In this document: piece after piece, positions 1-64,000 of the stretch
How positions within the stretch are numbered: position 1 is the stretch's first letter
Layout: each line of letters begins with the position of its first letter
Virus record (IMG/VR): IMGVR_UViG_3300044856_000216
Coordinates: 96,001-160,000 of that record
DNA: 64,000 nt
Direction: 5' to 3' (one strand)
Source of the DNA: a virus
Notes under the pieces: model-generated
Told to the model about the DNA's origin: nothing
What the model saw: only the letters and a program-made list of their open reading frames with translations
Database searches by the model: none
Made by a program: the position numbers and the translations under genes

Positions 1-257
1 ATCTCTTCTGTTGGTTCACCAATAAGATTGTATCTTTCCTGTCTGTAATGCTCTGGATTATCAGTATGAACCTCTTCTACATATACTGCATTTCCCATTT
101 TACTTGCATCACATCCAAACCCACTTAATGCAAGTACAATCTGATACTTTGCTTCTCTAAATTCTAGTTTGAAAAAATCTGGTTTAATTACTACCAACTT
201 ACCTTCAATATTGTCACTTAATGGTTTACATTCGCTTCTATCAATTATTGTTTTCAT
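1..257 (-). CDS. hypothetical protein (C-terminal part lies left of the window)
   Basis: ATG (rc of 255-257) follows a GTGAGGT SD. The frame stays open to position 1 (MKTIIDRSECKPLSDNIEGKLVVIKPDFF...). It is absent from the ORF track only because there is no stop in the window. Confidence 0.6.
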   Translation of the reverse strand, partial: MKTIIDRSECKPLSDNIEGKLVVIKPDFFKLEFREAKYQIVLALSGFGCDASKMGNAVYVEEVHTDNPEHYRQERYNLIGEPTEE

Positions 258-303
258 ATTTTGTACCTCACTTTCTTTTCAAGAAACAGTTCTTTCCTTT
301 GGT

Positions 304-1188
304 TTATGCTACTGCCCCAACGCTGTCATACAATGTTTCGCTTACTCCAAAATCAAGTGCAACATCCTTAATAAGTTCATCGCCCCACTTATCATTAAAA
401 AATCCCCAACAATTGTCTTTTTCTTCCCAATCATCGGTATCTGCATCATATTCTTCTGTAATAATTCCGTACACTTCGCCAGTCAGATACTGATCATATA
501 CCTCAACTTCTCCTTCCATCCACTGATAAGCTGCTTTCTTCCAATTTCTATCAGTAATTTTTACATAATTTCCATTTTCATTTTGCAACATTCCACCAGT
601 TTCCATAATTGTCTTTTTATCTGTATAAATATATCCGACTTGACCAGAATCCCATCTATCACTAAATCCACCAGTATTCATTGTGATTCCGCTATGGTCA
701 TACAGATAAAGTGGAAGATATACAATGTTTGCGTGTTTCTCTAACAAATACCATTTATCTTTCTGTGGTAAAGCTTCAATCATATCATCGACTAACCAAT
801 CAAGTGATTCATATTCTTCTATTACATCAAATTTTGCTTCTCTGCTTGTGCCAAGTGGAAACCAATAATATGTTCCCCATAACTGCCACATCTGTTCATG
901 TCTGTCATATCTCAACTCAAGTCCATTAGATGCTTTCTTTGCCTTGATATAATTGATGATTGATTTATCTTCTACATTTTCCCTTATGAGATTATTTAAA
1001 AAGTCCTCATTGTCGTTGTAATCATTATCCTTATAATCTCCCAGTCTATAATCTCTATGCCAACACATCATTTTGCCTATTTGACCATCCCAATCGTACC
1101 GTGGATCAAGTGGTTCATTATCCTGTTCAATATGTAGTCTCATAAGCTTTCCGTTATCTTTATAGTATCTGTATTCTTTATCTGCCAT
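304..1188 (-). CDS. conserved hypothetical phage protein (~294 aa)
   Basis: ORF track 304-1197. The ATG at 1188 lies 9 nt after GAGG; the upstream TTG is less likely. Long ORF in a co-directional gene block. Confidence 0.75.
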   Translation of the reverse strand: MADKEYRYYKDNGKLMRLHIEQDNEPLDPRYDWDGQIGKMMCWHRDYRLGDYKDNDYNDNEDFLNNLIRENVEDKSIINYIKAKKASNGLELRYDRHEQMWQLWGTYYWFPLGTSREAKFDVIEEYESLDWLVDDMIEALPQKDKWYLLEKHANIVYLPLYLYDHSGITMNTGGFSDRWDSGQVGYIYTDKKTIMETGGMLQNENGNYVKITDRNWKKAAYQWMEGEVEVYDQYLTGEVYGIITEEYDADTDDWEEKDNCWGFFNDKWGDELIKDVALDFGVSETLYDSVGAVA

Positions 1189-1206
1189 ATCAATCAACCT
1201 CGCTTT

Positions 1207-1845
1207 CTATGCTATCTGCCTTACTATATCTTCAATGTTTCCATTCATTACAATCACAGCATCTTTGTTATCAGGATGTTCATTCATAAAATCTCTTAAT
1301 CCTTCAAACTTCTTATTGTCTGCATTTTCAATCATCTGCCTTACATCTTTATTGTGCAGCTTAATCAGATAAACCTTTTCATAATACTGTTTGAATAATA
1401 GATTTTTCTTTTCACAATACTGCTTAATCAAGTCAATCTGTTTCTGTTCCTCTTCTCTGATTGCTTCAACCCTTGCTTTCTCATTGGCTTCTGCTTGTTC
1501 TTTTCGCTTACGATTTCCAATCAGATGATTAAATAATGAGTTTGTTTCACACAGATTCTTAATAACTGCATTGTCAATGTCATATGCATCAGGATTATCT
1601 TTGTCAATCCACCATAAGAAATTATCAATCGTCCTGTTGAAATTCTCTTCAAAGATACATCTGTTACCAAGATTTCTGTTGTAAATTTCCTCTCCGTTTC
1701 GCTCAATCCGTAATGATATATATACATTTTCATCTGGTTTATTGTTATAGATAGTCCATTCATATCTATCCTGTCTGCCATATACGGTTAATCCGTATGC
1801 ACTGCATAGCTGCTTCTCTTCATTCTTTAAATATAAAAGTCCCAT
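1207..1845 (-). CDS. hypothetical protein
   Basis: ORF track 1207-1878, trimmed to ATG 1845, which follows GGAAGGAG. Confidence 0.65.
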   Translation of the reverse strand: MGLLYLKNEEKQLCSAYGLTVYGRQDRYEWTIYNNKPDENVYISLRIERNGEEIYNRNLGNRCIFEENFNRTIDNFLWWIDKDNPDAYDIDNAVIKNLCETNSLFNHLIGNRKRKEQAEANEKARVEAIREEEQKQIDLIKQYCEKKNLLFKQYYEKVYLIKLHNKDVRQMIENADNKKFEGLRDFMNEHPDNKDAVIVMNGNIEDIVRQIA

Positions 1846-1892
1846 TCTGTTCTCCTTCCTAATAAATAAGACAGACACATTTTGTTTGCGTC

Positions 1893-1910
1893 TGCCTTAT
1901 TATTCTCTGT
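1893..1910 (-). promoter_or_regulatory. copy of the ACAGAGAATAA motif (minus strand)
   Basis: rc reads AATACAGAGAATAATAAGGCAGAC. Lies between the stop of 1912-2157 and the start at 1845. Confidence 0.5.
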
Positions 1911-1911
1911 A

Positions 1912-2157
1912 TTAGTCTTCATCTTCTTCAAAATCAATATCATCTCTTTCAAATTCATCCGAATCAAAAAGATATTCTGCATTGGTTGCAACTGGAATTT
2001 CATCAATATGATCTTGTGCATAAGCAAATGCAATATCATACTGTTCTTCTTCTGTTTTACCTTCTAATAATTCTACAGGAATATCAATACCTGTATCTCC
2101 AACAAATGTATAAGCCATACTAATATGCAATCTTTTTGTTTTCTTTGTATCTGCCAT
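1912..2157 (-). CDS. small acidic protein
   Basis: ORF track. ATG 2157 follows AAAGGTGA. C-terminus is ...DSDEFERDDIDFEEDED. Confidence 0.6.
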   Translation of the reverse strand: MADTKKTKRLHISMAYTFVGDTGIDIPVELLEGKTEEEQYDIAFAYAQDHIDEIPVATNAEYLFDSDEFERDDIDFEEDED

Positions 2158-2202
2158 AATTATCACCTTTTACCTTTCTAAAATTTCACTGTAAATTACA
2201 AT

Positions 2203-2418
2203 TTACTTTGCTTTTTCGTTCTGAAATACAACGTCTGATATTTGTTTTATTAATCTTTCAGCATCATTAACTCTCCTTGCTAAAACATCATCTGTACAAA
2301 AATCCCATTGCTCATCTTCATTTACCTTTTTTATTATCTGTAACGACTGAGATAATAACGTGTTAATGCTTCCTAATGTTTTTAATGTATTATCTTTATC
2401 AATAATATGTTTTGCCAT
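2203..2418 (-). CDS. hypothetical protein
   Basis: ORF track 2203-2439, trimmed to ATG 2418, 9 nt after AAAGGAG. Confidence 0.55.
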   Translation of the reverse strand: MAKHIIDKDNTLKTLGSINTLLSQSLQIIKKVNEDEQWDFCTDDVLARRVNDAERLIKQISDVVFQNEKAK

Positions 2419-2432
2419 ATAATCACGCTCCT

Positions 2433-2780
2433 TTACCACTCAGGCTCTTTATCAATCAAGCCCAAGTAAAATTCATGCTTTGCTCCATCATTAAAATATT
2501 CTCGCAAATCAGCAAGTGTTTTAGCTCCATTTTTCAACGCTTTATAATCTGCAAGTACCATATCATCTGTATATTTTGTATACTCGTTCCTACCAATGCT
2601 TAATCTAAAAGTTTCACCTGTTCTAACCCAACCCCATTTCCCTGTATTTTTTGCTTTCGGATAAGCACCTATCATATACCCATATAAATCTGGATATTTT
2701 TCTGAATTTTCGCTATGCCAATCTTCAAGCTGTATTTTCGTTCCGTCTGATAAAACAGTCTTGTCAATTATTTTCTGCAT
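2433..2780 (-). CDS. hypothetical protein
   Basis: ORF track. ATG follows GAAAGGAAGG. Confidence 0.65.
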   Translation of the reverse strand: MQKIIDKTVLSDGTKIQLEDWHSENSEKYPDLYGYMIGAYPKAKNTGKWGWVRTGETFRLSIGRNEYTKYTDDMVLADYKALKNGAKTLADLREYFNDGAKHEFYLGLIDKEPEW

Positions 2781-3045
2781 AACACTCTACCTTCCTTTCA
2801 ATTCTAAACCTCGTATTTTCTGGATATGCTTCATAAATTCGTTTACACCAATTTTCATCCTTAATACATTCAGTTAGATATTTGTTATCAGGTGTGAAAT
2901 AATATGCCTTGCGTCCTTCTTCTGGTGAATCATCTATTGTATCTTTCCATTTTGTGATAATCACCATTTCATATTTTTTGTTTCCGTCATATGAAGTACC
3001 AGCTAAATGAGCTGTGTATAATTTGCATTTACTCATATCAGTCAC
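2764..3045 (-). CDS. hypothetical protein
   Basis: ORF track (GTG start); ATG at 3036 is an alternative start. Confidence 0.6.
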   Translation of the reverse strand: MTDMSKCKLYTAHLAGTSYDGNKKYEMVIITKWKDTIDDSPEEGRKAYYFTPDNKYLTECIKDENWCKRIYEAYPENTRFRIERKVECYAENN

Positions 3046-3217
3046 TAATCCTTTCTCTCCACGTCTTAATTCGTACAGGATAATTTACATTTTCTTCATA
3101 TGTTTTTAACTGTGCTTTTGCATCTGCATAATCTTCACAATTACATTCAATATCCCATCCATAACCACAATTTCCTTCAATTGCATAACAATCCTTTGTT
3201 TTTCTTTTATATGCCAT
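3038..3217 (-). CDS. 59-aa Cys-rich mini-protein
   Basis: Own translation: GGAGGAAAAATAATT-ATG, MAYKRKTKDCYAIEGNCGYGWDIECNCEDY...RISD*. Below the 60-aa track cutoff. Fills the gap between neighbouring genes. Confidence 0.5.
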   Translation of the reverse strand: MAYKRKTKDCYAIEGNCGYGWDIECNCEDYADAKAQLKTYEENVNYPVRIKTWRERISD

Positions 3218-3219
3218 AA

Positions 3220-3531
3220 TTATTTTTCCTCCTTAATATCATCAGTAAAATAAATGTATTTAAACCATGCACCGCCCCATTCAAGAGCAAGTTTTCCGTT
3301 TGATTTATTCACTAAATCTGAAATTATATATTGTGTGTTTCTATCCATACCACCAGTTGAACCAGACCAATTGATACATAGCTTAACCCCATCTTTATCC
3401 CAATATGTTGTTGTATATGGATCAGTTCCGTTGCCATCTCTATAATCATTTAAATCAATATTTGTTTGTGTTTTGACAAATTCGATTATTGCATCATGGT
3501 TCTTTTTATAAGTTGAATTATCAATCATCAA
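3220..3531 (-). CDS. hypothetical protein
   Basis: ORF track; packed in the minus-strand operon. Confidence 0.65.
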   Translation of the reverse strand: MMIDNSTYKKNHDAIIEFVKTQTNIDLNDYRDGNGTDPYTTTYWDKDGVKLCINWSGSTGGMDRNTQYIISDLVNKSNGKLALEWGGAWFKYIYFTDDIKEEK

Positions 3532-3932
3532 TATTCCTCCTCATAAAATTTAATTGTTCTTTCCTTTTCAGCTTCATATTTAACTTTATCAGTGAATAAT
3601 GTAAGATAAATATCACCCTCTGTATATGTAAACACTGCCATCTGTTCATCTGAATAAGCATAAGAACTATATCCGTCTACCTGAACCAAGTCGAATTTGC
3701 ATTTCTTTGCGAACTGGTAACTTAAATCAGACATCCAATGTCCACCTAACATGTAATTACCATTTCTATCTTTTGTCTCTTCCATGAAGTTTACATTTGC
3801 AATTCGTTTTGTATCTTCATTTAGTGAATATGAAGATAAATCTAGGTCTGCAATTTCATATTCGCTTTCTACTTTCTTTACTCCAAGTTTTCCAATTAAT
3901 TCAAAATATTCATTTCTCGGAACATATTTCAT
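3528..3932 (-). CDS. hypothetical protein
   Basis: ORF track 3528-3941, trimmed to ATG 3932 after AAAGGCAGG. Confidence 0.65.
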   Translation of the reverse strand: MKYVPRNEYFELIGKLGVKKVESEYEIADLDLSSYSLNEDTKRIANVNFMEETKDRNGNYMLGGHWMSDLSYQFAKKCKFDLVQVDGYSSYAYSDEQMAVFTYTEGDIYLTLFTDKVKYEAEKERTIKFYEEEY

Positions 3933-3950
3933 ACTAATCAACCTGCCTTT

Positions 3951-4361
3951 CTAATTAATCCAACTTTTTGTAACTGTGTCATATGTAGCTCCATTTGCAT
4001 CCTGATACTCAATATCATCTGAATATGTAAACACATAGCACTTGTGATTACTAATTGTTTTTATTTCTCTTTCACCATGCATAATTGCATATCTTTCTCT
4101 GAATCCTGCGTTATCACACATTGTACGCATTTCTTCATCTCGCTTTGGATTTCCACAAGCTGTCTGAACACATCCATATAGCCAACCATTCAAATAATCA
4201 ATGTTGTAACAATACTGTCTCCATGAATCTGAATCATCAGTGAATACATAGAAACTCTCTCCATCGTCTCCTCTTGTAATCCGTGGATAACCAAAGTTTG
4301 CAATAAATGCCCGTAAATTGTCTTTAATCATTTCCATTTCATTTTTTGTGAAATCATACAT
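3951..4361 (-). CDS. hypothetical protein
   Basis: ORF track 3951-4376, trimmed to ATG 4361 after GGAGGAAACGATT. Confidence 0.65.
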   Translation of the reverse strand: MYDFTKNEMEMIKDNLRAFIANFGYPRITRGDDGESFYVFTDDSDSWRQYCYNIDYLNGWLYGCVQTACGNPKRDEEMRTMCDNAGFRERYAIMHGEREIKTISNHKCYVFTYSDDIEYQDANGATYDTVTKSWIN

Positions 4362-4384
4362 AATCGTTTCCTCCATTTCCTGTA

Positions 4385-4424
4385 ATAAAAATAGGCAGCT
4401 AGGTATTTATTCTCCTAACTGCCT
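4385..4424 (-). terminator. intrinsic terminator-like hairpin
   Basis: AGGCAG...CTGCCT stem (imperfect inner pairs), followed on the minus strand by ATTTTTATT. Confidence 0.5.
4400..4417 (-). promoter_or_regulatory. GAGAATAA motif copy inside the hairpin loop
   Basis: rc reads TTAGGAGAATAAATACCT, 46 nt upstream of start 4361. May be coincidental. Confidence 0.3.
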
Positions 4425-4428
4425 TTGA

Positions 4429-4569
4429 TTAATTACTAGATAATGAATTGCACAGTTTCCGTACTGGACAATTCTCACATACACTATTATCATTAAGTGT
4501 ATCTTCTACACAATTTAAGCATACAACGTCTACTGCATCCAATATTGCATTTTCTTTTTCTTTATCCAT
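4429..4569 (-). CDS. 46-aa CxxC...CxxC mini-protein
   Basis: Own translation: GGAGTAATACAGA-ATG, MDKEKENAILDAVDVVCLNCVEDTLNDNSVCENCPVRKLCNSLSSN*. Confidence 0.45.
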   Translation of the reverse strand: MDKEKENAILDAVDVVCLNCVEDTLNDNSVCENCPVRKLCNSLSSN

Positions 4570-4613
4570 TCTGTATTACTCCTTATCTTGAAATTTTAGT
4601 TTCAAAGCTAAAT

Positions 4614-5150
4614 TTAACTCAATGCTGCAAATCTTTCAGATACGATTTTAAAGCCATTTGCCTTTAAAACTTCCACTGCTTTTTCCGTATCTTTTTTAAC
4701 TTTACGATTATGTTTAAGAATTAAGTTTTCCATTTTATCGTAATCTTTTGAGTCATAATATGTATGCTTAAATCTAAATCTAAGTTTCGCTATTTCTATT
4801 GCCTTTTCTAATCCTTTATTTGTCCATATCTGCTCAAAATGATAATTTGCTGGATTTTTCACTAAGAATACATAGCATTTATCTGCTACAGGTAACAGTT
4901 TTTCTCTTACCAATTTATCAAAAGCATCATCATATGTTGCAATTTTATTTAATTCTTTATGCGAGTTTATATCTTCTATATCGACATTCTCTGATAAAAT
5001 AATATATTCTATTCTGTTTACCCAATGAATCCCTTTATGATAATAATATATTCCATTACCATCACATTCTGTAAAAATACACCATCCATTTTTGTTGATC
5101 AATTCTATCTGATCATTATTCACATCAGAAATTTCTGTATATTTTACCAT
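4614..5150 (-). CDS. hypothetical protein
   Basis: ORF track, 178 aa. Confidence 0.7.
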   Translation of the reverse strand: MVKYTEISDVNNDQIELINKNGWCIFTECDGNGIYYYHKGIHWVNRIEYIILSENVDIEDINSHKELNKIATYDDAFDKLVREKLLPVADKCYVFLVKNPANYHFEQIWTNKGLEKAIEIAKLRFRFKHTYYDSKDYDKMENLILKHNRKVKKDTEKAVEVLKANGFKIVSERFAALS

Positions 5151-5192
5151 CTTTATTCCTCCAATTTCTTAGTAAATCTTAGTTTCATTCGG

Positions 5193-5477
5193 CTAATACG
5201 CTAATACAGATGTATAATAATCTAACTCAGCTTCATCTAATCCATATTCTTCAGCAGATTCAACGTCTTTCAGTATATTAAAAATCATATCTATTGTCAT
5301 ATCTAACGTATATGATTCCCAATATTCTTCTTTTGTTAAATCATCATCTTCTGAACCGAGAAAATAAAATGCGTTATCACCAATTCTACAGCAAATGCCA
5401 ATACATCCTGCATATTCTTCTTCGATTGAAACAGTTCCAGATTCAAAACCATTTCTAATCATTTCTCTTGTAATCAT
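5193..5477 (-). CDS. small acidic protein
   Basis: ORF track; D/E-rich 94 aa. Confidence 0.65.
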   Translation of the reverse strand: MITREMIRNGFESGTVSIEEEYAGCIGICCRIGDNAFYFLGSEDDDLTKEEYWESYTLDMTIDMIFNILKDVESAEEYGLDEAELDYYTSVLAY

Positions 5478-5520
5478 GTCCTATCCTCCAATCTTCTAAA
5501 GAAATGCGAATTTATTTGCC

Positions 5521-5655
5521 TTATCTAAATACATCAATACAAGATAATGGTACATTTAATTCACTTGCTAATTTCTTTCGTGCATTAAATTCACTTTCGG
5601 CTTCTACTTCATAGCTTTTCATTGTTACTGTACAAAATAATTTCCATTTCATCAT
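5521..5655 (-). CDS. 44-aa hypothetical protein
   Basis: ORF track 5521-5706, trimmed to the ATGATG that follows GAAAGGAAGG. Confidence 0.4.
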   Translation of the reverse strand: MMKWKLFCTVTMKSYEVEAESEFNARKKLASELNVPLSCIDVFR

Positions 5656-5687
5656 AATTACCTTCCTTTCTAAAGAAACACGCATAT

Positions 5688-5909
5688 TTAGTGCCAACTT
5701 TCGCAAGTAGAATTTCTGTCAACTAATCCTTCTACTTCTGTACAATATCCTTCATAAGTTGTACAAGGATTATACGCACTGCATCCGTCACAACGCTTGC
5801 ACTTTCGCTTTGAACTGCTTACAATATGATACATATTCGGTTCTACATATTTCTCTTTAATGTCTTCCCATTGTTTTTGAGTTACTTTTAAATAAGCATT
5901 TACAATCAT
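5688..5909 (-). CDS. Cys-rich small protein
   Basis: ORF track. ATG follows GGAGGT. Confidence 0.55.
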   Translation of the reverse strand: MIVNAYLKVTQKQWEDIKEKYVEPNMYHIVSSSKRKCKRCDGCSAYNPCTTYEGYCTEVEGLVDRNSTCESWH

Positions 5910-5949
5910 TTTCTCTTACCTCCATTTTTAATGAGATACACAAATTTCT

Positions 5950-6198
5950 TTACTCTGTATCGCATAATGTATATCCCATTCCTGCTAATACATCTGGTGC
6001 ATTATCATAATTGATTTCCTCAAAATCTTCTTCCATCCATGATAAAGTGCCCTTACAATCACATTCAGGACAAGTATCATTTCCGTGATTTATCAGCATT
6101 ACTCTTCCGCAGTTACTGCACACCACAAAATCGCAATATTCACTTTTATTTTCATTTGTAACTCTGTCTAATACAATATTTACAATATTTTCATCCAT
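5950..6198 (-). CDS. zinc-ribbon-like small protein
   Basis: ORF track. Two Cys pairs: CSNC and CPEC-DC. Confidence 0.6.
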   Translation of the reverse strand: MDENIVNIVLDRVTNENKSEYCDFVVCSNCGRVMLINHGNDTCPECDCKGTLSWMEEDFEEINYDNAPDVLAGMGYTLCDTE

Positions 6199-6244
6199 TT
6201 TTAATCACTATTTACCTTCCTTAAAATCCATAGGAAACACGCAT

Positions 6245-6496
6245 TTACTCAGTTACTCCCAGCTCTACCATACAGATATAAAAATATCCATCTCCGTTTC
6301 TCTCTTTAAAACATAATGAATCTTCATAACTTTCATCTTTTACATAGCGAAAATCATTATCATCAATATATTCTTCTTTTCTCTTTTTCATATCTACAAG
6401 AGCTTTCTCTTTATTTGTGAATAATTTCATATCACATCCTTCTACACAATCAACATCTCCGTCCATATTGTAATTCTTTTCATATACTAAAAACAT
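6245..6496 (-). CDS. hypothetical protein
   Basis: ORF track 6245-6574, trimmed to ATG 6496 after GAGGTGATTAT. Confidence 0.55.
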   Translation of the reverse strand: MFLVYEKNYNMDGDVDCVEGCDMKLFTNKEKALVDMKKRKEEYIDDNDFRYVKDESYEDSLCFKERNGDGYFYICMVELGVTE

Positions 6497-6530
6497 ATAA
6501 TCACCTCTACCTTTCCGAAGAAACCATTTA

Positions 6531-7313
6531 CTACCAGCTAATCTCACAAGTTTCCTTATTAAAGAAATAAGCATGATTACTTAATACCTCTTCGGGTTCA
6601 ACTTGTGTTTTATTTACCTCACGAACCATATTTGAATACATTTCCATATCTGGATTATTGTCAATGTGAATAATACATTCGTGAATACTTGATGGAAGAA
6701 TTACAAGGTTACTATTATATTCCCTTGCAATATTGCTTAATAACTCCTTGTCACAAATTGCAACTGCTCCATTTACCTTTTCCTTATTTGTAACAATAAT
6801 CATTTTTGCTTCATTCAAATTAAGAAGTTCGTCACACCCTATCATATCGGCAATCATCTTTGCCATATCTTCAACAAGAATATTTTCTTTTGCATTTAAC
6901 AATGCTCTTGCAAAAATCTCATCTTCGCTTACTTCTTTAAACATCCCTGGCTTTACCTTGTATGTAGCATCTTCTGCGACTTTTACCCTGACATACATTT
7001 CCATATCAAGATAATCCCTCTTTAAAATATTTTCATTTGTTTTTCTCTGTAAACAAAGTTGCAAGTTATTTTTTGCATAATCCCACTTTACGATCTTATC
7101 CGTATTTATATCCATTTTTGGAATGTTTTCATAAATATTAATAATTTCACTTACACACTCATCTACTGTATAATTTAAGTCGGGATAAATAGTAGGTCTT
7201 ATTGTACCTTCACCTATAATTATTCCGACTTTTTCAATTCCATTTTTTACCACTGTTGTACTTTCTGCCTTGTATCCTCTGTTATTTAACTCTGCAATAA
7301 TTTTATTCATCAT
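6531..7313 (-). CDS. conserved hypothetical protein (resembles DUF5688-type proteins of Firmicutes mobile elements)
   Basis: ORF track, 260 aa. The ...LVILPSSIHECIIH...VNKTQVEPEEVLSNHAYFF pattern is recalled from that family; not searched. Confidence 0.6.
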   Translation of the reverse strand: MMNKIIAELNNRGYKAESTTVVKNGIEKVGIIIGEGTIRPTIYPDLNYTVDECVSEIINIYENIPKMDINTDKIVKWDYAKNNLQLCLQRKTNENILKRDYLDMEMYVRVKVAEDATYKVKPGMFKEVSEDEIFARALLNAKENILVEDMAKMIADMIGCDELLNLNEAKMIIVTNKEKVNGAVAICDKELLSNIAREYNSNLVILPSSIHECIIHIDNNPDMEMYSNMVREVNKTQVEPEEVLSNHAYFFNKETCEISW

Positions 7314-7357
7314 AATTTTTTACCTGCCTTTCTTCTAATGAAATATCCATTTACTCT

Positions 7358-7576
7358 TTACTCTAAATCCAAATCATCTTCATCACAAACAGATCCGCAC
7401 TGTCCATCTGATGTAAGAATTAAGGCTCTATAATCATTTCCTCTAAATGATGCTATGCCTTTACCTTCTTCAATATATCCAATGTATTCTCCATACATAT
7501 CACCTGATGGTTGAAATACAATTTTCATATCTTCATCATAGTCATCCAACATTCTTTTTAATTCACCAACTGTCAT
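7358..7576 (-). CDS. small acidic protein
   Basis: ORF track, 72 aa, D/E-rich. Confidence 0.6.
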   Translation of the reverse strand: MTVGELKRMLDDYDEDMKIVFQPSGDMYGEYIGYIEEGKGIASFRGNDYRALILTSDGQCGSVCDEDDLDLE

Positions 7577-7582
7577 ATTTAA

Positions 7583-7918
7583 TCACTCACTTTCATTTTC
7601 AAACTCGTCAATAAACTTTTGTGTAAACCTACCTACTTTGTAAGTTCCATAGTTTACCTTTACCTCATCCGTAATTTCCAGATATCCGTTCTCAACCATT
7701 GCATCAATCAGATCAGGGCAATCTGTGCTTAAAAATGATTCTCCCTCATCAAGTGAATACTGTGGAATATTGATTGTTACATCTCCATACAATTCGCCTT
7801 TTTCATCACCACTTGCAACAAACGCAAGAACTGCTTTTCTATGGAACATATCTGCGTATGTATCTACTACAAAAGATACTTCGCAATCATTTACTTTTAT
7901 TGTTTTCATTTTCATCAC
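7583..7918 (-). CDS. hypothetical protein
   Basis: ORF track. Confidence 0.65.
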   Translation of the reverse strand: MMKMKTIKVNDCEVSFVVDTYADMFHRKAVLAFVASGDEKGELYGDVTINIPQYSLDEGESFLSTDCPDLIDAMVENGYLEITDEVKVNYGTYKVGRFTQKFIDEFENESE

Positions 7919-8367
7919 TCCTTACTATTTGCGCCATCTGCAAATCCATCATCGTAACCCTTGTTATACATAGGATTCTCAAACTTTGTATTCGCTATTG
8001 GTGAATCTTCTTCAATGCCAAAGAAAGATTTCTCTTCCTCTGACATTTCACAGATTTCGTCAAAATATTCAAGAGCACTTTCTCTGTCGTCAGAGATAAG
8101 TCCATCTTTGAAGAGTGTTGCAAGTTCTTCAAGTCTGCATCGTGGGATATATCCCTCTTCAGTTTTGTATCTAAAAGCATCAATCGCTTTTGCTAATGCT
8201 TCTGCTTTTGATATTGGTGAAAATTCACCAAAGTTGTAATAGACATATGTCCATACCCATTCACCTTTTGCCTTGTCAAGCCTATTGACTACCGCATATT
8301 CATCCATCCGTGTTTTACGGAGAATTAATGCATAATCACCTTTTTCCATTATTACTTCATATTTCAT
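7915..8367 (-). CDS. hypothetical protein (sits where a HicB partner would be)
   Basis: ORF track. Starts 5 nt after the HicA-like stop. No HicB motifs recognised. Confidence 0.65.
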   Translation of the reverse strand: MKYEVIMEKGDYALILRKTRMDEYAVVNRLDKAKGEWVWTYVYYNFGEFSPISKAEALAKAIDAFRYKTEEGYIPRCRLEELATLFKDGLISDDRESALEYFDEICEMSEEEKSFFGIEEDSPIANTKFENPMYNKGYDDGFADGANSKE

Positions 8368-8372
8368 TTTTA

Positions 8373-8600
8373 TTACCTCCTACTACTAATTTTTGACAAT
8401 AACTCTCTGCCACCCTTTAGCGAATGCCTTTTACATTCACCAAGCCATAGCATTCTATTTAACGACTCTGGAAGACTTATTACATCTCCCTTTTCATTCT
8501 CATATATGTAATGAGAACCTGATTTCCGTTTGATATGGTATCCGTTCATCTCCATTACTGGATTGACGACACGGATATCACTATGCCATCTTTTGCTCAT
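8373..8600 (-). CDS. hicA: HicA-like mRNA-interferase toxin
   Basis: ...NGYHIKRKSGSHYIYENEKGDVISLP... matches the HicA/YcfA core (G-S-H followed by a beta hairpin). 75 aa. Confidence 0.65.
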   Translation of the reverse strand: MSKRWHSDIRVVNPVMEMNGYHIKRKSGSHYIYENEKGDVISLPESLNRMLWLGECKRHSLKGGRELLSKISSRR

Positions 8601-8694
8601 TTGTTTTCTCTCCTTTTATTTATTTGACCGTATAGCCGTTATCCCAGCTATTATGCATTATTTATGCATATACCATAACTATGCACTTCCTTTG

Positions 8695-8712
8695 CATATA
8701 GTTATTCTCTTA
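8695..8712 (-). promoter_or_regulatory. GAGAATAA motif copy (minus strand) upstream of hicA
   Basis: rc reads AGAGAATAACTATATGCAAAGG, 100 nt upstream of start 8600. Followed by four TATGCA(T/C)-type repeats. Confidence 0.5.
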
Positions 8713-9630
8713 AATTGCCTTCTTTCTTGTTACTTTTTTCTTTGTTGCTGTAAATGGGCTTTCCATTTCGTATCGAACAATTTCAGACAGATAATCAAAA
8801 ATCTGTGCCTGTGTTTTGTCCATGATATTTTCAACAAAGTATTCAGTTCCTTTACAATGCTTAATCAATGCTTGTTCCATCTCATCTGTTCTGCCTTCGC
8901 AGTAAGCATATAATGCTTTCAAGGCACGAATAATTTTTGCAGTATATGCTTTTCCGTTGTAAGAATCTGCATAACCATTCCAACCAAGCTTTCCAAGCAG
9001 AGTAAGCATTGAATCAAGAAGTTCAGGATTTGTCTTTGACAACTTTACTCCATCAGAAATAGATGTAAGCGTTCCTACTGTGTTTTCATTATCATCATCT
9101 CCTTTTACTGCAACATTATTTTTGTGACAAATTTCCTGTAATTTCACATAATCTCCCTTACCGCCTGCAATAGCAGCCTTGTAAATATCCATAGGTTGCA
9201 TTTTCGCTCTATCCTGTGACTGGTTAATAAACAAATCAATCGCTTCCTCAAGAGAACATTCCATAATTTCAACAACTACAGAATCCATTTTCGCTTTGAA
9301 AGCTCCATAAATTCTGTGCTGACCATCAATAACCCATAATCTTCCTTTGTAAAATAATACCTTCGGAACATCCCATTTGTACTTGTTATATGCATTACCA
9401 ATTGTATATGCTCTTGTAAGTTTTAATCTTCTCTGCCATTCAGGAATATGGATATACATTGGATCTACTACAAGCTGAAGCTTATCTCCAACCATACTGT
9501 TTCGTTTTGCGTCCTTAATCATCCGTGAAATATAATCAGTTTCCATTTTGCCGGTAAATCCTTCTGCGTTCCGTGCTTCCTGCATTTCCATTTCTGCTTC
9601 TTTTGCTGTTAAATAAACTCTCTTACACAT
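8710..9630 (-). CDS. ParB/sulfiredoxin-fold nuclease-domain protein (DGQHR motif)
   Basis: VIDGQHRIYGA motif. 306 aa. Confidence 0.7.
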   Translation of the reverse strand: MCKRVYLTAKEAEMEMQEARNAEGFTGKMETDYISRMIKDAKRNSMVGDKLQLVVDPMYIHIPEWQRRLKLTRAYTIGNAYNKYKWDVPKVLFYKGRLWVIDGQHRIYGAFKAKMDSVVVEIMECSLEEAIDLFINQSQDRAKMQPMDIYKAAIAGGKGDYVKLQEICHKNNVAVKGDDDNENTVGTLTSISDGVKLSKTNPELLDSMLTLLGKLGWNGYADSYNGKAYTAKIIRALKALYAYCEGRTDEMEQALIKHCKGTEYFVENIMDKTQAQIFDYLSEIVRYEMESPFTATKKKVTRKKAI

Positions 9631-9661
9631 AATTGTGCCTCCTTGATTAATAATTTTTGGT

Positions 9662-9695
9662 ATAAAAATAACGGCTTGCCTTTTGACAAACCGTT
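9662..9695 (-). terminator. intrinsic terminator
   Basis: AACGG(c)TTG...CAA(a)CCGTT stem, followed on the minus strand by ATTTTTATA. Confidence 0.6.
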
Positions 9696-9701
9696 TAGTA
9701 A

Positions 9702-9971
9702 CTAAATTAAAGGCTCATTCAACCCTAACTCTTTGCGGATTTCCGTTGTCCAGTACTTAACATCCTCAAGCTCTTCTCCGTTCTCTATATCTGCGTCAAG
9801 ATTAGTGAGCAAGTACTTGATTGTATTATTTGGCTCACCTTTCTCTTTACTTGACTGGAATTCACACAAGTAATTATATGCATTCTCTGCAATCTCAATT
9901 GGTGCGAAACCGCCTTTCCAATGAGCGTTTGCATAATCAGCTATACAATAGAAATCTTTATAATCTAACAT
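9702..9971 (-). CDS. hypothetical protein
   Basis: ORF track 9702-9980, trimmed to ATG 9971, 9 nt after GGGAGG. Confidence 0.6.
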   Translation of the reverse strand: MLDYKDFYCIADYANAHWKGGFAPIEIAENAYNYLCEFQSSKEKGEPNNTIKYLLTNLDADIENGEELEDVKYWTTEIRKELGLNEPLI

Positions 9972-9972
9972 A

Positions 9973-10116
9973 TTAATCAACCTCCCTTCTACCTGTAATA
10001 GTCAAAGTAAAATTCTGTCTTGCTACTACAGTAATTTTTGTGTAACCTTTTCTTTTCAATGAACGGATTGCCTTCCGCTCGTTGTACATTGGAACGTTGA
10101 ATAGTGTGTAACTCAT
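9973..10116 (-). CDS. 47-aa hypothetical protein
   Basis: Own translation MSYTLFNVPMYNERKAIRSLKRKGYTKITVVARQNF...; ATGA overlap with the upstream gene. Confidence 0.4.
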   Translation of the reverse strand: MSYTLFNVPMYNERKAIRSLKRKGYTKITVVARQNFTLTITGRREVD

Positions 10117-10238
10117 GCTGCATCCTCCTTTAATAATACATATTCAAGATAATCAGTTTCCGTTGCGAATAACTGATATCTACTTTCGCTTTTCAGCCAT
10201 CCCATATAGCCGTTGGGTACAGTGTATCCTTTAATCAT
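10113..10238 (-). CDS. 41-aa hypothetical protein
   Basis: Own translation: GGAGGAAAAA-ATG, MIKGYTVPNGYMGWLKSESRYQLFATETDYLEYVLLKEDAA*. Confidence 0.4.
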   Translation of the reverse strand: MIKGYTVPNGYMGWLKSESRYQLFATETDYLEYVLLKEDAA

Positions 10239-10247
10239 TTTTTCCTC

Positions 10248-10427
10248 CTACAGTAATGCGGATAATATCTCCGCAAAGCTCTTGTGTGGTTTAGTTTTGT
10301 TTCTCTGTTTGCGTTTTGACGCAAGCTCTTCTGCATACTTCATATTTGAGTACGCAATTTCTGCCTCTGGTCTTGTGTCTATAATCTCTGCTCCGTTGTA
10401 AGCACGGTACATAATTGCTTTCTGCAT
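10248..10427 (-). CDS. 59-aa hypothetical protein
   Basis: Internal ATG (10427) of track ORF 10248-10550, preceded by GAGGAGGAACTGTAAA. Confidence 0.45.
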   Translation of the reverse strand: MQKAIMYRAYNGAEIIDTRPEAEIAYSNMKYAEELASKRKQRNKTKPHKSFAEILSALL

Positions 10428-10428
10428 T

Positions 10429-10569
10429 TTACAGTTCCTCCTCTCTTGCTGTGCGTAAAATCCGTGTGATTTCACTTTCAGTTGTTGCGTTTTTGATTTT
10501 GTTAATTGTTGTTTCGCTATAGCAAAGCTGTTTAGCAATGCGGATAGCATTATATTTTATTGCGCCCAT
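10429..10569 (-). CDS. 46-aa HTH-like mini-protein
   Basis: Own translation MGAIKYNAIRIAKQLCYSETTINKIKNATTESEITRILRTAREEEL*. Its ATG is the last 3 nt of a GAGAATAAATAAATG motif copy. Confidence 0.4.
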   Translation of the reverse strand: MGAIKYNAIRIAKQLCYSETTINKIKNATTESEITRILRTAREEEL

Positions 10570-10584
10570 TTATTTATTCTCCCT
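10567..10584 (-). promoter_or_regulatory. GAGAATAA motif copy (minus strand), here acting as SD plus spacer for the ATG at 10569
   Basis: rc reads AGGGAGAATAAATAAATG. Confidence 0.4.
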
Positions 10585-11077
10585 TCTGTACGTAATCAAA
10601 TCTTTCAATTACATCATCTGTGTAATTTGTCTCTGGATTGTAAATTAGATATGTTATTATTGTGTTTCCCTTCGTGCAGTCAACACTTTCATATGAGATA
10701 TAGCTTTCGTCCTCAAGACTTCCGTTTTTCTCATCGTCTATGACTGTTCCAATGCATTTTTCTATGATTAATTTGCCTTGTCTATTAGCAAGGATATCTT
10801 CTGTAAGTTCAGAAGAGTCATAGACTTGGCAGATATTATTCTGTGTTTCTGTTTTGCTTGGGATTACATTTGGCTCAAAATCGTAACTATCAGTTGATGT
10901 GTTGATAGTCAGTTTATTTTTGCTTGTATAGTAATCAATTGATTTGATATCAGCGAGTGACATATATTGTTTTGCGTTTGGCTCAACTATTTTCTGTGTA
11001 GACATTGTTTTGCCTATTAAAAAAGCACTCATTACGAGTGCTGATGTGATAAATGTGTATGCTATTTTGCGTTTCAT
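10574..11077 (-). CDS. membrane-anchored or secreted protein
   Basis: ORF track trimmed to MKRKIAYTFITSALVMSAFLIGK... (basic N-terminus plus hydrophobic helix) after AGGAGGTAAACGCAAA. Confidence 0.6.
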   Translation of the reverse strand: MKRKIAYTFITSALVMSAFLIGKTMSTQKIVEPNAKQYMSLADIKSIDYYTSKNKLTINTSTDSYDFEPNVIPSKTETQNNICQVYDSSELTEDILANRQGKLIIEKCIGTVIDDEKNGSLEDESYISYESVDCTKGNTIITYLIYNPETNYTDDVIERFDYVQKGE

Positions 11078-11100
11078 TTTGCGTTTACCTCCTTTTGGGC

Positions 11101-11129
11101 ATAAAAATAGCACCCGGAAATTGGGTGCT
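11101..11129 (-). terminator. intrinsic terminator
   Basis: AGCACCC-GGAAATT-GGGTGCT hairpin, followed on the minus strand by ATTTTTAT. Confidence 0.65.
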
Positions 11130-11159
11130 TGGTGGGTGCGTTGGTTATATTTGACGCAG

Positions 11160-11462
11160 TTACATTGTTTTTAATTTCGCTTGAAGTTCTGCTATTTGGG
11201 CCTGGACTTCTTGCTTTGCCTGCTGCTTCTCTATATAATTACTATCTGGGATGAATTCCATTATCTCATCAGGCATACATTGAAAATAATCGCAAATACG
11301 ACAAATAATTTCTAATGTTACAGATTCATTATTAATTAATTTTTGCATAGTACCACCACCAATATTGGCAGCTATTTTAAATTCTTTTTGTGTTAAATTA
11401 TTTTCTTTTAGCTTATTAAAAAGCCTAGTATATTCAATACGCATTTTCTTATATGCCTCCAT
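11160..11462 (-). CDS. XRE-family helix-turn-helix regulator with C-terminal coiled coil
   Basis: ...LTQKEFKIAANIGGGTMQKLINNESVTLEIICRICDYFQCMPDEIMEF..., typical of the Cro/CI HTH_3 fold. Confidence 0.8.
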   Translation of the reverse strand: MEAYKKMRIEYTRLFNKLKENNLTQKEFKIAANIGGGTMQKLINNESVTLEIICRICDYFQCMPDEIMEFIPDSNYIEKQQAKQEVQAQIAELQAKLKTM

Positions 11463-11543
11463 CAGTTATTCACCTCCTATAATAGCATATAATTTCGCTT
11501 TTGTAAAAGGGCAAAGTTGTCCCTTGCCCTTAATTTCCGTAGA

Positions 11544-11804
11544 CTATTTAACCCCAAAACTTTTTAATGTCTGAGGTTCAAGAGTGGCAACCATATAATA
11601 AAACAATGCATTCAGATATAATTCATCATCTTTTGCTATATGTTCCCAATTTTCCCTTGTTTCTTCTGCGGTTGCTTTCAGACCACCGCCATATTTTTGC
11701 CAAATAGTATCTCTGCTACCTACAGACATATCACGCAAATGGTTATCCATTTGACGCAAAGACTCCATCCGTTGAGCGGTGTTCCAATCGTTAATTTTGA
11801 GCAT
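11544..11804 (-). CDS. hypothetical protein
   Basis: ORF track 11544-11834, trimmed to ATG 11804 after AAGGAGGG. Confidence 0.55.
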   Translation of the reverse strand: MLKINDWNTAQRMESLRQMDNHLRDMSVGSRDTIWQKYGGGLKATAEETRENWEHIAKDDELYLNALFYYMVATLEPQTLKSFGVK

Positions 11805-11958
11805 AGTAATGCCCTCCTTTTGTTTTTTAGGCACACTGTACCTATCTACAATGTTACCATAAAATCAGCCTCCTTTTCAATTTCCGTTTCGCTACTGCTC
11901 ATCGGTTACGGACTCACACCGTAAGACGGAAGGCAGAACTTAATCTGCCTTTATATAA

Positions 11959-12204
11959 TTATCCAAAACATAATGTTATTTTGCGTTCTGTATAAGTACG
12001 CAACTCATTATTCCAGACTGTGCCTTCTGTATGCGAATATGTGCATGGCAAACCCTCATATTTTAAATCCGCAAGACATATATCTTTTAATTTTTTATTA
12101 GGCAATTCTATTCCTAGATCTGCCTTTATAAGTTGAGATATTATATCTTTTGCCTTATAGTTACCTTCTGCATCTGAATGAATTGTTGTTTGCATATTAA
12201 GCAT
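11959..12204 (-). CDS. hypothetical protein
   Basis: ORF track. ATG follows GGAGGT. Confidence 0.55.
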   Translation of the reverse strand: MLNMQTTIHSDAEGNYKAKDIISQLIKADLGIELPNKKLKDICLADLKYEGLPCTYSHTEGTVWNNELRTYTERKITLCFG

Positions 12205-12206
12205 GA

Positions 12207-12368
12207 TTATACCTCCTGCAAATCTAATTTAATCATGTCTATAACTACAGTTCCCTTATATTTCAAAGGTTCATTATAAAAGGCATTCCAACCCTCTTTG
12301 ATTTTTTCAAGCTGTTTTTGAGACAGCCACATGTCAAGCATGTTTTCTATTAAAGCCTGATTATTCAT
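12207..12368 (-). CDS. hypothetical protein
   Basis: ORF track 12207-12398, trimmed to ATG 12368 after AAGGAGG. Confidence 0.5.
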   Translation of the reverse strand: MNNQALIENMLDMWLSQKQLEKIKEGWNAFYNEPLKYKGTVVIDMIKLDLQEV

Positions 12369-12382
12369 GACGTAAGTCCTCC

Positions 12383-12565
12383 TTAATCTCTGAAACACTC
12401 TTCAAAGTCGCAAAGTGCCATTTCCCTATAAATTCCAGACGCACCGCCAAAAGTTCGTGCATATAAAAGCGCAAACTTATTTCGTGCATACTCTTTTGAA
12501 AATACGCCTATATTATAGGCAAGTCGAATAGAATATAATTCTTGTGAAAATTTGTCTTTCATCAT
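12383..12565 (-). CDS. hypothetical protein
   Basis: ORF track. Confidence 0.5.
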   Translation of the reverse strand: MMKDKFSQELYSIRLAYNIGVFSKEYARNKFALLYARTFGGASGIYREMALCDFEECFRD

Positions 12566-12576
12566 ACTATTTCCCC

Positions 12577-13062
12577 TTAATCTCTAATATTTGAGGCAGT
12601 CCAGCCAGCGTTGCCTTTTCCGTACCAATGAGCCTCTTCAGTTACCTCGTTCCACTCAAGCGGATTATTAATCTGATGTGTGTTAATCCGTGAGCCAGTT
12701 CCTTTTTTATGCAAAGCATATGTTTTCATCATGCTTTTACAACTATCAAAGGACAGATTTTCCCTTTGAACCGTAGGAATATAGCCTAGCTTTTCACACG
12801 CAGACTTTACCCACTTATAAATCGGATGGTCTGCATTTACAAGCACATCTTGCCAATATCCGCAGAAAATATGGACTGGCAATTTACCATTGAAAAGCGC
12901 AAAATCATCGCATACCCAGAAAACACGCTTTTCGTTTTCGTTGGTGTATCTACCGTAGATTGCACCTGGTAACACCTTAAAATCGCAAGGCAGATTTGTA
13001 ACAGTTCCCTTACATAAACGCACATAAAATTTTGGTGCGTGTACGTGGTTATTTTTTGGCAT
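12577..13062 (-). CDS. hypothetical protein
   Basis: ORF track, 161 aa. Confidence 0.65.
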   Translation of the reverse strand: MPKNNHVHAPKFYVRLCKGTVTNLPCDFKVLPGAIYGRYTNENEKRVFWVCDDFALFNGKLPVHIFCGYWQDVLVNADHPIYKWVKSACEKLGYIPTVQRENLSFDSCKSMMKTYALHKKGTGSRINTHQINNPLEWNEVTEEAHWYGKGNAGWTASNIRD

Positions 13063-13110
13063 GGTTTCACCCCCCTAAAATTAGGCGCACTTGTAGTGCG
13101 ATTTTTGAAA

Positions 13111-13163
13111 TAGGCAGGCAGGGAATCGAACCCTGCTCACCTAGCACTTGCGTACTACTACCT
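13111..13163 (-). ncRNA. 53-nt tRNA-like mini-element (acceptor stem plus T-arm, no D-arm; GCAA-tetraloop hairpin in place of the anticodon arm)
   Basis: rc: AGGTAGT-AGTAC(GCAA)GTGCT-AGGTGAG-CAGGG-TTCGATT-CCCTG-CCTGCCT-A. The T-arm is canonical. The acceptor pairs 6 of 7 (one G.U, one mismatch). Confidence 0.4.
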
Positions 13164-13166
13164 AGA

Positions 13167-13988
13167 TTATTTTGCAGCCTTTTTGTCCTCAGACTTTACT
13201 TCAGGCTTGATAACCTCATGGTATTTCTCATTCGCAAGGACAACCGAACACAAGTCGGTAATACTTGCTACTTGCTGAGCTTTAGTCAGATTAAGGTTGT
13301 AGTTATACGGCTCATAATTCACCGTTTTATTACCTAAATCATCCTTGCCAGTCTTAATCTTTCTACTAGCGTTACCGCCAAAAGAAGCGACAAAATGATG
13401 TAATAACCACTCATCAATAAATGAACGCTTGCAAGTAACTGGATAGAAATACTTACAATCCTCATTGTTAAAAATCTCAACAATCAACGGACGGAGATAC
13501 TCTTTGAATTGTTTAAGCCCTGAACCTTTTGTGTAAAATGTTTTGATAGCATCAGCAATTTTCTTTGCTCTTTCATCTGAAAGAAAATCAGAATTAAAAG
13601 CTATAATATCAATAGATTTATAAATCTGGTGCGCTAATAAATTGATGTGAATACGGTCTGTCAGTGGTAAAGCGGTCACTGTATCAAGTGACATGCAAGC
13701 CTCTACTTCCTTGCGGAGATCTACGACATTGTCCCGCTTAGAGATAAAGTCCCCTGCATCTACTCCGAGCTTCTCAACGACAACCCCAACCTCAGCGGTC
13801 AAAGCATCTACACCGACAGCTACGCTCTCAAACTTTTCGCGTAAGTCTTTAAAAGCCTTCTCAGCCTTTGCAAGCTCAGCATGACGAACGACAGTTTTTA
13901 CTGCATCCATAACCAAAAAGTTGTTCTTTTTGCAAGCATCGAGATTGATTGCATCGCTTGTGATTGTAAATAATTCAGATTTTAACAT
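13167..13988 (-). CDS. hypothetical protein, visibly higher G+C than its neighbours
   Basis: ORF track 13167-14003, trimmed to the second ATG (13988) after GGAAGGA. First gene of the leftward block. Confidence 0.7.
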   Translation of the reverse strand: MLKSELFTITSDAINLDACKKNNFLVMDAVKTVVRHAELAKAEKAFKDLREKFESVAVGVDALTAEVGVVVEKLGVDAGDFISKRDNVVDLRKEVEACMSLDTVTALPLTDRIHINLLAHQIYKSIDIIAFNSDFLSDERAKKIADAIKTFYTKGSGLKQFKEYLRPLIVEIFNNEDCKYFYPVTCKRSFIDEWLLHHFVASFGGNASRKIKTGKDDLGNKTVNYEPYNYNLNLTKAQQVASITDLCSVVLANEKYHEVIKPEVKSEDKKAAK

Positions 13989-14078
13989 AAATAGTCCTTC
14001 CATCCTAGTTTTAACGTGGGGACATCCACGAAAATTTAATAGTTTTCAATGATTTTTTGCTGGAATAATTCCAGCGAC

Positions 14079-14143
14079 TGCGCTATAATGGAATTGAACC
14101 ACTACAAAAGATTTTATAAAAATCCAATGGTGCCAACTAGCGC
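14079..14143 (-). ncRNA. 65-nt tRNA-like element / degenerate tRNA (anticodon loop TTTATAA = UAU, D-arm missing)
   Basis: rc: GCGCTAG-TT-GGCACCATT-GGATT-TTTATAA-AATCT-TTTGT-AGTGG-TTCAATT-CCATT-ATAGCGC-A. T-arm and anticodon arm are good, but only 9 nt sit where a D-arm should be. Confidence 0.4.
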
Positions 14144-14364
14144 ACTATTCACCGACTAAGGTTACTTATATTTTTTTAAACCGATTGAAGTAAAACAAGT
14201 TTTCGGAGCTTTTAAAACTTGAGTTTTTCGCACTAGCTCATACGGATATAAGCTATTTTGTAAACCAGTATAAAACCAAAACCTAACAACTAAATGTTTT
14301 TTACTGGCTTGTATGTAAAATCTATACGAATACAGATTATAGAAAAGTTGTGCTATGTATTGGT

Positions 14365-14456
14365 ACTTGCTAACGGATATATGCTATATATACATTAGCT
14401 TGCACCCCGTCAAATATGTTTAGGTAAAATTAGTTCATGCCCCTGAACTTGCTAAC
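14365..14456 (+). repeat. direct repeat ACTTGCTAAC x2 (14365-14374, 14447-14456)
   Basis: Identical 10-mers 82 bp apart in ORF-free DNA. CTTGCTA recurs at 14701 and, inverted, at 14713. Confidence 0.5.
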
Positions 14457-14700
14457 TACATCTCATGCAATAGCTGTCTGCAATGTTATTATATAGGTTT
14501 ACCAAGGTTTACACCTACAATTCTATTAGTACCATTCTACCATTCTACGGTGGTACTAAGACAGTTAAGTTCGCTGTCGTGGCTTTAGTCTATATAACCG
14601 TTTTGACATACGTTTTAAATACGTCTATTCCGTCATCTGCTGTGCGGTGCTTTGCTCGTGTGGTCTATGACCTTTTTATTATAGCTAAGCAAATAGCTAT

Positions 14701-14719
14701 CTTGCTATCATGTAGCAAG
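14701..14719. promoter_or_regulatory. perfect 7-bp inverted repeat CTTGCTA-n5-TAGCAAG
   Basis: Read directly from the sequence. Operator-like. Confidence 0.4.
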
Positions 14720-14900
14720 TGGTACTTTATTAACTTGTCAATCACTACTGAATGAAGTAGTAATTAGGTTTCCGACACCCTTAACGTATGGACTTATAAA
14801 AGGGGTTTTGCCCCTTGCCCTTTCGGACAAGTCAATAATAATACAAATTTTGGGATTTTGCAATACATTTTTTAGGATTTTTATTATTTTGTTAAAATTG

Positions 14901-14922
14901 TATAGTTTTGGTATAGTTTTGG
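14901..14922 (+). repeat. tandem repeat TATAGTTTTGG x2
   Basis: Read directly from the sequence. An inverted copy, AAACTATACC, lies at 15024-15033. Confidence 0.6.
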
Positions 14923-14930
14923 TGTGTGTT

Positions 14931-14949
14931 ATTGTGAATTATTCACAAT
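14931..14949. promoter_or_regulatory. perfect 9-bp inverted repeat ATTGTGAAT-t-ATTCACAAT
   Basis: Read directly from the sequence. Abuts the DnaA-box cluster. Confidence 0.5.
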
Positions 14950-14950
14950 T

Positions 14951-15011
14951 TGTTGATAACTATGTGGATAAGTTTTAGTTGATTGTTGATAACTTATAAA
15001 AATGTGGATAA
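14951..15011 (-). promoter_or_regulatory. cluster of four co-oriented DnaA boxes (2 perfect, 2 one-mismatch)
   Basis: TGTGGATAA (rc TTATCCACA) at 14963-14971 and 15003-15011. TGTTGATAA at 14951-14959 and 14984-14992. Confidence 0.65.
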
Positions 15012-15200
15012 CTAACGATAACGAAACTATACCAGATAATAATATCAATATTATCTAACATAGTTTTTAAAACTATATATAATGGTTTTATAGTTCTAAA
15101 AAAATGACTAATATATATCTATTAACCATTCTTTTTTGCCTAACCGGGGGTAGTTAAAACTAACTAATAAGGTTGGAAATGCAGCAAGCCCTATAGCTGA

Positions 15201-15520
15201 TTCATCTACACACCAACTCAAAAATCCATCCTTTCCAATCCTCAAAATCCCCAACAAAATCAAGCAAAATCCCAATCCCCCTCCCTCAAACCACTTATCG
15301 CACCTCATATCGTCAAATCCCACTAAAATCAAGCATTTTCCCAGCTTCACAACTCAAAAATCAAACCCTCATCCCACCAAAAATCCACCCACAATTCCAA
15401 AATCTTCCTTATTTATAGGCACTTTTACCGATAACGTTTTTTCACCTCAAAATCGCCCAAATCATCTCTCACCACACTCCCTATACAGGGGGTACTCAAA
15501 AACTACACACAAAATCACTC
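15201..15520 (+). repeat. G-depleted C/A-rich tract with at least 10 CAAAA(A)TC repeats
   Basis: By my count, only 10 G in 15201-15480. Repeat copies start near 15219, 15243, 15255, 15265, 15324, 15355, 15378, 15398, 15448 and 15510. Confidence 0.7.
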
Positions 15521-15523
15521 CAA

Positions 15524-15541
15524 TAAGAGAATAACTATATA
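15524..15541 (+). promoter_or_regulatory. GAGAATAA motif copy
   Basis: ATAAGAGAATAACTATATAA, 55 nt upstream of ATG 15582. Confidence 0.5.
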
Positions 15542-15581
15542 ACCAATACAAAAAATAATTATTCAACTTAAAGGAGAAAAC

Positions 15582-16565
15582 ATGAATACATATTTAATAC
15601 CAACAACAGCAGCTTATTGCTATGAACCTTATGATCATATCTATCTTGTATATGCCAACACCTCACTAGAAGCATATAGAAAAGCACAAACAGAATTACA
15701 AGGTAAATACATACCACTAAAATTGCCATTTTATATTTATGAATCATACCCATTTGAATTATATAAACCAGATGACACTGCTACTTTCCCATTTCCAGAA
15801 TCTCAAAAATATGATATACTTACAGAGGCGTTTAAAAATACAAAAGGAGCTGAGCATATGGGACATTTTAATGTAAACTGGAATGAATATACTGAACTTT
15901 TATCTAAAAAAGCAGATAAAGAAATTTGGTCAAATCCGACTTATCCTAATAATGGTATATTAACTAATTATCTAGTTCATACCTATAAACGTCTTAGAAC
16001 AGAAAGACAAATTATAAGAAAAGATAATTATGCTTTATTTAATACAGGACTCTTTACCAAATATTATGAATCAATATATGCATATTCTGACCAGGAGTAT
16101 AATGTATCATTTCTTACTGGACATGAATTAAATCAACATGGAATATCTGAACGTCCACAAAAAGCCAATTATTTTGAAGATCCTTCTCTTCTATTGTTTG
16201 ATTGGCATTACCCAATAGATATACATTTCAAGCATATTTTGGAAGATGAAAAGAATAAAGAAAGATTACCAAAAGGATTTTTAGAAAAAGAAAATAAAAT
16301 GTGTATCTTAACAGGCGCAGTTGAATTAATGAAACGTAGAGTCTCAGCAAATTATAAATTAGCAATTCCACAATGTTACGAAGATAAAATCCAATTATTA
16401 CTTCCATTATGTTTAGATACAGATGAAGGTAAACCAGATCTTGCATTGGCGGTTACAAAATTAGATAATTGTTATCAAGGATATACTTGTTTAACGCTTG
16501 ATATGGCATATAACAATGCTCGTCTCATAGCTAAACCAGAATCAAGTTGGCTATATTCTAAATAA
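15582..16565 (+). CDS. conserved hypothetical protein (C-terminal half resembles a DUF3825-type domain)
   Basis: AAAGGAG-5 nt-ATG; 327 aa. The ...ALFNTGLFT...AIPQCYEDKIQLLLPLCL...LTLDMAYNNARLIAKP pattern is recalled from that family; not searched. Confidence 0.7.
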   Translation: MNTYLIPTTAAYCYEPYDHIYLVYANTSLEAYRKAQTELQGKYIPLKLPFYIYESYPFELYKPDDTATFPFPESQKYDILTEAFKNTKGAEHMGHFNVNWNEYTELLSKKADKEIWSNPTYPNNGILTNYLVHTYKRLRTERQIIRKDNYALFNTGLFTKYYESIYAYSDQEYNVSFLTGHELNQHGISERPQKANYFEDPSLLLFDWHYPIDIHFKHILEDEKNKERLPKGFLEKENKMCILTGAVELMKRRVSANYKLAIPQCYEDKIQLLLPLCLDTDEGKPDLALAVTKLDNCYQGYTCLTLDMAYNNARLIAKPESSWLYSK

Positions 16566-16577
16566 AAATTAACATTT

Positions 16578-16612
16578 AAGACAGATTAATTACTTAGTCT
16601 GTCTTATTTTTA
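16578..16612 (+). terminator. intrinsic terminator
   Basis: AAGACAGA...TCTGTCTT stem followed by ATTTTTAT. Confidence 0.7.
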
Positions 16613-16856
16613 TGCCCAAAATACACCAACACTCTCTAACGTTCGTATTGCCTCAAATAAGCCATTTTAATTTTTAGTCAACAATCTCTCCACACACTTT
16701 CTTTTACATACCTTAAAAGCCAAAATACAAGATTATATTTTTTAACTTCAAATCCCAAACCATACAATATAGCCAAATATATCATCAATAATGCAACGTA
16801 TTTTATACAAAATGTATAACATTCATTCTCATAATACCCTCTACAAGCTGAAAATC

Positions 16857-16886
16857 TACTGTCCTGACAGTGTGTAGAAAATTCTA
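16857..16886 (+). promoter_or_regulatory. 30-nt conserved intergenic element, copy A (hairpin TACTGT-n4-ACAGTG plus AGAAAATTCTA)
   Basis: 25/30 identical to 20794-20823. Confidence 0.5.
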
Positions 16887-17094
16887 ACCTACTACCCTTA
16901 CACTTTATTGGCTAAACAATATATTTTTCAAATCTACTATTCCAATAAGAAAAAATAACAATATATGTAATATGTGCGTATATGCGTATATGCGCCAGCA
17001 TAGATATAGTCCCTTGATAGGGACGGTCTTTTCGCAGCGTTAGCAAGAAAAGAATATCTTTAGGGTAGACAACTGATAACAAGCCAATATCAAA

Positions 17095-17112
17095 ATAGAG
17101 AATAATATGTCA
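17095..17112 (+). promoter_or_regulatory. GAGAATAA motif copy
   Basis: AATAGAGAATAATATGTC, 26 nt upstream of ATG 17124. Confidence 0.45.
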
Positions 17113-17123
17113 AGGAGGCAAAC

Positions 17124-17558
17124 ATGATCAAATTACAAAAATATTCATATCTTTCTCATAAATATTTAATATTAGATACAATTGAAGATTGCTTTTCTAA
17201 AAAAGATCTTAATTTTATGCATATACCACGAGAAGAAATAGGATATATAGAATTTATTCGCAAGGATAAAATCATAATCATTTCATATCTACACATTTAC
17301 ACTTCATATAGACATAAACATTATGGTTATCAGGTAATAGATTATTTATTTTCTCATTATAAGTTCAAATGTATCGTAGGTGAAACTTTAAAAGAATCAA
17401 GAGGATTTTGGAACAAGTGCATACGTAAATATAATGGCATGAGAAGAAATATCTATTACAGTGACAATTGCACTTCATTATTTGTTATTCCAAGACAAAA
17501 AATAAGCTATAAGCAGATATGGGATCTATTGGATTACTCATATAACATAATTTATTAA
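17124..17558 (+). CDS. hypothetical protein (weak GNAT-like motif)
   Basis: GGAGG-5 nt-ATG. ...YLHIYTSYRHKHYGYQVIDYL... loosely resembles acetyltransferase motif A. Confidence 0.65.
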   Translation: MIKLQKYSYLSHKYLILDTIEDCFSKKDLNFMHIPREEIGYIEFIRKDKIIIISYLHIYTSYRHKHYGYQVIDYLFSHYKFKCIVGETLKESRGFWNKCIRKYNGMRRNIYYSDNCTSLFVIPRQKISYKQIWDLLDYSYNIIY

Positions 17559-17621
17559 GAAATATATTGGAATGAATTATGATCAAAAGAGAAAATAATG
17601 TATTAAAAAAGGAGGAATTGT

Positions 17622-17999
17622 ATGATTACAGAAAACGAAATACCAAAATATCTCAAGCAGAAAGAAAGTAATATCTCAAAGAGTAATCGTAAATCAAAGC
17701 ACAAACATCATTATGAAGAATGTCTGATTCAATACAGAACCACATTTATAGGAAAAACTTGTCTTAATACAGGTTTATATACCTACTGTACTATTTGTGG
17801 AAAAATAAATGAGCGATTCAAGGAAAATAAATCTATTGTAAAAGATTATATCAGAACAGTAGATACTCCAATAGGTAAATGTTACTCTCATATTCCTGGC
17901 GAGGAATTATATGAAAAATATCATGACAAATTACCAGTATTCTTTGTAGAGGATATTTTTAAAGAGAAGTATGTTGATTTGGAGCAAAATAATAATTAA
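17622..17999 (+). CDS. hypothetical Cys/His-containing protein
   Basis: AAAGGAGG-6 nt-ATG. ORF track. Confidence 0.7.
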   Translation: MITENEIPKYLKQKESNISKSNRKSKHKHHYEECLIQYRTTFIGKTCLNTGLYTYCTICGKINERFKENKSIVKDYIRTVDTPIGKCYSHIPGEELYEKYHDKLPVFFVEDIFKEKYVDLEQNNN

Positions 18000-18017
18000 A
18001 AAGAGAATAGAATTATA
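18000..18017 (+). promoter_or_regulatory. GAGAATAG motif variant
   Basis: AAAGAGAATAGAATTATAGG. One mismatch in the core. Confidence 0.35.
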
Positions 18018-18117
18018 GGTACGTCATATATGTACCCAAATGAAACCATCAATCCAAAACACCATGTACCTAAATCAATCAATAACAATCAAATAAAAGA
18101 AAGAAGGAATTATTATA

Positions 18118-19119
18118 ATTGGGGTATATTCTATAACAAATTTGAAAACTAAAAAATTATATATTGGAGAAAGTCTTGATATTGATAAAAGATGGATTAA
18201 TCATAAAAATGATCTTTTAAATAACCAACACGCTAATTATTATCTTCAACAAGATTTTAATAAGTTTGGGAAGGCATTTTTTAAATTTGAAGTTCTGCAA
18301 GAAGTTGAAAGAGATAGTATCACTATTACTCAATCCAAATTATTGATGTTAGAAAATGCTTATATAGAAAAATATAAAAATGAAGATTATGAATTATATA
18401 ACATAGAAAATACACTAGAAGATGTTCTTTCAAATAAAAGGAAATTATTGGTTTGCGAAGAAATTGCAAATTATGTTGTAGTGTCTCAATTTTTAAAAAA
18501 TAAATATGTATATGATTATACAAATAAAAGATTTAATTATTGTCAAAGAGATACAATTGAAAATTTAATATTATCTAATTCTTCCATCAAAGGGAAAGAA
18601 AAAGCAAAGCAAGTTGCAAACATAATATTAAAAGAGTTAATTGATCAGAATCTATATGAAAACTTTATAATAGAAAACACTTACTCTATTTATCTATATC
18701 ATAAAATTCAAGAACGTAAAATTATAGAAATTAATTCTAAAGGTCGAGAATATATATTAAGTCATTATGACTTTAATTCGTTTTTATTAAGAAAAAGAAC
18801 TTCTGAAGCCAAATTTTATATACAACAATATCCCTCTGAAAAGAAAATTAAACCAGAAGATCAAAATAGAATACAAGATGTTTGGCATAAACTTAAAGAT
18901 AAATGCATTCTACCACCAGAAAATAAATACAATGATTTTCGAGATATGCTTATAAAATTAAATTTAATTATTATTGATAATAATAAGAGAACACGAGCAA
19001 CTGAATTTGCAATGAAAAATAAATATTTTTTAGTTGTTAAATATAATAAAGCTAAAGATATTTATCAATATGTTATATCTCAAGATGGTTTAAGGTATAT
19101 TTTAGCAAATATAAAATAA
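18118..19119 (+). CDS. GIY-YIG homing endonuclease (I-TevI-like), non-canonical AUU/AUA start
   Basis: (I)GVYSITNLKTKKLYIGESLDIDKRWINHKNDL...YELYNIENT aligns with the I-TevI N-terminus. The GIY motif (18121-) lies upstream of the first canonical start (TTG 18142). The only in-frame candidates after the stop at 18094 are ATT/ATT/ATA/ATT at 18109-18120. Start position is +/-9 nt. Confidence 0.8.
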   Translation: MGVYSITNLKTKKLYIGESLDIDKRWINHKNDLLNNQHANYYLQQDFNKFGKAFFKFEVLQEVERDSITITQSKLLMLENAYIEKYKNEDYELYNIENTLEDVLSNKRKLLVCEEIANYVVVSQFLKNKYVYDYTNKRFNYCQRDTIENLILSNSSIKGKEKAKQVANIILKELIDQNLYENFIIENTYSIYLYHKIQERKIIEINSKGREYILSHYDFNSFLLRKRTSEAKFYIQQYPSEKKIKPEDQNRIQDVWHKLKDKCILPPENKYNDFRDMLIKLNLIIIDNNKRTRATEFAMKNKYFLVVKYNKAKDIYQYVISQDGLRYILANIK

Positions 19120-19315
19120 AATTTTTAAATTTACAGAGTAATTTGTGAAACAAATTGCGCTGTAAATAGTCTGTCTTATTAAATAAGTTATATATCTTCT
19201 TTCAGTTCAGTTGACCTACACAAAAGTGTAGTCAAAATTCTCATATTTTAAAATTGGACGTACACAAAAGTGTAGTTTACTGAACGCTCGTAAAGGCGTT
19301 TCTCTTTAAATAGAA

Positions 19316-19333
19316 ACAGAGAATAAATAAATA
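19316..19333 (+). promoter_or_regulatory. ACAGAGAATAA motif copy
   Basis: ACAGAGAATAAATAAATA, 39 nt upstream of TTG 19358. Confidence 0.55.
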
Positions 19334-19357
19334 TCACATATAAAGGAGTATTTTTAA

Positions 19358-20164
19358 TTGCAACAAAAAATAGAATATTTTACACGTTTCCCTAATGGCT
19401 ATATCCAAGGGAATATCAAAACAAAATATGGAGTTAGTAGGAAATTTTATATCACATACATACTTATAGATAAATACAGATCGTATGAAGACTATAGTTG
19501 GATTACTATTCGTAAAGTAATGGAATTCTATGGCTATAAAACAACCAAACATAAACCAAAAGCATTTCACGAAATTCTCGATGTATTAGAATATATGGTT
19601 AATAATAAAATGATTGAAGTAAAACAAGACCTTGATTCTATAGGATATGATACTGGAATTGAGATTAAGATAATTCCTGAAAATTTTGATCCGTGTAAAG
19701 ATTTTTCAAAACTCACATCATCTCAATATGATTTTATAATGATGAATGAATCTTCTATAAATAGAGAGAATATATTAGTAGCCTTTCTATATATTAATTC
19801 TTATATTTATCTACGACAAAGAGATAAAAATGGCAATGAGCTATCATCAAAACCACAAGACAAGCCAGAAGCCTTTTGGCGAAGTATAGATTCTATGTCG
19901 AAAGAACTTTCTATGTCAAAAGACACAATTAATCAATGTATTCAATATCTCACATCTTCTATTGGCGACAAAGAACCACTTCTAATCAAAAAAGAAGTCG
20001 GTAGTGTTCAGCCTGATCCCAAAAAACCACCACAAAATGTACCAAATATATATGTACTTAATAAAGAAGGATATGAGCAAGAAATTGAATGGGCTATTGC
20101 TAAGATGTTAGAAATCTATAATGTAGACTCATTTGGAGAAATCAAAAACGGCAATAAGTCGTAA
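19358..20164 (+). CDS. hypothetical protein (possible winged-helix DNA-binding / replication-organiser type)
   Basis: AAAGGAG-9 nt-TTG; 268 aa. The function guess is weak. Confidence 0.65.
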   Translation: MQQKIEYFTRFPNGYIQGNIKTKYGVSRKFYITYILIDKYRSYEDYSWITIRKVMEFYGYKTTKHKPKAFHEILDVLEYMVNNKMIEVKQDLDSIGYDTGIEIKIIPENFDPCKDFSKLTSSQYDFIMMNESSINRENILVAFLYINSYIYLRQRDKNGNELSSKPQDKPEAFWRSIDSMSKELSMSKDTINQCIQYLTSSIGDKEPLLIKKEVGSVQPDPKKPPQNVPNIYVLNKEGYEQEIEWAIAKMLEIYNVDSFGEIKNGNKS

Positions 20165-20169
20165 CTAAA

Positions 20170-20187
20170 ACAGAGAATAAACATATG
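20170..20187 (+). promoter_or_regulatory. ACAGAGAATAA motif copy, ending in ATG-TAA
   Basis: ACAGAGAATAAACATATGTAA. Confidence 0.55.
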
Positions 20188-20261
20188 TAACAAATTAACG
20201 CAGCACTCAAAGGAGCTGATCGCAATGAATAATAATTTTAAAACAAAAGGAGAACTAATTA

Positions 20262-20462
20262 ATGAACAGAACTGTAACTATCGAGTCAAAGAACCATAAA
20301 TATGCAAATACATATGGGGGAAATATTTGTATATCAGATTTTTGCACTAATTATGAAGGCAGTCGAAATATTGCAGAACGTATTGAATCTAATTGGCGAT
20401 TTGATAAGGAACATGCAAGAAACAGAGCTATATTAGATGATTATAAGGAGAGACAAAAATAA
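20262..20462 (+). CDS. hypothetical protein
   Basis: AAAGGAG SD. ORF track. Confidence 0.55.
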   Translation: MNRTVTIESKNHKYANTYGGNICISDFCTNYEGSRNIAERIESNWRFDKEHARNRAILDDYKERQK

Positions 20463-20770
20463 TGGCAGATATAAATATGAGTGTATCAATTGAGGAGCAG
20501 GAAATTTGTATTAATGCAATGCGTGATGAAAAGTTTGCAACAATATATGCTTCCGATTCTACATATATTACGAAATTGGACAAGTTATGTAAGGAAAGCC
20601 CTGATATGTACTCTCTTATCGAAGATACAGGTAGAGGTAAAAAATATTTATTAAAGGATAAAACGCTTATCAGCTTTAGGGCAAAGAAAACAACAAGAGT
20701 TATGACAGATGAACAAAAGAAAGCTTCTGCTGAAAGACTCCGCAAGGCTCGTGAGAATAAAAGTGTCTGA
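20462..20770 (+). CDS. hypothetical protein
   Basis: TAATG overlap with the previous gene. ORF track. Confidence 0.6.
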   Translation: MADINMSVSIEEQEICINAMRDEKFATIYASDSTYITKLDKLCKESPDMYSLIEDTGRGKKYLLKDKTLISFRAKKTTRVMTDEQKKASAERLRKARENKSV

Positions 20771-20793
20771 GATACCCTTTCTAGCCAGAAATT

Positions 20794-20823
20794 TACTGTT
20801 CTGACAGTACACAGAAAATTCTA
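20794..20823 (+). promoter_or_regulatory. 30-nt conserved intergenic element, copy B
   Basis: TACTGTTCTGACAGTACACAGAAAATTCTA. Confidence 0.5.
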
Positions 20824-20908
20824 CCATTACTCTTGAAGAAATACTCGTCTAAGAATTACATTTTTCAAATTACAATAAACAACAATAAATAGAAAGAAGG
20901 ATTACATT

Positions 20909-21262
20909 ATGCTGAGAAATTATTATCAAGGAACAATGATTACAGTTGAGTTACCAAAGAATCAATATAAAGGTTATGTGGTTGATTGCGTATACAGATA
21001 TGTCAAGGATATGAATAAGTACGCATTGAGCATGTGGCTTCGTAATACTGAAGTTGACGACAGAATGCAGATTTGCTCACAGGAAATTAATACTCAATAC
21101 ATTACAAGCACAAGAGAGAATATAAAGAAAGATGTGTGTGCAATCGTTGAGCAAGCTGCCAATAGTTCATATTTTGACAAGTCGATTGAGACTTATGAGT
21201 ATACACAGAAATGTTTTGAGCGTGGCAATGCTGAATTTGAGAATGAGGAGAACAGACCATGA
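20909..21262 (+). CDS. hypothetical protein
   Basis: GAAGGA SD. ORF track. Confidence 0.65.
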   Translation: MLRNYYQGTMITVELPKNQYKGYVVDCVYRYVKDMNKYALSMWLRNTEVDDRMQICSQEINTQYITSTRENIKKDVCAIVEQAANSSYFDKSIETYEYTQKCFERGNAEFENEENRP

Positions 21263-21489
21263 GCTGTCCATATTGTAGAGGAATAGGTGAACATGATTAC
21301 AGATGTCCTCTTTGGCAGCCAAGTAAAAAGGCAAAAGTTAAATGTGGTTATTGTGATGAGTATATTCTTGAAGGTGACGATTACGTTGAGATTAATGGAT
21401 GGGCTTATCACAAAGACTGCTTAACTGTTAATAGGTTGCTTGATTTAATGGGAGTTATTACAAAGGAGATGTCGTATGAGTTGGATTAA
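21259..21489 (+). CDS. zinc-ribbon small protein
   Basis: CPYC...CGYC. ATGA overlap with the previous gene. Confidence 0.6.
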   Translation: MSCPYCRGIGEHDYRCPLWQPSKKAKVKCGYCDEYILEGDDYVEINGWAYHKDCLTVNRLLDLMGVITKEMSYELD

Positions 21490-21607
21490 GAAAAAGATAA
21501 AATGGATTATTTATAAGCTTGATAGATTTGTACCTAAGATACATGACTTGCCTGACGTTGTGTATATTAAGTGGATGGGCGAAGAGTTCATTATTAAGAA
21601 GTATTAA
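21476..21607 (+). CDS. 43-aa hypothetical protein
   Basis: Own translation: AAAGGAGATGTCGT-ATG, MSWIKKKIKWIIYKLDRFVPKIHDLPDVVYIKWMGEEFIIKKY*. Confidence 0.4.
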   Translation: MSWIKKKIKWIIYKLDRFVPKIHDLPDVVYIKWMGEEFIIKKY

Positions 21608-21625
21608 ACGGAGAATATATAAATG
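21608..21625 (+). promoter_or_regulatory. GAGAATAT motif copy, ending in ATG-TAA
   Basis: ACGGAGAATATATAAATGTAA, 41 nt upstream of ATG 21652. Confidence 0.5.
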
Positions 21626-21651
21626 TAAAGAAATTTAAAAGGAGGAATCAT

Positions 21652-23079
21652 ATGGTCAATTATGAACCAGAGTTAATGTACGCATTGGATTCTAAAGGTG
21701 AATATGCTGATTGGAAGAATGTTTACAATGTAAGTGGCAGTGACGTACTTTATTGTCCTATTTGTTTAGGAAGAGTCAAACTTTGGAATGGACAAGATCC
21801 AAATAAGACCTATCAAAAACAAAGATGTTTTCATCATATTGATGGAATGTGTTCACAAGAAAGTAGAATCCATTTTGCTTATAAAACATGGTTACTTAAG
21901 CAAGGAAGCAAATTTAAAGTAGGTGAAACTATATATGAAGTTACTAATTCAGAAATCGAAAAAACGTTTCATACTAAATTTGGTGGCTATCGCCCTGATA
22001 TTACTGTAGAAACTACAGAAGGAAAAAGCTTTTATATTGAAATAGCAGATACAAATAAGAAAACCAATGATTATATCGAAAAATGGGATGAGCTTGGATG
22101 TGATGTTTTGGAATTAGATGTAAATGAACAGCTAATAAAAGCTACAATCGCAGGAATTCCAGAATTTAACATCATCTACTCTTCTTCTACTGGCGAATGT
22201 TATATTAAACATTATACGAGACAAGATTATGATGATTTAATCACAGAAAGAAAAATTTATTGGAAACGAAAGGGTCTTATCAAATATAAAATCCAATGGG
22301 AACGATTAGATTGGTTTTGGAAAAAACTCCAAGATTTTTATTCTGGAAATTCTAAAATTAATGTTTTAATTGATGCATTTAGGCAAATGGATTCTGAAGA
22401 CCAACGTTTTATATGTAAAAGGATGCGAGGAAAACACTCATCATTAAAATATGAATTAGAGAATAATTATACTGATAAAAAAGATATTGAAAAAGCTCAT
22501 TTACAACATATTAGTACCACTATTAAAAAGCTTAACCAGGAATTTGGCTATAGTAGTTCTAATCCTTTAGATAGTACATATTTATTTAGAAAAGATAAAC
22601 ATGTTATTTTTAAAGACAGTCCAATATGGGAAAACCGTTCTTATTTATATATTTATAATTATATTACTGAAGAAGATGTTTATAACTATTTTCATCCAAT
22701 TATGGAAGAATATTACAAGGAGCACACAATTCCATTATTAGAGAGTATCCAAAAAAAGAAAATATGCTTTGAAGAAAATGAAAACTATATAAATAACTAT
22801 TTTATTCCTAAATTCAAAAAAATACAAAAACAAATTAATAGATGTTCTAACACTTGTTGGTATGTTAAAAGTTCTGTTACTGTTTATGGATATACTCATG
22901 AATTTAAAATAATTATTAAATTTTTAAATTGTTTTGAGGAACATATATATTTGAATTTTAATGAAAAATCTCAGAATAATATTGATATTAAAAATCTTAT
23001 ATCTTCTAAAATGAATAATATGATTGCTAAAGCAAAAGAAGGATTAAATAGTAATATTAGAATTATGGAGGAACGTTAG
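21652..23079 (+). CDS. CoiA-like (PD-(D/E)xK nuclease-fold) N-terminal domain protein, 475 aa
   Basis: LYCPICLGRV...CFHHIDGMCSQESRIHFAYKTWLL...GGYRPDITVETTEGKSFYIEIADTNKKT...LGCDVLELDV follows the CoiA family pattern. The C-terminal 300 aa are unassigned. Confidence 0.65.
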   Translation: MVNYEPELMYALDSKGEYADWKNVYNVSGSDVLYCPICLGRVKLWNGQDPNKTYQKQRCFHHIDGMCSQESRIHFAYKTWLLKQGSKFKVGETIYEVTNSEIEKTFHTKFGGYRPDITVETTEGKSFYIEIADTNKKTNDYIEKWDELGCDVLELDVNEQLIKATIAGIPEFNIIYSSSTGECYIKHYTRQDYDDLITERKIYWKRKGLIKYKIQWERLDWFWKKLQDFYSGNSKINVLIDAFRQMDSEDQRFICKRMRGKHSSLKYELENNYTDKKDIEKAHLQHISTTIKKLNQEFGYSSSNPLDSTYLFRKDKHVIFKDSPIWENRSYLYIYNYITEEDVYNYFHPIMEEYYKEHTIPLLESIQKKKICFEENENYINNYFIPKFKKIQKQINRCSNTCWYVKSSVTVYGYTHEFKIIIKFLNCFEEHIYLNFNEKSQNNIDIKNLISSKMNNMIAKAKEGLNSNIRIMEER

Positions 23080-23080
23080 T

Positions 23081-25948
23081 ATGACAAACAATAACGGAGT
23101 TTACATACCATCTATTGATGCAAAGGATATTTATTTATCAGCACATTACATTGAGGAAAATCCAGAAGGATATAATTTAAAGCTTAAAGATGGACAATAT
23201 AATTTACGAAAATTTATTAACACACTTGATTATAGCTTGGATCTTATAGAACTAAAAGATATTTATTATAGAAAATTCAGGAAACATGATTTTTCATTTA
23301 GAATTAAAAAACACGATTATTCTGTAAATGTAATTAATCTCACATTTAAGTATTCTGTAAAAGAATGGAATCAGATGAACAAAAATACTTTTGTCAGACT
23401 TGGATACGATTATAGGAATCTCTCTTTCGAAGATGGTATTGCTAAAAATAGTGAAGGTGAAATTGTCGGAATTAAGACGAATGAAAAAATTGAAAACCCA
23501 ATTGATATACCAAAGCCATTTGTTAAAAAGCAGGTAAATATCTATGATAAAAAGGATAAAACTGTTATTAAAGAGATTCAAAAGCAGTACCATAAAAAAG
23601 GCGAACCTAAGACTATAAAGACAAATGCAGAACTTAGAACTGAGTTGTATAAAGATGGATTTATCTGCAATGGTACTAAATATTGTCGAATGAAACGCTC
23701 TACTGGTTCAGCAAGAGTTGGTAAATGTCTCTTTATCAGAGAAGATTTATATGAACCAATTTTAAAATTCAGTTCAGGCGGTCTTAAATACAGCCAAGGA
23801 GATCCGATTGATTTAGCTGCATATGAGGGATATATTGCTCTCCCATCTAGTAGCATTATTGATACCATTCCAATTAAACCAGAAAATATTCTTTTAATTG
23901 ATGATTATGACAGCGTGTTTAATGAGGACGTAATCGAGACTCATGATGAAGATGGATGGCTTAAAACTACTGAAAAGAATTGTGAAATTACAAATACAAT
24001 TTGGGATGGTCAGTCTCTTATGGATATATCTCTATTTGGTGATTATTCAGAATATGGTATGCTTCTACTTAGAAATCTAATGTTCAAGTCTTGTTGTTTC
24101 AACTGTAATATCCAACAATGGTTTAAAGATAATAATATAACAGATGTGTCTCAGCTTAATGGTAAAACAAGAGCTACACGCATTGAAGATGTAAAGTTAA
24201 TTACCACACCTAACAGTATTAAATATTTGAAATTTAGTACATGGGATGAATGGCTTGACCACTTATATCCTGATTTTGGTGTTGTAAAGCATGATAAGAA
24301 AACTCACTTCTTTGGCGGTCGTTTGGTACAGACTCATTATCAGTTGCTCAATACCCTTCAGATGTCAAAAGATGAAGTAAGAGAATTCTTGCAAGAATCA
24401 TTTGACTTCGCACAAATGCTTAGAGATAGACCAGAAGTTGTACGCTATTACATTAAATATCCTGATATTGATGAAATGTCACCTATGGATAAACCTATGA
24501 GTAGCAAGAATGATGTGGTTTATAATTTAATGTGTGTAAATGATAATTTTACCAAGACAAAATATTATCAAGACTTTTTACATGATTTATTGGCATCATA
24601 TTACAAGAATCTTAAAAATGGACATATTTATGTAAATGGCAATTATTCTACTCTTCTTGGTAATCCAATAGAGATGCTACAGCAATCAATCGGTAAGTTT
24701 GAAGGAAAAAGTCAAATTGGAATTGGTAATATACATAGTACACGCTTTGAATATAATAAAACTCTTCTTGCCAGTCGTTCACCTCATGTTACAATTGGAA
24801 ACATTTGGCTTCCATATAATACAGAGAATAAATTGATAGATTGCTATCTCAATCTTACAAATGAAATTGTGTGTATTAATTCCATTGGAGAAAATGTATT
24901 ACAGAGACTATCGGGTGCTGATTTTGACAGTGATACAGTAATGTTGACAGATAATGAAAAACTCATTCGTGCAGCAAAAAGAAACTATCAGTTGTTTAAA
25001 ACACCAACTGCGAATGTTGATTCTACGAAGAAAAAAAGATATTATACACCAGAACAGCAAGCAGATCTTGACATCAAAACATCTGTAAATAAAATCGGTG
25101 AGATTGTTAATCTATCTCAGGAATTAAATTCTTTACTTTGGGATAAGATGTATCATGGTGCTACTTATAATGATATTAGGGAGTTATATTATGATATATG
25201 TCAATTAGATGTAATGTCTGGAATTGAAATTGATAAGGCAAAGAAAGAATTTATTATCAACAACGGTAAAGAGTTAGATAAACTACGTGAAAAGTATGAT
25301 GAACTTTTGCGTGAGTATGAAGAGAATGAAGAAGGCGAATTAGTAAGAGGCAAAAAGCGTATGCCACACTTCTTTTCTCATATTTCTAAGCAAAAGGGAT
25401 ATTATAATCCTGATAAAAAACATTATTGTAAATGTCACACTTCAATGGACTATTTACAGACTATTATTAATGGATTCAAAATTAAGAATCCATATAAGAA
25501 GGATTGGCTTCCATTTGTATCTATATTAGACAACTCTTTATTTAGGACATCTAGCATAAATCAAAAACAGATAAATCGAATTTATAGTATTTTAAAGAAA
25601 TACATAAATGAAAGGAAAAATATATTTGCCATTGATTCTGACTCAAAAGAAGAACGAAATGATAAAGCAAATAAGCTTAAAGTTGATTTAATTGCAGATA
25701 TTGAATCAGAAACAATTGGTTTTTCAACATTATATCGTTTACTTTCTTCTCTTGAAGATAAAGAAAATTCTCAAATCAAAAATCTTTTATTAGAAGTTTT
25801 GTATCTTTGTGGTAATGATAGTTTTAATAAAGCTGTTATCCAATCTAAAAATGAAATTCTCCAATTAGAAGATAATGGATCTGACATTAAATTATTTAAT
25901 ATTGGGTTTAAAATTACAAAAAAACAAGTAAATTCGGAAATCGAGTAA
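23081..25948 (+). CDS. YonO-like single-subunit two-barrel (DPBB) DNA-dependent RNA polymerase
   Basis: SRSPHVTIGN (nt 24773-24802) lies ~40 aa upstream of GADFDSD (nt 24914-24934). This is the same arrangement as NRAPTLHRLG...NADFDGD of RNAP beta-prime and of YonO/RdRP-type enzymes. 955 aa. An HU-like gene lies downstream, as with yonN/yonO in SPbeta. Confidence 0.75.
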   Translation: MTNNNGVYIPSIDAKDIYLSAHYIEENPEGYNLKLKDGQYNLRKFINTLDYSLDLIELKDIYYRKFRKHDFSFRIKKHDYSVNVINLTFKYSVKEWNQMNKNTFVRLGYDYRNLSFEDGIAKNSEGEIVGIKTNEKIENPIDIPKPFVKKQVNIYDKKDKTVIKEIQKQYHKKGEPKTIKTNAELRTELYKDGFICNGTKYCRMKRSTGSARVGKCLFIREDLYEPILKFSSGGLKYSQGDPIDLAAYEGYIALPSSSIIDTIPIKPENILLIDDYDSVFNEDVIETHDEDGWLKTTEKNCEITNTIWDGQSLMDISLFGDYSEYGMLLLRNLMFKSCCFNCNIQQWFKDNNITDVSQLNGKTRATRIEDVKLITTPNSIKYLKFSTWDEWLDHLYPDFGVVKHDKKTHFFGGRLVQTHYQLLNTLQMSKDEVREFLQESFDFAQMLRDRPEVVRYYIKYPDIDEMSPMDKPMSSKNDVVYNLMCVNDNFTKTKYYQDFLHDLLASYYKNLKNGHIYVNGNYSTLLGNPIEMLQQSIGKFEGKSQIGIGNIHSTRFEYNKTLLASRSPHVTIGNIWLPYNTENKLIDCYLNLTNEIVCINSIGENVLQRLSGADFDSDTVMLTDNEKLIRAAKRNYQLFKTPTANVDSTKKKRYYTPEQQADLDIKTSVNKIGEIVNLSQELNSLLWDKMYHGATYNDIRELYYDICQLDVMSGIEIDKAKKEFIINNGKELDKLREKYDELLREYEENEEGELVRGKKRMPHFFSHISKQKGYYNPDKKHYCKCHTSMDYLQTIINGFKIKNPYKKDWLPFVSILDNSLFRTSSINQKQINRIYSILKKYINERKNIFAIDSDSKEERNDKANKLKVDLIADIESETIGFSTLYRLLSSLEDKENSQIKNLLLEVLYLCGNDSFNKAVIQSKNEILQLEDNGSDIKLFNIGFKITKKQVNSEIE

Positions 25949-26066
25949 GTCTCAGATAACGAATTTCGTGACCAAATTTATTTTACATAGGAGAGGGTAG
26001 TTTTCTGCTTATTATTTTTTTATGATTACTACCCTACTTCATTGTATTTCAAAGGAGTGATTTACA

Positions 26067-26390
26067 ATACAACAAGAAAAAAAATATTACAATCAACGAT
26101 TTATAATAAATCAAATTCAAAATGATACTGGCTGCTCTGAAAGAGATATTGGAAGAATATTATCGTCTTTGCGAGATTTGGTAAAGGATAAACTTAGTGA
26201 TAGTGAAGATAGTGAATTAAAAATATTCCCTGGACTAAAAGTAACTTCAAGATATATACCAACTGAGCAGTCTAATCTTAATTTCTGTAATAATGGAACA
26301 ATCAATTCTGATTTTCTATTATATCTTGATGGCGAATTCAGCCATAGATTCAAAGAAGAAATAAAACAATTACATAAAGTAAAACAATGA
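26067..26390 (+). CDS. HU/IHF-fold DNA-binding protein, apparent AUA start
   Basis: ...FIINQIQNDTGCSERDIGRILSSLRDLVKDKLSDSEDSELKIFPGLKVTSRY... fits HU helix1-helix2-beta arms. Helix 1 lies upstream of the first canonical start (TTG 26169). In-frame stop at 26058. AAAGGAG-9 nt-ATA at 26067. Confidence 0.6.
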   Translation: MQQEKKYYNQRFIINQIQNDTGCSERDIGRILSSLRDLVKDKLSDSEDSELKIFPGLKVTSRYIPTEQSNLNFCNNGTINSDFLLYLDGEFSHRFKEEIKQLHKVKQ

Positions 26391-26414
26391 AATCAGCTTT
26401 TCTTGGCTGATAAA

Positions 26415-26432
26415 ACAGAGAATAATAAAATG
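26415..26432 (+). promoter_or_regulatory. ACAGAGAATAA motif copy, ending in ATG-TAA
   Basis: ACAGAGAATAATAAAATGTAA. TTGGCT lies 17 nt upstream of TAAAAT in this copy only. Confidence 0.55.
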
Positions 26433-26532
26433 TAAACACCTTAAGTATATATTCATTGTACTTTACCTTTCTATAATCGGTGACTGTACTACAGTTCTTG
26501 TAGTATGGTCACTGATAATTCTTAAATATTAT

Positions 26533-26606
26533 AGCGGAATGACGAGCAATGGAAGCTCACTTGGCTCATAACCAAGAGTATGCAGGTTCGAGTCCTGTTT
26601 CCGCAA
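26533..26606 (+). tRNA. tRNA with CAT anticodon, initiator-like (A1:A72 mismatch)
   Basis: AGCGGAA-TG-(AC)GAGC-AATGGAA-GCTC-A-CTTGG-CTCATAA-CCAAG-AGTAT-GCAGG-TTCGAGT-CCTGT-TTCCGCA-A. Two extra nt precede the D-stem. Confidence 0.75.
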
Positions 26607-27435
26607 CTCTCCTACTTGTAGGCGGCAGGTTTCGTGTCGTTAAATAAACTTAGCAATAAGGATAAAGCAGGAATGTCTTTAGTTTGCATAAGACACTGCG
26701 ACTGCGCATAGTAGTTTGACGGAAAACACAGATAATCTATACCAAACCTAAAATCAGAGGGCTACTGCTAATGATATGGCTTGGTAGGGGTGATGAAAAA
26801 CGCCCTGTATTAACATGGAAACATGGGTATAATTACTGTCTTATTGGTGCGATTTCCGCAAGAAAAAGTGCTGATATTGATTGTTGTAATGTTTCTTAAT
26901 GCGAAAGCAAGGAACAGAACAATAAAGCAAGTCGATAGCAAGACGAACAGAATGGTGATGATTGGGCTGTACTCAAAAGGTACAGATGGTCAAATGTACA
27001 CCTCATCGTTCATATCATGCAAAAACAAATTACAACATACTTTTGAAATAAAAATATAATGCATATTTATATTAAAAGCAAATTAATATTTAAAGAATAA
27101 GCAAAAGTGTGTATGACCGCAAAGAGACAAACAACTTATTCATCTGCAATATGATGACATATAGCACTCGCAAGGTACTATATGAGAAAATACAAGTAGA
27201 CGCAACCGTAAGAGATTTGCACTCTCTGAACCCCGCAAGGGACGATGTATCGAAAGGAAATCTATAATGCTTTGTGGTAAGAGTTTGCCAATTTTCGCAA
27301 AATTGGTGTTGTTGTTACCTACAGTCTAATCGACTGTGTGATAAATTGTGTCCAACCACAATAGATGGTAACGTGTTAGGTCAATATCTCAGCCTAAAGA
27401 AATAAAGTCTCATACTTCGGTATGGGATTTTTTTA
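26607..27435 (+). ncRNA. candidate large structured non-coding RNA (~830 nt; GOLLD/ROOL-like genomic context)
   Basis: No SD-led ORF. Flanked by two tRNAs. Many short helices with GNRA loops and several perfect 6-8 bp hairpins. Ends at a UUCG-loop terminator. Confidence 0.45.
27408..27435 (+). terminator. intrinsic terminator (UUCG tetraloop)
   Basis: TCTCATAC-TTCG-GTATGGGA followed by TTTTTTT. Confidence 0.8.
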
Positions 27436-27439
27436 TTTT

Positions 27440-27514
27440 GAGTGTGTAGCTCAGTTTGGCAGAGCACGTGACTTTTAATCACGGTGTCGATGGGTTCAAA
27501 TCCCTCCACGCTCA
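27440..27514 (+). tRNA. tRNA-Lys (TTT) with an imperfect T-stem
   Basis: GAGTGTG-TA-GCTC-AGTTTGGCA-GAGC-A-CGTGA-CTTTTAA-TCACG-...-ATGGG-TTCAAAT-CCCTC-CACGCTC-A. Two T-stem mismatches. Confidence 0.75.
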
Positions 27515-27550
27515 CTACTATCCTACTTTGTAGGAAATAAATTAAAGGAT

Positions 27551-27721
27551 GTGAAAATTATTTTATTAATTAACAAAACAGAAGCTTTTGCAATGAGGGA
27601 GCTTATTGGGAAAGAGAATGTGAAAAAGACTTATAGTGGTCATGCAAAATACTATCTGGTTGAAGATGACCAGAATTTAAAAGCTTTGAGTGATTATAGA
27701 AAAAGTAAAATCGTTGGATAG
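27551..27721 (+). CDS. 56-aa hypothetical protein
   Basis: Own translation (GTG start): MKIILLINKTEAFAMRELIGKENVKKTYSGHAKYYLVEDDQNLKALSDYRKSKIVG*. The start codon is uncertain. Confidence 0.45.
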   Translation: MKIILLINKTEAFAMRELIGKENVKKTYSGHAKYYLVEDDQNLKALSDYRKSKIVG

Positions 27722-27755
27722 AGACGAAATCTAAAACGAAAGGTGGTCGGAAACC

Positions 27756-29195
27756 ATCGCAAAGAAAAAACATGAAGTAAAAGTAGAAATTATTGGAGGT
27801 AACGCTGAAGGTGTTACTGGTAGTTGTACTCGAATAAAAACTTCTGAACATTGCTATCTTTTTGAGTGTGGAATGATTCAAGGCAATCATACTGTGCTTG
27901 AAAATTATAGAGCCAATATGAAATATATTCAAAAAGTAAGACCACAAGAAGTCGAATTTATTATTGTTGGACATCTTCACGCAGATCATATAGCCATGAT
28001 TCCAACATTATATGCTCGTGGAAAATGTAATGCAAAAATAATTGTACCTAAAGGTTCAACTTCGATTCTAAAAGAAATGTGGCTTGATTCTTCATATATT
28101 AATTGTAGAGATATTGAAGTCATAAATCTTAAAAATGAAAGAAATTATGAGCCGTTTTATACTGAAGATATTGTATATAAAGCACTCGAATTTGTTCAAG
28201 AGATTGATTCTGATAAGATAGTAAATTTATCTGATGAACTTGCTATTAGATATACTGACGCAGGGCATGTTCTTCTATCTAAGCAATGTGAAGTATATAT
28301 AAACGGAGGTTCACATACTAGAAAAATTCTGTTTTCAAGTGATCTCGGTAATATTGCCACACAAGATACAAGAGTTTTTGTTGAAGATTTTAAACCTGTG
28401 TCATCGGCTAATATTGCAATAATGGAATGTACTTATTGCAGCAAGGAAAGACAATGTACTAAAGAAACATATAAAAAAGATATAGAAAAAATCAAATCTG
28501 TTATAGAACAATATTGTGTTGACAATAATGCAAGAGTTCTTATTCCGTCATTTTCACTTGACAGAACTCCATATATCTTATGGATTTTATATTCCTTATT
28601 TGGAAAAGATGCAAATTTCAAAGTACCAATTTTAATTGATAGTCCATTAGCAAATAGATTGTTAGACTGTTACTCTTCTATTCTTGAAGGTGATAAAAAA
28701 GAATTATTCGATGAAATGATGTCATGGAAGAATGTTCAAAGAATTATTCAACCAGAAAACAGTAAGGCAGCTATTGCAGACAAAGGTGCAAAAATCATTC
28801 TTAGTAGTTCAGGAATGTTGACAGCAGGGAGGTCAATTAAGTGGACTCAGAGTATTTTACCAAGAGAATCTGATTGTATCTTATTTATGGGATATTCTGG
28901 TGAAGATACATTAGCATGGAAAATAAAACATGGTAAAGATAACAAAACAATTAATATTAATGGCAAACCTTTTAAGAATAAGGCGCAGATTTACGATTTG
29001 AAGTCATTTTCTAGTCATATGCAGCGACAGGATATGATTAATTATTACAAATCTATAAATTGTGAAAAAATTTATTTAGTTCATGGTGATTCAAATAAAA
29101 TTGAGTTTAAACATGATTTAGAAGATGCAATATCTGATTGTCTTAAAACTACAAAAGTTATTGCTGTTAATAGCGGTACAAAAATCTCATTATAG
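27756..29195 (+). CDS. metallo-beta-lactamase fold / beta-CASP-type nuclease, apparent AUC start
   Basis: HLHADH motif. The N-terminal strand VKVEIIGGNAEGVTGSCTRI... lies upstream of the first ATG (27873). In-frame stop at 27732. AAAGGTGG-9 nt-ATC at 27756. Confidence 0.75.
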   Translation: MAKKKHEVKVEIIGGNAEGVTGSCTRIKTSEHCYLFECGMIQGNHTVLENYRANMKYIQKVRPQEVEFIIVGHLHADHIAMIPTLYARGKCNAKIIVPKGSTSILKEMWLDSSYINCRDIEVINLKNERNYEPFYTEDIVYKALEFVQEIDSDKIVNLSDELAIRYTDAGHVLLSKQCEVYINGGSHTRKILFSSDLGNIATQDTRVFVEDFKPVSSANIAIMECTYCSKERQCTKETYKKDIEKIKSVIEQYCVDNNARVLIPSFSLDRTPYILWILYSLFGKDANFKVPILIDSPLANRLLDCYSSILEGDKKELFDEMMSWKNVQRIIQPENSKAAIADKGAKIILSSSGMLTAGRSIKWTQSILPRESDCILFMGYSGEDTLAWKIKHGKDNKTININGKPFKNKAQIYDLKSFSSHMQRQDMINYYKSINCEKIYLVHGDSNKIEFKHDLEDAISDCLKTTKVIAVNSGTKISL

Positions 29196-29221
29196 AGAAA
29201 TATTACGAAATTGGAGGCTAA

Positions 29222-29860
29222 ATGCCTATGAATAAAGATTATTTACAGTTAGAGTTTGATAATTTAGGAAGTGAAGCAAATTACAAACTTGCAGATCCGA
29301 CTCTTGTTGATTATTATAAGCGATTAAATAATCGTGAAATTCTTATTAATCAGGATATTGATGACGGAATTGTAGAATGGACTCAAGAAATAGTTGAATG
29401 GAATAGAGAAGACAAGGATATAGCGATTGCCGAAAGAAAGCCAATTAAGATTTGGATTAATTCAAATGGTGGTTCTCTTAATGCAATAAACGAGCTTATT
29501 AATATCTGTAATCTTTCTAAGACACCAGTTTATGCTATTGGAATGGGAAAATGTTACTCCGCAGGAGGGCTTTTGCTTATGGGTATTCCAAGGGGTAACA
29601 GATATATTTTGTCATCTACTGAAGCACTTATTCATGATGGCTCTACAGGCAGTTACGGAGACACTGGCAAGGTACTTGATGATTTAGAGAGAACTAAGAA
29701 AATTGAGGAAGATACAAAACAGTTTATTTTAAGTCATACAAAGATTACTGAGAGTGAATATGATAAAAATTATCGTAAAAATTGGTGGTTAGATGCTAAC
29801 GAAATTATTGAAAAAGGCGTGGCTGATCACATTATTACAAATATTGAGGAATTATTTTAA
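29222..29860 (+). CDS. ClpP-family serine protease
   Basis: GKCYSAGGLLLMG (Ser), LIHDG (His), WLDANEIIEKGVADHII (Asp region). Confidence 0.8.
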   Translation: MPMNKDYLQLEFDNLGSEANYKLADPTLVDYYKRLNNREILINQDIDDGIVEWTQEIVEWNREDKDIAIAERKPIKIWINSNGGSLNAINELINICNLSKTPVYAIGMGKCYSAGGLLLMGIPRGNRYILSSTEALIHDGSTGSYGDTGKVLDDLERTKKIEEDTKQFILSHTKITESEYDKNYRKNWWLDANEIIEKGVADHIITNIEELF

Positions 29861-29887
29861 GGAGAGCGCACTGCTCTCCTATTTTAT
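29861..29887 (+). terminator. intrinsic terminator GGAGAGC-n5-GCTCTCC-TATTTTA
   Basis: Read directly from the sequence. The same stem recurs at 56861. Confidence 0.7.
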
Positions 29888-29909
29888 TGGAGAAAAAGGA
29901 GATTGAAAA

Positions 29910-30137
29910 ATGGCAGCTAGTAAATTAAAGTTCACAAGAACAACTACAGACAAATTAACAGTAAAGGCAGGTACACTCTCAGAGGATTGTACTACTATTA
30001 CATACACAGATGAGAATGATATGGAGCAGGAAGTAAAAGTAGCTGATCTGCTTACTTCATTTAAGAATCAGGTAATTGATTTTACTGTTGCATTAAAAAC
30101 AGATGAGGAGCTAGATGTTCCGTCTGATGAAGAGTAA
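29910..30137 (+). CDS. hypothetical protein
   Basis: AAAGGAG SD. ORF track. Confidence 0.6.
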   Translation: MAASKLKFTRTTTDKLTVKAGTLSEDCTTITYTDENDMEQEVKVADLLTSFKNQVIDFTVALKTDEELDVPSDEE

Positions 30138-30145
30138 GAAGGGAT

Positions 30146-31360
30146 GTGATTACCATAACTTCTTATAAAAGATTTGAGGACGAAACAGATGAGGAGCTTA
30201 TATATAGAATCTGTAAAGAAAAAGATAAAATTGGTTCTTGGCAAAATGTAGCAGATGTGATTAATGAACTTACTGGTAATGATTATGGCGAAAGCACCTA
30301 TCGTAAAAAATACCAAGCGTTTAAGAAAATGTTGAATGCTAATCAATCAAAGTTTGTTGATTCTGACGCACAACTAAAAGAGATTGAAGTTCAGAAACGT
30401 GAATTAGAAAAAGAACGTAAGAAACTTCAAAGTGAAAAAATTGAATATAATAGATGGTTACGTGAAGACGCAAGAGATGAAATGATTGTAGAGAAAATTG
30501 AAAATGCTATATCTACTCTACCTCAGCTATCTACACCTACTCGTATTCCGTCAATGCCTGTATTCAATAAAAAATCTTGGATTCTTGCCATCAGCGATTG
30601 TCATTATGGATGTGAATTTGAGATAAAAGATTTTTATGGAAATATTATAAATGAATATTCACCTGAAATCTTTGAAGAAAGAATGACTTGTCTGTTTAAT
30701 CAAGTTATTGATAAAATAGATGAACTTGGAATTGATGAGTTATCAATTGTAGAACTTGGTGATGGTATAGATGGACTTCTCAGAATGTCACAACTTATGA
30801 GATTGAGATATGGTGTGATCGAATCAAGTATTCGTTATGCTGATTATTTAGCTAATTGGCTGAATAAATTAAGTGGTTATGTACGCATAAAATTTCAAAT
30901 GGTTTATGATTCTAATCATAATCAGTTGAGATTATTAGATGGAAAGAAAAATACATTTCCAGATGAGAATGTTAGTAAAATCATGATAGCTCTTATAAAA
31001 GAGAGATTAAGTGGTAATGAAAATATTATTATTCTTGAAAATCCTACTGGTATGACTTATTCTATGATGTCAACATATTGTGTTGTAGGTTTTCACGGAG
31101 AGAAAAAGAATCTGAAAAATAACCTATTAGAGATGTCTCGTACTTATGGAGTCCATATTGATTATACTATTTCTGGACATATTCATCATGACAACCTTAA
31201 AGAGATTGGAATGGATTCTGCTACTCTTTCAGTAGGTTCTGTAATTGGCATAGATCCATATGCTATGAGATTAAATGCAGCCTCAAATGCTTCATGCTCT
31301 ATGTTTGAGTTTAAAGAAGGTATGGGAAGAACTGCGGAATATGTTTTTAAATTGAACTAA
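30146..31360 (+). CDS. calcineurin-like metallophosphoesterase with N-terminal helical domain
   Basis: SDCHYG, LGDGIDG, DSNHNQ, GFHGE and SGHIHH motifs, in canonical order. Confidence 0.8.
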   Translation: MITITSYKRFEDETDEELIYRICKEKDKIGSWQNVADVINELTGNDYGESTYRKKYQAFKKMLNANQSKFVDSDAQLKEIEVQKRELEKERKKLQSEKIEYNRWLREDARDEMIVEKIENAISTLPQLSTPTRIPSMPVFNKKSWILAISDCHYGCEFEIKDFYGNIINEYSPEIFEERMTCLFNQVIDKIDELGIDELSIVELGDGIDGLLRMSQLMRLRYGVIESSIRYADYLANWLNKLSGYVRIKFQMVYDSNHNQLRLLDGKKNTFPDENVSKIMIALIKERLSGNENIIILENPTGMTYSMMSTYCVVGFHGEKKNLKNNLLEMSRTYGVHIDYTISGHIHHDNLKEIGMDSATLSVGSVIGIDPYAMRLNAASNASCSMFEFKEGMGRTAEYVFKLN

Positions 31361-31437
31361 ACAACAATTGTAGTCCACTGTTCGGCTCAGTTTGGAGCAA
31401 TTGTGAAAGCAGATATTCACAGCTACAATTAATATAC

Positions 31438-31493
31438 GACTAATATATTATTCATTTTTGCTTATTTTGGCGTTTTTAGGTAATATATTAGTC
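31438..31493 (+). terminator. 13-bp perfect inverted repeat GACTAATATATTA-n30-TAATATATTAGTC followed by TTTTT
   Basis: Read directly from the sequence. The large loop makes terminator function uncertain. Confidence 0.35.
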
Positions 31494-31645
31494 TTTTTGG
31501 TTAATGAAACCACTATCAGAGGGAGTGTACCTTATATGGACGCTACCCTCTTATTATTTTGGCAATAAATTAAAATATTGCCGAAAAAATATAAATAAAG
31601 CACTCAAAAAAATATAAATGAAGATTAAAAGGAGATTTTTGAACA

Positions 31646-31933
31646 ATGGTAAAAAATGACGTATTAAGAAATGTAGCAGGTAAGTTAGAAGGATGTTCTC
31701 AGAAAGACGTAGAAGCTGTTCTCTCAGCTTATGCAGAGGTTGTAATTGAGACTCTTACAAATGATAAGACAGAGAAAGTTCCTCTGATTGGAATTGGAAA
31801 CTTTACCGCAAAGCATGTAGATGAGAAATCTGGTATTGTTCAGCTTGGTGAAAACAAGGGTTCTACATGGCATAAAGATGCCGAGGATCAGTTAGCATTT
31901 AAGATTTCTAAGTCAGTAAAGACACTTGCATAA
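31646..31933 (+). CDS. HU/IHF-family DNA-binding protein
   Basis: MVKNDVLRNVAGKLEGCSQKDVEAVLSAYAEVVIETL...IGIGNFTAKH... Confidence 0.8.
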   Translation: MVKNDVLRNVAGKLEGCSQKDVEAVLSAYAEVVIETLTNDKTEKVPLIGIGNFTAKHVDEKSGIVQLGENKGSTWHKDAEDQLAFKISKSVKTLA

Positions 31934-31944
31934 TCTGAAAGGTC

Positions 31945-32547
31945 GTGAATTGTTTGAAGAAGAAAAATAAATATGAAGACATTCAGATGGTTGATCTTGA
32001 GGATAAAGTTGATGACATTGTAAAAATTTATATTAACAGACTTTATCATACTGATAAGACTGTTGGTGTAATTGTAAATAAAGAGATTGCTGAATATATT
32101 TTGGATATTCTTATTAGACTTGACGAGACAAGTATTAAAGAGATTGACCTTGTTGATTATATGAATATAGACGAATATTTAGTATCTGTTGATGATGATG
32201 GCGTAATCACCGTTGTTCCTATTGAGGACTTTTGTGTTCTTGATAAAACAGATATTTTCTACATTGATATGGATGGTGATATTAAACAGGATGTCATTGA
32301 TTATTGTGTAAATGAGGATAAGGAAGTTATTCTGTTTGGACAGGAAGATGATTGTGACTGCGATGGTGATTGCGAAAACTGTCCTGCACATGATGAGACT
32401 TATTTACATACTTCTGAAGATGGAAATGCTCACGGATTTACTGCTAGTAGGTCAGATGGCGACTCTTATATGAGTTATTCGTTTTATTCTAGTGATGAGT
32501 TAAGTCATGAAGATATTCAGAAGATGTTAAAGGCTTTTGGATTTTAG
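31945..32547 (+). CDS. acidic hypothetical protein
   Basis: ORF track (GTG); ATG 31987 is an alternative start. D/E/C-rich. Confidence 0.6.
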   Translation: MNCLKKKNKYEDIQMVDLEDKVDDIVKIYINRLYHTDKTVGVIVNKEIAEYILDILIRLDETSIKEIDLVDYMNIDEYLVSVDDDGVITVVPIEDFCVLDKTDIFYIDMDGDIKQDVIDYCVNEDKEVILFGQEDDCDCDGDCENCPAHDETYLHTSEDGNAHGFTASRSDGDSYMSYSFYSSDELSHEDIQKMLKAFGF

Positions 32548-32554
32548 ATTATTT

Positions 32555-32587
32555 AGAGTGTGTGGTGTATGCTACGCACTCTTTTTG
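32555..32587 (+). terminator. intrinsic terminator
   Basis: AGAGTGTG...CGCACTCT followed by TTTT. Confidence 0.65.
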
Positions 32588-32590
32588 TAT

Positions 32591-32674
32591 GGGTGGATAT
32601 GCCTAGAGGCGAGGGCAAGAGACTGTAAATCTCCCACATAAGAAACACCGTAGGTTCGACTCCTACTCCACCCA
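32591..32674 (+). tRNA. tRNA-Tyr (GTA), long variable region
   Basis: GGGTGGA/TCCACCC acceptor, TGCC/GGCA D-stem, CTGTAAA anticodon loop, GTAGG-TTCGACT-CCTAC T-arm. The 15-nt variable region shows no obvious stem. Confidence 0.8.
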
Positions 32675-32865
32675 CTATTGTCAGAAAGAGAAATCTTTCT
32701 TCTATTAAGAACATCCATATAAGGAGCGTATGGCGGTGAGTTGACATCGTTAACAACTTGGGTGAACCTCAAGAGTGGTCAAGAGTGATAAAAACTCTTA
32801 TAAAAGTGTAAGGCTTTTGTATAATGGGCAAGCATTTAAAATCAATTACATAGTAAATAAATTAG

Positions 32866-32904
32866 AGAAGCGATTTAGTCCACTACTATCTCGCTTCTTT
32901 TTGT
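32866..32904 (+). terminator. terminator-like hairpin upstream of int
   Basis: AGAAGCGA...TCGCTTCT followed by TTTT. Confidence 0.5.
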
Positions 32905-32926
32905 ATACGAAAGGAAGTGAGATTTA

Positions 32927-33961
32927 ATGAGTAGAAAAATACAACACAATAATATTGTTACTGATGAGTTATTGACTCAGTGTAATAAAGAGAATATAGA
33001 GTTAGGAAATGATTTTTTGGATTATCTTCGTTCAGTTGATAGATCCCCAAATACAATCAATGCGTATAGACGTGACCTTTACATTTTTTGGGTTTATCTA
33101 CTTCAGCATTGTGACAACAAATTTTTTATTGATTTATCTAAAAGAGACATTGCTCGTTATCAGAGTTTTTGTCTTACTGAATATAAATGGTCGCCAGCTA
33201 GAATGCGTAGAGTAAAATCTACTCTCTCATCGCTTTCAAATTATGTAGAAGCTATATTGGACGATGAGTATGAAAATTTTAAACCAATTATACGCAAAAT
33301 TGAAAATCCTGCAAATGAAAAGGTATTCACTAAAACTGTATTATCTGATGAGCAAGTACAGGGAATGCTTGATTATTGGGTTGAAAAAGGTAAATATGAC
33401 AAGGCTTGTATTTTAGCATTAGCTGCATTTAGTGGCAGACGTAAGAGTGAGTTACCACGATTTAAAGTATCTTATTTCGATGATGAAAATATCATATACG
33501 GTTCTTTATATAAAACACCTGAAAAGATCCAAACAAAAGGAAGAGGATCTCGCGGAAAAATGTTAGTGGCATATACACTTGCAAAACCATTTAAGCCATA
33601 TTTCGATTTGTGGATGAATTATAGAAAAGAACACGGAATTGAATCAGAATGGTTATTTCCCAAAAAAGTAAATGGAGAATATATAGATGAACCTATGGAT
33701 TCAAGTACTCTTGACAGTTGGGCTGATACATTTAGTAAGCATTTAGGAGAAGACTTCTATTTCCACAGTCTTCGTCACTTCTTTACAACTTCTTGTTCTC
33801 GAAGCGGTCTTCCTGATGATGTAATTCAAATGTTAGTCGGTTGGAGTTCGCTAGATATGGTATCAGTGTACAAGGATATTGATGCAGATGAGCAATTTGC
33901 AAAATATTTTGCTGATGGAGAAATAAAACAAGTAGAACAAAAATCACTTTCTGATTTGTAG
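32927..33961 (+). CDS. int: tyrosine recombinase / integrase (XerC/D-like)
   Basis: ...FHSLRHFFTTSCSRSGLPDDVIQMLVGWSSLDMVSVY... (R-H-R-Y catalytic region). N-terminal SAM-like domain pattern. Confidence 0.85.
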   Translation: MSRKIQHNNIVTDELLTQCNKENIELGNDFLDYLRSVDRSPNTINAYRRDLYIFWVYLLQHCDNKFFIDLSKRDIARYQSFCLTEYKWSPARMRRVKSTLSSLSNYVEAILDDEYENFKPIIRKIENPANEKVFTKTVLSDEQVQGMLDYWVEKGKYDKACILALAAFSGRRKSELPRFKVSYFDDENIIYGSLYKTPEKIQTKGRGSRGKMLVAYTLAKPFKPYFDLWMNYRKEHGIESEWLFPKKVNGEYIDEPMDSSTLDSWADTFSKHLGEDFYFHSLRHFFTTSCSRSGLPDDVIQMLVGWSSLDMVSVYKDIDADEQFAKYFADGEIKQVEQKSLSDL

Positions 33962-34276
33962 AAGATGCTGATAAAGCTTTTTGTTTAACACTTCGAATAA
34001 ATACTATACTGTTATCAGTATTTATAGGTATGCTTAATCCTAAGTTATGTAGCGAAAAAAGTGAAAGAAAGCACTTACAAATGAACAAAAATCGTTAGAG
34101 GTTTTTACTAGGGCGGTGCGTGCATTAAACTAGATTTGAGCTTTTGTAAAAAATATCAGATATTTTTTAAAGAAACAACAAGGAAGCATGAATGGATTGT
34201 CTAACTTTCTATTCTAAATAACTGGATGTGTACAGTCCAATATCAGCTAGTTAGTGCTTTATGCTGATTTTCTAAT

Positions 34277-34351
34277 GGATCGTTCGCCTAGTTGGTTATG
34301 GCACTACCCTGTCACGGTAGAATAACATGGGTTCAAGTCCCATACGATTCG
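34277..34351 (+). tRNA. tRNA-Asp (GTC)
   Basis: GGATCGT...CTGTCAC...ATGGG-TTCAAGT-CCCAT-ACGATTC-G; clean cloverleaf. Confidence 0.9.
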
Positions 34352-34355
34352 TTTT

Positions 34356-34426
34356 GGGGCATTAGTCAAAAGGTAAGACAACGGGTTTTCATCCCGTGAG
34401 TATCGGTTCGAGTCCGTTATGCCCTA
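34356..34426 (+). tRNA. tRNA-Glu (TTC)
   Basis: GGGGCAT...ACGGG-TTTTCAT-CCCGT...ATCGG-TTCGAGT-CCGTT-ATGCCCT-A. One T-stem mismatch; short D-arm. Confidence 0.8.
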
Positions 34427-34490
34427 TTATAATTACCATTTAGGAATTTAACCTATATAAATAATTATTATATGTAGAGGAGCACATATT

Positions 34491-35252
34491 ATGGCATTAA
34501 TTGATAAATATACAAATGATGAATTCATAGATTTTGTAAAAAATTCTTTTTCTTATCGAGAATTAGCAAGAAAAATTGGATATAAATCTTATTCTGGTGA
34601 TTTATCTCAAATATTAAAAAATAAAATTTTTGAATTGAATCTTTCTACAAATCATTTTGAAAGAGATAAAACAAAAGATATTACTAGAACTTTTGATAAT
34701 ATTTTTTGTAGTAATTCAACGGCAGATCAGAAAACATTAAGAAAGTGGTATTTTGATGGACATTATACCCCTTATAGTTGTAAAATATGTGGTCAATTAC
34801 CAGTTTGGAATGGAAAGGAATTAGTATTAACTCTTGATCATATAAACGGAAATAATCATGATGACAGATTGGAAAATTTAAGATGGGTATGTCCAAATTG
34901 TGATAGACAGTTAGATACTTTTGGTGGGAAAAATATAAGTAAAAAAAATAATAAGAAATATTGTTTAGATTGTGGAATTGAAATTGGCAAAAAATCTACT
35001 TATTGTAAAAAATGTTCTCCTAAACATCGTAAAAATTTATACGAAGTAAAATTAAAAAAATCTGTGTTATATGAATCAGGTATCACTAGAGATAGATTAA
35101 AAGATTTGGTGCGCCAAAAATCTTTTGTAGATATTGGAAAAATATACGATGTATCAAATACTACAATAAAAGAATGGTGTAAAAAATTTAATTTACCATT
35201 TAGAAAAAAAGAAATTGAATTATATACAGATAACGAATGGGAAAATATATAA
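34491..35252 (+). CDS. HNH homing endonuclease inside the tRNA cluster
   Basis: LDHINGNNHDDRLENLRWVCPNCDRQL HNH core, plus extra Cys pairs. Confidence 0.85.
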   Translation: MALIDKYTNDEFIDFVKNSFSYRELARKIGYKSYSGDLSQILKNKIFELNLSTNHFERDKTKDITRTFDNIFCSNSTADQKTLRKWYFDGHYTPYSCKICGQLPVWNGKELVLTLDHINGNNHDDRLENLRWVCPNCDRQLDTFGGKNISKKNNKKYCLDCGIEIGKKSTYCKKCSPKHRKNLYEVKLKKSVLYESGITRDRLKDLVRQKSFVDIGKIYDVSNTTIKEWCKKFNLPFRKKEIELYTDNEWENI

Positions 35253-35473
35253 TTCAAGAACGAAATGCTGCGTTCAAGTCACGCCAGAGTCATTGTGCGG
35301 TAAACCTGATGTGAAAACCTATTTTTTGGATGCATACGAAATTTAGGTGTGTAAGCTCAACACTTGCTACCGCCCTATCAAATTATCCGTGGGCAACAAC
35401 TACGCAGATTATTTTGATAAAGTCGTAATGAAAATAGTTTCATTTAGTTTAGAGAAAGATAATTTTTTAAGAA

Positions 35474-35506
35474 AAGAGTCATTTCCTTTGGAGATGGCTC
35501 TTTTGT
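35474..35506 (+). terminator. intrinsic terminator
   Basis: AAGAGTCA...TGGCTCTT followed by TTGTT. Confidence 0.55.
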
Positions 35507-35511
35507 TATAT

Positions 35512-35585
35512 ACGTCTTTAGTTTAATTGGTTAGAATATCAGACTCCAAATCTGAGAGATGTGGGTTCGACTCCTACAGGGCGTG
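35512..35585 (+). tRNA. tRNA-Trp (CCA)
   Basis: ACGTCTT...TCAGA-CTCCAAA-TCTGA...GTGGG-TTCGACT-CCTAC-AGGGCGT-G. Confidence 0.85.
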
Positions 35586-35672
35586 TTTGTGTCAACTAAG
35601 ATATATGCATATTCTTAGACTATACTGGTGTATAGGTGGCACTAAAACTGTGACGACAGTTGACTTGTTTAT

Positions 35673-35687
35673 ATGGTTCAAATCCAT
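35673..35687 (+). ncRNA. orphan T-arm-like motif ATGG-TTCAAAT-CCAT
   Basis: Canonical T-loop, but I could not fold a complete cloverleaf around it. Confidence 0.3.
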
Positions 35688-35757
35688 TCGCCTTATATAT
35701 GAAAGAAATGAATGTGTAAATTTTAAGTATGATATAAGGTCAGGCGTTGGTATAAGC

Positions 35758-35772
35758 GAGGTTCAATTCCTC
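35758..35772 (+). ncRNA. orphan T-arm-like motif GAGG-TTCAATT-CCTC
   Basis: As above. A possible acceptor, TTTAAGT/ACTCAAG, gives only ~60 nt. Confidence 0.3.
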
Positions 35773-35823
35773 TACTCAAGTCTTGAATGTGTGAATTGCA
35801 CTTTCATTGGAAAGGAGAATTGT

Positions 35824-36000
35824 ATGGTAGGTATTAAAATTTTTGATGAGAACAAAATTGATACTTCGTCTACTGAAATAAGAGAAAAAGTGGCTAAAGC
35901 AATTTCAGATTATGTTTTTGATAATTGGTATGATGTTGTTTGTATTGAAAATTCGGATGATACTGAATGTCATGAAGTATTATTTAAAGTAACACTGTAA
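35824..36000 (+). CDS. 58-aa hypothetical protein
   Basis: GAAAGGAGAATTGT-ATG. This is the 3-prime part of track ORF 35527-36000, whose 5-prime part crosses tRNA-Trp. Confidence 0.5.
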   Translation: MVGIKIFDENKIDTSSTEIREKVAKAISDYVFDNWYDVVCIENSDDTECHEVLFKVTL

Positions 36001-36222
36001 TTAGCCATTTGATTTAAAAATATTTCTTCTTCCACATTTATTGCATATCACACTTAAAGTATAAGTGTTATCTTCGTTTCTGCTTATTTTATTTGCAGAG
36101 CATACTTCTGTATTTATTTTTTCTACAACAAATCTATTGGAAAGTGCATGTTGTGGAACTATATATTCCCACTCTAATTCTGTATTGCAATTTTCGCAAT
36201 TTATTTTTCCTGATAGTTTCAT
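36001..36222 (-). CDS. zinc-ribbon small protein
   Basis: CENC...CNKC. An isolated minus-strand gene. Confidence 0.6.
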   Translation of the reverse strand: MKLSGKINCENCNTELEWEYIVPQHALSNRFVVEKINTEVCSANKISRNEDNTYTLSVICNKCGRRNIFKSNG

Positions 36223-36282
36223 TTTTATATTCTCCTGTTACTTGGGTTGGATTAATTATAATTCATGATTTTGAAAAATGCA

Positions 36283-36300
36283 ACAGAGAATAAATATATA
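36283..36300 (+). promoter_or_regulatory. ACAGAGAATAA motif copy
   Basis: ACAGAGAATAAATATATAG. Upstream of the HNH/terminase block. Confidence 0.55.
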
Positions 36301-36455
36301 GCCAACTATGAGAGGATTGTTACTGTTTCGGTTGCAGGTAGTTGGATTATAGAGTGAGAAGCTGAAGAAGTCATGAGCTTCAGTATAGTAGATACTCGCA
36401 CTACTCTCTCACTCTATTTTAATTGGTTTTGCGAGTGGAAAGCGAGACATGAATT

Positions 36456-37712
36456 ATGGGATATACACATGGAACTTCTTTAGATTCTAAAACAAGAATA
36501 TGTACTAAATGCAATAAAGAATATCCAAATACAAATGAATATTTTTCTTACACAAATAAGAAAATTGGTAGATTAAATGCGGTATGTAAAAGCTGTCAAT
36601 CAATAATTAATAAAAAACAGAAGTTAAGATTAATAGAACAAAATAAAAATAGAAATCTATTTTATGAAGGCACTCGTCATTGTAAAAAATGTGGGCGTGA
36701 CTTACCAAATAATAAGTTATATTTTTCAATTGATTTAGCCTGTGTAGATGGATTAAGAAGTGTATGTAGAGAATGTAGTAAAAAAGAATCTGGATTTTTA
36801 GATCCTGATTATATTGTTCATGAAAAATGGACTAAATCAGAAGATAAATTAATGTATGAAAATTATAAAGATTTTACTGGTGAAGAATTACAAACTATAT
36901 TCTTTCCGAATAGAACGGTTAGATCTATCGAATGTCATGCAGGTGTACTTGGTCTTGTAGGGAAAAATTACGAAACACAACATAGAGCTAATATCGCTAG
37001 AAGTTTAAAGTGCAGTGAAAAACTAAAAGGAAGAATTATTTCACAAGAGGCACGAGATAAAATTTCTGCTACTAAGAAAGAATATTATAAAACTCACGAT
37101 AGTTGGTGGAAAGGTAGAAAACGAAGTCCTGAACAATGTAAAGCTATTAGTGAGCGTATGAAAGGTAAATGGGCTGGTGACAAGAATCCACGACATATTA
37201 ATCCTTTAAATGGAGAACTTAATGGTCGTTGGAAAGGCGGTATCTTACCGACATACACGGAACTTCGTTCTGATACAAAAGATTGGTTTAATGAATCAAT
37301 GGAATTTTGTAATTATAAATGTGTAATTACTGGTGGAGAATTCGATAATGTACATCATACTACTGCTTTTAGAGATATTGTTGATGAAGTTTTTAAGTTG
37401 ACTGGCATAGAAGTCAAACAACAAGTATGTGATTATAGTGAAGATGAATTTCAACATTTAAGAGACGAATTAAAGGATTTACATATAATTTATGGGTTTG
37501 GAGCTTGTATAAATAAAGATGTACATAAGCTATTTCATGATAATTATGGATACACCAAATTCTCTCCGTATGATTTCTTGGATTTTGTATATAGAATTGA
37601 TATTGGGGAATTTGACGGATGGTTTAAGAAAAACAATTTACAAATAAATATTAACTACGATTATGTAGAATATTTGGAAAGCACTCTTACTGTTATTGCA
37701 GAGAGTGCTTAA
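36456..37712 (+). CDS. HNH endonuclease with NUMOD3-like repeats and N-terminal zinc fingers (terminase-adjacent)
   Basis: Repeats GRIISQEARDKIS and GRKRSPEQCKAIS. ...NVHHTTAF...NKDVHKLFH. Several CxxC pairs. Confidence 0.75.
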   Translation: MGYTHGTSLDSKTRICTKCNKEYPNTNEYFSYTNKKIGRLNAVCKSCQSIINKKQKLRLIEQNKNRNLFYEGTRHCKKCGRDLPNNKLYFSIDLACVDGLRSVCRECSKKESGFLDPDYIVHEKWTKSEDKLMYENYKDFTGEELQTIFFPNRTVRSIECHAGVLGLVGKNYETQHRANIARSLKCSEKLKGRIISQEARDKISATKKEYYKTHDSWWKGRKRSPEQCKAISERMKGKWAGDKNPRHINPLNGELNGRWKGGILPTYTELRSDTKDWFNESMEFCNYKCVITGGEFDNVHHTTAFRDIVDEVFKLTGIEVKQQVCDYSEDEFQHLRDELKDLHIIYGFGACINKDVHKLFHDNYGYTKFSPYDFLDFVYRIDIGEFDGWFKKNNLQININYDYVEYLESTLTVIAESA

Positions 37713-37743
37713 TTTATTGAAAAAAAAGGAGGTGGTCGTTAGT

Positions 37744-38964
37744 TTGGCTACAAGAAAAAACACTACGCAACCAGTTAAATTAACGGCTGCTGAAGCTAGA
37801 GAAAAAGTTGAAGAATTACAGTACAAGCTTGATAAATATGCAGGTACTGCTCATTGTCCTATGTGTGATAAGCATAAGGATATAGAAACAAAATTTTATT
37901 ATGATACAGATCCTTTACTTGGTGGAAAAAGTTTTTCGAGAATCTGTCGTGATTGTGCTCGTAAAATTGCATTACGAGTTGACGAGCGAGGTGAAGAACA
38001 TGAGCCAACAAAAGAGAGTGTGCAGAAAGCATTATATTATCTTAACAAGCCTTTTCTTGAAACTGTATGGAATGCAAGTATTCAAGAATCTGAAAATATG
38101 GTTACAGGAAAAAGTAAGGAAAACGTCTGGACTTCATATATTAAAAACATTAGTATGAAAAATTATGTTGGTATGGGATACATGGATTCTGACATGTTCA
38201 AAGAGAAAATAGTTTACAAAGATGAAGAGGTTACACAAGAGAATAAAGAAGACGAATTATCTGAAGATGTCGTTGAAATGTATAAAAAGAATAAACGAAC
38301 AGTTCTTAGATTTTTAGGCTATGATCCTTTTGAAAATGAACCAATTTCAGAACAGCCTATTCTCTATTCTAAGCTTGTTGGATATTTTGATGAGTCTGTA
38401 AAAGATGACGGATTGAAGCTTGAAGCTGTAATTGAAATTGTGCAAAGTTTTAAGGATGTAAAAACAATCAATGATACTATTTCGCAATACAAGAAACAAC
38501 TTGGTAGTAATCCAGGTGTTATATCAACTATTAAATCTTTAGCTGAGACAAAACAAAAGATGATATCCTCTGCTCTTGCACTAGCAAAGGATAACGGAAT
38601 ATCTGAAAATAATAACAATAGAAAAAGCAAAGGTGCTGGTACTCTTACTGGTATCATAAAAGAATTACAAGAAATGGATTTAGATGGTTCTGAGGTAAAT
38701 ACATTCGATTATGAAACTAATATGGCAATCGAAGATATTATGACAAGAAATCATCAGAACCAATTAAAACAATTAAATCCTGATGAAAACGATTGGGAAA
38801 AAGAAGTTATTCATCAAAAAGGATTGTTATTTAATCTTCAAAAAGAAAGAGATAATGCAGTTGAATTTAGTAGGTTATTGAAAAAGGAAAATAAAGACCT
38901 TAAAGATTTCTTATTTGAAAAAGGTCTTATAGATGAGAAAGGGCAAGTAATCGAAGATGGCTGA
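37744..38964 (+). CDS. putative terminase small subunit / packaging accessory protein (zinc-ribbon, coiled coil)
   Basis: GGAGGTGG-8 nt-TTG at 37744 is preferred over ATG 37696. Lies immediately upstream of, and overlapping, terL. Function is inferred from position only. Confidence 0.5.
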   Translation: MATRKNTTQPVKLTAAEAREKVEELQYKLDKYAGTAHCPMCDKHKDIETKFYYDTDPLLGGKSFSRICRDCARKIALRVDERGEEHEPTKESVQKALYYLNKPFLETVWNASIQESENMVTGKSKENVWTSYIKNISMKNYVGMGYMDSDMFKEKIVYKDEEVTQENKEDELSEDVVEMYKKNKRTVLRFLGYDPFENEPISEQPILYSKLVGYFDESVKDDGLKLEAVIEIVQSFKDVKTINDTISQYKKQLGSNPGVISTIKSLAETKQKMISSALALAKDNGISENNNNRKSKGAGTLTGIIKELQEMDLDGSEVNTFDYETNMAIEDIMTRNHQNQLKQLNPDENDWEKEVIHQKGLLFNLQKERDNAVEFSRLLKKENKDLKDFLFEKGLIDEKGQVIEDG

Positions 38965-40879
38965 TGATAAAATTGTCCTGATGGGTGATTCTATAAATGA
39001 ATTTACTCCAAAGAATTTTACTTTTTTCAAAAAACCTACTTATTATGATATGTCTGAATTAAAGTTAGAGGGTTTAAAAAAATTCTCTGAAATAATTCAG
39101 TGGGGGCGCAGAAACCCAGTAAAATTCTGCGAAAGATTTTTCGGTATCGAATTTCTTGACTATCAGAAATATGTATTTATGATGTCATGGATTACACCAA
39201 ATGTTGTTTGGTGTATGAGTCGTAATGCTGGTAAGACAACTCTAGGTAGCCCATTTTTGATGGCTAAAACAATGTTACTGCCCAAATTTGAAGGATACAT
39301 TTTATCAAGCACAGGTTCTCAGAGTATAGGTATGATGAAGAAGATTGAATCTATTGCAAAAAAAGAAATCGCTTCATTTACTGGTTTAACAGATGTATTT
39401 CTGAACGAACTTGTAAAAAGTTCAAACAGCGAGGGCTTTCGACATGATCCAGCATCTTACTCCTTTAAACTTTATTCAGGATCGAGCTTGGCTACGGTCA
39501 ACTCAAATTTTGATGGATCTCGTGGTCGAAGAAGCCGACTTAATTTTTATGACGAGGCATCGTATGTATCTGAAGATATGTTCGCTGCTACTCTTCCATT
39601 CGTCACTCAGAACAGTGACTTCGCTCTTGGTGGTGATGTTGATGTAACATTACTTCCACCAAATTTCCCGAATCAAGTTGTGTGTGCAAGCTCAGCAGGT
39701 TCTATGGATGATGTTTTTTATAAAAGATATAAAGAAGCTGCAATGCATTCTATGGCAGGTGATAAGAATTATTTTTGTGCAGATATAGATTGCGAGGTAA
39801 TTCTTCATGCTACATATAATGGAAAGATATATCCTGTTCCATTGCTTACACAAGCAAAAATTGATTCAGAAATGAAAATGAATCCAACTAAGGCTACTCG
39901 TGAATATATGAATAAATTTGATTCAGATCTTGGTGATGATATTGCAGTTAAGAAATCACAAGTTCTTAGAAATAGTGTTGTTAGACCACCAATGCTTGTT
40001 AATGACGACAATTCTCTTATGGTTATCTGCTTTGATCCAGCAAAAAAAAGAGATAACAGCTTTGTATTAGTTGGTAAATTACATAGAGATGACAAACGTG
40101 GTTGGTTATTGGATGTTGTTAATGGCATCAATTTAATTGATAAAGAAACAAAAAAACCTCTTACAACTCCTGAGCAAGTGGCTATGTTGCAAGATATCGT
40201 TGTTAGATATAACGGGTATGGTGTACCTGATTATAAGAATATTCATGGTATATATATTGATGCTGGTTCTGGTGGTGGAGCTACGCAAATATGTGATTTA
40301 CTTTTTGATAATTTTTATGAGAAAAATCATAAAGGCGAAAAAGATTATGAGCATCACGGATTAATTGATGCAAGCTATGATTATGCAATTCCATATGTAA
40401 AAAGGTATCCAGATGCTATTGATATTATCCGTATGCGTGAACCAGCTAAATATAAAGCAATTATGTATTCACAATTATGTGAAATGATCGATCAAGATTT
40501 GATTAGTTTTACGGCAGAATATGATTATCATGGCAGTTTAACAATGTTAGAAGAAAATAACGGTGAAGTTATCGAAAAAAATTATAAATTATCTTTTGAA
40601 GAAGAACTTGGATTAAAGCAACTTGACGCAATGAAAGAAGAAGTGACTCATATGTACAAGTACAAATCTTCTAATGGAAATATTAGATATGATCTTGCTC
40701 CTGGTTTTGAGAACATTCTTCATGATGATAGATCGTATTGTCTCGCTTTAATGGGACACGCCTTATTTACATTAAGAAGTCAAGATATTGTACGTCAGAA
40801 AAAGCGCACTCAATCCCCATCCGACATAATAAAATATTTTCATGTCAGAGCACCAAAGAAATCTACTAGATACTCATAG
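38957..40879 (+). CDS. terL: terminase large subunit
   Basis: Walker A-like SRNAGKTT and Walker B-like LNFYDEAS. 640 aa. Position upstream of the portal. Confidence 0.85.
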   Translation: MADDKIVLMGDSINEFTPKNFTFFKKPTYYDMSELKLEGLKKFSEIIQWGRRNPVKFCERFFGIEFLDYQKYVFMMSWITPNVVWCMSRNAGKTTLGSPFLMAKTMLLPKFEGYILSSTGSQSIGMMKKIESIAKKEIASFTGLTDVFLNELVKSSNSEGFRHDPASYSFKLYSGSSLATVNSNFDGSRGRRSRLNFYDEASYVSEDMFAATLPFVTQNSDFALGGDVDVTLLPPNFPNQVVCASSAGSMDDVFYKRYKEAAMHSMAGDKNYFCADIDCEVILHATYNGKIYPVPLLTQAKIDSEMKMNPTKATREYMNKFDSDLGDDIAVKKSQVLRNSVVRPPMLVNDDNSLMVICFDPAKKRDNSFVLVGKLHRDDKRGWLLDVVNGINLIDKETKKPLTTPEQVAMLQDIVVRYNGYGVPDYKNIHGIYIDAGSGGGATQICDLLFDNFYEKNHKGEKDYEHHGLIDASYDYAIPYVKRYPDAIDIIRMREPAKYKAIMYSQLCEMIDQDLISFTAEYDYHGSLTMLEENNGEVIEKNYKLSFEEELGLKQLDAMKEEVTHMYKYKSSNGNIRYDLAPGFENILHDDRSYCLALMGHALFTLRSQDIVRQKKRTQSPSDIIKYFHVRAPKKSTRYS

Positions 40880-40890
40880 AAAGGAGAAAC

Positions 40891-42567
40891 ATGGACGAAC
40901 AAAAAATAGAAAACTCCTCTTCTACTGTTTCTCCACCCAAGAGAAAACGTGGAAGACCACCTAAAAATAAAAATGTAAATTCTACTTCTAATTCTTCTCA
41001 GAAAAAATCATATGAAATAGAATCTAAACCAACAGAAATATTGGTAAAAAATAATGATAAAAAAAAAGAAAATTTCTCATCTCGTCCTCGAATGATTAAT
41101 TACGAAGAAGCAAAACAGTTACTTCTTCAGGATGTGAAAAAATCAACATCTCGCTCATTTACTCAGTATACAAAATCCCTTGTAAAACAGTATATGCAAA
41201 ATCCACAAACTAATAAAGATCGTATTCGTGGATTATCACAGTATCTTTTCAGAGCGAGTACTTTGTATCGTAAAATTATTCTCTATTATGCGTGTATGCC
41301 TTTGTATAACTATTATGTAATAGAAAAAATAGATTTAACTAAAACATACAATGCCAACAAATCTATGAAAAATTACAACAATATCATACAAAAATTACAA
41401 CAGATAAATTTTAAGAACGAATTTGCTCAGATGATTGCATTAGCGATATTAAATGGTGCTTATTATGGTTTTGTATATGATACAGGAGATGGTCTATTCT
41501 TTCATTCGTTAGATCCTCAATATTGCAAAATAAAAGGTAAAGATGGTAATGGAAACTGGATTATAGCATTTGATATGTCATTTTTTTCACAGGGTTCAAA
41601 TTCAGAATTTGTAGAAGGTGTCAATGGTGATACTACAGGTTGTTGGGATGAAATTTTTCAACAAGCTTGGCAAGAGTACCAATCTGACAAGCAAAATAAA
41701 CGTTATGCAATTCTTCCGACTGAAAGAACTATGTGTTTATTGGCGAGTCTTGATGACGAATTTGATTTATGCTTGCCGTTTTTCTTAGGTATTTTTCTAC
41801 TTCTTATGGATTGTGAAGATTATGCAGATATTATGGCTGATAAAACGGCTCTTGAAAATTATAAATTGTTAGTCAGTAAAATTCCATTTATGGACGGAAA
41901 AGATGCTGCAATTGATGATTTTAAACTTTCTCTCGAATTAAGTGAAGTTTTTCAAGATATGATTGATGCAATTTTACCATCAAATATTGGTTCAGTAAGA
42001 TCTCCTATGGATTTGGAAGTTGTTGATTTTGAGAAGTCAAATACTACTTCTGATACTGATATGTTGTCAAAATCTATTGAAAATGTCTTTAACAATGCGG
42101 GTGCTTCACAATTAGTTGTTGCAGGTGGATCAAGTTCCAACTCTATCGGACTTAAACAGGCAATTGCAAACGATGCTTCTCTAACATTTACATGGGTTTC
42201 ACGTCTTGAAAATAATTTTAATTATTGGCTAACACAAAATGGATACAATGGATATATGTTCTTCTTTCATAGGCAGACTTGGTATAACAGAGATGATTAT
42301 ATTAATGAATTAAAAGAGTCTGCAACATTAGGTAATAATCCTTTACTTTATCTTACTGCTCTTGGTCAAACTCCTTATGAAGTTGAATGTGGACTTAGAA
42401 TGTCTATACAAAGTGGTATAAGGGATATGTTAGTACCGTTAAAAACAACCTATACCGATTCTGGTAATACTGGTGGTTCACCTACTAAAAGCGATGATGA
42501 TTTAAGTTCAGAGGGTGTTGCTAGTCGTGAAGGTGAAAAAAACGAAGGAACTAAAGCAAATGGATAA
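40891..42567 (+). CDS. putative portal protein with basic AT-hook-like N-terminal extension
   Basis: 558 aa, directly after terL. N-terminus PPKRKRGRPPKNKN. Confidence 0.55.
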   Translation: MDEQKIENSSSTVSPPKRKRGRPPKNKNVNSTSNSSQKKSYEIESKPTEILVKNNDKKKENFSSRPRMINYEEAKQLLLQDVKKSTSRSFTQYTKSLVKQYMQNPQTNKDRIRGLSQYLFRASTLYRKIILYYACMPLYNYYVIEKIDLTKTYNANKSMKNYNNIIQKLQQINFKNEFAQMIALAILNGAYYGFVYDTGDGLFFHSLDPQYCKIKGKDGNGNWIIAFDMSFFSQGSNSEFVEGVNGDTTGCWDEIFQQAWQEYQSDKQNKRYAILPTERTMCLLASLDDEFDLCLPFFLGIFLLLMDCEDYADIMADKTALENYKLLVSKIPFMDGKDAAIDDFKLSLELSEVFQDMIDAILPSNIGSVRSPMDLEVVDFEKSNTTSDTDMLSKSIENVFNNAGASQLVVAGGSSSNSIGLKQAIANDASLTFTWVSRLENNFNYWLTQNGYNGYMFFFHRQTWYNRDDYINELKESATLGNNPLLYLTALGQTPYEVECGLRMSIQSGIRDMLVPLKTTYTDSGNTGGSPTKSDDDLSSEGVASREGEKNEGTKANG

Positions 42568-42582
42568 TTAAGGAGAAAAAGG

Positions 42583-42765
42583 ATGAAGCAGAATTTTATA
42601 AAGACATCGGATTCTGAAACAGCTTCTAAGATGATAAATCTTGGTTTTCAGAAAATTGATGAACAAAATGGTATTTATACTTTTTTGAATACTGGAACAA
42701 TTCAGTTTTCAAATGATGATATAGATAAAAAGAAAATTCAGTACAGTAATATGCTGAGTATTTAG
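42583..42765 (+). CDS. hypothetical protein
   Basis: AAGGAG SD. ORF track. Confidence 0.55.
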   Translation: MKQNFIKTSDSETASKMINLGFQKIDEQNGIYTFLNTGTIQFSNDDIDKKKIQYSNMLSI

Positions 42766-42815
42766 CCACTCTCTTATTGGGAGTGGCATTTATTATACCA
42801 AGAAAGGAGGAAGAA

Positions 42816-44513
42816 ATGCAACATAAATATTTTACAGTAGAAGATTTAATTAGATTCTGTGAACAAAAGAAAATGTATAATTTTTCTTCAAAAGAATCTG
42901 GCAAACCTATTGTTATACAGGCAATTCAAGACTTCTCTTCTGCCGATGTTGAAGAAACGTCAGATAATAAGTTATATGCAAAAGTACGTGTGTGTCACAC
43001 ATTACTTAATCGTAACGGAAGTTATATATCAGAAGATTCTATGAAAGCGGCTATGCCTAGTCTTAAATATTCTCCATTGCTTGCAAATATACATCAGTTA
43101 GATGATGGAACATGGGATTTCCATTCACATGATTATCACATTGAAAAAGATGAAAATGGTAATGAGACGATTGTATATGATGAAAAACAGGTAGGAACTT
43201 TTACAGCAGATGAACCCTATCTCGAATATGACAAAGATATGGATAAAACATATGTTGTTGCTCGTGTAGCTATTCCTGAATCGTACACTCGTTGTGCTGA
43301 TATTATTCGTGAGAAAAATGGTACGAAGGTAAGTTGTGAACTTATTGTCTATGAGTGTTCTTATAATGCAAAAGAAAAATATCTTCAGTTAGAAGATTTT
43401 GAATTTGCAGGCTGCACTTGCCTTGGTTCTGAAAAAGATGGGACGCCTATTGGTGAAGGAATGCTTGGGAGTAAGATAACTCTTGAAGATTTCAGTGAAG
43501 AAAATAACAGCTTAATTAAATTTAATAAAAAAATGGTTGAACTACAAGCAAGGCTTGAAAAACTTGAGACTGCTTGTTTTGACAATAAAGAAAATAATTC
43601 TAAGGAAGGAGGAAACGAAAACTTGAATAAATTTGAAGAATTATGTCAGAAGTATGGAAAGACAGTTGATGATATCACATTTGATTATAAGAATATGTCC
43701 GATAATGAATTAGTCGAAGCGTTTGCAAAAGCATTCGATGAAACCGATTCTACTGATGATGGAAGTGAGGGTGTTGATACTCCTTCTGGCAGTGAAACAA
43801 TTGCTGATGAAAATGAAGAAGGTGAAAATAATCCTAGTGAATCCAATTCAGATGAGAGTAAAAAAAGTGAAGCTACAGAAGACGAATCAAAGAAGAAAGT
43901 TAATAATGCGTTAACAAGAACTTTTGAAATAAGTCATGAAGATATTCGTTATGCTCTTTATAATCTTTTATCTTCATATGAAGAGGCAGATAATGAATGG
44001 TATTACATTACTGGGGTATTTGATTCATATTTTGTATATGAAAGTTGGGATGGTGGAAAAATCTACGGTCAAAAATATACAAAAGATAATAATACAGTTT
44101 CATATGATGGAGAGAGATACACATTACATAAAACATATCTTACAGATTCCGAATATGCAGAACTTGAGTCTATGCGTTCAAATTATACAGAGCTTAAAGA
44201 ATTCAAGGAAAATGTAGAAAAGAATGAACTTCATTCTAAGAAAGAATCTTTGCTCGCAGATGAAAAATATTCTGTTTTATCAGAAAATGAAGCATTTATA
44301 GAATTAAAGAAAAACATGGATAATTATTCTCTTGATGATTTAGAGACAAAGGCAAAAGTTATTTTTGCTGATTATGTATCATCTATTGGATCATTTTCTG
44401 CCAAACCTGAAGCTTCAAAAAATCCAGTTCTATTTATGTCCAATTCTAATTCAGAAAAGGAATCCAAAAAGAAAGCACCTTATGGTGGGATTTTTGAGAA
44501 ATATAACAACTAA
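42816..44513 (+). CDS. putative head scaffold / maturation protein with acidic central region
   Basis: ORF track trimmed to ATG 42816 after AAAGGAGGAAGAA. Position between the portal and the capsid candidate. Confidence 0.45.
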   Translation: MQHKYFTVEDLIRFCEQKKMYNFSSKESGKPIVIQAIQDFSSADVEETSDNKLYAKVRVCHTLLNRNGSYISEDSMKAAMPSLKYSPLLANIHQLDDGTWDFHSHDYHIEKDENGNETIVYDEKQVGTFTADEPYLEYDKDMDKTYVVARVAIPESYTRCADIIREKNGTKVSCELIVYECSYNAKEKYLQLEDFEFAGCTCLGSEKDGTPIGEGMLGSKITLEDFSEENNSLIKFNKKMVELQARLEKLETACFDNKENNSKEGGNENLNKFEELCQKYGKTVDDITFDYKNMSDNELVEAFAKAFDETDSTDDGSEGVDTPSGSETIADENEEGENNPSESNSDESKKSEATEDESKKKVNNALTRTFEISHEDIRYALYNLLSSYEEADNEWYYITGVFDSYFVYESWDGGKIYGQKYTKDNNTVSYDGERYTLHKTYLTDSEYAELESMRSNYTELKEFKENVEKNELHSKKESLLADEKYSVLSENEAFIELKKNMDNYSLDDLETKAKVIFADYVSSIGSFSAKPEASKNPVLFMSNSNSEKESKKKAPYGGIFEKYNN

Positions 44514-44533
44514 AAATTTAAAAATAATTTATT

Positions 44534-44560
44534 AGATCGACTTTATGTCGGTCTTTTTTA
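44534..44560 (+). terminator. intrinsic terminator
   Basis: AGATCGAC-TTTAT-GTCGGTCT followed by TTTTT. Confidence 0.65.
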
Positions 44561-44586
44561 TTGCAAAAAATAAGGAGGATTTATTA

Positions 44587-45096
44587 ATGGTAAACGCATA
44601 TTTAAAAGCCGTAGAAAAGCACATTGTTGCAGAATCAACAAATCTTAGTGCAACAAATTATGGCAGACATATTTTTAATGTAAAAGCTTCTGAAGATATC
44701 GACAATGGAAAAGTCGTAGATATCGACAAGATGAAGTATGAGAAAAATGAATATTACACAATGGTTGAGCCTACTGCTACTTCTCGTGTAGGTTTAATTC
44801 TTTCAGTTGCAGTCGGTGCAGATGAAAAGCCTTTAGCTGCTACTCATGAATACAACTTCTATAACGGCAAGGATGAAATTATGAGGGTATATGAACTTGC
44901 AGCAGGTGATAGATTTACTATTTCCGCAAATGGTATCTCTGGAACTCCAAAGGTAGGTTCTGTAATTGAGGCAGAGGGTTACAACTTAAAGGTTGTTGAA
45001 GGAGAGTCTACTGCAACATTTAATGCTGAAATCATTGAAGAAATTAAGCGCACAGGTGGAACATTTTACAAAGTTATTGTTCGTAAGAATGGCTAA
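44587..45096 (+). CDS. hypothetical head-module protein
   Basis: ORF track trimmed to ATG 44587 after TAAGGAGG. Confidence 0.6.
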   Translation: MVNAYLKAVEKHIVAESTNLSATNYGRHIFNVKASEDIDNGKVVDIDKMKYEKNEYYTMVEPTATSRVGLILSVAVGADEKPLAATHEYNFYNGKDEIMRVYELAAGDRFTISANGISGTPKVGSVIEAEGYNLKVVEGESTATFNAEIIEEIKRTGGTFYKVIVRKNG

Positions 45097-45118
45097 TTAA
45101 ATAAGGAGGACATACATA

Positions 45119-46225
45119 ATGAAGAAGAATTTCTTAAATTTCAGTGCTGATATTAAGAGTGCATTTGAAAATGATGAAACAAAATATATGGGATTTTCAC
45201 AGCTTTTAAAAGATTATGCCAAGGGTGAATTTGAGTCAGGTATTTCGAAAGCTGACGCAGACAAGGAAATCAAGGAAACTTTTAGACTTATCATGGGTCT
45301 TGATGAAAAGGCTTCTGCAAAAGAAATCCGAAATGCGATTAGACGTAATAAAAATGAGATTTTTGAGGTTATTGAAGATACAATTGAAGATCTTTTAACT
45401 TCTGGTTGGCAGGATAACGAATTCTTTAATGATTTTGTTGAAACAAAAAATCTTGCAATGGATGATACAAATGAATTTGAATCAGAGGACAAAACTGTAT
45501 TAACAGTTGGTAAGCTTTCTGGTAATCATTGGGATCTTGATCGTCAGAGACTTGGTATTAATGAGACATTCCGTGTCCCTACATACTGGGTTGGACTTTC
45601 TGTATACGAGGAGTTTGAGCGTGTTATGACGGGTCGTTCAGATTGGTCAAAACTTGTAAATAAGATTTATGAGGCTATGGATCAGTATGTTCAGAGTCTT
45701 GTTTATAAGGCAGTGATCTCTGCTGGTACACAGGTTCTCCCTGGTTCAGAGCAGTTTTATAAGACAGCAGCTCTTGATAAAGCAGCTAAGACAACTTTCG
45801 TAACAATGATTGAGGATGTTCAGGCAGCTAACCGTGGTGCAGAAGTTGTTATCATGGGTACAAAGACAGCTCTCTCAAGACTTTTTGACCTTGCAGATGT
45901 ATCTTGGATTAGTGAGGATGACAAGAAGGATCGTAGAAATCTTGGTCGCCTTGGTATCTGGGAAGGAACTCGTGTAGTAGAAATTCCACAGGTATTCGCA
46001 AAGAATGATACTTCTACAAAGATGGTAGATTCTAATGTACTTTTAATCATGCCTATAGCAGATAATAAGTTTATTAAGCTTGTATACGAGGGTGATTCTC
46101 AGATAAAAGAGGTAAATGATTCTACTGAAAAGAATGATATGACATATGAGTTTAAGTATATGACAAAACTTGGAGTAGGTACTATAGTAAATAGATACTT
46201 TGGTACATGGAATATTGTAGCCTAA
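45119..46225 (+). CDS. putative major capsid protein
   Basis: 368 aa. AAGGAGG SD. Followed by a strong terminator. Called from position and size only. Confidence 0.5.
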   Translation: MKKNFLNFSADIKSAFENDETKYMGFSQLLKDYAKGEFESGISKADADKEIKETFRLIMGLDEKASAKEIRNAIRRNKNEIFEVIEDTIEDLLTSGWQDNEFFNDFVETKNLAMDDTNEFESEDKTVLTVGKLSGNHWDLDRQRLGINETFRVPTYWVGLSVYEEFERVMTGRSDWSKLVNKIYEAMDQYVQSLVYKAVISAGTQVLPGSEQFYKTAALDKAAKTTFVTMIEDVQAANRGAEVVIMGTKTALSRLFDLADVSWISEDDKKDRRNLGRLGIWEGTRVVEIPQVFAKNDTSTKMVDSNVLLIMPIADNKFIKLVYEGDSQIKEVNDSTEKNDMTYEFKYMTKLGVGTIVNRYFGTWNIVA

Positions 46226-46236
46226 TATTGGCTTTT

Positions 46237-46275
46237 AAAACGAGAGTTTATATTTTATAGACTCTCGTTTTATTT
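46237..46275 (+). terminator. intrinsic terminator (11-bp stem)
   Basis: AAAACGAGAGT...ACTCTCGTTTT. Confidence 0.75.
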
Positions 46276-46300
46276 AGATTGGAAAGAAAGGAATTTATAT

Positions 46301-46846
46301 ATGGCAGTAACTAAGAAAGCAACTACAAAGGCAACTACTTCTACTGTTACAGAAACTGAAGTAAAAACAACTAAACCAAAAACATTTTCTCAGACAGATA
46401 CAATTTTATGTAGGTCTGTAACCCCAGGTTGGCTGGGAGTTCCAGGAAAATCAGGAATGTATTATGTTTTTGCCAATTATGGAGATGAAACAGAAATAGA
46501 ATATGGAGATCTTTTTGCATTAAAAAATAGTCATTCAAGATATATTTATGATCCTTTATTTGTCATTGAAGATGAGGAACTTTTAGAAAATCCTCGTTGG
46601 AAAGATATATCTGAATTTTATTCAGATAAAGTTTATGGAATGGATGATATTAATAATGTATTAAATAAACCTAATAATGCTTTTAAAAATACACTTACAA
46701 CACTTCCAAAAGGCTTATTAAAAGCAATTACTGTAGAGGTTGCAAAGCGTATTGAAGATGGTACTTTTGATTCTATTAGAAAAATCAAAGCTCTTGATGA
46801 AGTCTGTGGTACAGATTTCGGAAAAATGATTAATACGGCTGATTAA
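46301..46846 (+). CDS. hypothetical structural-module protein
   Basis: ORF track. Confidence 0.65.
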   Translation: MAVTKKATTKATTSTVTETEVKTTKPKTFSQTDTILCRSVTPGWLGVPGKSGMYYVFANYGDETEIEYGDLFALKNSHSRYIYDPLFVIEDEELLENPRWKDISEFYSDKVYGMDDINNVLNKPNNAFKNTLTTLPKGLLKAITVEVAKRIEDGTFDSIRKIKALDEVCGTDFGKMINTAD

Positions 46847-46860
46847 AAAGGAGGTAATAT

Positions 46861-47319
46861 ATGCCTTCTCTTAAATACGAAGATATATACAAAAGAGCAT
46901 TAACAATGATTAATGACCTTGAACTTGCAACTTATACAGAGGAAGATTTCTATAGTATTCTCTGTGAATGGTTGCATACAACTGCTTCTTTCCCACTTCT
47001 TAGAAAAAAATTTAGTGTATATTCTTTTGATGATGAAATTATGAGTATCAATTTCACATTAACAAACAGTGTAGATGATTTCTATGATTCTGAATTTGTA
47101 AAAACTATTTTAGCAAAAGGAATTATCATTAGTTATTTCCCATCAAAATTAGAGAATACAAAGAACTTAGCAACTATGATTGGTGGCAAGGAAGAAAAAA
47201 AACTTATAGATAATTATTCAAAAAATATGGAAAGGCTCACACAGTTAAAGCGTGAATGGGAACTTGAATTGTCTCGTCATACCTATTATTTTGGTGAGTA
47301 TGGTGGTTCTAATGGATAA
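46861..47319 (+). CDS. hypothetical head-tail joining region protein
   Basis: AAAGGAGG SD. Called from position. Confidence 0.6.
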   Translation: MPSLKYEDIYKRALTMINDLELATYTEEDFYSILCEWLHTTASFPLLRKKFSVYSFDDEIMSINFTLTNSVDDFYDSEFVKTILAKGIIISYFPSKLENTKNLATMIGGKEEKKLIDNYSKNMERLTQLKREWELELSRHTYYFGEYGGSNG

Positions 47320-47659
47320 ATTAGTTCCACATAAATATGGAGAATTTAAAATTTCTCAAGTTAATTACTATAAGCAGAAATTACGAAAAAAAATATTCTG
47401 GTTAGTTTTATATACAGATAAAAACACAAAAGCTGATTTTGAAAATATAGATGTTGTGGAATATCATAAAAATCTATTATTTGAAATTTCTAATTGTAAT
47501 AAACTACTACTCTATCCAAAGGATTTTGTAGAAATTATTAACAGTCTTGAATGTGCATTGTCTGTATTACAGTCAGAAGAATTTAATTTTAACAAATATA
47601 AGAAACTTGTGTTTGATGCTGGGGCTTTGCTTCAGAGAATGAAAGTTGGTGATGAGTAA
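47312..47659 (+). CDS. hypothetical protein
   Basis: ORF track 47252-47659, trimmed to ATG 47312, which overlaps the previous stop (ATGGATAA). Confidence 0.55.
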   Translation: MDKLVPHKYGEFKISQVNYYKQKLRKKIFWLVLYTDKNTKADFENIDVVEYHKNLLFEISNCNKLLLYPKDFVEIINSLECALSVLQSEEFNFNKYKKLVFDAGALLQRMKVGDE

Positions 47660-48957
47660 TGTCTGCATATGATTTTTACCAACGAAAAATGAAAGTTAAT
47701 GGAAACTCTACTGGGAAGAATTGTTCCACCCTTGGCGAAAAATTAAAATCTGATTCAGATAAAATCATGGAACTTACGTGGAACAACGATATCCAGAGTA
47801 AAATCTGTTATATATACGACTTCTATCATGATGATCAGCCACGGTTAGCTCAAGGCATGACGTATGAAAACACAACTAAAACACGCATAGATGCAAAGTT
47901 TATTGTTAAATCATATCAGTCAATGGATAAAGACCAAGTTGAATATTATATTCAATTTAAACCAACACAGAAAACACATTTTTCTGAAGGCGACGAACTT
48001 TACTATTTTGAAACTGATTATCGTAAAAAATATCATAATGATAATTTTATCGGTTTATTCATTGATATACCAAATGATGAAAATATCTATGAAAAATGGA
48101 TGATTCTTCGTACTGAACCAGCAAATCAATTCCCAAAGTATTTAATTCTTAAATGCAATTATGAATTGATGTGGATTGAGAATAATGGTGTAGAAAAAAT
48201 CAAGCGTAGAATGTGGTCTGTTTTAAAAATGCAGAGCAGCTACAACAGCGGGCTTTGGACTGATTTGCGATTTACTTCGCAGGAAAACCAAGATAAAGTA
48301 TGGCTACCATTAAATCCAATCACTGAAAAGATTTGGTATACAAATGAATCATCAAAGAATATGCGTGTGCTTGTTAGTTCTTTTACTGACAATGCAATAG
48401 CATGGCAGATTAGTAAGGTTGAAAATGCTCAACCACTTGGGGTTCAGAAATTAACTCTATATCAAGATTTCTTTGATCAACACAGAGATTATATCGAAAA
48501 AGATTCTGACGGAAATATTATTGGTATGTGGGCAGACTATTTCGATTCAGAAATTGCCCCAACAGATCCAAATACAAAACCAACTCCATCCCCAGTTACA
48601 AATATCTTGGCTACGATTACTTCATCAGTGTCAACAATTAAAGTTGGTGGCTCTTATCGAACACTTAATATCAAACTCTCAAATGATTCTGGTGAAGATG
48701 TTACTAATACATTTGATGATAAAAAATCAAATTTCGAATGGCATTTTGAAATAGACAATGAGGAATATAAAGGTATTATCAGAAATGATATTTCTTTCTG
48801 TCAGATGAAAATAAAGCTTCCTGATGATTATGAACAAGATAATCAGAAGAAGGATAATTATGATTATGTTGGTAAAGTTCTGACTATTTATTGCACTATT
48901 GCAAATGAAACTATTACAATTGAAAGTAATAAGTTACAATTAGAAATAACAGATTAA
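47659..48957 (+). CDS. hypothetical structural protein (432 aa)
   Basis: TAATG overlap with the previous gene. ORF track. Confidence 0.7.
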   Translation: MSAYDFYQRKMKVNGNSTGKNCSTLGEKLKSDSDKIMELTWNNDIQSKICYIYDFYHDDQPRLAQGMTYENTTKTRIDAKFIVKSYQSMDKDQVEYYIQFKPTQKTHFSEGDELYYFETDYRKKYHNDNFIGLFIDIPNDENIYEKWMILRTEPANQFPKYLILKCNYELMWIENNGVEKIKRRMWSVLKMQSSYNSGLWTDLRFTSQENQDKVWLPLNPITEKIWYTNESSKNMRVLVSSFTDNAIAWQISKVENAQPLGVQKLTLYQDFFDQHRDYIEKDSDGNIIGMWADYFDSEIAPTDPNTKPTPSPVTNILATITSSVSTIKVGGSYRTLNIKLSNDSGEDVTNTFDDKKSNFEWHFEIDNEEYKGIIRNDISFCQMKIKLPDDYEQDNQKKDNYDYVGKVLTIYCTIANETITIESNKLQLEITD

Positions 48958-48966
48958 GGAGGCGAT

Positions 48967-49626
48967 ATGATAGAAGATAAAATAGTATCTAAAACTGATT
49001 TGCTAAATAAACTTCGAGCATATAGAAAAACTCCTGATGACGATAATATTGTTTACAAACAAAAAATTAAAAAGGCATTATTGTCGAATCCTTATCTGTT
49101 GTATGCTCTTAATGAAAAAGATTTAGAATCCGAACTTTTTAATGATAAGGGAAATATAAATTGGGAATGGGATGAAAAAAATAAAAAATATGAACCGCTT
49201 GGAGAATGGGATAGATATTTTGGAAGCAATTCAAATATCCGTCCTTTTTTATTTATTCCAGATACTCAAACGGGAGTAAAACATTATATATGTTATCAAG
49301 TTGGTTTTGATGAAATTCCAAGATATTCTCAAATAAATAAAAATACAGAAATAACATTCACAATATTTGTTCATGGAAATGACCGTATGGATAAACTTAC
49401 AGGCTTACCTCGTCATGATTTAATAGCTTCTATTATACGAGAACAATTTAATTGGTCTAATATCTTTGGATTACAGACAAAATTAATCTCATCTAAAGAA
49501 TCTATGACAGATAATAACTATGTAGTAAGAACATTGGTATTTCAGATTTACTATGATATTAATGGAATTACATATAGCCCGTTTGATGAGCAATCGTACA
49601 TAAGGAACAACGAATCTTGGCAATAG
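48967..49626 (+). CDS. hypothetical structural protein
   Basis: AAGGAGG SD. Confidence 0.7.
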   Translation: MIEDKIVSKTDLLNKLRAYRKTPDDDNIVYKQKIKKALLSNPYLLYALNEKDLESELFNDKGNINWEWDEKNKKYEPLGEWDRYFGSNSNIRPFLFIPDTQTGVKHYICYQVGFDEIPRYSQINKNTEITFTIFVHGNDRMDKLTGLPRHDLIASIIREQFNWSNIFGLQTKLISSKESMTDNNYVVRTLVFQIYYDINGITYSPFDEQSYIRNNESWQ

Positions 49627-50549
49627 GCAAGGAAGAACACTATGAGAATGATGAACTAAAGATATATCGTGGTGAAGATTTTATAGTTCAAAAACATATT
49701 ATCTTACATCAACCTACATTGGGTGAAATATGTGATTTTTCAGAGAAAGATTATTATTCAATGTTGTATAACTTTACAGCTACGCCACAATCTTTAAAGG
49801 TGCAATTATGGGAAGGTGGAATAGATTATACTGAAATACAACCATTTCAATTATTCTATACACTGCTCTATAAAGCATTCCCAATTAAAAAAACTTCTAT
49901 TATATTTGGAGATTTAGATTTTTCTAAATTTCAGGTTCGACAAAAAGAAGATGATGATTCAATTTTTTTGTATCAAGCAATTCCTACAGGGAATATCTAT
50001 GAATTAATTGGTAGTAATATAAAGGGCAAAAAGTTACATCATTTTACAAGTTTAATTGATGCTGCAAAATTCGTTAATACAGATGAAGATACTTTAATAA
50101 ATCAATTATCAGAAGATAATAGATTCGGCAATTATATCTTCGATGAGGTATCTTTAGAACCAGTAATAATAGATGAATTTACCTATAATATGATAATTGA
50201 TTATCTTTGCAAAACACATTTCATTGAAAGAGATTTTAGAATTCCAGCTAATAATTCTACTAAAATGGTATTAATAGAAGATGCAAAAGAAGAAATGGAA
50301 CGAGCAAAAAATAAAGAATATCATTCTCAATTAAAAAATATGATATCCGCTATGATCAACTCAGAAGGATTTAAATATAATCATGAACAAGTTTGGAATA
50401 TGAAAATTAATGCGTTTATGGATTCTGTAAAACGTATAGGAAAAATTAAAAATGCACAATTATTGTTGCAATCTGGCTATTCTGGTTTCGGAATAAGCTT
50501 TGATGATATAGACAAAAAACAAATAGATTGGCTTGGAGAACTCGATTAG
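49617..50549 (+). CDS. hypothetical structural protein
   Basis: TTG start overlapping the previous gene. ORF track. Confidence 0.6.
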   Translation: MAIGKEEHYENDELKIYRGEDFIVQKHIILHQPTLGEICDFSEKDYYSMLYNFTATPQSLKVQLWEGGIDYTEIQPFQLFYTLLYKAFPIKKTSIIFGDLDFSKFQVRQKEDDDSIFLYQAIPTGNIYELIGSNIKGKKLHHFTSLIDAAKFVNTDEDTLINQLSEDNRFGNYIFDEVSLEPVIIDEFTYNMIIDYLCKTHFIERDFRIPANNSTKMVLIEDAKEEMERAKNKEYHSQLKNMISAMINSEGFKYNHEQVWNMKINAFMDSVKRIGKIKNAQLLLQSGYSGFGISFDDIDKKQIDWLGELD

Positions 50550-50562
50550 AGTTCTTTTTTAT
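50538..50562 (+). terminator. intrinsic terminator
   Basis: AGAACTC-GATTA-GAGTTCT followed by TTTTTT. Confidence 0.7.
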
Positions 50563-50591
50563 TGCCACAAAATTATTAAGGAGGAATAAAA

Positions 50592-51392
50592 ATGGCTAAC
50601 TTTAACCCAAATGAATTAATTCTTGAGAAAATTAGAGCCGTAGAGGAATATGATCCTGCTACAATGGAGCTTACTGGTAGATATACACAGGTCGAAGATC
50701 CATCTCTTAAAACAAGTGCCGATGGTACAGATGTTACTGATGCGATGGGTACACCAATCCAGACATTCTATCAGGCACAGAAAGGTACATTTGATTTCAC
50801 TAACTCACTCTTCTCTCTTGACCTTGCTGCTTCACAGTTTGGTTCAACAAAGGCTGTAGCTTCTGATACAAATAAGATTAAGATGCCTGTATCTGAGACA
50901 ATTGCAATTGTAGCTGGTGCAACTGTAGAGCTTAAATATGTTCCAGTTGGTACAAAGGGTGCAGAGGTTAAGTATGTTAAGGTTATTAATGATAATAACA
51001 CATTCGGTAAGACATATACTGTATCTGCTACAAAGGGTGAAGACAAGTTCACTATTGATGCAGCTAACAGAACAATTACTCTTCCAGAGGGAACAACTGG
51101 TCGTGTATTTGTAAACTATGAGAAGGAGACAGCTACAGCAGTTCAGGTAATTAAGAGAACTGATGGTGTACCAGAGGTTAAGACACTTCTCATTCATGCA
51201 ATTTTCCACGATCCATGTAATAAGAACCTTGTATATGCTGGTGTTATCCGTTGTCCAAGAGCACAGATTGATCCATCAAGTGTAGAGCTTTCTCTTAAGT
51301 CTGATGGTAAGCATCCAGCTTCTTATGTTCTTAATAAGGAGTACTGTGCTGAGGATGGTAAGCTTTTCGATATCTTAGTATCTGAGGACTAA
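50592..51392 (+). CDS. putative major tail (tube) protein
   Basis: AAGGAGG SD. 266 aa, flanked by terminators (the signature of an abundant structural protein). Function is guessed. Confidence 0.4.
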   Translation: MANFNPNELILEKIRAVEEYDPATMELTGRYTQVEDPSLKTSADGTDVTDAMGTPIQTFYQAQKGTFDFTNSLFSLDLAASQFGSTKAVASDTNKIKMPVSETIAIVAGATVELKYVPVGTKGAEVKYVKVINDNNTFGKTYTVSATKGEDKFTIDAANRTITLPEGTTGRVFVNYEKETATAVQVIKRTDGVPEVKTLLIHAIFHDPCNKNLVYAGVIRCPRAQIDPSSVELSLKSDGKHPASYVLNKEYCAEDGKLFDILVSED

Positions 51393-51402
51393 TTTAAAAA
51401 AT

Positions 51403-51432
51403 AAGAGTGGTTGAAATATACCACTCTTTTTA
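51403..51432 (+). terminator. intrinsic terminator
   Basis: AAGAGTGG...CCACTCTT followed by TTTAT. Confidence 0.7.
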
Positions 51433-51448
51433 TGAAAGGAATTATTAT

Positions 51449-51790
51449 ATGTCATTAGAAAATAACGCAATTTGCGCAATATGTGGAAAACCTTATAGAG
51501 TTTGTCATACATGTCAGAATATTAAAACTTATACTCCTTGGAGAACAGTAACTGATACTCTTCCACACTATACAATTTATCTTGCAATTTATGAATATAA
51601 TAAAACAAAAGATAAAGCAAAAGCAAAAGAAGAATTATTAAAATGTGATTTATCCGAGTTGGATAGTTTTGATAAAGATGTTAAAAAGGTCATTAATGAA
51701 ATTTTAGGAGAAAATAAAAAGACAGTTAATACTACTCCTAATAAAGAACAGACTTCAAAAACTGATAATAAGCTGGTACATAAGAAATGA
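51449..51790 (+). CDS. Cys-containing hypothetical protein
   Basis: ORF track 51407-51790, trimmed to ATG 51449 because the upstream part lies within the terminator. Confidence 0.6.
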   Translation: MSLENNAICAICGKPYRVCHTCQNIKTYTPWRTVTDTLPHYTIYLAIYEYNKTKDKAKAKEELLKCDLSELDSFDKDVKKVINEILGENKKTVNTTPNKEQTSKTDNKLVHKK

Positions 51791-51902
51791 TTATATTGAA
51801 TAGTAAGTTGAATTTTTTAATTGTATAGGGTTACGCATTTACTATTCAGTATTTTGTGTAGCCCTATTTTTTACGCTTATAAATAGAATGGAGTGAACGG
51901 AT

Positions 51903-52136
51903 ATTAAAGAATATAGTGACGTATTTAATTGGGAATACGATTCAGAAGATGTAATTTACATTCCTAATATGACTCAAAACTGTATGTATTTAAGTTCACC
52001 TTTGTCACGAGGGAAATTAGTTGATATTTTTCCAGGCAGAAATAAACGTGTTGTTTTTGCTTGGCTAAGATCAAAAGAAATAAATGAGTTATATAAAGAA
52101 TGGAATAGTAAGAAAATTGAGGAAGAGGAGGATTAA
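51903..52136 (+). CDS. small hypothetical protein (77 aa if the AUU start is used; 55 aa from ATG 51969)
   Basis: Own translation ...NMTQNCMYLSSPLSRGKLVDIFPGRNKRVVFAWLRSKEINELYKEWNSKKIEEEED*. GGAG-9 nt-ATT at 51903. Confidence 0.45.
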   Translation: MKEYSDVFNWEYDSEDVIYIPNMTQNCMYLSSPLSRGKLVDIFPGRNKRVVFAWLRSKEINELYKEWNSKKIEEEED

Positions 52137-52139
52137 CTG

Positions 52140-52514
52140 ATGAAGGAGTTTTTAGGAAGCTTAGATTGGATGACACTGCTCTCTGCTATTTGGACAGTAA
52201 TTTTAGTTCCGATCGGGACACAGATTTATAAATATCTGAAAACAAAGAAACTTGATAAGTATGCCTTGATTCTTTATAGAGAAGTTAAAAATGCTGTCAA
52301 GTCAGTATATGAAACAGAGGTCAAAGACATAAAGGGCACTGACGCATGGACTAAGGATAAAATGAATGAAGTAAAAGAAATTGCAAAACAGAAAGCAATT
52401 CAGGCACTTAATCAGTCAGTATATAAATGTCTCAAAGAGGCTAATAGTGATTTCGAGGATTATTTAGATTCACTCATTACAACCTCATTGTATGATCTTA
52501 AACATGAAAAATAA
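52140..52514 (+). CDS. holin candidate (one N-terminal TM helix)
   Basis: LDWMTLLSAIWTVILVPIGTQIY. Lies directly upstream of the endolysin. Confidence 0.5.
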   Translation: MKEFLGSLDWMTLLSAIWTVILVPIGTQIYKYLKTKKLDKYALILYREVKNAVKSVYETEVKDIKGTDAWTKDKMNEVKEIAKQKAIQALNQSVYKCLKEANSDFEDYLDSLITTSLYDLKHEK

Positions 52515-52531
52515 AATATGATAAATAATTT

Positions 52532-52556
52532 AGAGACTTAAAGAGTCTCTTTTTTA
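52532..52556 (+). terminator. intrinsic terminator
   Basis: AGAGACT...AGTCTCT followed by TTTTT. Confidence 0.65.
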
Positions 52557-52585
52557 TTGTAGAAAATTAGGAAGGAGGAATCACT

Positions 52586-53545
52586 ATGATTTCAAATTGT
52601 GGAAAAGATGAACGAGGTCGTTATTCTGGTGGAAAAGCTGGCGACCAGAGTGGTACTGAATGGTATATTCGTTCTTGGTATAATCATAATTGGAAATGTG
52701 TAATCAGATTTCCTGCGAATGTGCGTGAGCAGTTAGCTCTTAATGCAGAAAAGGCAGCTAAGAACAATTTAATTGGATATGACCAGAATGCGCGTCTCTC
52801 ATATTACAATCATCTTAAAGCTAGTAACTGGGATGCAAGTAAAATTACAATAGCTTGTGAAGCTGATTGTTCAGCAGGTGTTTCAGCAAATATTATAGCG
52901 GCTGGTTATAAACTTGGAATTTCAACATTAAAGAATTTCAATAAATCCAATACTACTTCTACTCTTCGTGCAGCTTGCAAAGCAGTTGGCGCAACGATAC
53001 TTACAGATTCAAAATATTTAACAAGTGATGCATATTTACTTAGAGGAGATTTGATTCTTAAGGATGGAAGTCATGTATGTACTAATATTACAAATGGTTC
53101 GAAGGCTTCTACTTCTACTCCAAAACCATCTACTTCTACTCAGTCAAAGCCAAGTGGAAATTCACTCGTAAGATTAGGACAGCAACACGCTATTAATTTT
53201 ACAGGACATACAATTGCTGTTGATGGACTTGTCGGAAAAGAAACCAACAGAATGAAAGCTAGAGTTTTACAACATGCTATCAACCTTGATTATAAAAAGG
53301 GTATTGGGGAAGATGGAATATTTGGTCGCAAGTCTAAGTCAGCTCTTGGCTCTCATTATGTTAAAAAGGGAGAAAGACAGTATATGGTAACTGCGGCTGA
53401 GATACTTATGTATCTTAATGGTGTTGATCCGAATGGTGTAGAATGTCCTGGCAAATATGGTAATGGTCTTGTAAGAGCTTCAAAACAGAAATTTGGAGAT
53501 GATGGTCTTAAAATTACAGCATCTGAATTCCTCAAGTTGATATAA
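52586..53545 (+). CDS. endolysin (N-terminal catalytic domain, S/T/P linker, C-terminal PG_binding_1-like domain)
   Basis: Linker SKASTSTPKPSTSTQSKPSG. C-terminus VDGLVGKETNRMKARVLQHAIN...EDGIFGRKSKSAL. Confidence 0.75.
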   Translation: MISNCGKDERGRYSGGKAGDQSGTEWYIRSWYNHNWKCVIRFPANVREQLALNAEKAAKNNLIGYDQNARLSYYNHLKASNWDASKITIACEADCSAGVSANIIAAGYKLGISTLKNFNKSNTTSTLRAACKAVGATILTDSKYLTSDAYLLRGDLILKDGSHVCTNITNGSKASTSTPKPSTSTQSKPSGNSLVRLGQQHAINFTGHTIAVDGLVGKETNRMKARVLQHAINLDYKKGIGEDGIFGRKSKSALGSHYVKKGERQYMVTAAEILMYLNGVDPNGVECPGKYGNGLVRASKQKFGDDGLKITASEFLKLI

Positions 53546-53572
53546 GGAAAGGCTCAGATGGTGTAATATGAA

Positions 53573-54058
53573 ATGGATGAAATAAAAGCATTAATGAATT
53601 TAGATTTTCCAACTGTTATCTTGGGCGTATTTATAATAATCTTGGGATTAGATAAAATAGTATTCTTGATTCAAAAAGCAAAGAAAACCCTACGTGTAAA
53701 ACTTGGCTATGAAATTGATAAAGAGACACTTGACAAAAGAATAGACACTTTGGAAAAACATGATAACTGGCAGTATAAAGAGATAACTAAAATGTCTGAA
53801 GGTATAGAGAATATTGAATCCGAGTTATTAGATAATAACTTGGAGAGAAAACGTAAATATATTTTGGATTTTTGTTCTTCTCTGTCAAATGGTCAGAAAC
53901 AAAATAAAGAGGCTTTCAATAATGTCTTCAAGACATATAAAAAGTATGAAGAACTGCTTACAGCTCATAAGATGGAAAATGGTCAAGCAGAGGAAAGTAT
54001 GAAATTTATTTCTGAAAAGTATCAGGAATGTCTACGAAATATGGAGTTTAAGTCCTAA
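53573..54058 (+). CDS. membrane protein with coiled-coil tail (second holin or lysis accessory candidate)
   Basis: FPTVILGVFIIILGLDKIVFLI TM helix. The start codon is uncertain. Confidence 0.5.
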   Translation: MDEIKALMNLDFPTVILGVFIIILGLDKIVFLIQKAKKTLRVKLGYEIDKETLDKRIDTLEKHDNWQYKEITKMSEGIENIESELLDNNLERKRKYILDFCSSLSNGQKQNKEAFNNVFKTYKKYEELLTAHKMENGQAEESMKFISEKYQECLRNMEFKS

Positions 54059-54117
54059 TATTTTTATTATATCATAAAATCCAGTAATTCAACTTATGAA
54101 TTTCTTCCTTATTATAT

Positions 54118-54351
54118 ATGTATAGAAAAACAGATTATACACAGACTAAATACATGAAGAATGAAATAGGCAGATATAGGTATCAACAGAATATGTCAAT
54201 ATCAGAACTTGCGAGACGTACAGGATTGTCAGCAACTGCAATATCTAATCTTGAAAATGGATATACATCTGATATACTACTCTCTCATGCTATATCTTTA
54301 TCTCATGCATTACATGTTGATTTGTACGATTTGTTTTGTATTAAAAGATAA
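54118..54351 (+). CDS. XRE-family HTH protein
   Basis: ...MSISELARRTGLSATAISNLENGYTSDILLSHAISLSHALHVDLYDLF... Confidence 0.75.
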   Translation: MYRKTDYTQTKYMKNEIGRYRYQQNMSISELARRTGLSATAISNLENGYTSDILLSHAISLSHALHVDLYDLFCIKR

Positions 54352-54365
54352 GGAGAATTGTTGAT

Positions 54366-54542
54366 ATGGAGAAGACATTTTACAACGTAATCTGTGAAGA
54401 ATTGGAATTATTAGGAGGCAAAGTAATTCATATTGATAAGAACTTTGGAGATATGAATGAAGTACATAATTTCGTAATAAGTAATATAGGTAAATATCCT
54501 AATGCACATTGGGAACTACGACCTATCACATTTAGAATTTAA
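54366..54542 (+). CDS. 58-aa hypothetical protein
   Basis: Own translation: TAAGGAGAATTGTTGAT-ATG, MEKTFYNVICEELELLGGKVIHIDKNF... Confidence 0.5.
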   Translation: MEKTFYNVICEELELLGGKVIHIDKNFGDMNEVHNFVISNIGKYPNAHWELRPITFRI

Positions 54543-54552
54543 TATTAAAGGA

Positions 54553-54584
54553 AAGAGCAGTTTCTTCGGAGGCTGCTCTTTTGT
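54553..54584 (+). terminator. intrinsic terminator
   Basis: AAGAGCAG...CTGCTCTT followed by TTGTT. Confidence 0.65.
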
Positions 54585-54606
54585 TATGTAAGGGGAGTGA
54601 AAGGAA

Positions 54607-55053
54607 ATAACAAAAGCTAAATCGAAATATCATGTAGATATTTCAGAACAAGGTAAGAAAAATCGAACATATAAAGGCGTGACTTACGACAGCCTAACGG
54701 AGCTTAGATTTTTGCAAGAATTTATTGAGCCTAGAATGAAAAGTGGAGAAATATTATCATATGAACGCCAAGTAGAATATGTTCTTCAAGAAAAATTTAA
54801 ATATAATGGAAAGACAATTCTACCAATTAAATATCGAAGTGATTTTAATGTAACATGGGCTGATGGTACTTTACAGGTTTTCGATGTGAAAGGAAATCCC
54901 GATTCTATGTCGTTACTTAAAAGGAAAATGATGTGGTGTAAATATCCAGAGACTAATCTTACATTTATATGCCGTAATTTAAAATACGGTGGATGGGTAG
55001 AATTTGATACTTTAAAGAAACTTCGTAAAGAAGCTAAGAAAGCAAAGTCATGA
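54607..55053 (+). CDS. DUF1064-type protein, apparent AUA start
   Basis: ITKAKSKYHVDISEQGKKNRTYKGVTYDSLTELRFLQEF...YRSDFNVTWADGTLQVFDVKG fits DUF1064. The KSKY N-terminus lies upstream of GTG 54679. In-frame stop at 54598. GGGGAG-9 nt-ATA at 54607. Confidence 0.6.
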   Translation: MTKAKSKYHVDISEQGKKNRTYKGVTYDSLTELRFLQEFIEPRMKSGEILSYERQVEYVLQEKFKYNGKTILPIKYRSDFNVTWADGTLQVFDVKGNPDSMSLLKRKMMWCKYPETNLTFICRNLKYGGWVEFDTLKKLRKEAKKAKS

Positions 55054-55244
55054 CAGACAATGAGATACATAAGTATCTAATAAAACATAACTGGGCTGTT
55101 AATTCTCATGAGTTTATATCAATTATGAACGAAAGCCCTCAGATAGAACGGACTGAATATAATAGTCAAAATAATATATTAACTGTTTACACTCACGACC
55201 ATGTATTTTCATGCAAGTGGGTGTTGAATGAGATAAAGGAATGA
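55050..55244 (+). CDS. hypothetical protein
   Basis: ATGA overlap with the previous gene. ORF track. Confidence 0.55.
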   Translation: MTDNEIHKYLIKHNWAVNSHEFISIMNESPQIERTEYNSQNNILTVYTHDHVFSCKWVLNEIKE

Positions 55245-55849
55245 AAGGAATATTAATTATGGAAAAGATTACAATTAAAAATTTTATAGATGAATATAAT
55301 AAGCGTGACACAGAGTCATTAAAGGAACAGTATATTAAAGATAATCTTGAAATTATACCTTATGTGCCATTTATTAGAAAGGATGCACTTATCGGTAATT
55401 TGCTCAAAATAACTATGATTGACGAAAAAACTGGTAATGTAAAAGTAAACTCTTCTGCTGAATATCTTTTAAAGACAAGAATTTTAATTGAGAATTATAC
55501 AAACCTTACGGTTGAGACAGATGGATTCTATGAGGAATATGATGAGCTGAAGAAATCTGGATTATTTACCATTTTACTTATTGGTGATGATAATACTGCA
55601 CCGCTTATTCCGATTGAAGAAATTGCAGAGTTCAATCATTTACTATCTATTAAGAGAAATGATGTGCTTACTAATCGTTATGAGATTCACAGCTTTATTA
55701 CAGAACAGGCAGATAGATTCAAGGCTCTTGTCGAAGCTACTCTCACACCATTTATAGATACATTAAGTAAGAAACTTGATGAGATTCCAAAAGAAGATTT
55801 AGATAAAGTTGTTGAGTTTGCTAAGAATGGTGGATTTAAAGAGGTATAG
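55241..55849 (+). CDS. hypothetical protein
   Basis: ORF track; ATG 55259 is an alternative start. Confidence 0.65.
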   Translation: MKGILIMEKITIKNFIDEYNKRDTESLKEQYIKDNLEIIPYVPFIRKDALIGNLLKITMIDEKTGNVKVNSSAEYLLKTRILIENYTNLTVETDGFYEEYDELKKSGLFTILLIGDDNTAPLIPIEEIAEFNHLLSIKRNDVLTNRYEIHSFITEQADRFKALVEATLTPFIDTLSKKLDEIPKEDLDKVVEFAKNGGFKEV

Positions 55850-55852
55850 AGT

Positions 55853-56047
55853 ATGGATTTATTTGATTTAATATATAATAATATTTATACGATAGATAAA
55901 ACATTTGATAAACCAAATAACTTTGAAGAAATTAGAAAAGAGATTATTTCTATTATAAAAGAAAATAATCTCTCTCTTAGTCAGTCTGCAATGGTGTTCA
56001 ATTCTATTATAAAAAAGTTGGGGAATACACCAATCAACGAATTATAA
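55853..56047 (+). CDS. hypothetical protein
   Basis: ORF track. Confidence 0.55.
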   Translation: MDLFDLIYNNIYTIDKTFDKPNNFEEIRKEIISIIKENNLSLSQSAMVFNSIIKKLGNTPINEL

Positions 56048-56206
56048 TTATTTGTTTAGGTATTTTAATATCTCGCTATGGATTTTCTTAAAATTTTCTA
56101 TTTGTTGTTCAAGTGTAACTTCAGTAGATCTTTTTAGTAGATTATTTTGATGAATATATTCTAATGCCAAATCGTAAGCTGCTTTATTAGTAAGTTCTGG
56201 ATTCAT
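56048..56206 (-). CDS. 52-aa hypothetical protein (convergent, minus strand)
   Basis: Own translation: GGAGGTATTACAT-ATG, MNPELTNKAAYDLALEYIHQNNLLKRSTEVTLEQQIENFKKIHSEILKYLNK*. Confidence 0.5.
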   Translation of the reverse strand: MNPELTNKAAYDLALEYIHQNNLLKRSTEVTLEQQIENFKKIHSEILKYLNK

Positions 56207-56419
56207 ATGTAATACCTCCGTTTTTTTTGTTTTGTATTATATCATGGATTTAGGATTTATTCAACGAAGTAAAGAAATTCAAATTTCATGAGGAGATTAT
56301 TTATGTCCAAAAAGAAAAAAAAGAAAAACAAAGTTAAGTTAATACCTCGTAATATAAATACAACCACTCCTGGATTATTTGATTGGAGTGAATTATTTCG
56401 AAGGAGGAAAAATAATATT

Positions 56420-56638
56420 ATGATTGCAGCAACAGAAGCTAGAAAAATTACAGAAGAAAGCCGTTCTATGTTACAGAAAACTATTGATGAGATTGATTAT
56501 TATATTGATGATGCTATTCATGAAGGTAAACATACAGTTATGATTGATGGCTTTATTAGTAAAGAAACTGTTGAAACTTTAAGGGAATATGGTTATGCAG
56601 TAATGGAATCTGATACACGTTTTCAGGTGGTATGGTAA
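56420..56638 (+). CDS. hypothetical protein
   Basis: ORF track 56288-56638, trimmed to ATG 56420 after AAGGAGG. Confidence 0.55.
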   Translation: MIAATEARKITEESRSMLQKTIDEIDYYIDDAIHEGKHTVMIDGFISKETVETLREYGYAVMESDTRFQVVW

Positions 56639-56815
56639 ATGATAGGTGGAATATTATACGGACTTCTATGTGGATGGATTCTTACATTATTCAATGTAGA
56701 TAATATCTGCATAGAAGTTCTACAACCGATTGTTCCTTTTGTATTAACTACAGCTCATTATTATTTTGTGTTTGGAGTTGTAGGGTTAATATACGGAATT
56801 ATACACAATGATTAA
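56639..56815 (+). CDS. 58-aa two-TM membrane protein
   Basis: Own translation MIGGILYGLLCGWILTLFNVDNICIEVLQPIVPFVLTTAHYYFVFGVVGLIYGIIHND*. Confidence 0.5.
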   Translation: MIGGILYGLLCGWILTLFNVDNICIEVLQPIVPFVLTTAHYYFVFGVVGLIYGIIHND

Positions 56816-56826
56816 ATATTTAAGCT

Positions 56827-56856
56827 CTATGCGTGTCAAAGCGTATAGGGTTTTTC
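56827..56856 (+). terminator. intrinsic terminator
   Basis: CTATGCG...GCGTATAG followed by GGTTTTT. Confidence 0.6.
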
Positions 56857-56860
56857 TTAT

Positions 56861-56890
56861 GGAGAGCGGTTATACTGCTCTCCTATTTTA
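56861..56890 (+). terminator. intrinsic terminator GGAGAGC-n9-GCTCTCC-TATTTTA
   Basis: Same stem and tail as 29861-29887. Confidence 0.65.
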
Positions 56891-56926
56891 GTGTAAAAAT
56901 AGTGAAATTTTTGGAGGTGATTGGAA

Positions 56927-57454
56927 TTGGCAAAAAATATATATACAGATTTTAAAAAGAAGTTAGACAGAATTGAAAATCATATTGCAGAAGAAATTGC
57001 TCCGCAAGCAAATGAACTTCTAAAAGAATCTGTTAGATATTCATTGATAGATTGGTATAACGATTACACTCCACAGTCGTATGAAAGAACATATAACTTC
57101 ATGAAAATTCTCGATTCTACAAGAACAATAGGTAAAGGAAATGTTCTTCATTTTTCAGTAGATTCAGGTGCAATGGATAATTATATCGGTTGGGCTGGGT
57201 ATGGTTGGGGAAATACCTATGATGCACCAAGAGAAGATGGAAAATATTCTAATAAAAAAGGTAATCATCAGAAATTAAATGCCAGCCTTGCATTTGATTA
57301 TATGTTTATGAATGGTGAACATGGTCATGGTCATTGGATGATGCATAGATCCATCCCTCCATATATGTATGTAGAGCGAGATATCGAAAGTGGATTTAAT
57401 GGTCGTTTAGACAAAATTATAAATAAAAGAGTTGATGAAATTTTAAGAAAGTGA
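56927..57454 (+). CDS. hypothetical protein upstream of the tape measure
   Basis: ORF track 56921-57454. The TTG at 56927 lies 9 nt after GGAGG. Confidence 0.65.
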   Translation: MAKNIYTDFKKKLDRIENHIAEEIAPQANELLKESVRYSLIDWYNDYTPQSYERTYNFMKILDSTRTIGKGNVLHFSVDSGAMDNYIGWAGYGWGNTYDAPREDGKYSNKKGNHQKLNASLAFDYMFMNGEHGHGHWMMHRSIPPYMYVERDIESGFNGRLDKIINKRVDEILRK

Positions 57455-57463
57455 GGAAATTAA

Positions 57464-60400
57464 ATGCCAGGAATGTATAAATATAGCATGGAGATTGAAT
57501 CTAATGTCAAAAAGTTACTTTTGGACACAAAAGAACTCCAAGACAGAATGGATACTCTCGAAGGCAAAGAATATAAAATCAACTTAAATATTGATGAGAA
57601 AAAACTTGGAAATGTAATTTCCAATCTCGAAAAAATGCTTGACTCTCTTGGTAAGGGAACAGGTGATTTCAAACAGTTTGAGAATTTATCAAAGGAACTA
57701 TCAAGTATTGTATCAGAAGTACAGAGTTTAAGTAAAGCTTTTGGTAAAGTAGATGATTCTGGTACGAAGACATTACTCTCTTCTATCCAAAATATTGATA
57801 AATCACTTTCTGAACTGAGTCAGAATATTCTCAATGTTAATAAAAACATGAGTAATATGGGTGGCAATACGAGTGGTGCTGTCAAACAAGTGGAGAATAT
57901 TAGTGATGCGTATCAAAACGCTGCAAAAGAAGCTGAGAAATTGGCTGATGCACAAAGTAAAATTGGACAGAAAACGAATATTTCATTAGGTGACTCTAAA
58001 GAGCAATCAACAGAAATTGACTTATATCATAATTTAGAAAAGAGAAAAGTTACATATGATGAAATAATTGATAAAATTCAAACAATCATATCTCTTAAAG
58101 AAAAAGAAAAATCGTTAAGCAAAACTTCTGATGATACGAAACTCTACCAAAAATTATATGACGAAAATGATATCAATTGGGCTGGTGATACAGAAGGTAC
58201 TATTAATAGAATATCAGATAGATTAAAAGAAATTTATATAAAATATAATGGTAAAATATCTTTAATTAATGAAAATGATATTCAAGAAGCCGCTTATCTG
58301 TTAGACATACTAAAAGGAGCAGGTGAATCACCTAATCTAAATAAATCTCAAGAAAAATTTTATCAGAATAAAAAATTTTCAAACGATTCATTGTTTGATA
58401 ATATTCATGTTGATTCTCAAAAAACAGGAGAAATAGATAAAATCAACACAGAGTTGTCAGAAACATATCGTTGGTTTAATCAACTTGAGGGTGTATCTCT
58501 TAATGAAAATATAGCAAACGAAATTAAATCATTAATATCGGATATGCAAATTGGTGGAAAAAATGCTAATGAATATGCTAATGATTTATTAAAAATATTT
58601 AATATAGAAGTTGGCTCTAATTCTGTTGTCGAACAGCAAAATAAATTGCAATCTGAATTAAAAGAAACTGAATCACAGGCTGAAAAGACTACTATGGCTG
58701 TTAAAGAGGTATCTTCTACTGCTTCTACAGAGCAAAAGAAAGACGCATTTCCTTCTACCGAAGCTACTGCTTCTGTTGAGAAAACAACACAAGCAATTAG
58801 AGAAGAAAATAATGCTTTGGATGAAACAGTAAGTAAAGCCAAACAGGCGGCTTCTGAATCGACAAAAACTAGAGATATTGTTAGCCAGAATTGGTATCGT
58901 GAAAAAGGAACAGTTGTAGGCAAAGATTCAAAAGGCAACGATATAACTCGTGATGCTGATGAATTTTCTTTTGTGGAAAGATTAAAAAATGGTCAGTTAC
59001 AAACAGTTCTGGCTACATATGATGAGGAAACTGGCAAATGGGCAGAACAAGTTATTAATGTCAGAACTGCTTTTGAACAGGTAGAAAAAGCTATTATCAG
59101 TGCAGATAATAAGATTGCTTCTTTAGAGATAGCAAAAGAAAGGACTCTTGCATCTCATCCAGGGTACGATGCTACTGCTGATGATAATCAGATTGCCATT
59201 GAAAGAAAAAAGAGAGATGAATTACAAGCAACTCTTAATCTTTATGGCAGCGAAAAGGAATATGTTTTTGAGATTGAAGCTGCTACAAAGAGAATTGCTG
59301 ATAATCAGAAAAGACTGAATAATAAGAAACAGTCACAGACTAATTTAAGACAAGCAGTTTCTGATGAAAAGGATGCAAAAGCCAACGAACAAGCAAATAA
59401 ACGTGACGCAAAACAGGCACAAATTGAGGCAGAGAATATTAAATTAGCAGAACAGAAATCTATTTACAATGAGTTGATTGATTCTATTGATAGATATTCT
59501 ACAGTTTCAAAACGAATTGAAAGTGGCAAGGCTTTTGAGGGTGACTACGAAGAAGCTGCAAGATTGCAAGAAAAGATTGAAGAACTTCAAAACAATCCTA
59601 TTTTATCACAAGAACAGTTGGATGCTTCTCAGCGTAAGTTGGAGAAAATTGAAACTACATTAGAAGATATTGCAACTGCAAAAGCAAAAAGTGACTCTAT
59701 TAAAGTTGATTCTGAAAATGTCAAAAATATTCAAGCTGAATGGGATAAAAATATAAAAGCAATCCAAGATTATATGGATGCTATGACAAAACTCAATAAT
59801 CTTAAAGCTAAGGATAAAGGTACTGGTAGTGAAGCAAATCAGATTGCGTTACAGACACAGAATGTTGAGGAATTAAAACAGGCTGCATGGGATGCACGAA
59901 AGAATTTGTCTTCTATACAAGCAGAAAATCCTGATATCATCGCATGGAAACAATGGGTTGATATGATGGAACTATTCGATCAAGCTTCTAAAGGTTCTGC
60001 TGAATCAGCCGCAAAACTCAAAGATGTATTAGACAACATAAAAGCTCCATCTCTTGATAAATATGAGAATAAACTAGCATCTTACCAGACTAAGAAAGGT
60101 GCTTATAATGCTACTATCGCAAGGTTTAACGATGGTGGTTGGACAAGTGATGAATATTTAAAGAATGTACAGGCTGTCAAGGATGCTGTTAATGAGTATG
60201 AAACTCTGCTTAATGAATTAAAGGGCAAAGATGCTAGTTTGGTGACAAGTGATGATATTTCTAAATTGGACGAGTATGAAAAGAAAATCAAAGATGCTAT
60301 CGCTACTGTCACTAATATGTCAGCTGCTGAAAAGGGATATAACTTTGTTTCAGGTCAGAAAGAATTAGACAAGATTCACAAGCTTCTCAATGAAAATAGT

Positions 60401-61807
60401 AAGATGTCTTCTGAGGCAAAAGCTAAAATCAAGGCTTACTATACGGAAATTGAAAGTGGTAATCCTAGCATGAGTTTGGATAGAATTCATGGTGAGATTA
60501 TGAAGATTTACAATGCTGAAGTTGAAGCTGGTCGTGCTGGCAGAAGTTTCTTTGATACATTAAAGAATAGTGGATTTCATCAATTAGCTGCTCAGATGTC
60601 AGGTATGTTTGGATTTTATGATGTTATTAATATTGGGAAACAAGCGATTAGTACAATTGTAAGTCTTGACGATGCTTTAGTTGATTTAAAGAAAACTACG
60701 GCAATGAACAAAACTCAGCTTGAGCAATACTATTATGACGCTAATGATGTTGCGAAACAGATGGGTGTAACTACAGAAGAGATTATTAACCAAAGTTCCG
60801 CTTGGTCTAGGCTTGGATACAATACTGCTGAAGCTTCTACGGAAATGGCAAAACTTAGTTCTCAGTTTGCTTCTATTTCTCCTGGAATGGGAGTTGATGA
60901 AGCTCAGAGCGGATTAGTCTCAATCATGAAAGCATGGTCAATAGATCCAGATCAAGTAAAGTCTGAAATTATGGACCCTATAAATCAGCTTGGAAACACA
61001 ATGGCTGAAGACAACCAAGATATTGTAGAGGGTATGGAACGTTCTGCCGCTGCACTTGCTGCTGTTGGTACTTCTACAAAAGATGCTTTTGCTTTATTTT
61101 CAGGTATACAAGAAGTTTTGCAAAATGCAGAAAAAAGTGGTACTTCCCTCAAGAGCGTTGCCTTACGACTGCGATCTTTTGACGAAACGACAGGAGAATA
61201 TTCTGAGGATTTAGCAAATATCACAGGCGAATTAATAGATTTAACTAAAACTGCTGAACATGCAGAAGGAGTTTCTATTTTCAAACCTGGTTCAACTACA
61301 GAGTTCAAAGATTTAACTGATTATTTCAGAGAGATTGCAGGTATCTGGGATGAGATGACACAGAAGCAGCAAAATGATTTTCTTATCAAGGCTTTTGGTC
61401 GTAATCAAGCTCAAGCAGGTGCTGCTCTTATTCAGAACTTTAAAGCTGTTGATAAAGCTCTCGCTGAAATGGGTGAAAGTGCTGGCAGCTCGGATAAAGA
61501 AATGGAAGCTGTAGAATCCTCTCTTTCTTATAAAATCAACGCACTTAAGGAAACTTGGGTTGGCTGTGTGCAAGATATGATAGACAGAGGAGACTTAGGT
61601 ACAATTGTAACTGGTCTTACAAAAGTCTCAGAAGCTATTACTTTCTTACTTGATAAATTGGGTATTCTTGGCTCTATTGGATTAGGAGCAGGAATATTCT
61701 CAGGAATTAAAAATGTCGGTGGGAATAAAATGCATTTCCCGATGAATATACTCGACAACATACATAATTTACTTTGGATACAAAGGTTTAGAGTATGTTA
61801 TCCGTGA
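57464..61807 (+). CDS. tail tape measure protein (1447 aa)
   Basis: Long coiled-coil-rich ORF. Core ...TTEEIINQSSAWSRLGYNTAEASTEMAKLSSQFASISPGMGVDEAQSGLVSIMKAWS... is typical of TP901-type tape measure proteins. Hydrophobic C-terminal segments. Confidence 0.8.
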   Translation: MPGMYKYSMEIESNVKKLLLDTKELQDRMDTLEGKEYKINLNIDEKKLGNVISNLEKMLDSLGKGTGDFKQFENLSKELSSIVSEVQSLSKAFGKVDDSGTKTLLSSIQNIDKSLSELSQNILNVNKNMSNMGGNTSGAVKQVENISDAYQNAAKEAEKLADAQSKIGQKTNISLGDSKEQSTEIDLYHNLEKRKVTYDEIIDKIQTIISLKEKEKSLSKTSDDTKLYQKLYDENDINWAGDTEGTINRISDRLKEIYIKYNGKISLINENDIQEAAYLLDILKGAGESPNLNKSQEKFYQNKKFSNDSLFDNIHVDSQKTGEIDKINTELSETYRWFNQLEGVSLNENIANEIKSLISDMQIGGKNANEYANDLLKIFNIEVGSNSVVEQQNKLQSELKETESQAEKTTMAVKEVSSTASTEQKKDAFPSTEATASVEKTTQAIREENNALDETVSKAKQAASESTKTRDIVSQNWYREKGTVVGKDSKGNDITRDADEFSFVERLKNGQLQTVLATYDEETGKWAEQVINVRTAFEQVEKAIISADNKIASLEIAKERTLASHPGYDATADDNQIAIERKKRDELQATLNLYGSEKEYVFEIEAATKRIADNQKRLNNKKQSQTNLRQAVSDEKDAKANEQANKRDAKQAQIEAENIKLAEQKSIYNELIDSIDRYSTVSKRIESGKAFEGDYEEAARLQEKIEELQNNPILSQEQLDASQRKLEKIETTLEDIATAKAKSDSIKVDSENVKNIQAEWDKNIKAIQDYMDAMTKLNNLKAKDKGTGSEANQIALQTQNVEELKQAAWDARKNLSSIQAENPDIIAWKQWVDMMELFDQASKGSAESAAKLKDVLDNIKAPSLDKYENKLASYQTKKGAYNATIARFNDGGWTSDEYLKNVQAVKDAVNEYETLLNELKGKDASLVTSDDISKLDEYEKKIKDAIATVTNMSAAEKGYNFVSGQKELDKIHKLLNENSKMSSEAKAKIKAYYTEIESGNPSMSLDRIHGEIMKIYNAEVEAGRAGRSFFDTLKNSGFHQLAAQMSGMFGFYDVINIGKQAISTIVSLDDALVDLKKTTAMNKTQLEQYYYDANDVAKQMGVTTEEIINQSSAWSRLGYNTAEASTEMAKLSSQFASISPGMGVDEAQSGLVSIMKAWSIDPDQVKSEIMDPINQLGNTMAEDNQDIVEGMERSAAALAAVGTSTKDAFALFSGIQEVLQNAEKSGTSLKSVALRLRSFDETTGEYSEDLANITGELIDLTKTAEHAEGVSIFKPGSTTEFKDLTDYFREIAGIWDEMTQKQQNDFLIKAFGRNQAQAGAALIQNFKAVDKALAEMGESAGSSDKEMEAVESSLSYKINALKETWVGCVQDMIDRGDLGTIVTGLTKVSEAITFLLDKLGILGSIGLGAGIFSGIKNVGGNKMHFPMNILDNIHNLLWIQRFRVCYP

Positions 61808-62183
61808 GATACACGGTGATAAACACCCTATAACGTCTGAATAGACTTGTATGCCATAAACATACAACTGGGAATTACGTCAAACTCACACTACTCTCCT
61901 ATTTTGGTAACAAATTAGGCTATAGTGACAATGTGTGAACTCGTATGGTCAGGTCGGAAGCTTCCTTATTATAAGGAATAACCGCCACAGTAATGCTATG
62001 GGTGAGATTCAGTATATGAAATGATACTGATGAGAATAGACATTCGATGCTATTATGGAGCGTAGCCATAAAATTATGAGTTAGGAACTTATCTCCTACT
62101 TCTACGTTAAGTTTGAACCAATTGTTCCTTGGTAGATAAGATGGAACAAAAAGAAGTAAATCTCGATTTCTTTCGAGGTAAAA

Positions 62184-62201
62184 ACAGAGAATAATAAAAT
62201 A
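62184..62201 (+). promoter_or_regulatory. ACAGAGAATAA motif copy
   Basis: ACAGAGAATAATAAAATAG. Points into the antisense of 62266-62346. Confidence 0.5.
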
Positions 62202-62265
62202 GAGAGCAGATTACTCTACTCTCTTATATATGAAAATGATATAATATTCCCACCAGATTTTCTAA

Positions 62266-62346
62266 CTACGCACAAAGCTTAATGACAATAATTAATGCCA
62301 CTATTGCTATGATAAAACTTGTACTAACCTTTATCTTACACTTCAT
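62266..62346 (-). CDS. 26-aa hydrophobic peptide (type I toxin-like)
   Basis: Own translation: GGAAGGAGACAATTACC-ATG, MKCKIKVSTSFIIAIVALIIVIKLCA*. Confidence 0.4.
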   Translation of the reverse strand: MKCKIKVSTSFIIAIVALIIVIKLCA

Positions 62347-62490
62347 GGTAATTGTCTCCTTCCTATGTTAATAAATCCTATTGGGATTTGCATTGAAAGG
62401 CGTAATGCTCAAGCTAGTGCCCGATACAACGACCTATGTAGTTATACTTATCTGGCTCTCCAACACTTATCTTTTGAATAAGTTTTCCAC

Positions 62491-62508
62491 ATGGAGAATA
62501 ATAAAATG
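62491..62508 (+). promoter_or_regulatory. GGAGAATAA motif copy
   Basis: CATGGAGAATAATAAAATG. Points into the antisense of 62583-62762. Confidence 0.5.
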
Positions 62509-62582
62509 AGGACTGTCGTGATGACCAGCCCTCATTTAAGGAATAAAAGGAAATAAATTATGACTTATACAAAAGAATAAAA

Positions 62583-62762
62583 TTATTTAGATTGATGTTT
62601 GTCTTTTGCAATCATGTGAGTTATGTATTTTACTTTCTCATTACTGAGTTCAGGATGTTTGCAAATCAGTATTGTGACTACTAATTTGAGAATCAAATAT
62701 CCAAAGTAACATACTCCTACACTGCCTAAGACTTTCAATAATTGTGTTAGACCTACTAACAA
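62583..62762 (-). CDS. 59-aa small membrane protein (holin-like or toxin-like)
   Basis: Own translation: GGGAGGGTAGAA-TTG, MLVGLTQLLKVLGSVGVCYFGYLILKLVVTILICKHPELSNEKVKYITHMIAKDKHQSK*. One residue below the track cutoff. Confidence 0.5.
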   Translation of the reverse strand: MLVGLTQLLKVLGSVGVCYFGYLILKLVVTILICKHPELSNEKVKYITHMIAKDKHQSK

Positions 62763-63119
62763 TTCTACCCTCCCTTCTGTAGAAATTTCATAACATTAGG
62801 GAAATCGTATTGCCCAGAACGGGCTGAATTTATTTCCAAAATAGTGTTTGATTCTACGCAAACACTCCCACATGGTAACTAAAGAAAAGTACCAAGCACT
62901 TGCCGTGACGATGGACTGCAATGTGGTCATACAGTCGTAGTATGCTTGGTGCTATTATACCATGTAGTATTTTTGATTAACAGATAGAACATTTTGTCGA
63001 TTTTTGGAACACAAAAATAGAATATTTTGTGAAATTGAGTTCACATCTATTTACAAAATTTAGTATCTGTGTTATCTTCAAAATAGTAAAAATTTTCAAT
63101 TTTTGAAGGAGGTAACACG

Positions 63120-64000
63120 ATGAAAAATTCTAGTAAAGAAAGAACTCTACAGTGGATAAATACTCAGAATAAAAAGGGTAATATATCCTTTGAACACCGT
63201 TTACAGCGTCCGACTGGGCAGTGGAATAATCGCATGAAAAGTCTATTGATTCATAGTTTATTAAGTGGTATTCCAGTTAATCCAATTTATGTTGTAGAGG
63301 AAGAAAATGTAATCTATCCGTTAGATGGCTCTCAGAGAACATCAACTTGTATTGATTATATTAATGATGTATTTTCATTAAGCAAAGATACTCCAAATAT
63401 ATCTATTGCTGTAAAAGAAAATGGAGAACAAACAATTAAGGAATATGAAATTGCAGGAAAGAAATTTAAAAAGCTTGATAACGAGGTGAAAGAAACCCTT
63501 CTTGCTTGTACCTTAGAATTCTGCACACTGTCTGATTATACAGATGAGGAAGTAAAAATCATGTTCGCTCGTCAGAATTCAGGAAAACCTTTGAATGGTA
63601 AATTGCTTCGTGTGGTTCATGAATCAGATGAGTTCAGCGAAATGGTCTACTCTCTCGCTAATCATCCATTTATGGATAAAATCATGTCAAAGACACAGCG
63701 TAAGAATGGAACAGACAGAGATACAATTATTCAAGCTATGATGCTTATCTCTTCTAATCAAGAACAGGAATTTACATCTTTTAGAACAAAAGATATTGAT
63801 ACCTATGTAACTGATTATGCAGATCAGTATCTTGATAGAGCTGATACTTTAAAAGAGGCTATGGATAGATTTAATGAAGCATTTGATGGTGAAATAAAAA
63901 TTCCATCCACAAGTATCCCACAAATTTTATATAGTGGTTATAGAATCGTTAAAGATAAGAAGTCATTCTCTCGTCTCGTAGAAAAGGTGTCTGAATTTAT
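63120..64000 (+). CDS. DUF262 (ParB-like, GmrSD N-terminal type) domain protein, truncated by the window end
   Basis: GAAGGAGGTAACACG-ATG. ...FEHRLQRPTGQWNNRMKSLLIHSLLSGIPVNPIYVV...YPLDGSQRTSTCIDYIN (DGxQR motif). No stop before 64000. Confidence 0.7.
   Translation, partial: MKNSSKERTLQWINTQNKKGNISFEHRLQRPTGQWNNRMKSLLIHSLLSGIPVNPIYVVEEENVIYPLDGSQRTSTCIDYINDVFSLSKDTPNISIAVKENGEQTIKEYEIAGKKFKKLDNEVKETLLACTLEFCTLSDYTDEEVKIMFARQNSGKPLNGKLLRVVHESDEFSEMVYSLANHPFMDKIMSKTQRKNGTDRDTIIQAMMLISSNQEQEFTSFRTKDIDTYVTDYADQYLDRADTLKEAMDRFNEAFDGEIKIPSTSIPQILYSGYRIVKDKKSFSRLVEKVSEF

Follow-up and report, generated by a model that had tools for sequence, protein, structure and literature searches.

A short, strand-specific signal precedes about a dozen gene groups in an uncultivated gut phage and recurs in many of its relatives, and it is likely to be a promoter that has no -35 element and would start transcription at motif position +15. 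The window analysed is a 64,000-nt stretch of IMG/VR record IMGVR_UViG_3300044856_000216 (positions 96,001 to 160,000), from the sequence of which we propose a compact, lineage-specific promoter of about 20-22 bp, AAAnR-GAGAATA-W-N5-T, with GAATA as its putatively indispensable part and initiation predicted at the purine 15 nt past the first G of the core. About a dozen copies would drive non-structural units on both strands, including the tRNA unit and the polymerase operon, and one copy, together with a conserved structured leader, would drive the 25-kb late block. The reader of the motif may be the phage's own YonO-family polymerase and, if that link is true, a promoter consensus may now be available for the first time for the YonO type of RNA polymerase, about which little is known.

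The GAGAATAA core occurs 20 times in the window as compared with 5.5 +/- 2.4 times in shuffled sequences, none of 100 shuffles reaching 20, so the enrichment described in the initial annotation holds. The 11-mer ACAGAGAATAA is present in 7 copies where 0.17 are expected, one of them intragenic (24821), and an unbiased k-mer count of gene-oriented intergenic DNA placed GAGAATAA first among 8-mers that are not of the Shine-Dalgarno type (11 regions versus 0.75 expected). Non-coding DNA makes up 18.5% of the window and holds 12 of the 20 cores, all 12 of which run in the direction of the flanking genes, as had been proposed. The positions listed in the initial annotation are correct throughout (Table 1), those at 18003 (GAGAATAG) and 21611 (GAGAATAT) being one-mismatch variants picked up by a position weight matrix; intragenic cores at 20753 and 22459 were absent from its list. 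Its statement that the late block lacks copies is true of the extended motif, of which there are none, and not of the bare 8-mer, which occurs there five times, always within genes and without the flanks (38239, 48178 and 60065 on the plus strand; 41283 and 44331 on the minus strand). Two of its minus-strand members are doubtful, since the core at 4414 lies in a terminator loop and the sequence at 10581, a ribosome-binding site, is probably not a motif member.

Comparison of 78 related IMG/VR loci and GenBank MT835469 yielded 258 non-redundant intergenic sites, biased 225:33 to the sense strand, with the consensus AAAnR-GAGAATA-W-N5-T(+14)-R(+15), in which AAA occupies -5 to -3, T is found at +14 in 72% and a purine at +15 in 86%. 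No -35 element and no conserved base farther upstream was found in these 258 sites. The motif is kept at orthologous intergenic positions, where GAATA and the T14-R15 pair are retained and adjacent bases drift. For example, the core before gene 19358-20164 is kept before the orthologous gene with different flanks; the copy that follows this gene appears in relatives as GAGAATA, GGGAATA or GCGAATA (including MT835469 169194, minus strand); the copy ahead of the polymerase operon is kept before the orthologous gene in more than 20 distinct relatives, with T14-G15 constant and +9 to +13 variable; and close relatives keep the tRNA-Met copy about 475-490 nt past the polymerase gene with T14-G15 retained.

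Table 1. Motif copies and associated features of the window; core positions refer to GAGAATAA unless marked as variants.
Positions	Strand	Core	Feature	Context
1893..1912	-	1900-1907	Motif copy ACAGAGAATAA	Past stop codon of 1912-2157; hairpin in place of 3' half
4400..4419	-	4407-4414	Doubtful copy	Core in loop of terminator-like hairpin (GGCAGTTAG...CTAGCTGCC, then T-run)
8695..8714	-	8702-8709	Motif copy	Directly past stop codon of 8710-9630
10567..10586	-	10574-10581	Look-alike AAGGGAGAATAAATAAATG	Ribosome-binding site and start of 46-codon ORF
15522..15541	+	15527	Motif copy TAAGAGAATAACTATATA	55 nt upstream of gene 15582-16565 (DUF3825); first copy rightward of origin-like divergent region
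17093..17112	+	17098	Motif copy	3' of two terminator-like hairpins (16577-16606, 17009-17024); ribosome-binding site of gene 17124 starts at +16
17998..18017	+	18003 (variant)	Variant copy GAGAATAG	Past stop codon of 17622-17999
19314..19333	+	19319	Motif copy AAACAGAGAATAAATAAATA	25 nt upstream of start of gene 19358-20164; after hairpin and T-run at about 19270-19300
20168..20187	+	20173	Motif copy	5 nt past stop codon of 19358-20164; upstream of 20262-20462
21606..21625	+	21611 (variant)	Variant copy GGAGAATAT	41 nt upstream of operon 21652-23079 and polymerase gene
23081..25948	+		YonO-family single-chain two-barrel RNA polymerase, 955 aa	Candidate motif reader
26413..26432	+	26418	Perfect-consensus copy	118 nt upstream of tRNA-Met (26533-26607); preceded by 7-bp hairpin at 26392-26411
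36281..36300	+	36286	Motif copy	Head of late block; inferred start A36300
36300..36455	+		Conserved structured leader	Between motif and first late gene
36456..61807	+		Late structural block, 25 kb	Terminase, portal, tape measure
62182..62201	+	62187	Perfect-consensus copy	ORF-poor region past tape-measure gene; 5' hairpin directly after
62489..62508	+	62494	GGAGAATA-class copy	Hairpin from +15 onward

The arrangement of downstream signals indicates where transcription would begin. Start codons are very rarely nearer than about +24, are commonest at +40 to +50 and range to several hundred, and ribosome-binding sites start no earlier than about +12 to +16. Because these sites can begin at +15/+16, the start must fall at about +15, which would place GAGAATAW itself at -14 to -7 relative to the start; it is therefore probably GAGAATAW that forms the -10-like part, and the earlier assignment of this role to the hexamer downstream is probably wrong. 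A new start is needed at 17098 and 62187, since both copies follow strong terminators. In other respects the promoter reading of the initial annotation agrees with the strand specificity, intergenic location and conservation of the motif, with its T/purine pair at a constant spacing and with the tRNA gene downstream of one copy.

Conservation ahead of the late block has the motif as its sharp 5' edge. In 49 unique IMG/VR contexts an identical 16 nt precede the conserved leader, and farther 5' than core position -5 the contexts have unrelated sequences. The leader itself has a 5' hairpin from nt 3, beyond which come a large helix (GAGTGAGA...TCTCTCACTC) and then a U-rich tract. It occurs once in each of 62 contigs, and its outer helix exists in four fully compensated versions. 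The late block beyond it contains at least 6 internal terminator-like hairpins.

The candidate reader matches phrog_8308 (E 1e-94) and, with 23% identity over 600 aa (E 1e-17), the YonO homologue of the SPbeta-type phage BUCT082, its metal-binding motif GADFDSD aligning on GSDFDYD, which bears out the family to which it had been assigned; it has 109 relatives in IMG/VR. That this polymerase reads the motif is a tentative proposal, to which we give somewhat less than an even chance. Intergenic DNA has fewer sigma-A hexamers than expected (TTGACA, 1 versus 4.3; TATAAT, 12 versus 20), a sigma factor was found neither among about 48 proteins of the window nor among 91 of MT835469, and terminator-like hairpins lie at most 10 nt before tRNA-Lys and tRNA-Tyr, as well as within the late block, with no motif afterwards. 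These observations are pointers to the phage enzyme, as are the single late start of SPbeta and the fact that the strand-coherent, motif-rich loci across IMG/VR are relatives of this phage. Reading by a YonO-family polymerase would explain passage through internal hairpin-plus-T-run terminators without a later promoter, whereas these many promoter-less terminators would halt the host polymerase unless an antitermination system exists.

The identical promoter and start could instead be used by the multisubunit polymerase of the host under the direction of an alternative sigma factor, either a host factor of the sigma-H/ComX type or a highly diverged phage factor of the T4 gp55 kind, a possibility that we place well short of an even chance and that fits the data about equally well. 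GAGAATAW would then be an extended -10 box for which a -35 is dispensable, and the YonO-like polymerase would use other signals. The geometry is of the sigma type, with an 8-bp box at -14 to -7, an A at -11, a 6-nt spacer and a pyrimidine (T)/purine pair at -1/+1, and the core shares GAAT with the sigma-H -10 consensus, RnnGAATww. GAATA is also present in the streptococcal SigX box TACGAATA, a -10-only element located 17-30 nt from the ATG (PMC6001120), and the variants at orthologous sites include the GCGAATA type. In addition, the motif stands upstream of the polymerase operon, so the phage enzyme would first need another production route; many copies precede small ORFs, which is usual for early genes, and most precede non-structural genes, whereas SPbeta YonO serves late genes only; and the leader and terminator past the late copy resemble lambda PR'-tR' and are more typical of host-polymerase antitermination control. 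Motif abundance is also not simply tied to the polymerase, since clades with orthologous polymerases differ in it: MT835469 encodes an 80% identical enzyme yet has few copies and no late leader, and the motif was not found in Enterocloster phage PMBT24, which has a YonO-like polymerase (22% identical). The crAss-like phage phi14:2 provides a precedent for a host-polymerase motif of this kind. Against a sigma factor, the window and MT835469 yielded no Sigma70_r2-type protein and one weak r4_2/HTH_38 match only; the base preceding GAATA is mostly G after A, not C; and the conserved leader is present in the late unit only.

Readings other than a promoter have less in their favour. It is improbable that the motif determines the processing or stability of polycistronic transcripts: cleavage at U14/R15, for instance by a host RNase or by the RNase J-like beta-CASP enzyme that the phage encodes (27873-29195), would give defined 5' ends before each cistron, would impose the same constraint on ribosome-binding sites, and would suit a sense-strand, intergenic motif whose copies often lie directly past a stop codon and in several cases are followed directly by a hairpin from +15/+16. 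However, copies past strong terminators or heading units would have no transcript to process, bacterial endonucleases do not usually recognize 15-20 nt that lie entirely 5' of the cut, no hairpins were found from -16 to +11 and the motif takes no part in RNA structure, and in mosaic contexts the motif is where conservation abruptly sets in, as expected of the element that opens a transcription module. It is more unlikely still that the motif is an oriented site for a phage activator or repressor and not the polymerase recognition element itself. The protein of gene 19358-20164, which has a motif copy on each side and is conserved beside the polymerase, is predicted to contain two winged-helix domains in tandem, but its structure model is of moderate confidence and its fold matches are not significant; moreover, the sites are single, asymmetric and in fixed phase with the T/purine pair and ribosome-binding sites, and a separate promoter element was not seen nearby. 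A translation signal, in which GAG or GGAG would act as a Shine-Dalgarno-like element for an AUG with or without an immediate stop, is hardly credible. The six ATGs at +13-15 and the three ATG-TAA copies (20185, 21623 and 26430) reported in the initial annotation do exist, and some GGAGAATA-N5-ATG sequences are genuine ribosome-binding sites of real ORFs (10581 and 36234 on the minus strand; MT835469 33006), but the start-stop mini-ORF reading lacks support: ATG occurs at +13 in 45 of the 258 sites (17%) and with a stop in 17, mostly orthologues of one site. Most copies carry AGAG, a poor anti-Shine-Dalgarno match in a genome whose real sites are AAGGAGG, a separate strong ribosome-binding site follows each copy, and one copy stands ahead of a tRNA gene. 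The ATG at +13 in some copies follows from the purine at +15.

Among known systems, the SigX/ComX and sigma-H promoters of Firmicutes resemble this one in their 8-bp -10-type box with GAATA and their start geometry, and the SigX box also in its lack of a -35 and its start-codon distances. They differ in the core (A-G-A-G-AATA here, T-A-C-G-AATA there) and in having a T-tract (SigX) where there is an A-tract here or an AGGA -35 (sigma-H) that is absent here, and a sigma-H-family gene was not found in the window or MT835469. T4 late promoters, TATAAATA, consist of an 8-bp -10-only element at about -13 to -6 that host polymerase reads when modified by gp55; they are alike as a -10-type-only element by which a phage takes over transcription, and unlike in sequence, and gp55, gp33 and clamp-loader homologues were not seen in the window. 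Promoters of the T7 class and of P23-45 are likewise short, conserved and adjacent to the start site, with copies ahead of many phage genes, but polymerases of the T7 type and the enzyme here are not related. Of the two-barrel polymerases of P23-45, the virion and the non-virion enzyme each have a motif of their own, different in sequence from ours and assigned by ChIP-seq and 5'-end mapping, as opposed to sequence alone. In phi14:2 the over-represented, sense-oriented intergenic motif of a phage with a two-barrel polymerase likewise lies upstream of the polymerase gene, a DNA-bending-protein gene and tRNA genes; there, however, the middle and late promoters have -35 and -10 blocks, the former missing here, and are read by a host sigma-70-type holoenzyme, and the phage polymerase has no detectable motif. 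In SPbeta, YonO uses a single start site, with an undefined promoter, for the entire late operon (PMC5467207). That promoter is known by its start site only and serves late genes only, unlike the sequence motif described here with its dozen or so, mostly non-structural, sites; nevertheless, the polymerase here is a YonO homologue, both phages have an HU-like gene between the polymerase and the late genes, and in both a single start and a long structured leader precede a very long late operon.

The motif that the initial annotation had described as over-represented in intergenic DNA and oriented like the next gene has both properties in the window: its 8-mer core GAGAATAA occurs in 20 copies against 5.5 expected, the longer 11-mer ACAGAGAATAA occurs in 7 against 0.17 expected, and all 12 of the 12 intergenic cores run in the direction of their flanking genes. 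Non-coding DNA, which makes up 18.5% of the window, contains 12 of the 20 cores; the remaining 8 lie inside genes, and none of them has the flanking pattern. The motif was analysed by k-mer enrichment and with an iterated weight matrix. In a prior-free k-mer count of gene-oriented intergenic DNA, GAGAATAA is the top 8-mer (11 regions, 0.75 expected), and only Shine-Dalgarno words stand beside it in this ranking. One intragenic copy of ACAGAGAATAA, at 24821-24831 within the polymerase gene, is kept in most relatives.

That gene (23081-25948, + strand) encodes a 955-aa protein that matches phrog_8308 (E 1e-94). Its alignment to the YonO homologue of BUCT082, an SPbeta-type phage, spans 600 residues (23% identity, E 1e-17) and places GADFDSD on GSDFDYD; therefore, its earlier label as YonO-like is correct, and this phage has a single-chain two-barrel polymerase of the YonO type. 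The closest GenBank record, MT835469, is a 176-kb phage from human faeces whose polymerase is 80% identical, and 109 relatives in IMG/VR have polymerases with identities of 58-97%. The lineage is abundant in human gut metagenomes (>100 contigs). The window itself has a G+C content of 32%, six tRNA genes, and genes that run leftward below ~14 kb and rightward above ~14.4 kb. In the divergent region between these blocks, two DnaA boxes that match perfectly (TGTGGATAA) occur together with related repeats and suggest a replication origin; they are adjoined by a tract of ~360 nt that is nearly G-free on the + strand (14900-15050 and 15160-15520 for these features). In addition, a 35-nt repeat (83% identical) that includes the palindrome ACTGTYCTGACAGT is found at two intergenic positions, 16852-16886 and 20789-20823.

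To define the motif across the lineage, ORFs were called in 78 IMG/VR loci (polymerase gene +/- 10 kb) plus MT835469, and intergenic GAGAATA sites were collected into a non-redundant set (n=258), in which the gene-strand bias is 225:33. Numbering from the first G of GAGAATA as +1, these sites read AAA from -5 to -3, and 93% have a purine at -1 (roughly two thirds A and one third G). Downstream of the core, +8 is A or T, +11 and +12 are both A, +14 is T in 72% of the sites and +15 is a purine in 86%. No conserved block lies further upstream in the 258 sites, so the motif has no -35 element, as had been proposed from the window. The first two core bases vary at orthologous positions (GAGAATA, GGGAATA, GCGAATA, TAGAATA) and +9 to +13 drift, and it is GAATA and the T14-R15 pair that persist at orthologous intergenic sites in the relatives. 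An IMG/VR scan with ACAGAGAATAANNANAT returned mostly chance occurrences among the matches listed; within these, the sampled contigs with an exact copy had several strand-coherent copies only when they were relatives of this phage, at 0.40 copies per kb versus 0.13 per kb in unrelated contigs, the latter value being the seeded match alone. GAGAATA is not enriched in Enterocloster phage PMBT24, whose polymerase is 22% identical. One IMG/VR contig (IMGVR_UViG_3300045988_138242, 146989-160639) carries at least 11 same-strand copies in 13.6 kb of a small-gene module; at several of them a ribosome-binding site begins exactly at +15, and no ATG, GTG or TTG is evident where its start codon would be expected.

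Several properties of these sites indicate that the motif is probably a promoter. The copies at 17098 and 62187 lie downstream of strong terminators (16577-16606 and 17009-17024 for the former, a hairpin at ~61890 for the latter), so a new transcription start is needed at both, and a perfect copy is found 118 nt upstream of tRNA-Met. The distance from core to start codon is rarely below +24, has its mode at +40 to +50 and extends to several hundred, which argues against a translational role. The earliest ribosome-binding sites begin at about +12 to +16, and several independent ones exactly at +15/+16; together with the T and purine at +14/+15, this limit places the putative 5' end at ~+15 and thus the core at -14 to -7. 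The A/T-rich hexamer downstream of the core, previously suggested as a -10 element, is on these grounds probably not one, because a start 7 nt beyond it would delete the ribosome-binding sites that begin at +15/+16. A sigma-A -10 hexamer has an invariant A(-11) and T(-7) and lies 6-8 nt ahead of the start. Taking GAATAW as the hexamer makes A(-11) invariant, with A or T about equally frequent at -7; taking the downstream nnAwAT leaves a base other than A at -11 and cuts off the ribosome-binding sites. A histogram of hairpin starts has a weak bump at +16 to +18 and is unusable as evidence for the 5' end. If the motif is not a promoter, the next candidate is an RNA-processing site with a cut at U14/R15, which is improbable; the motif region is free of hairpins, and when Rfam covariance models were run against the window only the six tRNAs reached the gathering score, leaving the motif region unmatched. 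The interval 61808-63100, a stretch of ~1.3 kb that follows the tape-measure gene, has no long ORF and contains two motif copies (62184 and 62491), and the stable hairpins directly after them are candidate small RNAs.

The other reading offered earlier, a Shine-Dalgarno sequence followed by an AUG and an immediate stop, is not conserved: ATG is found at +13 in 45 of the 258 sites (17%), ATG plus a stop codon in 17 (7%), and one copy precedes a tRNA. An ATG at +13 is simply T14 followed by a purine that chances to be G. A confounder is that GGAGAATA-N5-ATG makes a good ribosome-binding site and that some G-class copies are exactly this; the site at 36234(-) and several in relatives open longer ORFs. 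These look-alikes, including 10581(-), should be excluded from the motif family.

Features of the window and of the late leader
Feature	Position	Description
Ribosome-binding-site look-alike	10581(-)	opens an unannotated 46-codon ORF, 10430-10569 (-), MGAIKYNAIRIAKQL...; strong site mimicking the motif
Conserved structured leader RNA	36300-36455	relatives L159, L181, L209-L267 (stretches of related phages)
Late-leader outer stem, version 1		GGAGTGAGA / TCTCTCACTC
Late-leader outer stem, version 2		GGCAGTAGA / TCTACTGC
Late-leader outer stem, version 3		AGAGAAGA / TCTTCTCT
Late-leader outer stem, version 4		GGATGGAAGA / TCTTCCATC
Late block	36.4-61.8 kb	terminase, portal, tape measure
Intra-operon terminator-like hairpins with T-runs	27404-27431, 29860-29898, 32555-32582, 44534-44554, 46236-46272, 50535-50557, 52532-52550, 56861-56883, ~61880-61918	
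Beta-CASP RNase, tyrosine recombinase and GIY-YIG endonuclease genes		in the window
Prohead protease, exonuclease and HNH endonuclease genes		in the window
HU-like protein gene		in the window

The copy that precedes the late block is followed by a conserved leader. In IMG/VR, 62 contigs carry one copy each of the leader start GCCAACTATGAGAGGATTG, which is preceded by A(A/C)AGAGAATAAATATATA in 49 of 49 distinct contexts, and 5' of core position -5 the contigs fall into several unrelated sequence classes; this conservation edge makes the motif the first element of a conserved module. After A36300 come a 5' hairpin (GCCAACUAU...AUAGUUGG), a large helix whose outer stem exists in four fully compensated versions, a U-rich tract and then a ribosome-binding site, and by eye an inner leader segment is complementary to the stretch after the U-tract in every version. 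This is a promoter-leader-terminator layout, and the leader may serve for attenuation, for antitermination in cis or to block the host polymerase; it is relevant to the mechanism without deciding it.

As for the enzyme that reads the motif, our tentative preference, at somewhat less than an even chance, is the phage YonO-family polymerase, to which several features of the sequence point. Housekeeping promoter words are depleted in intergenic DNA (TTGACA, 1 versus 4.3 expected; TATAAT, 12 versus 20), and the best promoter of this type in the window (11479-11507 (-); TTTACA, 17 nt with TG, TATTAT) lies before a helix-turn-helix gene of the Cro/CI type (11160-11462). Among ~48 window proteins and 91 mid-size MT835469 proteins, the search for a sigma factor was negative apart from one weak region-4/HTH match, and diverged phage sigmas could escape Pfam. 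Terminator-like hairpins lie at most 10 nt upstream of tRNA-Lys and tRNA-Tyr, and the late block has at least 6 more with no promoter downstream of them, so the transcribing enzyme must read through and read-through inside operons must be the rule. Several of these intra-operon hairpins share GGAGAGC..GCTCTCCTATTTTATTGG and have a ribosome-binding site directly 3'. The paper on YonO (PMC5467207) notes that the enzyme has no flap domain, which hairpin-dependent termination requires, and that one start suffices for it to transcribe the SPbeta late genes as an operon; it left open the recognition sequence and the need for a helper protein, and no later answer was found in the literature searched. 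A narrower form of the preferred reading, held with more reserve, is that the motif is the promoter consensus bound directly by this single-chain two-barrel enzyme, sigma-free and reading through intrinsic terminators. On this model, an element resembling a -10 box would be read without a sigma factor by a minimal relative of the cellular polymerases, intrinsic terminators would be transcribed through, and a single copy would serve the 25-kb late operon. Published primers for the SPbeta YonO start bracket ~190 nt in the homologous region of BUCT082, and the start lies somewhere between them; GAGAATA is absent from this region, and conservation of the region does not extend to four further YonO prophages. 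The sequence determinants of the only mapped YonO promoter, with which the makeup of the motif might be compared, are undefined.

Only slightly less likely is that the host polymerase reads the motif with the help of an alternative sigma factor. With the core at -14 to -7, its A at -11 and 6 nt between it and the pyrimidine/purine pair, the motif has the geometry of a -10 box, and the GAATA core is common to the sigma-H -10 element and to the SigX box TACGAATA, the latter having no -35. In addition, the polymerase operon is itself preceded by the motif, small ORFs lie downstream of many copies, MT835469 has neither k-mer enrichment nor the late leader despite its 80% identical polymerase, and clades with similar polymerases differ in motif density. 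In the crAss-like phage phi14:2, an over-represented motif belonged to the host enzyme; unlike phi14:2, P23-45 has a separate motif for each of its two two-barrel polymerases. A scan of the phage sequences for a cognate factor of the sigma-H family found none.

Two neighboring genes were considered as partners of the phage polymerase. The 475-aa ORF at 21652-23079 has its stop 1 nt upstream of the polymerase start, and a 515-aa ORF of BUCT082 (1716-3263 of the stretch compared, L083) likewise overlaps its yonO homologue; the two have no BLASTP similarity, and the idea of a specificity subunit was rejected. By eye, both look like CoiA-type nucleases (N-terminal CPxC, RPDI...E.E). The gene at 19358-20164 (268 aa, >1000 homologues) has the motif on both sides, and a JGI name for a homologue is 'NusG'. 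Its product is predicted to have two winged-helix domains (model pLDDT 66; best fold matches of RepE/MarR/ScpA type, none significant) and no NGN or KOW domain, so both this name and the idea of the motif as an ops-like recruitment site for an antiterminator were dropped. Upstream of this gene (19240-19300) is a conserved element, TTTACTGAACGCTCGT, with a hairpin before it, adjoined by the GIY-YIG endonuclease gene (18142-19119). In some relatives (among L040, L045, L067 and L077) the homologue forms the C-terminal part of a longer ORF, so the gene may be split or may carry an intron or homing endonuclease insertion.

No relatives of cellular RNA polymerases are known to be smaller than the YonO-type enzymes. 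The value of the motif is that their promoter recognition becomes directly testable: each genome of the lineage has about a dozen candidate sites that are nearly identical, and the variants form a natural series, so a single purified protein and a handful of templates could be enough to answer the question. If the YonO reading is true, the family would gain its first defined promoter, which would show how a polymerase without nearly all accessory domains finds a start site. If a host enzyme with a sigma-H/ComX-like factor is responsible, the motif would define a class of GAATA-box promoters that have no -35 and serve a large phage in which housekeeping promoters are avoided. In practical terms, the motif marks transcription units in these uncultivated phages.

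Comparison with known promoters places the motif apart from the housekeeping type. A sigma-A promoter has a TTGACA -35 element 17 +/- 1 bp upstream of TATAAT, and the 258 sites have no upstream block, so the motif is not a sigma-A promoter; scans with consensus promoters were uninformative, with no more matches than in shuffled sequences. The sigma-H -10 consensus is RnnGAATww, and the SigX box contains CGAATA. Set against these, the motif has an invariant GAATA and a purine at the right place, 93% at core -1, and the base before GAATA is a G after A rather than C (CGAATA is a rare variant). Both the T-tract of SigX and the sigma-H -35 element AGGAwwT are absent, with no AGGA at -13 to -22 in the 258 sites, and the motif has AAA at -5 to -3 instead. 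By analogy, it would act like a -10-only promoter, such as those of T4 late genes or the SigX box, or in the manner of the compact promoters that polymerases encoded by phages use.

What the first reader, a model, noticed from the sequence alone, without database searches (positions are those of the whole stretch)
18097..54681. Five genes appear to initiate at AUA/AUU/AUC codons about 9 nt downstream of the SD core
In each case a conserved, structurally required N-terminal segment lies between an in-frame stop and the first canonical start codon. (1) GIY-YIG endonuclease: the GIY motif itself (GVYSITN, 18121-) lies upstream of TTG 18142. The stop is at 18094 and the only candidates are ATT ATT ATA ATT at 18109-18120, after GAAGGA. 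(2) HU-like gene: helix 1 lies upstream of TTG 26169, the stop is at 26058, and GGAG-9 nt-ATA gives 26067. (3) Beta-CASP MBL: the first beta-strand plus the GS motif lie upstream of ATG 27873, the stop is at 27732, and GGTGG-9 nt-ATC gives 27756. (4) DUF1064: the KSKY N-terminus lies upstream of GTG 54679, the stop is at 54598, and GGAG-9 nt-ATA gives 54607. (5) 51903: GGAG-9 nt-ATT; this case is weaker because an internal ATG at 51969 could also serve. The identical 9-nt spacing in cases 2-5 argues against chance. AUH starts are normally rejected by IF3, so this could be deliberate low-level or stage-specific translation. It may also connect to the phage initiator-like tRNA(CAU) at 26533.
Basis: partly seen in the sequence, partly recalled or inferred. 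Interest (0 to 1): 0.7.

Follow-up and report, generated by a model that had tools for sequence, protein, structure and literature searches.

The report
Phage genes starting at AUA/AUU/AUC
Five genes of this large gut phage very probably begin at the weak start codons AUA, AUU or AUC; this is a known but rare way for bacteria to start (and usually throttle) translation, and it is used unusually often here and kept across a whole phage family.

Summary
In each gene, conserved coding sequence lies between an in-frame stop and the first ATG/GTG/TTG. An in-frame ATH sits 6-9 nt after a good Shine-Dalgarno (SD) sequence. Pfam domains (GIY-YIG, HU-like, metallo-beta-lactamase, DUF1064) extend upstream of the first canonical start.

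About 200 related contigs settle the question. The ATH codon is kept down to about 40-57% protein identity. Sequence upstream of it evolves like non-coding DNA, and sequence downstream evolves like coding DNA. For the beta-CASP nuclease, distant relatives carry ATG or TTG at exactly the same position, which is how a start codon behaves. An objective screen finds exactly these five sites in the window. The same screen finds further ATH-start genes in relatives.

The most likely mechanism is the known one. SD-directed initiation by fMet-tRNA on a near-cognate codon gives reduced, IF3-sensitive output, as for infC, pcnB and ccpN. SPbeta, a cultured relative, already has a gene annotated with an ATT start.

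The neighbouring tRNA(CAU) is of initiator type, with an unusual anticodon stem. No evidence links it to the ATH starts.

Verdict: real, conserved, new members of a known kind. No experimental data are available.

The parts
18096..18108 (+). SD region (AAAGAAAGAAGGA) of the GIY-YIG gene
   Evidence: Read directly. It is invariant in all relatives. SD duplex is -9.4 kcal/mol.
18109..19119 (+). GIY-YIG homing-endonuclease-like gene. The start is one of ATT 18109, ATT 18112, ATA 18115 or ATT 18118; 18115 and 18118 have the workable SD spacing.
   Evidence: Pfam GIY-YIG matches residues 5-93. The ATH run is conserved in 16 relatives. The upstream leader is non-coding: stops and indels differ between relatives.
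26051..26060 (+). SD (AAAGGAGTGA) of the HU-like gene. It contains the in-frame TGA.
   Evidence: Relatives carry AAAGGAGG at 7-8 nt from the ATA.
26067..26390 (+). HU-like DNA-binding protein gene, ATA start
   Evidence: Pfam Bac_DNA_binding matches residues 9-62, sub-threshold. A family profile hits only HU/TF1 chains, aligning from profile position 9 to HU residue 2 in most of them, with weak E-values of 0.03-1. ATA is kept in 39 of 43 loci and is ATT in L167; the other three loci were anchored off the start (L133 has ATA one codon upstream). Conservation reaches 39-45% identity.
26533..26607 (+). Phage tRNA(CAU) of initiator type. It is a neighbour and is not shown to be part of the mechanism.
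   Evidence: ARAGORN and Rfam. Family table: 1:72 mismatch, G2:C71, C3:G70, A73, A11:U24, and an anticodon stem of U:A/G:C/G:C.
27738..27747 (+). SD (GAAAGGTGGT) of the beta-CASP MBL gene
   Evidence: It is conserved as AAAGG(T/C)GGT in relatives. SD duplex is -12.6 kcal/mol.
27756..29195 (+). Beta-CASP metallo-beta-lactamase nuclease gene, ATC start
   Evidence: Pfam and PDB matches. The start position is ATC in 61 loci and ATT in 4. It is ATG in L058, L207 and c-st, and TTG in L052-54 and L208; in L205 a TTG lies two codons downstream. Synonymous/non-synonymous differences are 265/212 in the extension against 11/190 upstream.
51887..51896 (+). SD (AATGGAGTGA) of orf51903
   Evidence: More distant relatives have AAGGAGG-N8-ATT or AGAGGTGAT-N4-ATT.
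51903..52136 (+). Small conserved gene of unknown function, ATT start (77 aa)
   Evidence: ATT is invariant in 19 loci and is also present in relatives at 75% and 57% identity. The extension has 9 synonymous and 4 non-synonymous differences, against 1 and 14 upstream.
54590..54600 (+). SD (AAGGGGAGTGA) of the DUF1064 gene
   Evidence: SD duplex is -12.3 kcal/mol.
54607..55053 (+). DUF1064 gene, ATA start
   Evidence: Pfam DUF1064 matches residues 18-128. ATA is present in every relative read in register (43 of 49 loci at the default anchor plus L122; the other five loci were anchored off the start). The two codons between the TGA and the ATA vary freely: AAG GAA, ATG GGA, ATT GGA, AAA GGA, and in L122 a TAA directly before the ATA.

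Best explanation
The five AUH codons are the real translation start codons.

Proposed mechanism: the 30S subunit is positioned by an ordinary to extended SD pairing (GGAGTGA or AAAGGTGGT), about 6-9 nt upstream. fMet-tRNAfMet pairs with the first two bases of AUA, AUU or AUC and tolerates the third-position mismatch. IF3 proofreading makes this inefficient, so each protein starts with Met but is made at a fraction of what AUG would give.

What is shown: the position of the start and its conservation.

What is inferred: (a) fMet-tRNA is the decoder; (b) output is reduced; (c) selection keeps the weak codon to limit the dosage of nucleases and DNA-binding proteins, or to make their synthesis sensitive to IF3 or initiator-tRNA status during infection.
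For: - There is no canonical start between the upstream stop and the conserved domain segments.
- The ATH codon and the SD are conserved across about 200 related loci, down to 40-57% protein identity.
- ATC/ATT exchanges with ATG or TTG at the identical position of the MBL gene.
- Codons just upstream of the ATA of DUF1064 vary freely, including a stop directly before the ATA.
- The synonymous/non-synonymous contrast across the ATH codon fits a coding onset there.
- The objective screen recovers exactly these five sites.
- GGAGTGA-N6-ATH occurs 3 times against 0.4 expected.
- SD strength and spacing are like those of the phage's canonical genes.
- The same screen finds ATH starts in other genes of relatives, whose window orthologues use ATG or GTG.
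- Published precedent in Firmicutes: AUA/AUU starts with extended SDs at infC, cvfC1, ccpN and citZ give about 10-30% of AUG output (PMC13009471). In E. coli, AUA/AUC/AUU give 1-2% of AUG and the product has an N-terminal Met (10.1101/063800).
- SPbeta yoqL is deposited with an ATT start.
Against: - There are no proteomic or ribosome-profiling data. The host is uncultured.
- The SDs of the ATH genes are not stronger than those of canonical genes (mean -11.2 against -10.2 and -12.1 kcal/mol; p=0.39). The 'extended SD compensates for a weak codon' pattern is therefore not evident.
- Start codons switch between ATH and canonical forms among lineages. This could mean the codon identity is only weakly selected.
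- HU-type proteins are usually abundant, which sits uneasily with attenuation.
- For GIY-YIG, some relatives have an open upstream frame with distant ATGs.
Confidence: 0.8

Rival explanations
1. AUH is used as a start but carries no regulatory meaning. In this phage-host system start-codon selection is relaxed, or a strong SD suffices, so ATH drifts in and out like GTG and TTG do.
For: - On the + strand ATH is as frequent as TTG and more frequent than GTG: 5 ATH, 5 TTG and 2 GTG among 49 curated genes.
- Start codons switch between ATH, ATG, TTG and GTG among relatives in at least five gene families.
- The MAG bins that hold related contigs are mostly Erysipelotrichaceae. From my own knowledge, these are relatives of Mollicutes, where non-AUG starts and variant initiator tRNAs are known; PMC5389676 documents the variant tRNAs.
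Against: - A given gene keeps its ATH over deep divergence. The MBL gene is ATC/ATT from 100% down to 48% identity, and the HU-like gene is ATA down to about 40%.
- All 32 early genes on the minus strand use ATG, so codon choice is not random.
- SPbeta, which infects B. subtilis with normal initiation machinery, also has ATH starts.
Confidence: 0.25
2. The phage's own variant initiator tRNA (26533-26607) licenses or boosts initiation at AUH. This would make the five genes an infection-stage-specific translational regulon.
For: - The tRNA is of initiator type, with an unusual first anticodon-stem pair (U:A instead of G:C). It is conserved at a syntenic site between two ATH-start genes.
- Natural au/GC/GC initiator tRNAs exist in mycoplasmas and alpha-proteobacteria (PMC5389676).
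Against: - The anticodon is CAU, so it pairs no better with AUH than the host tRNA does.
- The first-pair variant is reported to be defective, not permissive, in E. coli.
- A relative with a full 3-GC tRNA (L031) still has ATC. L001 has ATC but no tRNA-Met within 3 kb.
- SPbeta shows ATH starts; from my own knowledge it carries no tRNA genes.
Confidence: 0.07
3. Translation starts at the first downstream canonical codon, and the upstream conserved segments are untranslated leader.
For: Gene callers choose these starts. For example, the 55-aa entry P0004 stands for 34 member sequences.
Against: - The downstream codons have no SD: duplex +0.8 to -4.4 kcal/mol.
- The truncation would remove the GIY beta-strand, HU helix 1, the first MBL strands and the DUF1064 N-terminus.
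- The extension shows coding-type substitution patterns.
- The downstream canonical codon is itself not conserved. The distance to the first canonical start varies between 72, 90 and 129 nt in DUF1064 and between 36 and 111 nt in the HU-like gene.
Confidence: 0.04
4. Recoding or re-initiation from upstream in-frame ATGs. Examples are the ATG-GAG-TGA mini-ORF at 51888-51896, ATG-TAA at 54586-54591 and ATG at 26022. The route would be TGA read-through (code 4) or termination followed by re-initiation.
For: - In-frame ATGs do lie upstream in three cases.
- One database variant has TGG in place of the TGA and is called from that ATG (P0001).
Against: - The upstream ATGs have no SD.
- TGA clearly works as a stop in this genome, because long ORFs are intact under table 11. 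The phage's tRNA-Trp has anticodon CCA.
- In DUF1064 a TAA precedes the TGA, and in L122 a TAA abuts the ATA.
- More distant relatives lack the mini-ORF but keep the SD plus ATT.
Confidence: 0.03

Closest known systems
AUU/AUA start codons of bacterial genes under translational attenuation: E. coli infC and pcnB (AUU); S. aureus infC (AUA), cvfC1 (AUU), ccpN (AUA, shared with B. subtilis), citZ (AUA)
   Same: An AUH codon at normal spacing behind a good SD. The non-canonical codon is conserved among orthologues. The host type is Firmicutes. The expected outcome is reduced, IF3-sensitive initiation with an N-terminal Met (PMC13009471; 10.1101/063800).
   Different: These are phage genes rather than cellular regulators. 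The density is far higher: 5 of about 81 curated genes and about 10% of + strand genes, against a handful per bacterial genome. The SDs are not markedly more extended than those of neighbouring AUG genes. No autoregulatory logic such as that of infC is apparent.
Annotated or predicted AUH starts in Firmicutes phages: SPbeta yoqL (HNH endonuclease, ATT in RefSeq NC_001884) and S. thermophilus phage TP-J34 orf28 (AUU)
   Same: SPbeta belongs to the same broad phage type as the window (YonD-like morphogenesis gene; HU followed by MBL in c-st). yoqL is also an endonuclease gene, with an SD followed by ATT. TP-J34's AUU start was confirmed by resequencing (PMC3952083).
   Different: Those are single, unvalidated annotations. 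Here five genes per 64 kb are backed by deep comparative evidence and by start-codon exchange at one site.
Variant initiator tRNAs lacking the full three G:C pairs (mycoplasmas, alpha-proteobacteria)
   Same: The phage tRNA(CAU) has the initiator hallmarks but only two of the three G:C pairs. The essential middle G30:C40 pair is kept (PMC5389676).
   Different: The natural cellular variants keep purine:pyrimidine (A:U) at 29:41. Most phage copies have U:A. This tRNA is phage-encoded. Any relation to start-codon choice is untested.

Membership tests
SD-led non-canonical (AUH) bacterial start codons | AUH is the first possible start of the conserved coding region, with no in-frame ATG/GTG/TTG between the upstream stop and conserved protein sequence | tested here: met
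   Translations and Pfam/PDB coverage. The objective screen recovers the sites.
SD-led non-canonical (AUH) bacterial start codons | A Shine-Dalgarno sequence at functional spacing upstream of the AUH | tested here: met
   SD duplex of -9.4 to -12.6 kcal/mol. Spacing of 6-9 nt lies within the 4-12 nt range of canonical genes.
SD-led non-canonical (AUH) bacterial start codons | The non-canonical codon is conserved among orthologues, with a coding-type substitution pattern beginning at it | tested here: met
   ATG or TTG occupies the same site in distant MBL orthologues.
SD-led non-canonical (AUH) bacterial start codons | Direct evidence of initiation: an N-terminal peptide or an initiation-arrested ribosome footprint | not testable with these tools
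   The phage and host are uncultured.
SD-led non-canonical (AUH) bacterial start codons | Reduced efficiency relative to AUG, and sensitivity to IF3 | not testable with these tools
   Known for other genes. Inferred here.
Bacterial initiator tRNA (tRNAfMet), for the tRNA at 26533-26607 | CAU anticodon, non-Watson-Crick 1:72, G2:C71, C3:G70, A73 | tested here: met
   The window copy has A1·A72 in the ARAGORN fold. The Rfam register shifts by one base and is less regular. Of 12 family variants, 11 show 1:72 mismatches (A:A, C:U, U:U, C:A, U:C) and one (the L070 type) is elongator-like with an A1:U72 pair; G2:C71, C3:G70 and A73 are kept in 9 of those 11, with A2:U71 in L029 and U3·G70 in L031. 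A thirteenth copy (L205) was not parsed reliably.
Bacterial initiator tRNA (tRNAfMet), for the tRNA at 26533-26607 | A11:U24 in the D stem | tested here: met
   The D arm is GAGC...GCTC in the window and in most relatives. That this pair marks initiators is from my own knowledge.
Bacterial initiator tRNA (tRNAfMet), for the tRNA at 26533-26607 | Three consecutive G:C pairs at 29:41, 30:40 and 31:39 | tested here: not met
   The window copy has U:A/G:C/G:C. The same holds in most relatives. L051 has A:U, and L031 and L205 have the full G:C set.
HU / Bac_DNA_binding (PF00216), for the gene at 26067 | Score above the Pfam gathering threshold | tested here: not met
   21.2 bits against a 22.4 cut-off. 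A family profile hits only HU/TF1 chains, but at E 0.03-1. There is no BLASTP similarity to c-st HU. The single-sequence AF2 model is unreliable, with pLDDT 44. Treat it as HU-like, not as a proven member.
GIY-YIG (PF01541), Beta-Casp/RMMBL (PF10996, PF07521), DUF1064 (PF06356) | Score above the Pfam gathering threshold | tested here: met
   30.7/22.6, 73.4/27.7, 33.6/21.6 and 88.3/24.7 bits (score/cut-off).

The most novel reading that the evidence does not exclude
The AUH-start genes form a phage-programmed translational class. Their output is low early in infection. It rises when initiation fidelity drops, either because host IF3 becomes limiting or because the phage's own variant initiator tRNA (1:72 mismatch, U:A/G:C/G:C anticodon stem) accumulates. 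Start-codon identity would then act as a timing device in a whole family of SPbeta-like gut phages.
Probability: 0.1. Interest if true: 0.8.

Novelty: new member of a known kind. Interest (0 to 1): 0.4.

Why it matters
- Annotation: standard gene callers do not allow ATH starts. Public databases therefore hold truncated versions of these proteins, for example the 55-aa form of the 77-aa protein. The nuclease would lose its first beta-strands and the HU-like protein its helix 1. The same error probably affects SPbeta yoqJ.
- Biology: a phage family in which about 10% of middle and late genes use AUH, conserved for long evolutionary times, is a good natural system. It could show what weak start codons are for (dosage limitation of nucleases, or IF3-dependent timing) and how often start codons turn over.
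- The co-located variant initiator tRNA is a separate, testable curiosity.

Tried and rejected
- Alternative genetic code or TGA read-through: rejected. Long ORFs are intact under table 11, the phage tRNA-Trp has anticodon CCA, and TAA stops lie upstream.
- Sequencing or strain-specific error: rejected, because the codons are conserved in dozens of independent assemblies.
- Upstream ATG for GIY-YIG: the leader carries different stops and indels in different relatives. The ATG sits in a conserved GGTAC/GTACC hairpin-like element without an SD.
- More ATH starts in the window: ATA 30155 and ATT 27557/27560 were considered. Relatives show that GTG 30146 and GTG 27551 are the conserved starts there. 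The minus-strand early genes all use ATG.
- The 127-codon 'ORF' at 15154-15534 with no canonical start is an artefact of a G-poor tract.
- Stronger SD at ATH genes: not found.
- Correlation between initiator-tRNA type and start codon: none is evident.
- Promoter and terminator scans: no better than shuffles for promoters, so uninformative.
- Host identification: there is no isolate match. Portal and terminase searches reach only distant Firmicutes siphoviruses. All exact-match contigs are metagenomic. The MAG bins are Erysipelotrichaceae (3) and Lachnoclostridium (1), which is weak evidence.
- Rfam found only tRNAs and no introns.

Full report
**What the window is.** The window has 32% G+C. 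It carries a block of small genes on the minus strand (1-14,000). From about 15.5 kb onward the genes are on the plus strand, with six tRNA genes among them. Recognisable genes include a portal, a YonD-like morphogenesis protein, a tape-measure protein, a ClpP-like protease, a tyrosine recombinase and a terminase-like protein. The closest cultured relatives are distant large Firmicutes siphoviruses of the SPbeta and c-st type. In Clostridium phage c-st the HU gene and the MBL gene are adjacent, as they are here. Close relatives are abundant in IMG/VR and are contigs of 145-200 kb. All exact matches are metagenomic. Three of the four MAG bins that hold related contigs are Erysipelotrichaceae. 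That is only a weak host hint.

**Checking the observation.** All five descriptions are accurate to the base. Pfam shows that the domain models extend upstream of the first canonical start.
- GIY-YIG matches residues 5-93 counted from 18109, where the TTG is residue 12.
- Bac_DNA_binding matches residues 9-62, where the TTG is residue 35. The score is just below threshold.
- Lactamase_B matches residues 20-115, where the ATG is residue 40.
- DUF1064 matches residues 18-128, where the GTG is residue 25.

Solved beta-CASP RNases align their residues 3-7 to residues 11-15 of the ATC-started protein. A profile of the HU-like family hits only HU and TF1 chains, in most of them aligning HU residue 2 to profile position 9, although the E-values are weak. 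The downstream canonical codons have essentially no SD.

**Is it more than chance?** I tested this in three ways.
- GGAGTGA-N6-ATH occurs three times against 0.4 expected. None of 100 shuffles reaches three.
Its criteria were: a long ORF; an ATH within 12 codons of the upstream stop; an SD duplex of -9 kcal/mol or better; no earlier canonical start; and a next canonical start that is far away and lacks an SD. The same screen gives 0 in 50 kb of c-st, 1 in 50 kb of Lactococcus phage AM1 and 2 in 50 kb of SPbeta.
- Comparative data, described next, are the decisive test.

**Comparative evidence.**
- *MBL gene.* Of 75 related loci, 61 have ATC and 4 have ATT at the aligned position. The SD AAAGG(T/C)GGT is conserved, while the sequence between and upstream diverges freely. 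At exactly this position L058 has ATG, L052-54 have TTG and c-st CST173 has ATG (M-G-K-K-K against I-A-K-K-K). MAG contigs have ATC, ATG and TTG there, and one (L205) has a TTG two codons downstream. Exchange of ATH with ATG and TTG at one site, at the 5' edge of the conserved protein, is the signature of a start codon.
- *HU-like gene.* ATA is kept in 39 of 43 loci, down to about 40% identity. One relative has ATT. Three further loci were anchored off the start; one of these (L133) shows ATA one codon upstream and the other two were not read in register. Relatives have a strong AAAGGAGG 7-8 nt upstream.
- *DUF1064 gene.* ATA is present in every relative read in register. The two codons between the TGA and the ATA vary as AAG GAA, ATG GGA, ATT GGA and AAA GGA. 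In L122 a TAA lies directly before the ATA.
- *orf51903.* ATT is invariant in 19 loci. Relatives at 75% and 57% identity lack the upstream stop but keep AAGGAGG-N8-ATT or AGAGGTGAT-N4-ATT. Gene callers there ran back to an ATG inside a T-rich, terminator-like element.
- *GIY-YIG gene.* The ATY ATT ATA ATY run and its SD are invariant. The upstream leader carries different stops and indels in different relatives, so it is non-coding.

Counting differences from the window gives a clear contrast across the ATH codon.

| Gene | Extension (syn/nonsyn) | Upstream 30 nt, read in frame (syn/nonsyn) |
|---|---|---|
| MBL | 265/212 | 11/190 |
| HU-like | 36/53 | 8/45 |
| orf51903 | 9/4 | 1/14 |
| GIY-YIG | 4/0 | 2/12 |
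| DUF1064 | 5/14 | 3/64 |

**How general it is.** My curated starts are as follows.
- Plus strand: 37 ATG, 5 TTG, 2 GTG and 5 ATH.
- Minus-strand early genes: 32 ATG and nothing else.

In relatives, ATH starts appear in other genes whose window orthologues use canonical codons.
- The ClpP-like gene uses ATT/ATA in the L017/L018 group.
- The gene downstream of ClpP is ATC, ATA or ATT in L051, L061, L062, L068, L070 and L073, where the window has GTG 30146.
- The small ORF at 27551 is TGA-ATT in L048, L044, L066 and L010, where the window has GTG.

SPbeta yoqL, an HNH endonuclease, is deposited with an ATT start behind AGGTGA. The annotated start of SPbeta yoqJ cuts into its YpsA domain, and an ATA with a strong SD lies upstream. 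ATH initiation is therefore a recurrent trait of this broad phage type, including a phage of B. subtilis.

**Mechanism.** The best-supported explanation is the established one: SD-directed initiation on a near-cognate codon by fMet-tRNAfMet, opposed by IF3.
- In E. coli, AUA, AUC and AUU give 1-2% of AUG, and the product has an N-terminal Met (10.1101/063800).
- In S. aureus, AUA and AUU starts at infC, cvfC1, ccpN and citZ give about 10-30% of AUG and are accompanied by extended SDs. The ccpN AUA is shared with B. subtilis (PMC13009471).

Here the SDs are good, but they are not stronger than those of AUG genes. Four of the five products are nucleases or DNA-binding proteins, which fits dosage limitation. 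That purpose is an inference. Long retention of ATH within a gene argues for selection. Frequent switching between lineages argues that the constraint is not absolute.

**The tRNA.** The tRNA(CAU) at 26533-26607 is of initiator type. I compared 12 variants from relatives. Eleven have a non-Watson-Crick 1:72 pair of changing identity and A73; G2:C71 and C3:G70 are kept in nine of those eleven. Most also have an A11:U24 D stem. The twelfth, the L070 type, is elongator-like, and a thirteenth copy (L205) was not parsed reliably. The anticodon stem has only two of the three canonical G:C pairs, with U:A at 29:41. Cellular variants with A:U at that position are known in mycoplasmas and alpha-proteobacteria and are partly defective in E. 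coli (PMC5389676). I found no evidence that links the tRNA to ATH starts.
- The anticodon is CAU.
- A relative with a full 3-GC copy still uses ATC.
- One relative with ATC has no tRNA-Met nearby.
- SPbeta shows ATH starts.

A defence-evasion role for phage tRNAs is an alternative explanation (PMC10264068).

**Verdict.** This is a densely populated, deeply conserved set of new examples of a known mechanism, not a new mechanism. Its practical consequence is systematic N-terminal truncation of these genes in automatic annotation.

Noticed in passing
window 26533-26607; relatives L016-L205: The phage-encoded tRNA(CAU) is an initiator-type tRNA. It has a 1:72 mismatch of varying identity, G2:C71/C3:G70 in most copies, A73 and A11:U24. 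Its anticodon stem is U:A/G:C/G:C instead of three G:C pairs. It is conserved at a syntenic site across the family. A few relatives instead, or additionally, carry an elongator tRNA-Ile(UAU).
   Followed up: partly
window 29222-29230: The ClpP-like gene probably starts at the second ATG (29228), not at 29222. The first codon varies among relatives (ATG, GTG, TAG, AAG, GAG), while the second ATG is invariant. One subgroup of relatives (L017/L018) has ATT/ATA instead.
   Followed up: partly
window 27551-27721: This small ORF after tRNA-Lys starts with GTG here. In several relatives the GTG is replaced by TGA followed directly by ATT AAA ATA. That is another ATH start in the family.
   Followed up: partly
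window 18019-18075: A conserved leader lies upstream of the GIY-YIG gene. It has a GGTAC-N9-GTACC inverted repeat and a second GTACC. It travels with the endonuclease gene into different genomic contexts in relatives, so the gene looks like a free-standing mobile cassette with its own 5' element.
   Followed up: no
window 51888-51896 and 54586-54591; L095 group: In-frame mini-ORFs overlap or precede the SDs: ATG-GAG-TGA and ATG-TAA. The TAGAATGGAGTGAA cassette is reused in front of two different ATH-start genes. One database variant (P0001) has TGG for the TGA, so the ORF runs from that ATG.
   Followed up: partly
L223 (SPbeta NC_001884) 28434-29105 and 29368-30060: SPbeta yoqL is deposited with an ATT start. 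The annotated ATG of yoqJ cuts 15 residues into its YpsA/SLOG domain; an ATA with a strong SD (28434) or an SD-less ATG (28479) lies upstream.
   Followed up: partly
L210 (Lactococcus phage AM1 NC_049854) 15360-14878, minus strand: A 160-codon ORF lies in an unannotated 1.6-kb gap. It has an SD followed by ATC and no canonical start for 144 codons. There is no Pfam hit. It may be a missed ATH-start gene.
   Followed up: partly
window 15200-15540: A G-poor, C/A-rich tract of about 340 nt lies just upstream of the first plus-strand gene. It creates a spurious 127-codon frame with no stop and no ATG/GTG/TTG. Its function is unknown; it may be a regulatory or origin-like region between the divergent gene blocks.
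   Followed up: no
window 1-14003, minus strand: All 32 curated early-type small genes use ATG. Their SDs are stronger on average (-12.1 kcal/mol) than those of plus-strand genes (-10.2). All TTG, GTG and ATH starts are on the plus strand.
   Followed up: partly
protein database entries P0004 and P0008; window 51969: Public protein collections hold N-terminally truncated versions of the ATH-start genes, for example a 55-aa form standing for 34 member sequences. The cause is that gene callers do not consider ATH starts.
   Followed up: partly
window 35527-36000: The longest ORF here begins inside tRNA-Trp (35511-35586). The real start must lie downstream (GTG 35650 or ATG 35824) and is unresolved.
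   Followed up: no

Follow-up and report, generated by a model that had tools for sequence, protein, structure and literature searches.

A YonO-type RNA polymerase gene of a putative gut-Firmicutes phage and the optional CoiA-like nuclease gene in front of it

The window, by which we mean the whole stretch of viral DNA that was analysed, is 64,000 nucleotides long, and the region studied here would be an operon of a ~190-kb gut-Firmicutes phage. The features listed in this paragraph all lie on the plus strand. The first is an ORF for a small Cys-rich (zinc-finger-like) protein of 76 aa (21259-21489), with weak zinc-finger matches only in Pfam and PHROG. It is followed by the gene of a 475-aa protein (21652-23079), called CoiA-like from its invariant residues, the CoiA_N matches of its relatives and its AF2 model, and by the gene of a 955-aa protein (23081-25948), a predicted YonO-type single-subunit two-barrel RNA polymerase. 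A divergent HU-like gene of 107 aa comes next (26051-26390, the Shine-Dalgarno sequence included), with a copy of the motif ACAGAGAATAA directly 3' of it (26415-26425), and farther downstream lies the gene of a canonical HU-family DNA-binding protein of 95 aa (31646-31933). The two large ORFs are at the positions given in the earlier note on this DNA and are translationally coupled, as claimed there: the junction reads ...ATTATGGAGGAACGTTAGTATG, with the TAG stop at 23077-23079, one base, and the ATG at 23081, while the ribosome-binding site of the polymerase gene, GGAGGA at 23067-23072, lies inside the last codons (..IMEER) of the CoiA-like gene. The ATTATGGAGGAA..TAA..ATG segment is also present 5' of the polymerase gene in relatives with an unrelated upstream gene, and at one locus (L011) it occurs on both flanks of the CoiA-like gene. 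Since the same segment is shared with unrelated upstream genes, we reject the idea that the conserved C-terminus '..RIMEER' is a functional peptide; it is the polymerase ribosome-binding site read in the upstream frame. It is noted that the 76-aa Cys-rich gene is conserved and directly precedes the polymerase gene in the relatives without the CoiA-like gene, and that at L011, L012 and L043 its homologue is flanked by a 143-147-aa ORF, judged by eye to be dCMP-deaminase-like, on one side and by the CoiA-like or polymerase gene on the other.

The known protein with which the 955-aa protein is to be compared is YonO, the single-subunit DNA-dependent RNA polymerase of the Bacillus prophage SPbeta (Forrest et al. 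2017, PMC5467207). It carries two motifs, SRSPHVTIGN at residues 565-574 (nt 24773-24802) and GADFDSD at residues 612-618 (nt 24914-24934). Three alignments, of 8, 16 and 36 homologues and reaching down to 17% identity, leave R566, P568, D614, D616 and D618 unchanged throughout, so that the motifs are no matter of chance. R331 and K336 are also invariant among the aligned homologues, and these basic residues probably belong to the second (beta-like) barrel in the same chain. The PHROG matches are phrog_8308 at 1e-94 and, for residues 601-680, the RdRP family phrog_4291 at 7.5e-5. With tblastn the window polymerase does not reach SPbeta directly, and SPbeta is reached by a BLAST chain via the polymerase of Bacillus phage BUCT082 (BLASTP E = 1e-17 from the window polymerase to that of BUCT082, and 3e-14 from there to yonO). 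The profile comparison is more direct: hhalign of the 36-sequence polymerase profile against SPBc2 YonO gives a probability of 98.2% and E = 6.3e-14 over 414 columns, with GADFDSD aligned to FDNDGD of YonO and the RSPH motifs aligned as well. The AF2 model (pLDDT 85, pTM 0.76) was searched with Foldseek, where the top 21 matches are all QDE-1 or RDR2 (E from 1e-15 to 7e-11; alignments of 600-880 columns with TM 0.35-0.49, and a probability of 1.00 for those over 800-880 columns; PDB 5fsw, 2j7n, 7y7r, 7w82 and 7eu1). These two are the only significant structural matches, and no crAss-like phage polymerase chain is among the 50 best PDB matches of the model. The window polymerase itself has no Pfam match, its sequence search against PDB gives none either, and direct NCBIfam and Pfam scans of both the 475-aa and the 955-aa proteins give nothing useful; the RdRP family PF05183 is carried by homologues at ~48% identity and by TR-TP1 at 21%.

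Both the profile search and the structure search thus place the protein among the double-psi beta-barrel polymerases and the Asp triad is conserved, so that the assignment made in the earlier note from the motifs is upheld. By sequence and predicted structure the 955-aa protein is a single-chain two-barrel RNA polymerase of the YonO type, and its Mg-binding DxDxD site is intact. It resembles SPbeta YonO in being homologous over ~414 columns, in having both barrels in a single chain with RSPH and DxDxD, in being followed by the gene of a small DNA-binding protein and in coming from a large Firmicutes phage. It differs from YonO in its clade, with an identity of only ~22% over the hhalign alignment, in its length (955 aa against 839 aa), in its upstream gene (a 475-aa CoiA-like nuclease against the 64-aa YonP) and in its downstream gene, which begins with ATA and has only a weak likeness to HU. 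With the cellular RNA-dependent RNA polymerases QDE-1 and RDR2 it shares the fold and, through its homologues, the superfamily PF05183, whereas the identity to them is 10-14%, the context is that of a phage and, by analogy with YonO, DNA would be the template.

For the gene ending at 26390 there is no canonical start codon, and the mechanical ORF is a truncated one beginning with TTG at 26169. The HU-like frame opens after the TGA at 26058-26060 and starts with ATA at 26067 behind AAAGGAG (26051-26057), and the ATA is conserved. The product gives 21.2 bits with Pfam Bac_DNA_binding (PF00216; cut-off 22.4) for residues 9-62 only, and hhalign of 25 homologues against six HU proteins gives E = 1.4e-4 and a probability of 53% for residues 9-48 only; an HMM of canonical HUs misses the gene 26067-26390, and BLAST finds no similarity of its protein to YonN. 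The comparison with yonO-yonN drawn in the earlier note thus stands in part: the order of polymerase followed by HU is real in SPbeta, while the HU call for 26067-26390 is weak and tentative. The polymerase and HU-like genes are co-conserved, the nucleotide block 23090-26404 being common to relatives. The second HU gene that had been noticed at 31646 is a clear case, with PF00216 at 1.4e-9 (38.5 bits against the cut-off of 22.4, residues 1-92) and phrog_379 at 2e-13. The motif ACAGAGAATAA has eight exact copies, seven of which lie between genes and point the same way as these, and 15 copies with up to one mismatch against 3.25 expected. The copy after the HU-like gene is at a position equivalent to that of P_YonO in SPbeta (PMC5467207), and the intergenic ACAGAGAATAA is a candidate phage promoter element. 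Taken alone, the polymerase and HU parts of the region are ordinary.

We now consider the 475-aa protein. It carries CPIC at residues 35-38, FHH at 60-62, ESRIH at 70-74, RPD at 114-116 and EIAD at 130-133, which belong to a zinc finger (about residues 33-67, nt 21748-21852) and a PD-(D/E)XK-like core (about residues 68-155, nt 21853-22116, with E70, H74, K78, E103, D116, E130 and K137); a lineage-specific C-terminal domain takes up about residues 226-475 (nt 22327-23076). Among 70 family representatives C35, C38, H62, E70, E130 and K137 are invariant, and D116 and C67 are each present in 69, so that here too chance does not account for the motifs. In the AF2 model (pLDDT 82, pTM 0.46) the core is predicted as alpha-beta-beta-beta-alpha-beta, with E70, H74 and K78 on helix 69-81, D116 at the beginning of strand 117-121 and E130 within strand 126-131, so that the predicted structure has the Asp in beta-2 and the Glu in beta-3 of a PD-(D/E)XK-type active site. 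The conservation of this site suggests that the protein is an enzyme and not purely an adaptor. A whole-chain Foldseek search of the model against PDB gives only insignificant coiled-coil or Mediator matches, which tells us nothing, the model being made up of several domains, and a BFVD structural search gives phage nucleases.

The earlier note had seen the CoiA pattern in the N-terminal part of this protein, and this can be maintained at the family level and not by a direct Pfam match. The CoiA Pfam models do not match the window protein at E up to 1. CoiA_N (PF25164) matches weakly 9 of 23 close relatives and matches 61 of 70 distant ones, with 2.2e-14 as the best value and several scores of 40-48 bits against the cut-off of 26.3, while CoiA_nuc (PF06054) matches neither the window protein nor any of the 93 relatives scanned. 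By hhalign the protein aligns with the CoiA_nuc protein of BUCT082 (E = 0.002, probability 14%) through the zinc finger, the E/H helix and the RPD and E motifs. With no PF06054 match and the hhalign alignment only, we take it as a CoiA-like sister family rather than CoiA proper. The architecture, as read from sequence and model, is that of CoiA: an N-terminal zinc finger, an atypical PD-(D/E)XK core and an uncharacterised C-terminal extension (bioRxiv 10.1101/2024.02.06.579203), here a fast-evolving domain (dN/dS 0.21-0.52, against 0.07-0.26 for the N domain). Unlike CoiA, which belongs to the competence regulon of Bacillota, the present family is phage-encoded, consists of proteins of 450-800 aa whose C-terminal domain is variable and far longer, and is fixed 5' of a polymerase gene.

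This last property is the main result. In the neighbourhood survey, for which an alignment of 70 sequences was too diverse as a locus-search seed and a closer alignment was used instead, a YonO-like polymerase gene lies directly downstream of the CoiA-like gene in all 60 readable loci (49/49 viral, 3/3 complete-genome and 8/8 from distant family representatives), an adjacency tighter than could be known when the neighbourhood was first pointed out. Of 50 viral loci, one is cut off by its contig end and the other 49 have a gap of -61 to +10 nt between the two genes; in the distant representatives the gap is up to about +27 nt, with ~500 nt in one (L153). The linkage spans polymerase clades that are ~20-48% identical and a family divergence down to ~21% identity. 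The family comprises 401 clusters at 50% identity, and thousands of gut-phage contigs carry it directly before a YonO-type polymerase and almost exclusively there. Fusions of the two proteins were not seen. The family is thus found essentially only immediately 5' of YonO-like polymerase genes, and on this genomic association the link to the polymerase is real. BUCT082 has a separate CoiA_nuc-type protein (UAW07824), a distant analogue, whose gene overlaps the polymerase start. In four SPbeta-like phages a 716-aa family member lies away from yonO; the notion that in Goe12 and L3 its gene comes close to yonO across the genome ends was rejected, as these records start at attP and yonO is ~52 kb in. 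We found no paper mentioning a CoiA-like nuclease family before YonO-type polymerases.

Looking from the side of the polymerase, by contrast, the CoiA-like gene is patchy. It is present in 8 of 80 polymerase-seeded viral loci and in about 8 of 42 in the wider clade of the window, so that overall about 10-20% of the polymerase loci carry it. There are phages with 96%-identical polymerases that lack it, and tblastn finds no copy in a 176-kb relative. Between L011, which has the gene, and L012, L014 and L044, the flanks are 82% and 94% identical and the 1.4-kb insert is the CoiA-like gene. The indel is clean and comprises this one gene, which lies between two conserved genes and has the ~20-nt ribosome-binding-site segment at either end. 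In relatives the slot 5' of the polymerase is occupied by a deaminase-like ORF, zinc-finger proteins or DUF2800 nucleases, and in SPbeta, where YonO works in vivo (PMC5467207), yonO has no CoiA-like neighbour and only the gene of the unrelated 64-aa YonP upstream. YonP, it should be added, has no cysteines, so that the notion of it as a small zinc-finger counterpart of the upstream genes of the window was rejected. Linkage in 60 of 60 loci, yet carriage by only about 10-20% of polymerase loci and a clean indel, lead us to describe the CoiA-like protein as an accessory nuclease that is linked to the polymerase and yet dispensable; the polymerase can do without it.

This bears on the proposal of the earlier note, in which the genes make up a compact transcription module and the CoiA-like protein could be a specificity or processivity factor. 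In one form of it the protein would be a non-cutting promoter-specificity subunit or sigma substitute whose catalytic residues only bind metal or DNA. The translational coupling and strict adjacency would suit such a subunit, as would the lack of a sigma factor among ten further window ORFs that were checked, the question, left open for YonO (PMC5467207), whether promoter use takes further phage factors, and the variant at L033/L037, where an in-frame deletion has removed the nuclease and kept the C-terminal domain. A required subunit could not, however, be absent from most polymerase-bearing relatives, close ones and SPbeta included, and the near-total conservation of E70, D116, E130 and K137 is as one would expect for an active enzyme. 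The proposal is not supported in the form given, and we regard a non-cutting specificity subunit as very unlikely.

In the main rival reading, the CoiA-like gene would be selfish and encode a free-standing endonuclease of the homing type that is specialised for the polymerase locus. In phages without the gene the enzyme would cut either the empty junction or the polymerase gene, and repair would then copy the gene in through the short conserved ribosome-binding-site segment and the flanks, with the variable C-terminal domain as the DNA-recognition module. The sporadic presence or absence of a single gene between collinear close relatives, even near-identical ones, is what such a gene would leave, as are the clean indel with its ~20-nt segment at both ends and the invariant nuclease site. 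The protein combines a conserved catalytic module with hypervariable C-terminal domains, the recombination boundary between the two being sharp, and N domains that are 62-78% identical are found beside polymerases only 20% identical. The second-best BFVD match of the model is 'Homing endonuclease [Bacillus phage Bobb]' at E = 2e-3, and nuclease genes invade this polymerase family in other ways, with an HNH ORF directly after a truncated polymerase ORF at L005 and split polymerases in c-st, L007, L065, L068 and L077. There is also a likeness to the free-standing Seg and Mob endonucleases of T4, which are optional single-gene inserts with a nuclease and a variable DNA-binding part and are patchy in close relatives.

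If this reading were true, on the other hand, it would be difficult to see how the linkage in 60 of 60 loci came to span a family with ~21% identity and polymerase clades without DNA homology, which homing cannot bridge. The linkage outlives typical homing-gene cycles and, instead of short persistence and degeneration, we find dN/dS well below 1; the nuclease-less variant at L033/L037 is also under purifying selection (dN/dS 0.20), and the polymerase 5' end in the mosaic L131 shows no chimerism, the expected trace of co-conversion. Proteins of 450-800 aa are unusually large for free-standing homing enzymes. Compared with Seg and Mob, the present family is a different nuclease family of much larger proteins, is tied exclusively and deeply to one type of neighbour gene and has a conserved nuclease-less derivative. 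To our knowledge there is no CoiA-family homing enzyme. We consider this reading possible but rather unlikely.

It could also be supposed that the CoiA-like protein is a general phage nuclease for recombination, repair, host-DNA degradation or anti-defence, which shares the expression slot of the polymerase and has no tie to transcription. CoiA itself is a D-loop resolvase in recombination, cutting the displaced single strand of D-loops (bioRxiv 10.1101/2024.02.06.579203), the gene is dispensable, varied accessory genes occupy the slot in relatives, and the 716-aa members of SPbeta-like phages are not linked to yonO. But this supposition does not predict the 60/60 adjacency to very different polymerase clades with usually overlapping or abutting frames, and PADLOC gives no defence-system match for the CoiA-like proteins and the polymerase; it is thus improbable.

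The reading that we favour, tentatively and at somewhat less than an even chance, is that of a YonO-type polymerase operon whose CoiA-like product is an accessory enzyme, optional and dedicated to the polymerase. Based on this reading, the host polymerase would transcribe the CoiA-like/polymerase operon early, and the phage polymerase would then transcribe later genes from phage-specific promoters, for which ACAGAGAATAA is a candidate, with the divergent HU-like protein, always travelling with the polymerase gene, perhaps helping to shape the template. By analogy with D-loop cutting by CoiA, the CoiA-like protein would most likely bind or nick single-stranded or branched DNA that is created at or for transcription, such as the open promoter, the bubble or the R-loop of a polymerase without sigma factor. 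The conserved N-terminal module would do the chemistry, and the lineage-specific C-terminal domain may connect it with a given polymerase or DNA site. In favour of this, the informative mosaic L131 has a C-terminal domain whose best match follows the polymerase clade and an N-terminal module of other origin, and the nuclease-less variant at L033/L037 keeps its C-terminal domain under purifying selection.

A more specific form of this, which we consider doubtful, is that of a nickase or strand-displacement nuclease coupled to the polymerase: the C-terminal domain would dock to the polymerase or to its start sites and the nuclease module would cut or hold the displaced non-template strand, giving the sigma-less polymerase an entry point or processing its R-loops. 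It is noted that N4 RNAPII with gp2 and the AR9/phiKZ non-virion polymerase with its promoter subunit are alike in that a sigma-less polymerase reaches its start sites by means of a DNA-binding partner encoded by the phage; the partner of such non-canonical phage polymerases acts in some cases through single-stranded DNA. Those partners, unlike the CoiA-like protein, are required and are not nucleases, and no homology is expected. If the coupled nickase were true, it would mean nuclease-assisted transcription initiation, or transcription-primed replication or recombination, undescribed for any polymerase.

The YonO-type enzymes are minimal relatives of all cellular RNA polymerases, and it has been asked since 2017 how they locate promoters with no sigma-like factor. 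Two outcomes are conceivable here, either a new kind of polymerase accessory enzyme that links a D-loop-type nuclease to transcription, or a new class of selfish nuclease specialised on the polymerase gene. Both can be directly tested, and BUCT082, a cultivable Bacillus subtilis phage, carries the arrangement.

Finally, we note an observation on the surroundings of the region. After yonN in SPBc2 and in BUCT082 there is no GOLLD-like RNA, only the DUF3800-VIII RNA motif being present; just downstream of the present region there is a GOLLD-like RNA, flanked by two tRNAs.

The CoiA-like gene and the polymerase gene lie next to each other on the plus strand, in low-G+C DNA (~31% in the window), with a run of genes on one strand from ~15.5 kb onward. 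The CoiA-like gene at 21652-23079 (+) encodes 475 aa and ends with TAG at 23077-79, and the polymerase gene at 23081-25948 (+; 955 aa) starts one base past this stop, with its ribosome-binding site (RBS), GGAGGA, embedded in the last codons of the 475-aa gene. On translation of the two ORFs, every motif quoted for them in an earlier note, made from the sequence alone, was found in place. The identical pair of proteins is present in public metagenome assemblies, in contigs up to 191,915 bp, labelled only 'hypothetical protein'. The nearest phage record is an unannotated 176-kb human-faecal phage, with 80% protein identity in the polymerase, and related proteins are reported from Lacrimispora, Blautia, Coprobacillus and Konateibacter.

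Based on profile comparisons and a predicted structure, the 955-aa protein is a YonO-type two-barrel RNA polymerase, with four independent lines agreeing. Direct Pfam and PDB sequence searches with it gave no match. PHROG 8308 covers it end to end (1e-94), and an 'RNA-dependent RNA polymerase' PHROG matches residues 601-680. YonO of prophage SPbeta (SPBc2) matches the profile of 36 homologues with 98.2% probability (E 6e-14, 414 columns), the alignment pairing RSPHVT with RSPHLF and DFDSD with DNDGD, and BLAST connects the window polymerase with its counterpart in Bacillus phage BUCT082 (1e-17), which in turn matches yonO (3e-14). The AlphaFold model from the 36-homologue alignment (pLDDT 85, pTM 0.76) has significant structural matches in the PDB to only 21 chains, all from QDE-1 or plant RDR2 (up to 880 aligned columns; E 1e-15 to 7e-11), with the largest subunits of multi-subunit polymerases ranking next at insignificant scores. 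No variation is seen at R566, P568, D614, D616 and D618 in alignments down to 17% identity, nor at R331 and K336 of the upstream barrel; Pfam RdRP PF05183 is present in homologues ~48% identical to the protein, and one search alone scored over 2,900 relatives. The proposal of the earlier note that this is a double-psi beta-barrel polymerase is thus upheld, because both profile and structure searches place the protein there and the Asp triad is conserved among its homologues.

It is noted that in relatives the YonO-like polymerase genes are often split or interrupted (homologous loci L005, L007, L065, L068 and L077, and phage c-st). An HNH endonuclease ORF lies directly 3' of a truncated polymerase ORF at L005 (4348-4797), an extra ORF separates the N- and C-terminal polymerase halves in c-st (L142, 4980-8913), and in Enterocloster phages the polymerase matches come in two pieces. 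These split or interrupted genes suggest that introns, inteins or homing genes target the YonO-like polymerase.

The 475-aa protein is, as judged from sequence and model, a member of a CoiA-like sister family and not CoiA proper. By itself it has no CoiA-family Pfam match, giving only a sub-threshold zinc-finger score. A profile of 23 homologues collected 401 clusters at 50% identity, and 61 of 70 family representatives match CoiA_N, the CoiA zinc finger (best 2e-14), with several surpassing the curated cut-off. The CoiA pattern that the earlier note had recognised is supported at the level of the family, though no family member matched the nuclease model CoiA_nuc. A BUCT082 gene that does match CoiA_nuc (3.7e-30) shares 4 nt with the start of the polymerase gene, and the window family aligns with its product (E 0.002) from the zinc finger through the E/H helix and RPD to the next Glu. 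All 70 representatives share C35, C38, H62, E70, E130 and K137, while 69 have C67, K78 and D116 and 68 have H74 and E103; the AlphaFold model (pLDDT 82) has an alpha-beta-beta-beta-alpha-beta core whose helix and strands carry the conserved residues. The published architecture of CoiA is likewise a zinc finger, an atypical PD-(D/E)XK site (Asp on beta-2, Glu on beta-3) and a C-terminal extension. A structural search of viral models gave one strong match without a name (1.4e-6); the Bacillus phage Bobb protein annotated as 'homing endonuclease' was second (2e-3), and PD-(D/E)XK matches were weak.

Seeding with the nuclease family, a YonO-like polymerase ORF is found immediately 3' in all 49 complete viral loci, with gaps of -61 to +10 nt, and next downstream in 3/3 complete bacterial-genome loci. 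It is downstream also in all eight distant family representatives (~21-25% identity), abutting in seven and after 500 nt in one, and the polymerase clades next to the family are mutually only ~20-48% identical. The sole exceptions seen are one 716-aa protein common to four SPbeta-like phages. From the polymerase seed, the nuclease gene is present at only 8 of 80 viral loci; at 90% clustering there are 608 polymerase versus 139 nuclease sequences, the 176-kb relative has no copy of the nuclease gene detectable by tblastn, and the DNA upstream is unrelated in phages whose polymerases are 96% identical. The CoiA-like gene is bound to the polymerase gene more deeply than chance or simple common descent would allow; it is nevertheless dispensable. 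Since most polymerase-bearing relatives are without it, it is unlikely that its product is a required sigma-like specificity subunit, and the suggestion of a specificity factor in the earlier note is not sustained.

Two relatives, L011 and L012, are collinear (flank nucleotide identity 82% and 94%), their sole difference being the CoiA-like gene, which in L011 separates a small zinc-finger gene from the polymerase gene. One and the same RBS-containing segment (..ATTATGGAGGAA..) is at both ends of this gene, so that the conserved C-terminal '..IMEER' is the polymerase RBS translated in the upstream frame; as a peptide motif it was rejected. Identities of nuclease and polymerase are correlated overall (Spearman 0.77), with sharp exceptions where N-terminal domains 62-78% identical stand beside polymerases 20% identical. 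At the mosaic locus L131 the nucleotide similarity to five such loci ends abruptly at codon ~223; its polymerase belongs to the window's clade throughout, and its C-terminal domain has as reciprocal best match the one other long variant attached to that clade. The N-terminal module has dN/dS values of 0.07-0.26, the C-terminal domain 0.21-0.52. In-frame deletion variants in two contigs (L033 3658-4989, L037 3643-4989) are without zinc finger and nuclease, leaving a C-terminal protein of 443-448 aa whose ORF is intact and runs into the start of the polymerase gene, with dN/dS of 0.20 between the two contigs.

A serious rival, which we regard as possible though rather doubtful, is that the gene is a homing-type selfish nuclease, which would account for its patchy presence and clean single-gene indel, for the swapping of modules and for an active site kept intact. 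Homing cannot, however, span the divergence over which the association persists. For this reason, and because the C-terminal domain is retained without the nuclease and the L131 C-terminal best match follows the polymerase clade (one informative mosaic), we tentatively favour an accessory nuclease dedicated to the polymerase, a reading for which the odds seem nearly even. It is favoured also by the substrate: the single-strand endonuclease CoiA cuts D-loops in their displaced strand (bioRxiv 10.1101/2024.02.06.579203), and a sigma-less polymerase would have to create, or would leave, a similar displaced single strand. In open-access papers and preprints we found none describing a pairing of CoiA-like and YonO-type proteins. 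Note also that the most distant polymerase-like proteins (L081-L087), which have HTH/sigma-70 region 4-like N-termini and a weak RdRP match, are preceded, in overlapping or abutting frames, by a ~185-aa DUF2800-type (PD-(D/E)XK-like) protein, by sequence a second, unrelated nuclease family in the slot upstream of the polymerase.

The stable core is the polymerase with its small DNA-binding neighbour, and by reason of YonO we infer that this core would serve late transcription from phage-specific start sites. The block 23090-26404, comprising the polymerase and HU-like (26067-26390) genes, is conserved in nucleotide sequence as one unit. SPBc2 has the order yonP (64 aa), yonO, yonN (HU), a 1.7-kb gap, yonK and yonJ; an HU-family gene follows the polymerase also in BUCT082, TR-TP1, PMBT24 and c-st, and within 3.5 kb in 37/80 polymerase loci. 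The parallel with yonO-yonN drawn in the earlier note holds for gene order, but the HU identity is only marginal, by Pfam (21.2 bits against a cut-off of 22.4) and by profile-profile comparison (probability 53%, N-terminal helices only); the second HU gene, at 31646-31933, is clear. The start codon of the HU-like gene is non-canonical: over 16 different relatives (including L010, L013, L015, L016 and L090-L124) open the frame at a conserved ATA, once ATT (L109), 6-9 nt past a strong Shine-Dalgarno, with a stop codon immediately before the ATA in L013. Automatic ORF callers will shorten or overlook it. By sequence, ACAGAGAATAA is a candidate phage promoter, with 8 exact copies and 15 with at most one mismatch in the window versus 3.25 expected, a count reached in 0/100 shuffles. 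Copies lie at 1900 (-) and at 19316, 20170, 24821, 26415, 36283 and 62184 (+), with near-copies, e.g., at 17095. Seven of the eight exact copies are intergenic, in coding-strand orientation and upstream of genes, some with a short hairpin directly before or after; one stands after the HU-like gene, at the place that the YonO promoter has in SPbeta, and the motif occurs also on the plus strand in close relatives.

The polymerase/HU block and one copy of this motif directly precede a match to GOLLD RNA (RF02032; 26950-27395 (+), probably from ~26610; 87.7 bits, E 6e-22), which spans the full model but is under the gathering score of 150. Conserved elements found include AAGCAAAAGU, CUCGCAAGG and AUCUCAGCCU, and the match sits between tRNA-Met (26533-26607) and tRNA-Lys (27440-27515). 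GOLLD is a giant phage-associated RNA building RNA-only cages (PMC12286853). A search after yonN in SPBc2 and BUCT082 found no GOLLD-like RNA. Right after the GOLLD/tRNA cluster is a beta-CASP/RMMBL metallo-beta-lactamase gene (27873-29195, +), an RNase J/CPSF-like RNA-processing nuclease, and the distant relative L154 has a similar beta-CASP gene (11383-12160) downstream of its polymerase module. It is also noted that a DUF3800-VIII RNA motif lies between yonN and yonK in SPBc2 (L141 8479-8544) and BUCT082 (L001 8632-8697), at 47.5 bits, which exceeds the gathering score (40.2). Polymerase genes of other clades are overlapped at the 3' end by the gene of a conserved 240-278-aa protein (L001 6034-6870, L003 7486-8208, L149 5537-6343, L150 5635-6387; pairwise E 1e-5 to 1e-31); a 250-aa ORF at this position in L154 has no BLAST similarity to these four, and the window's clade is without such an overlapping gene.

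Elsewhere in the window, a borderline GIY-YIG nuclease domain (22.2 bits against a cut-off of 22.6) lies at the N-terminus of a 325-aa ORF (18142-19119, +), possibly a free-standing homing endonuclease of the early region. The genes past the polymerase are interspersed, at 26533-35586, with six tRNA genes, for Met, Lys, Tyr, Asp, Glu and Trp. The phage may be temperate, since a 344-aa ORF at 32927-33961 resembles, by eye, a tyrosine recombinase.
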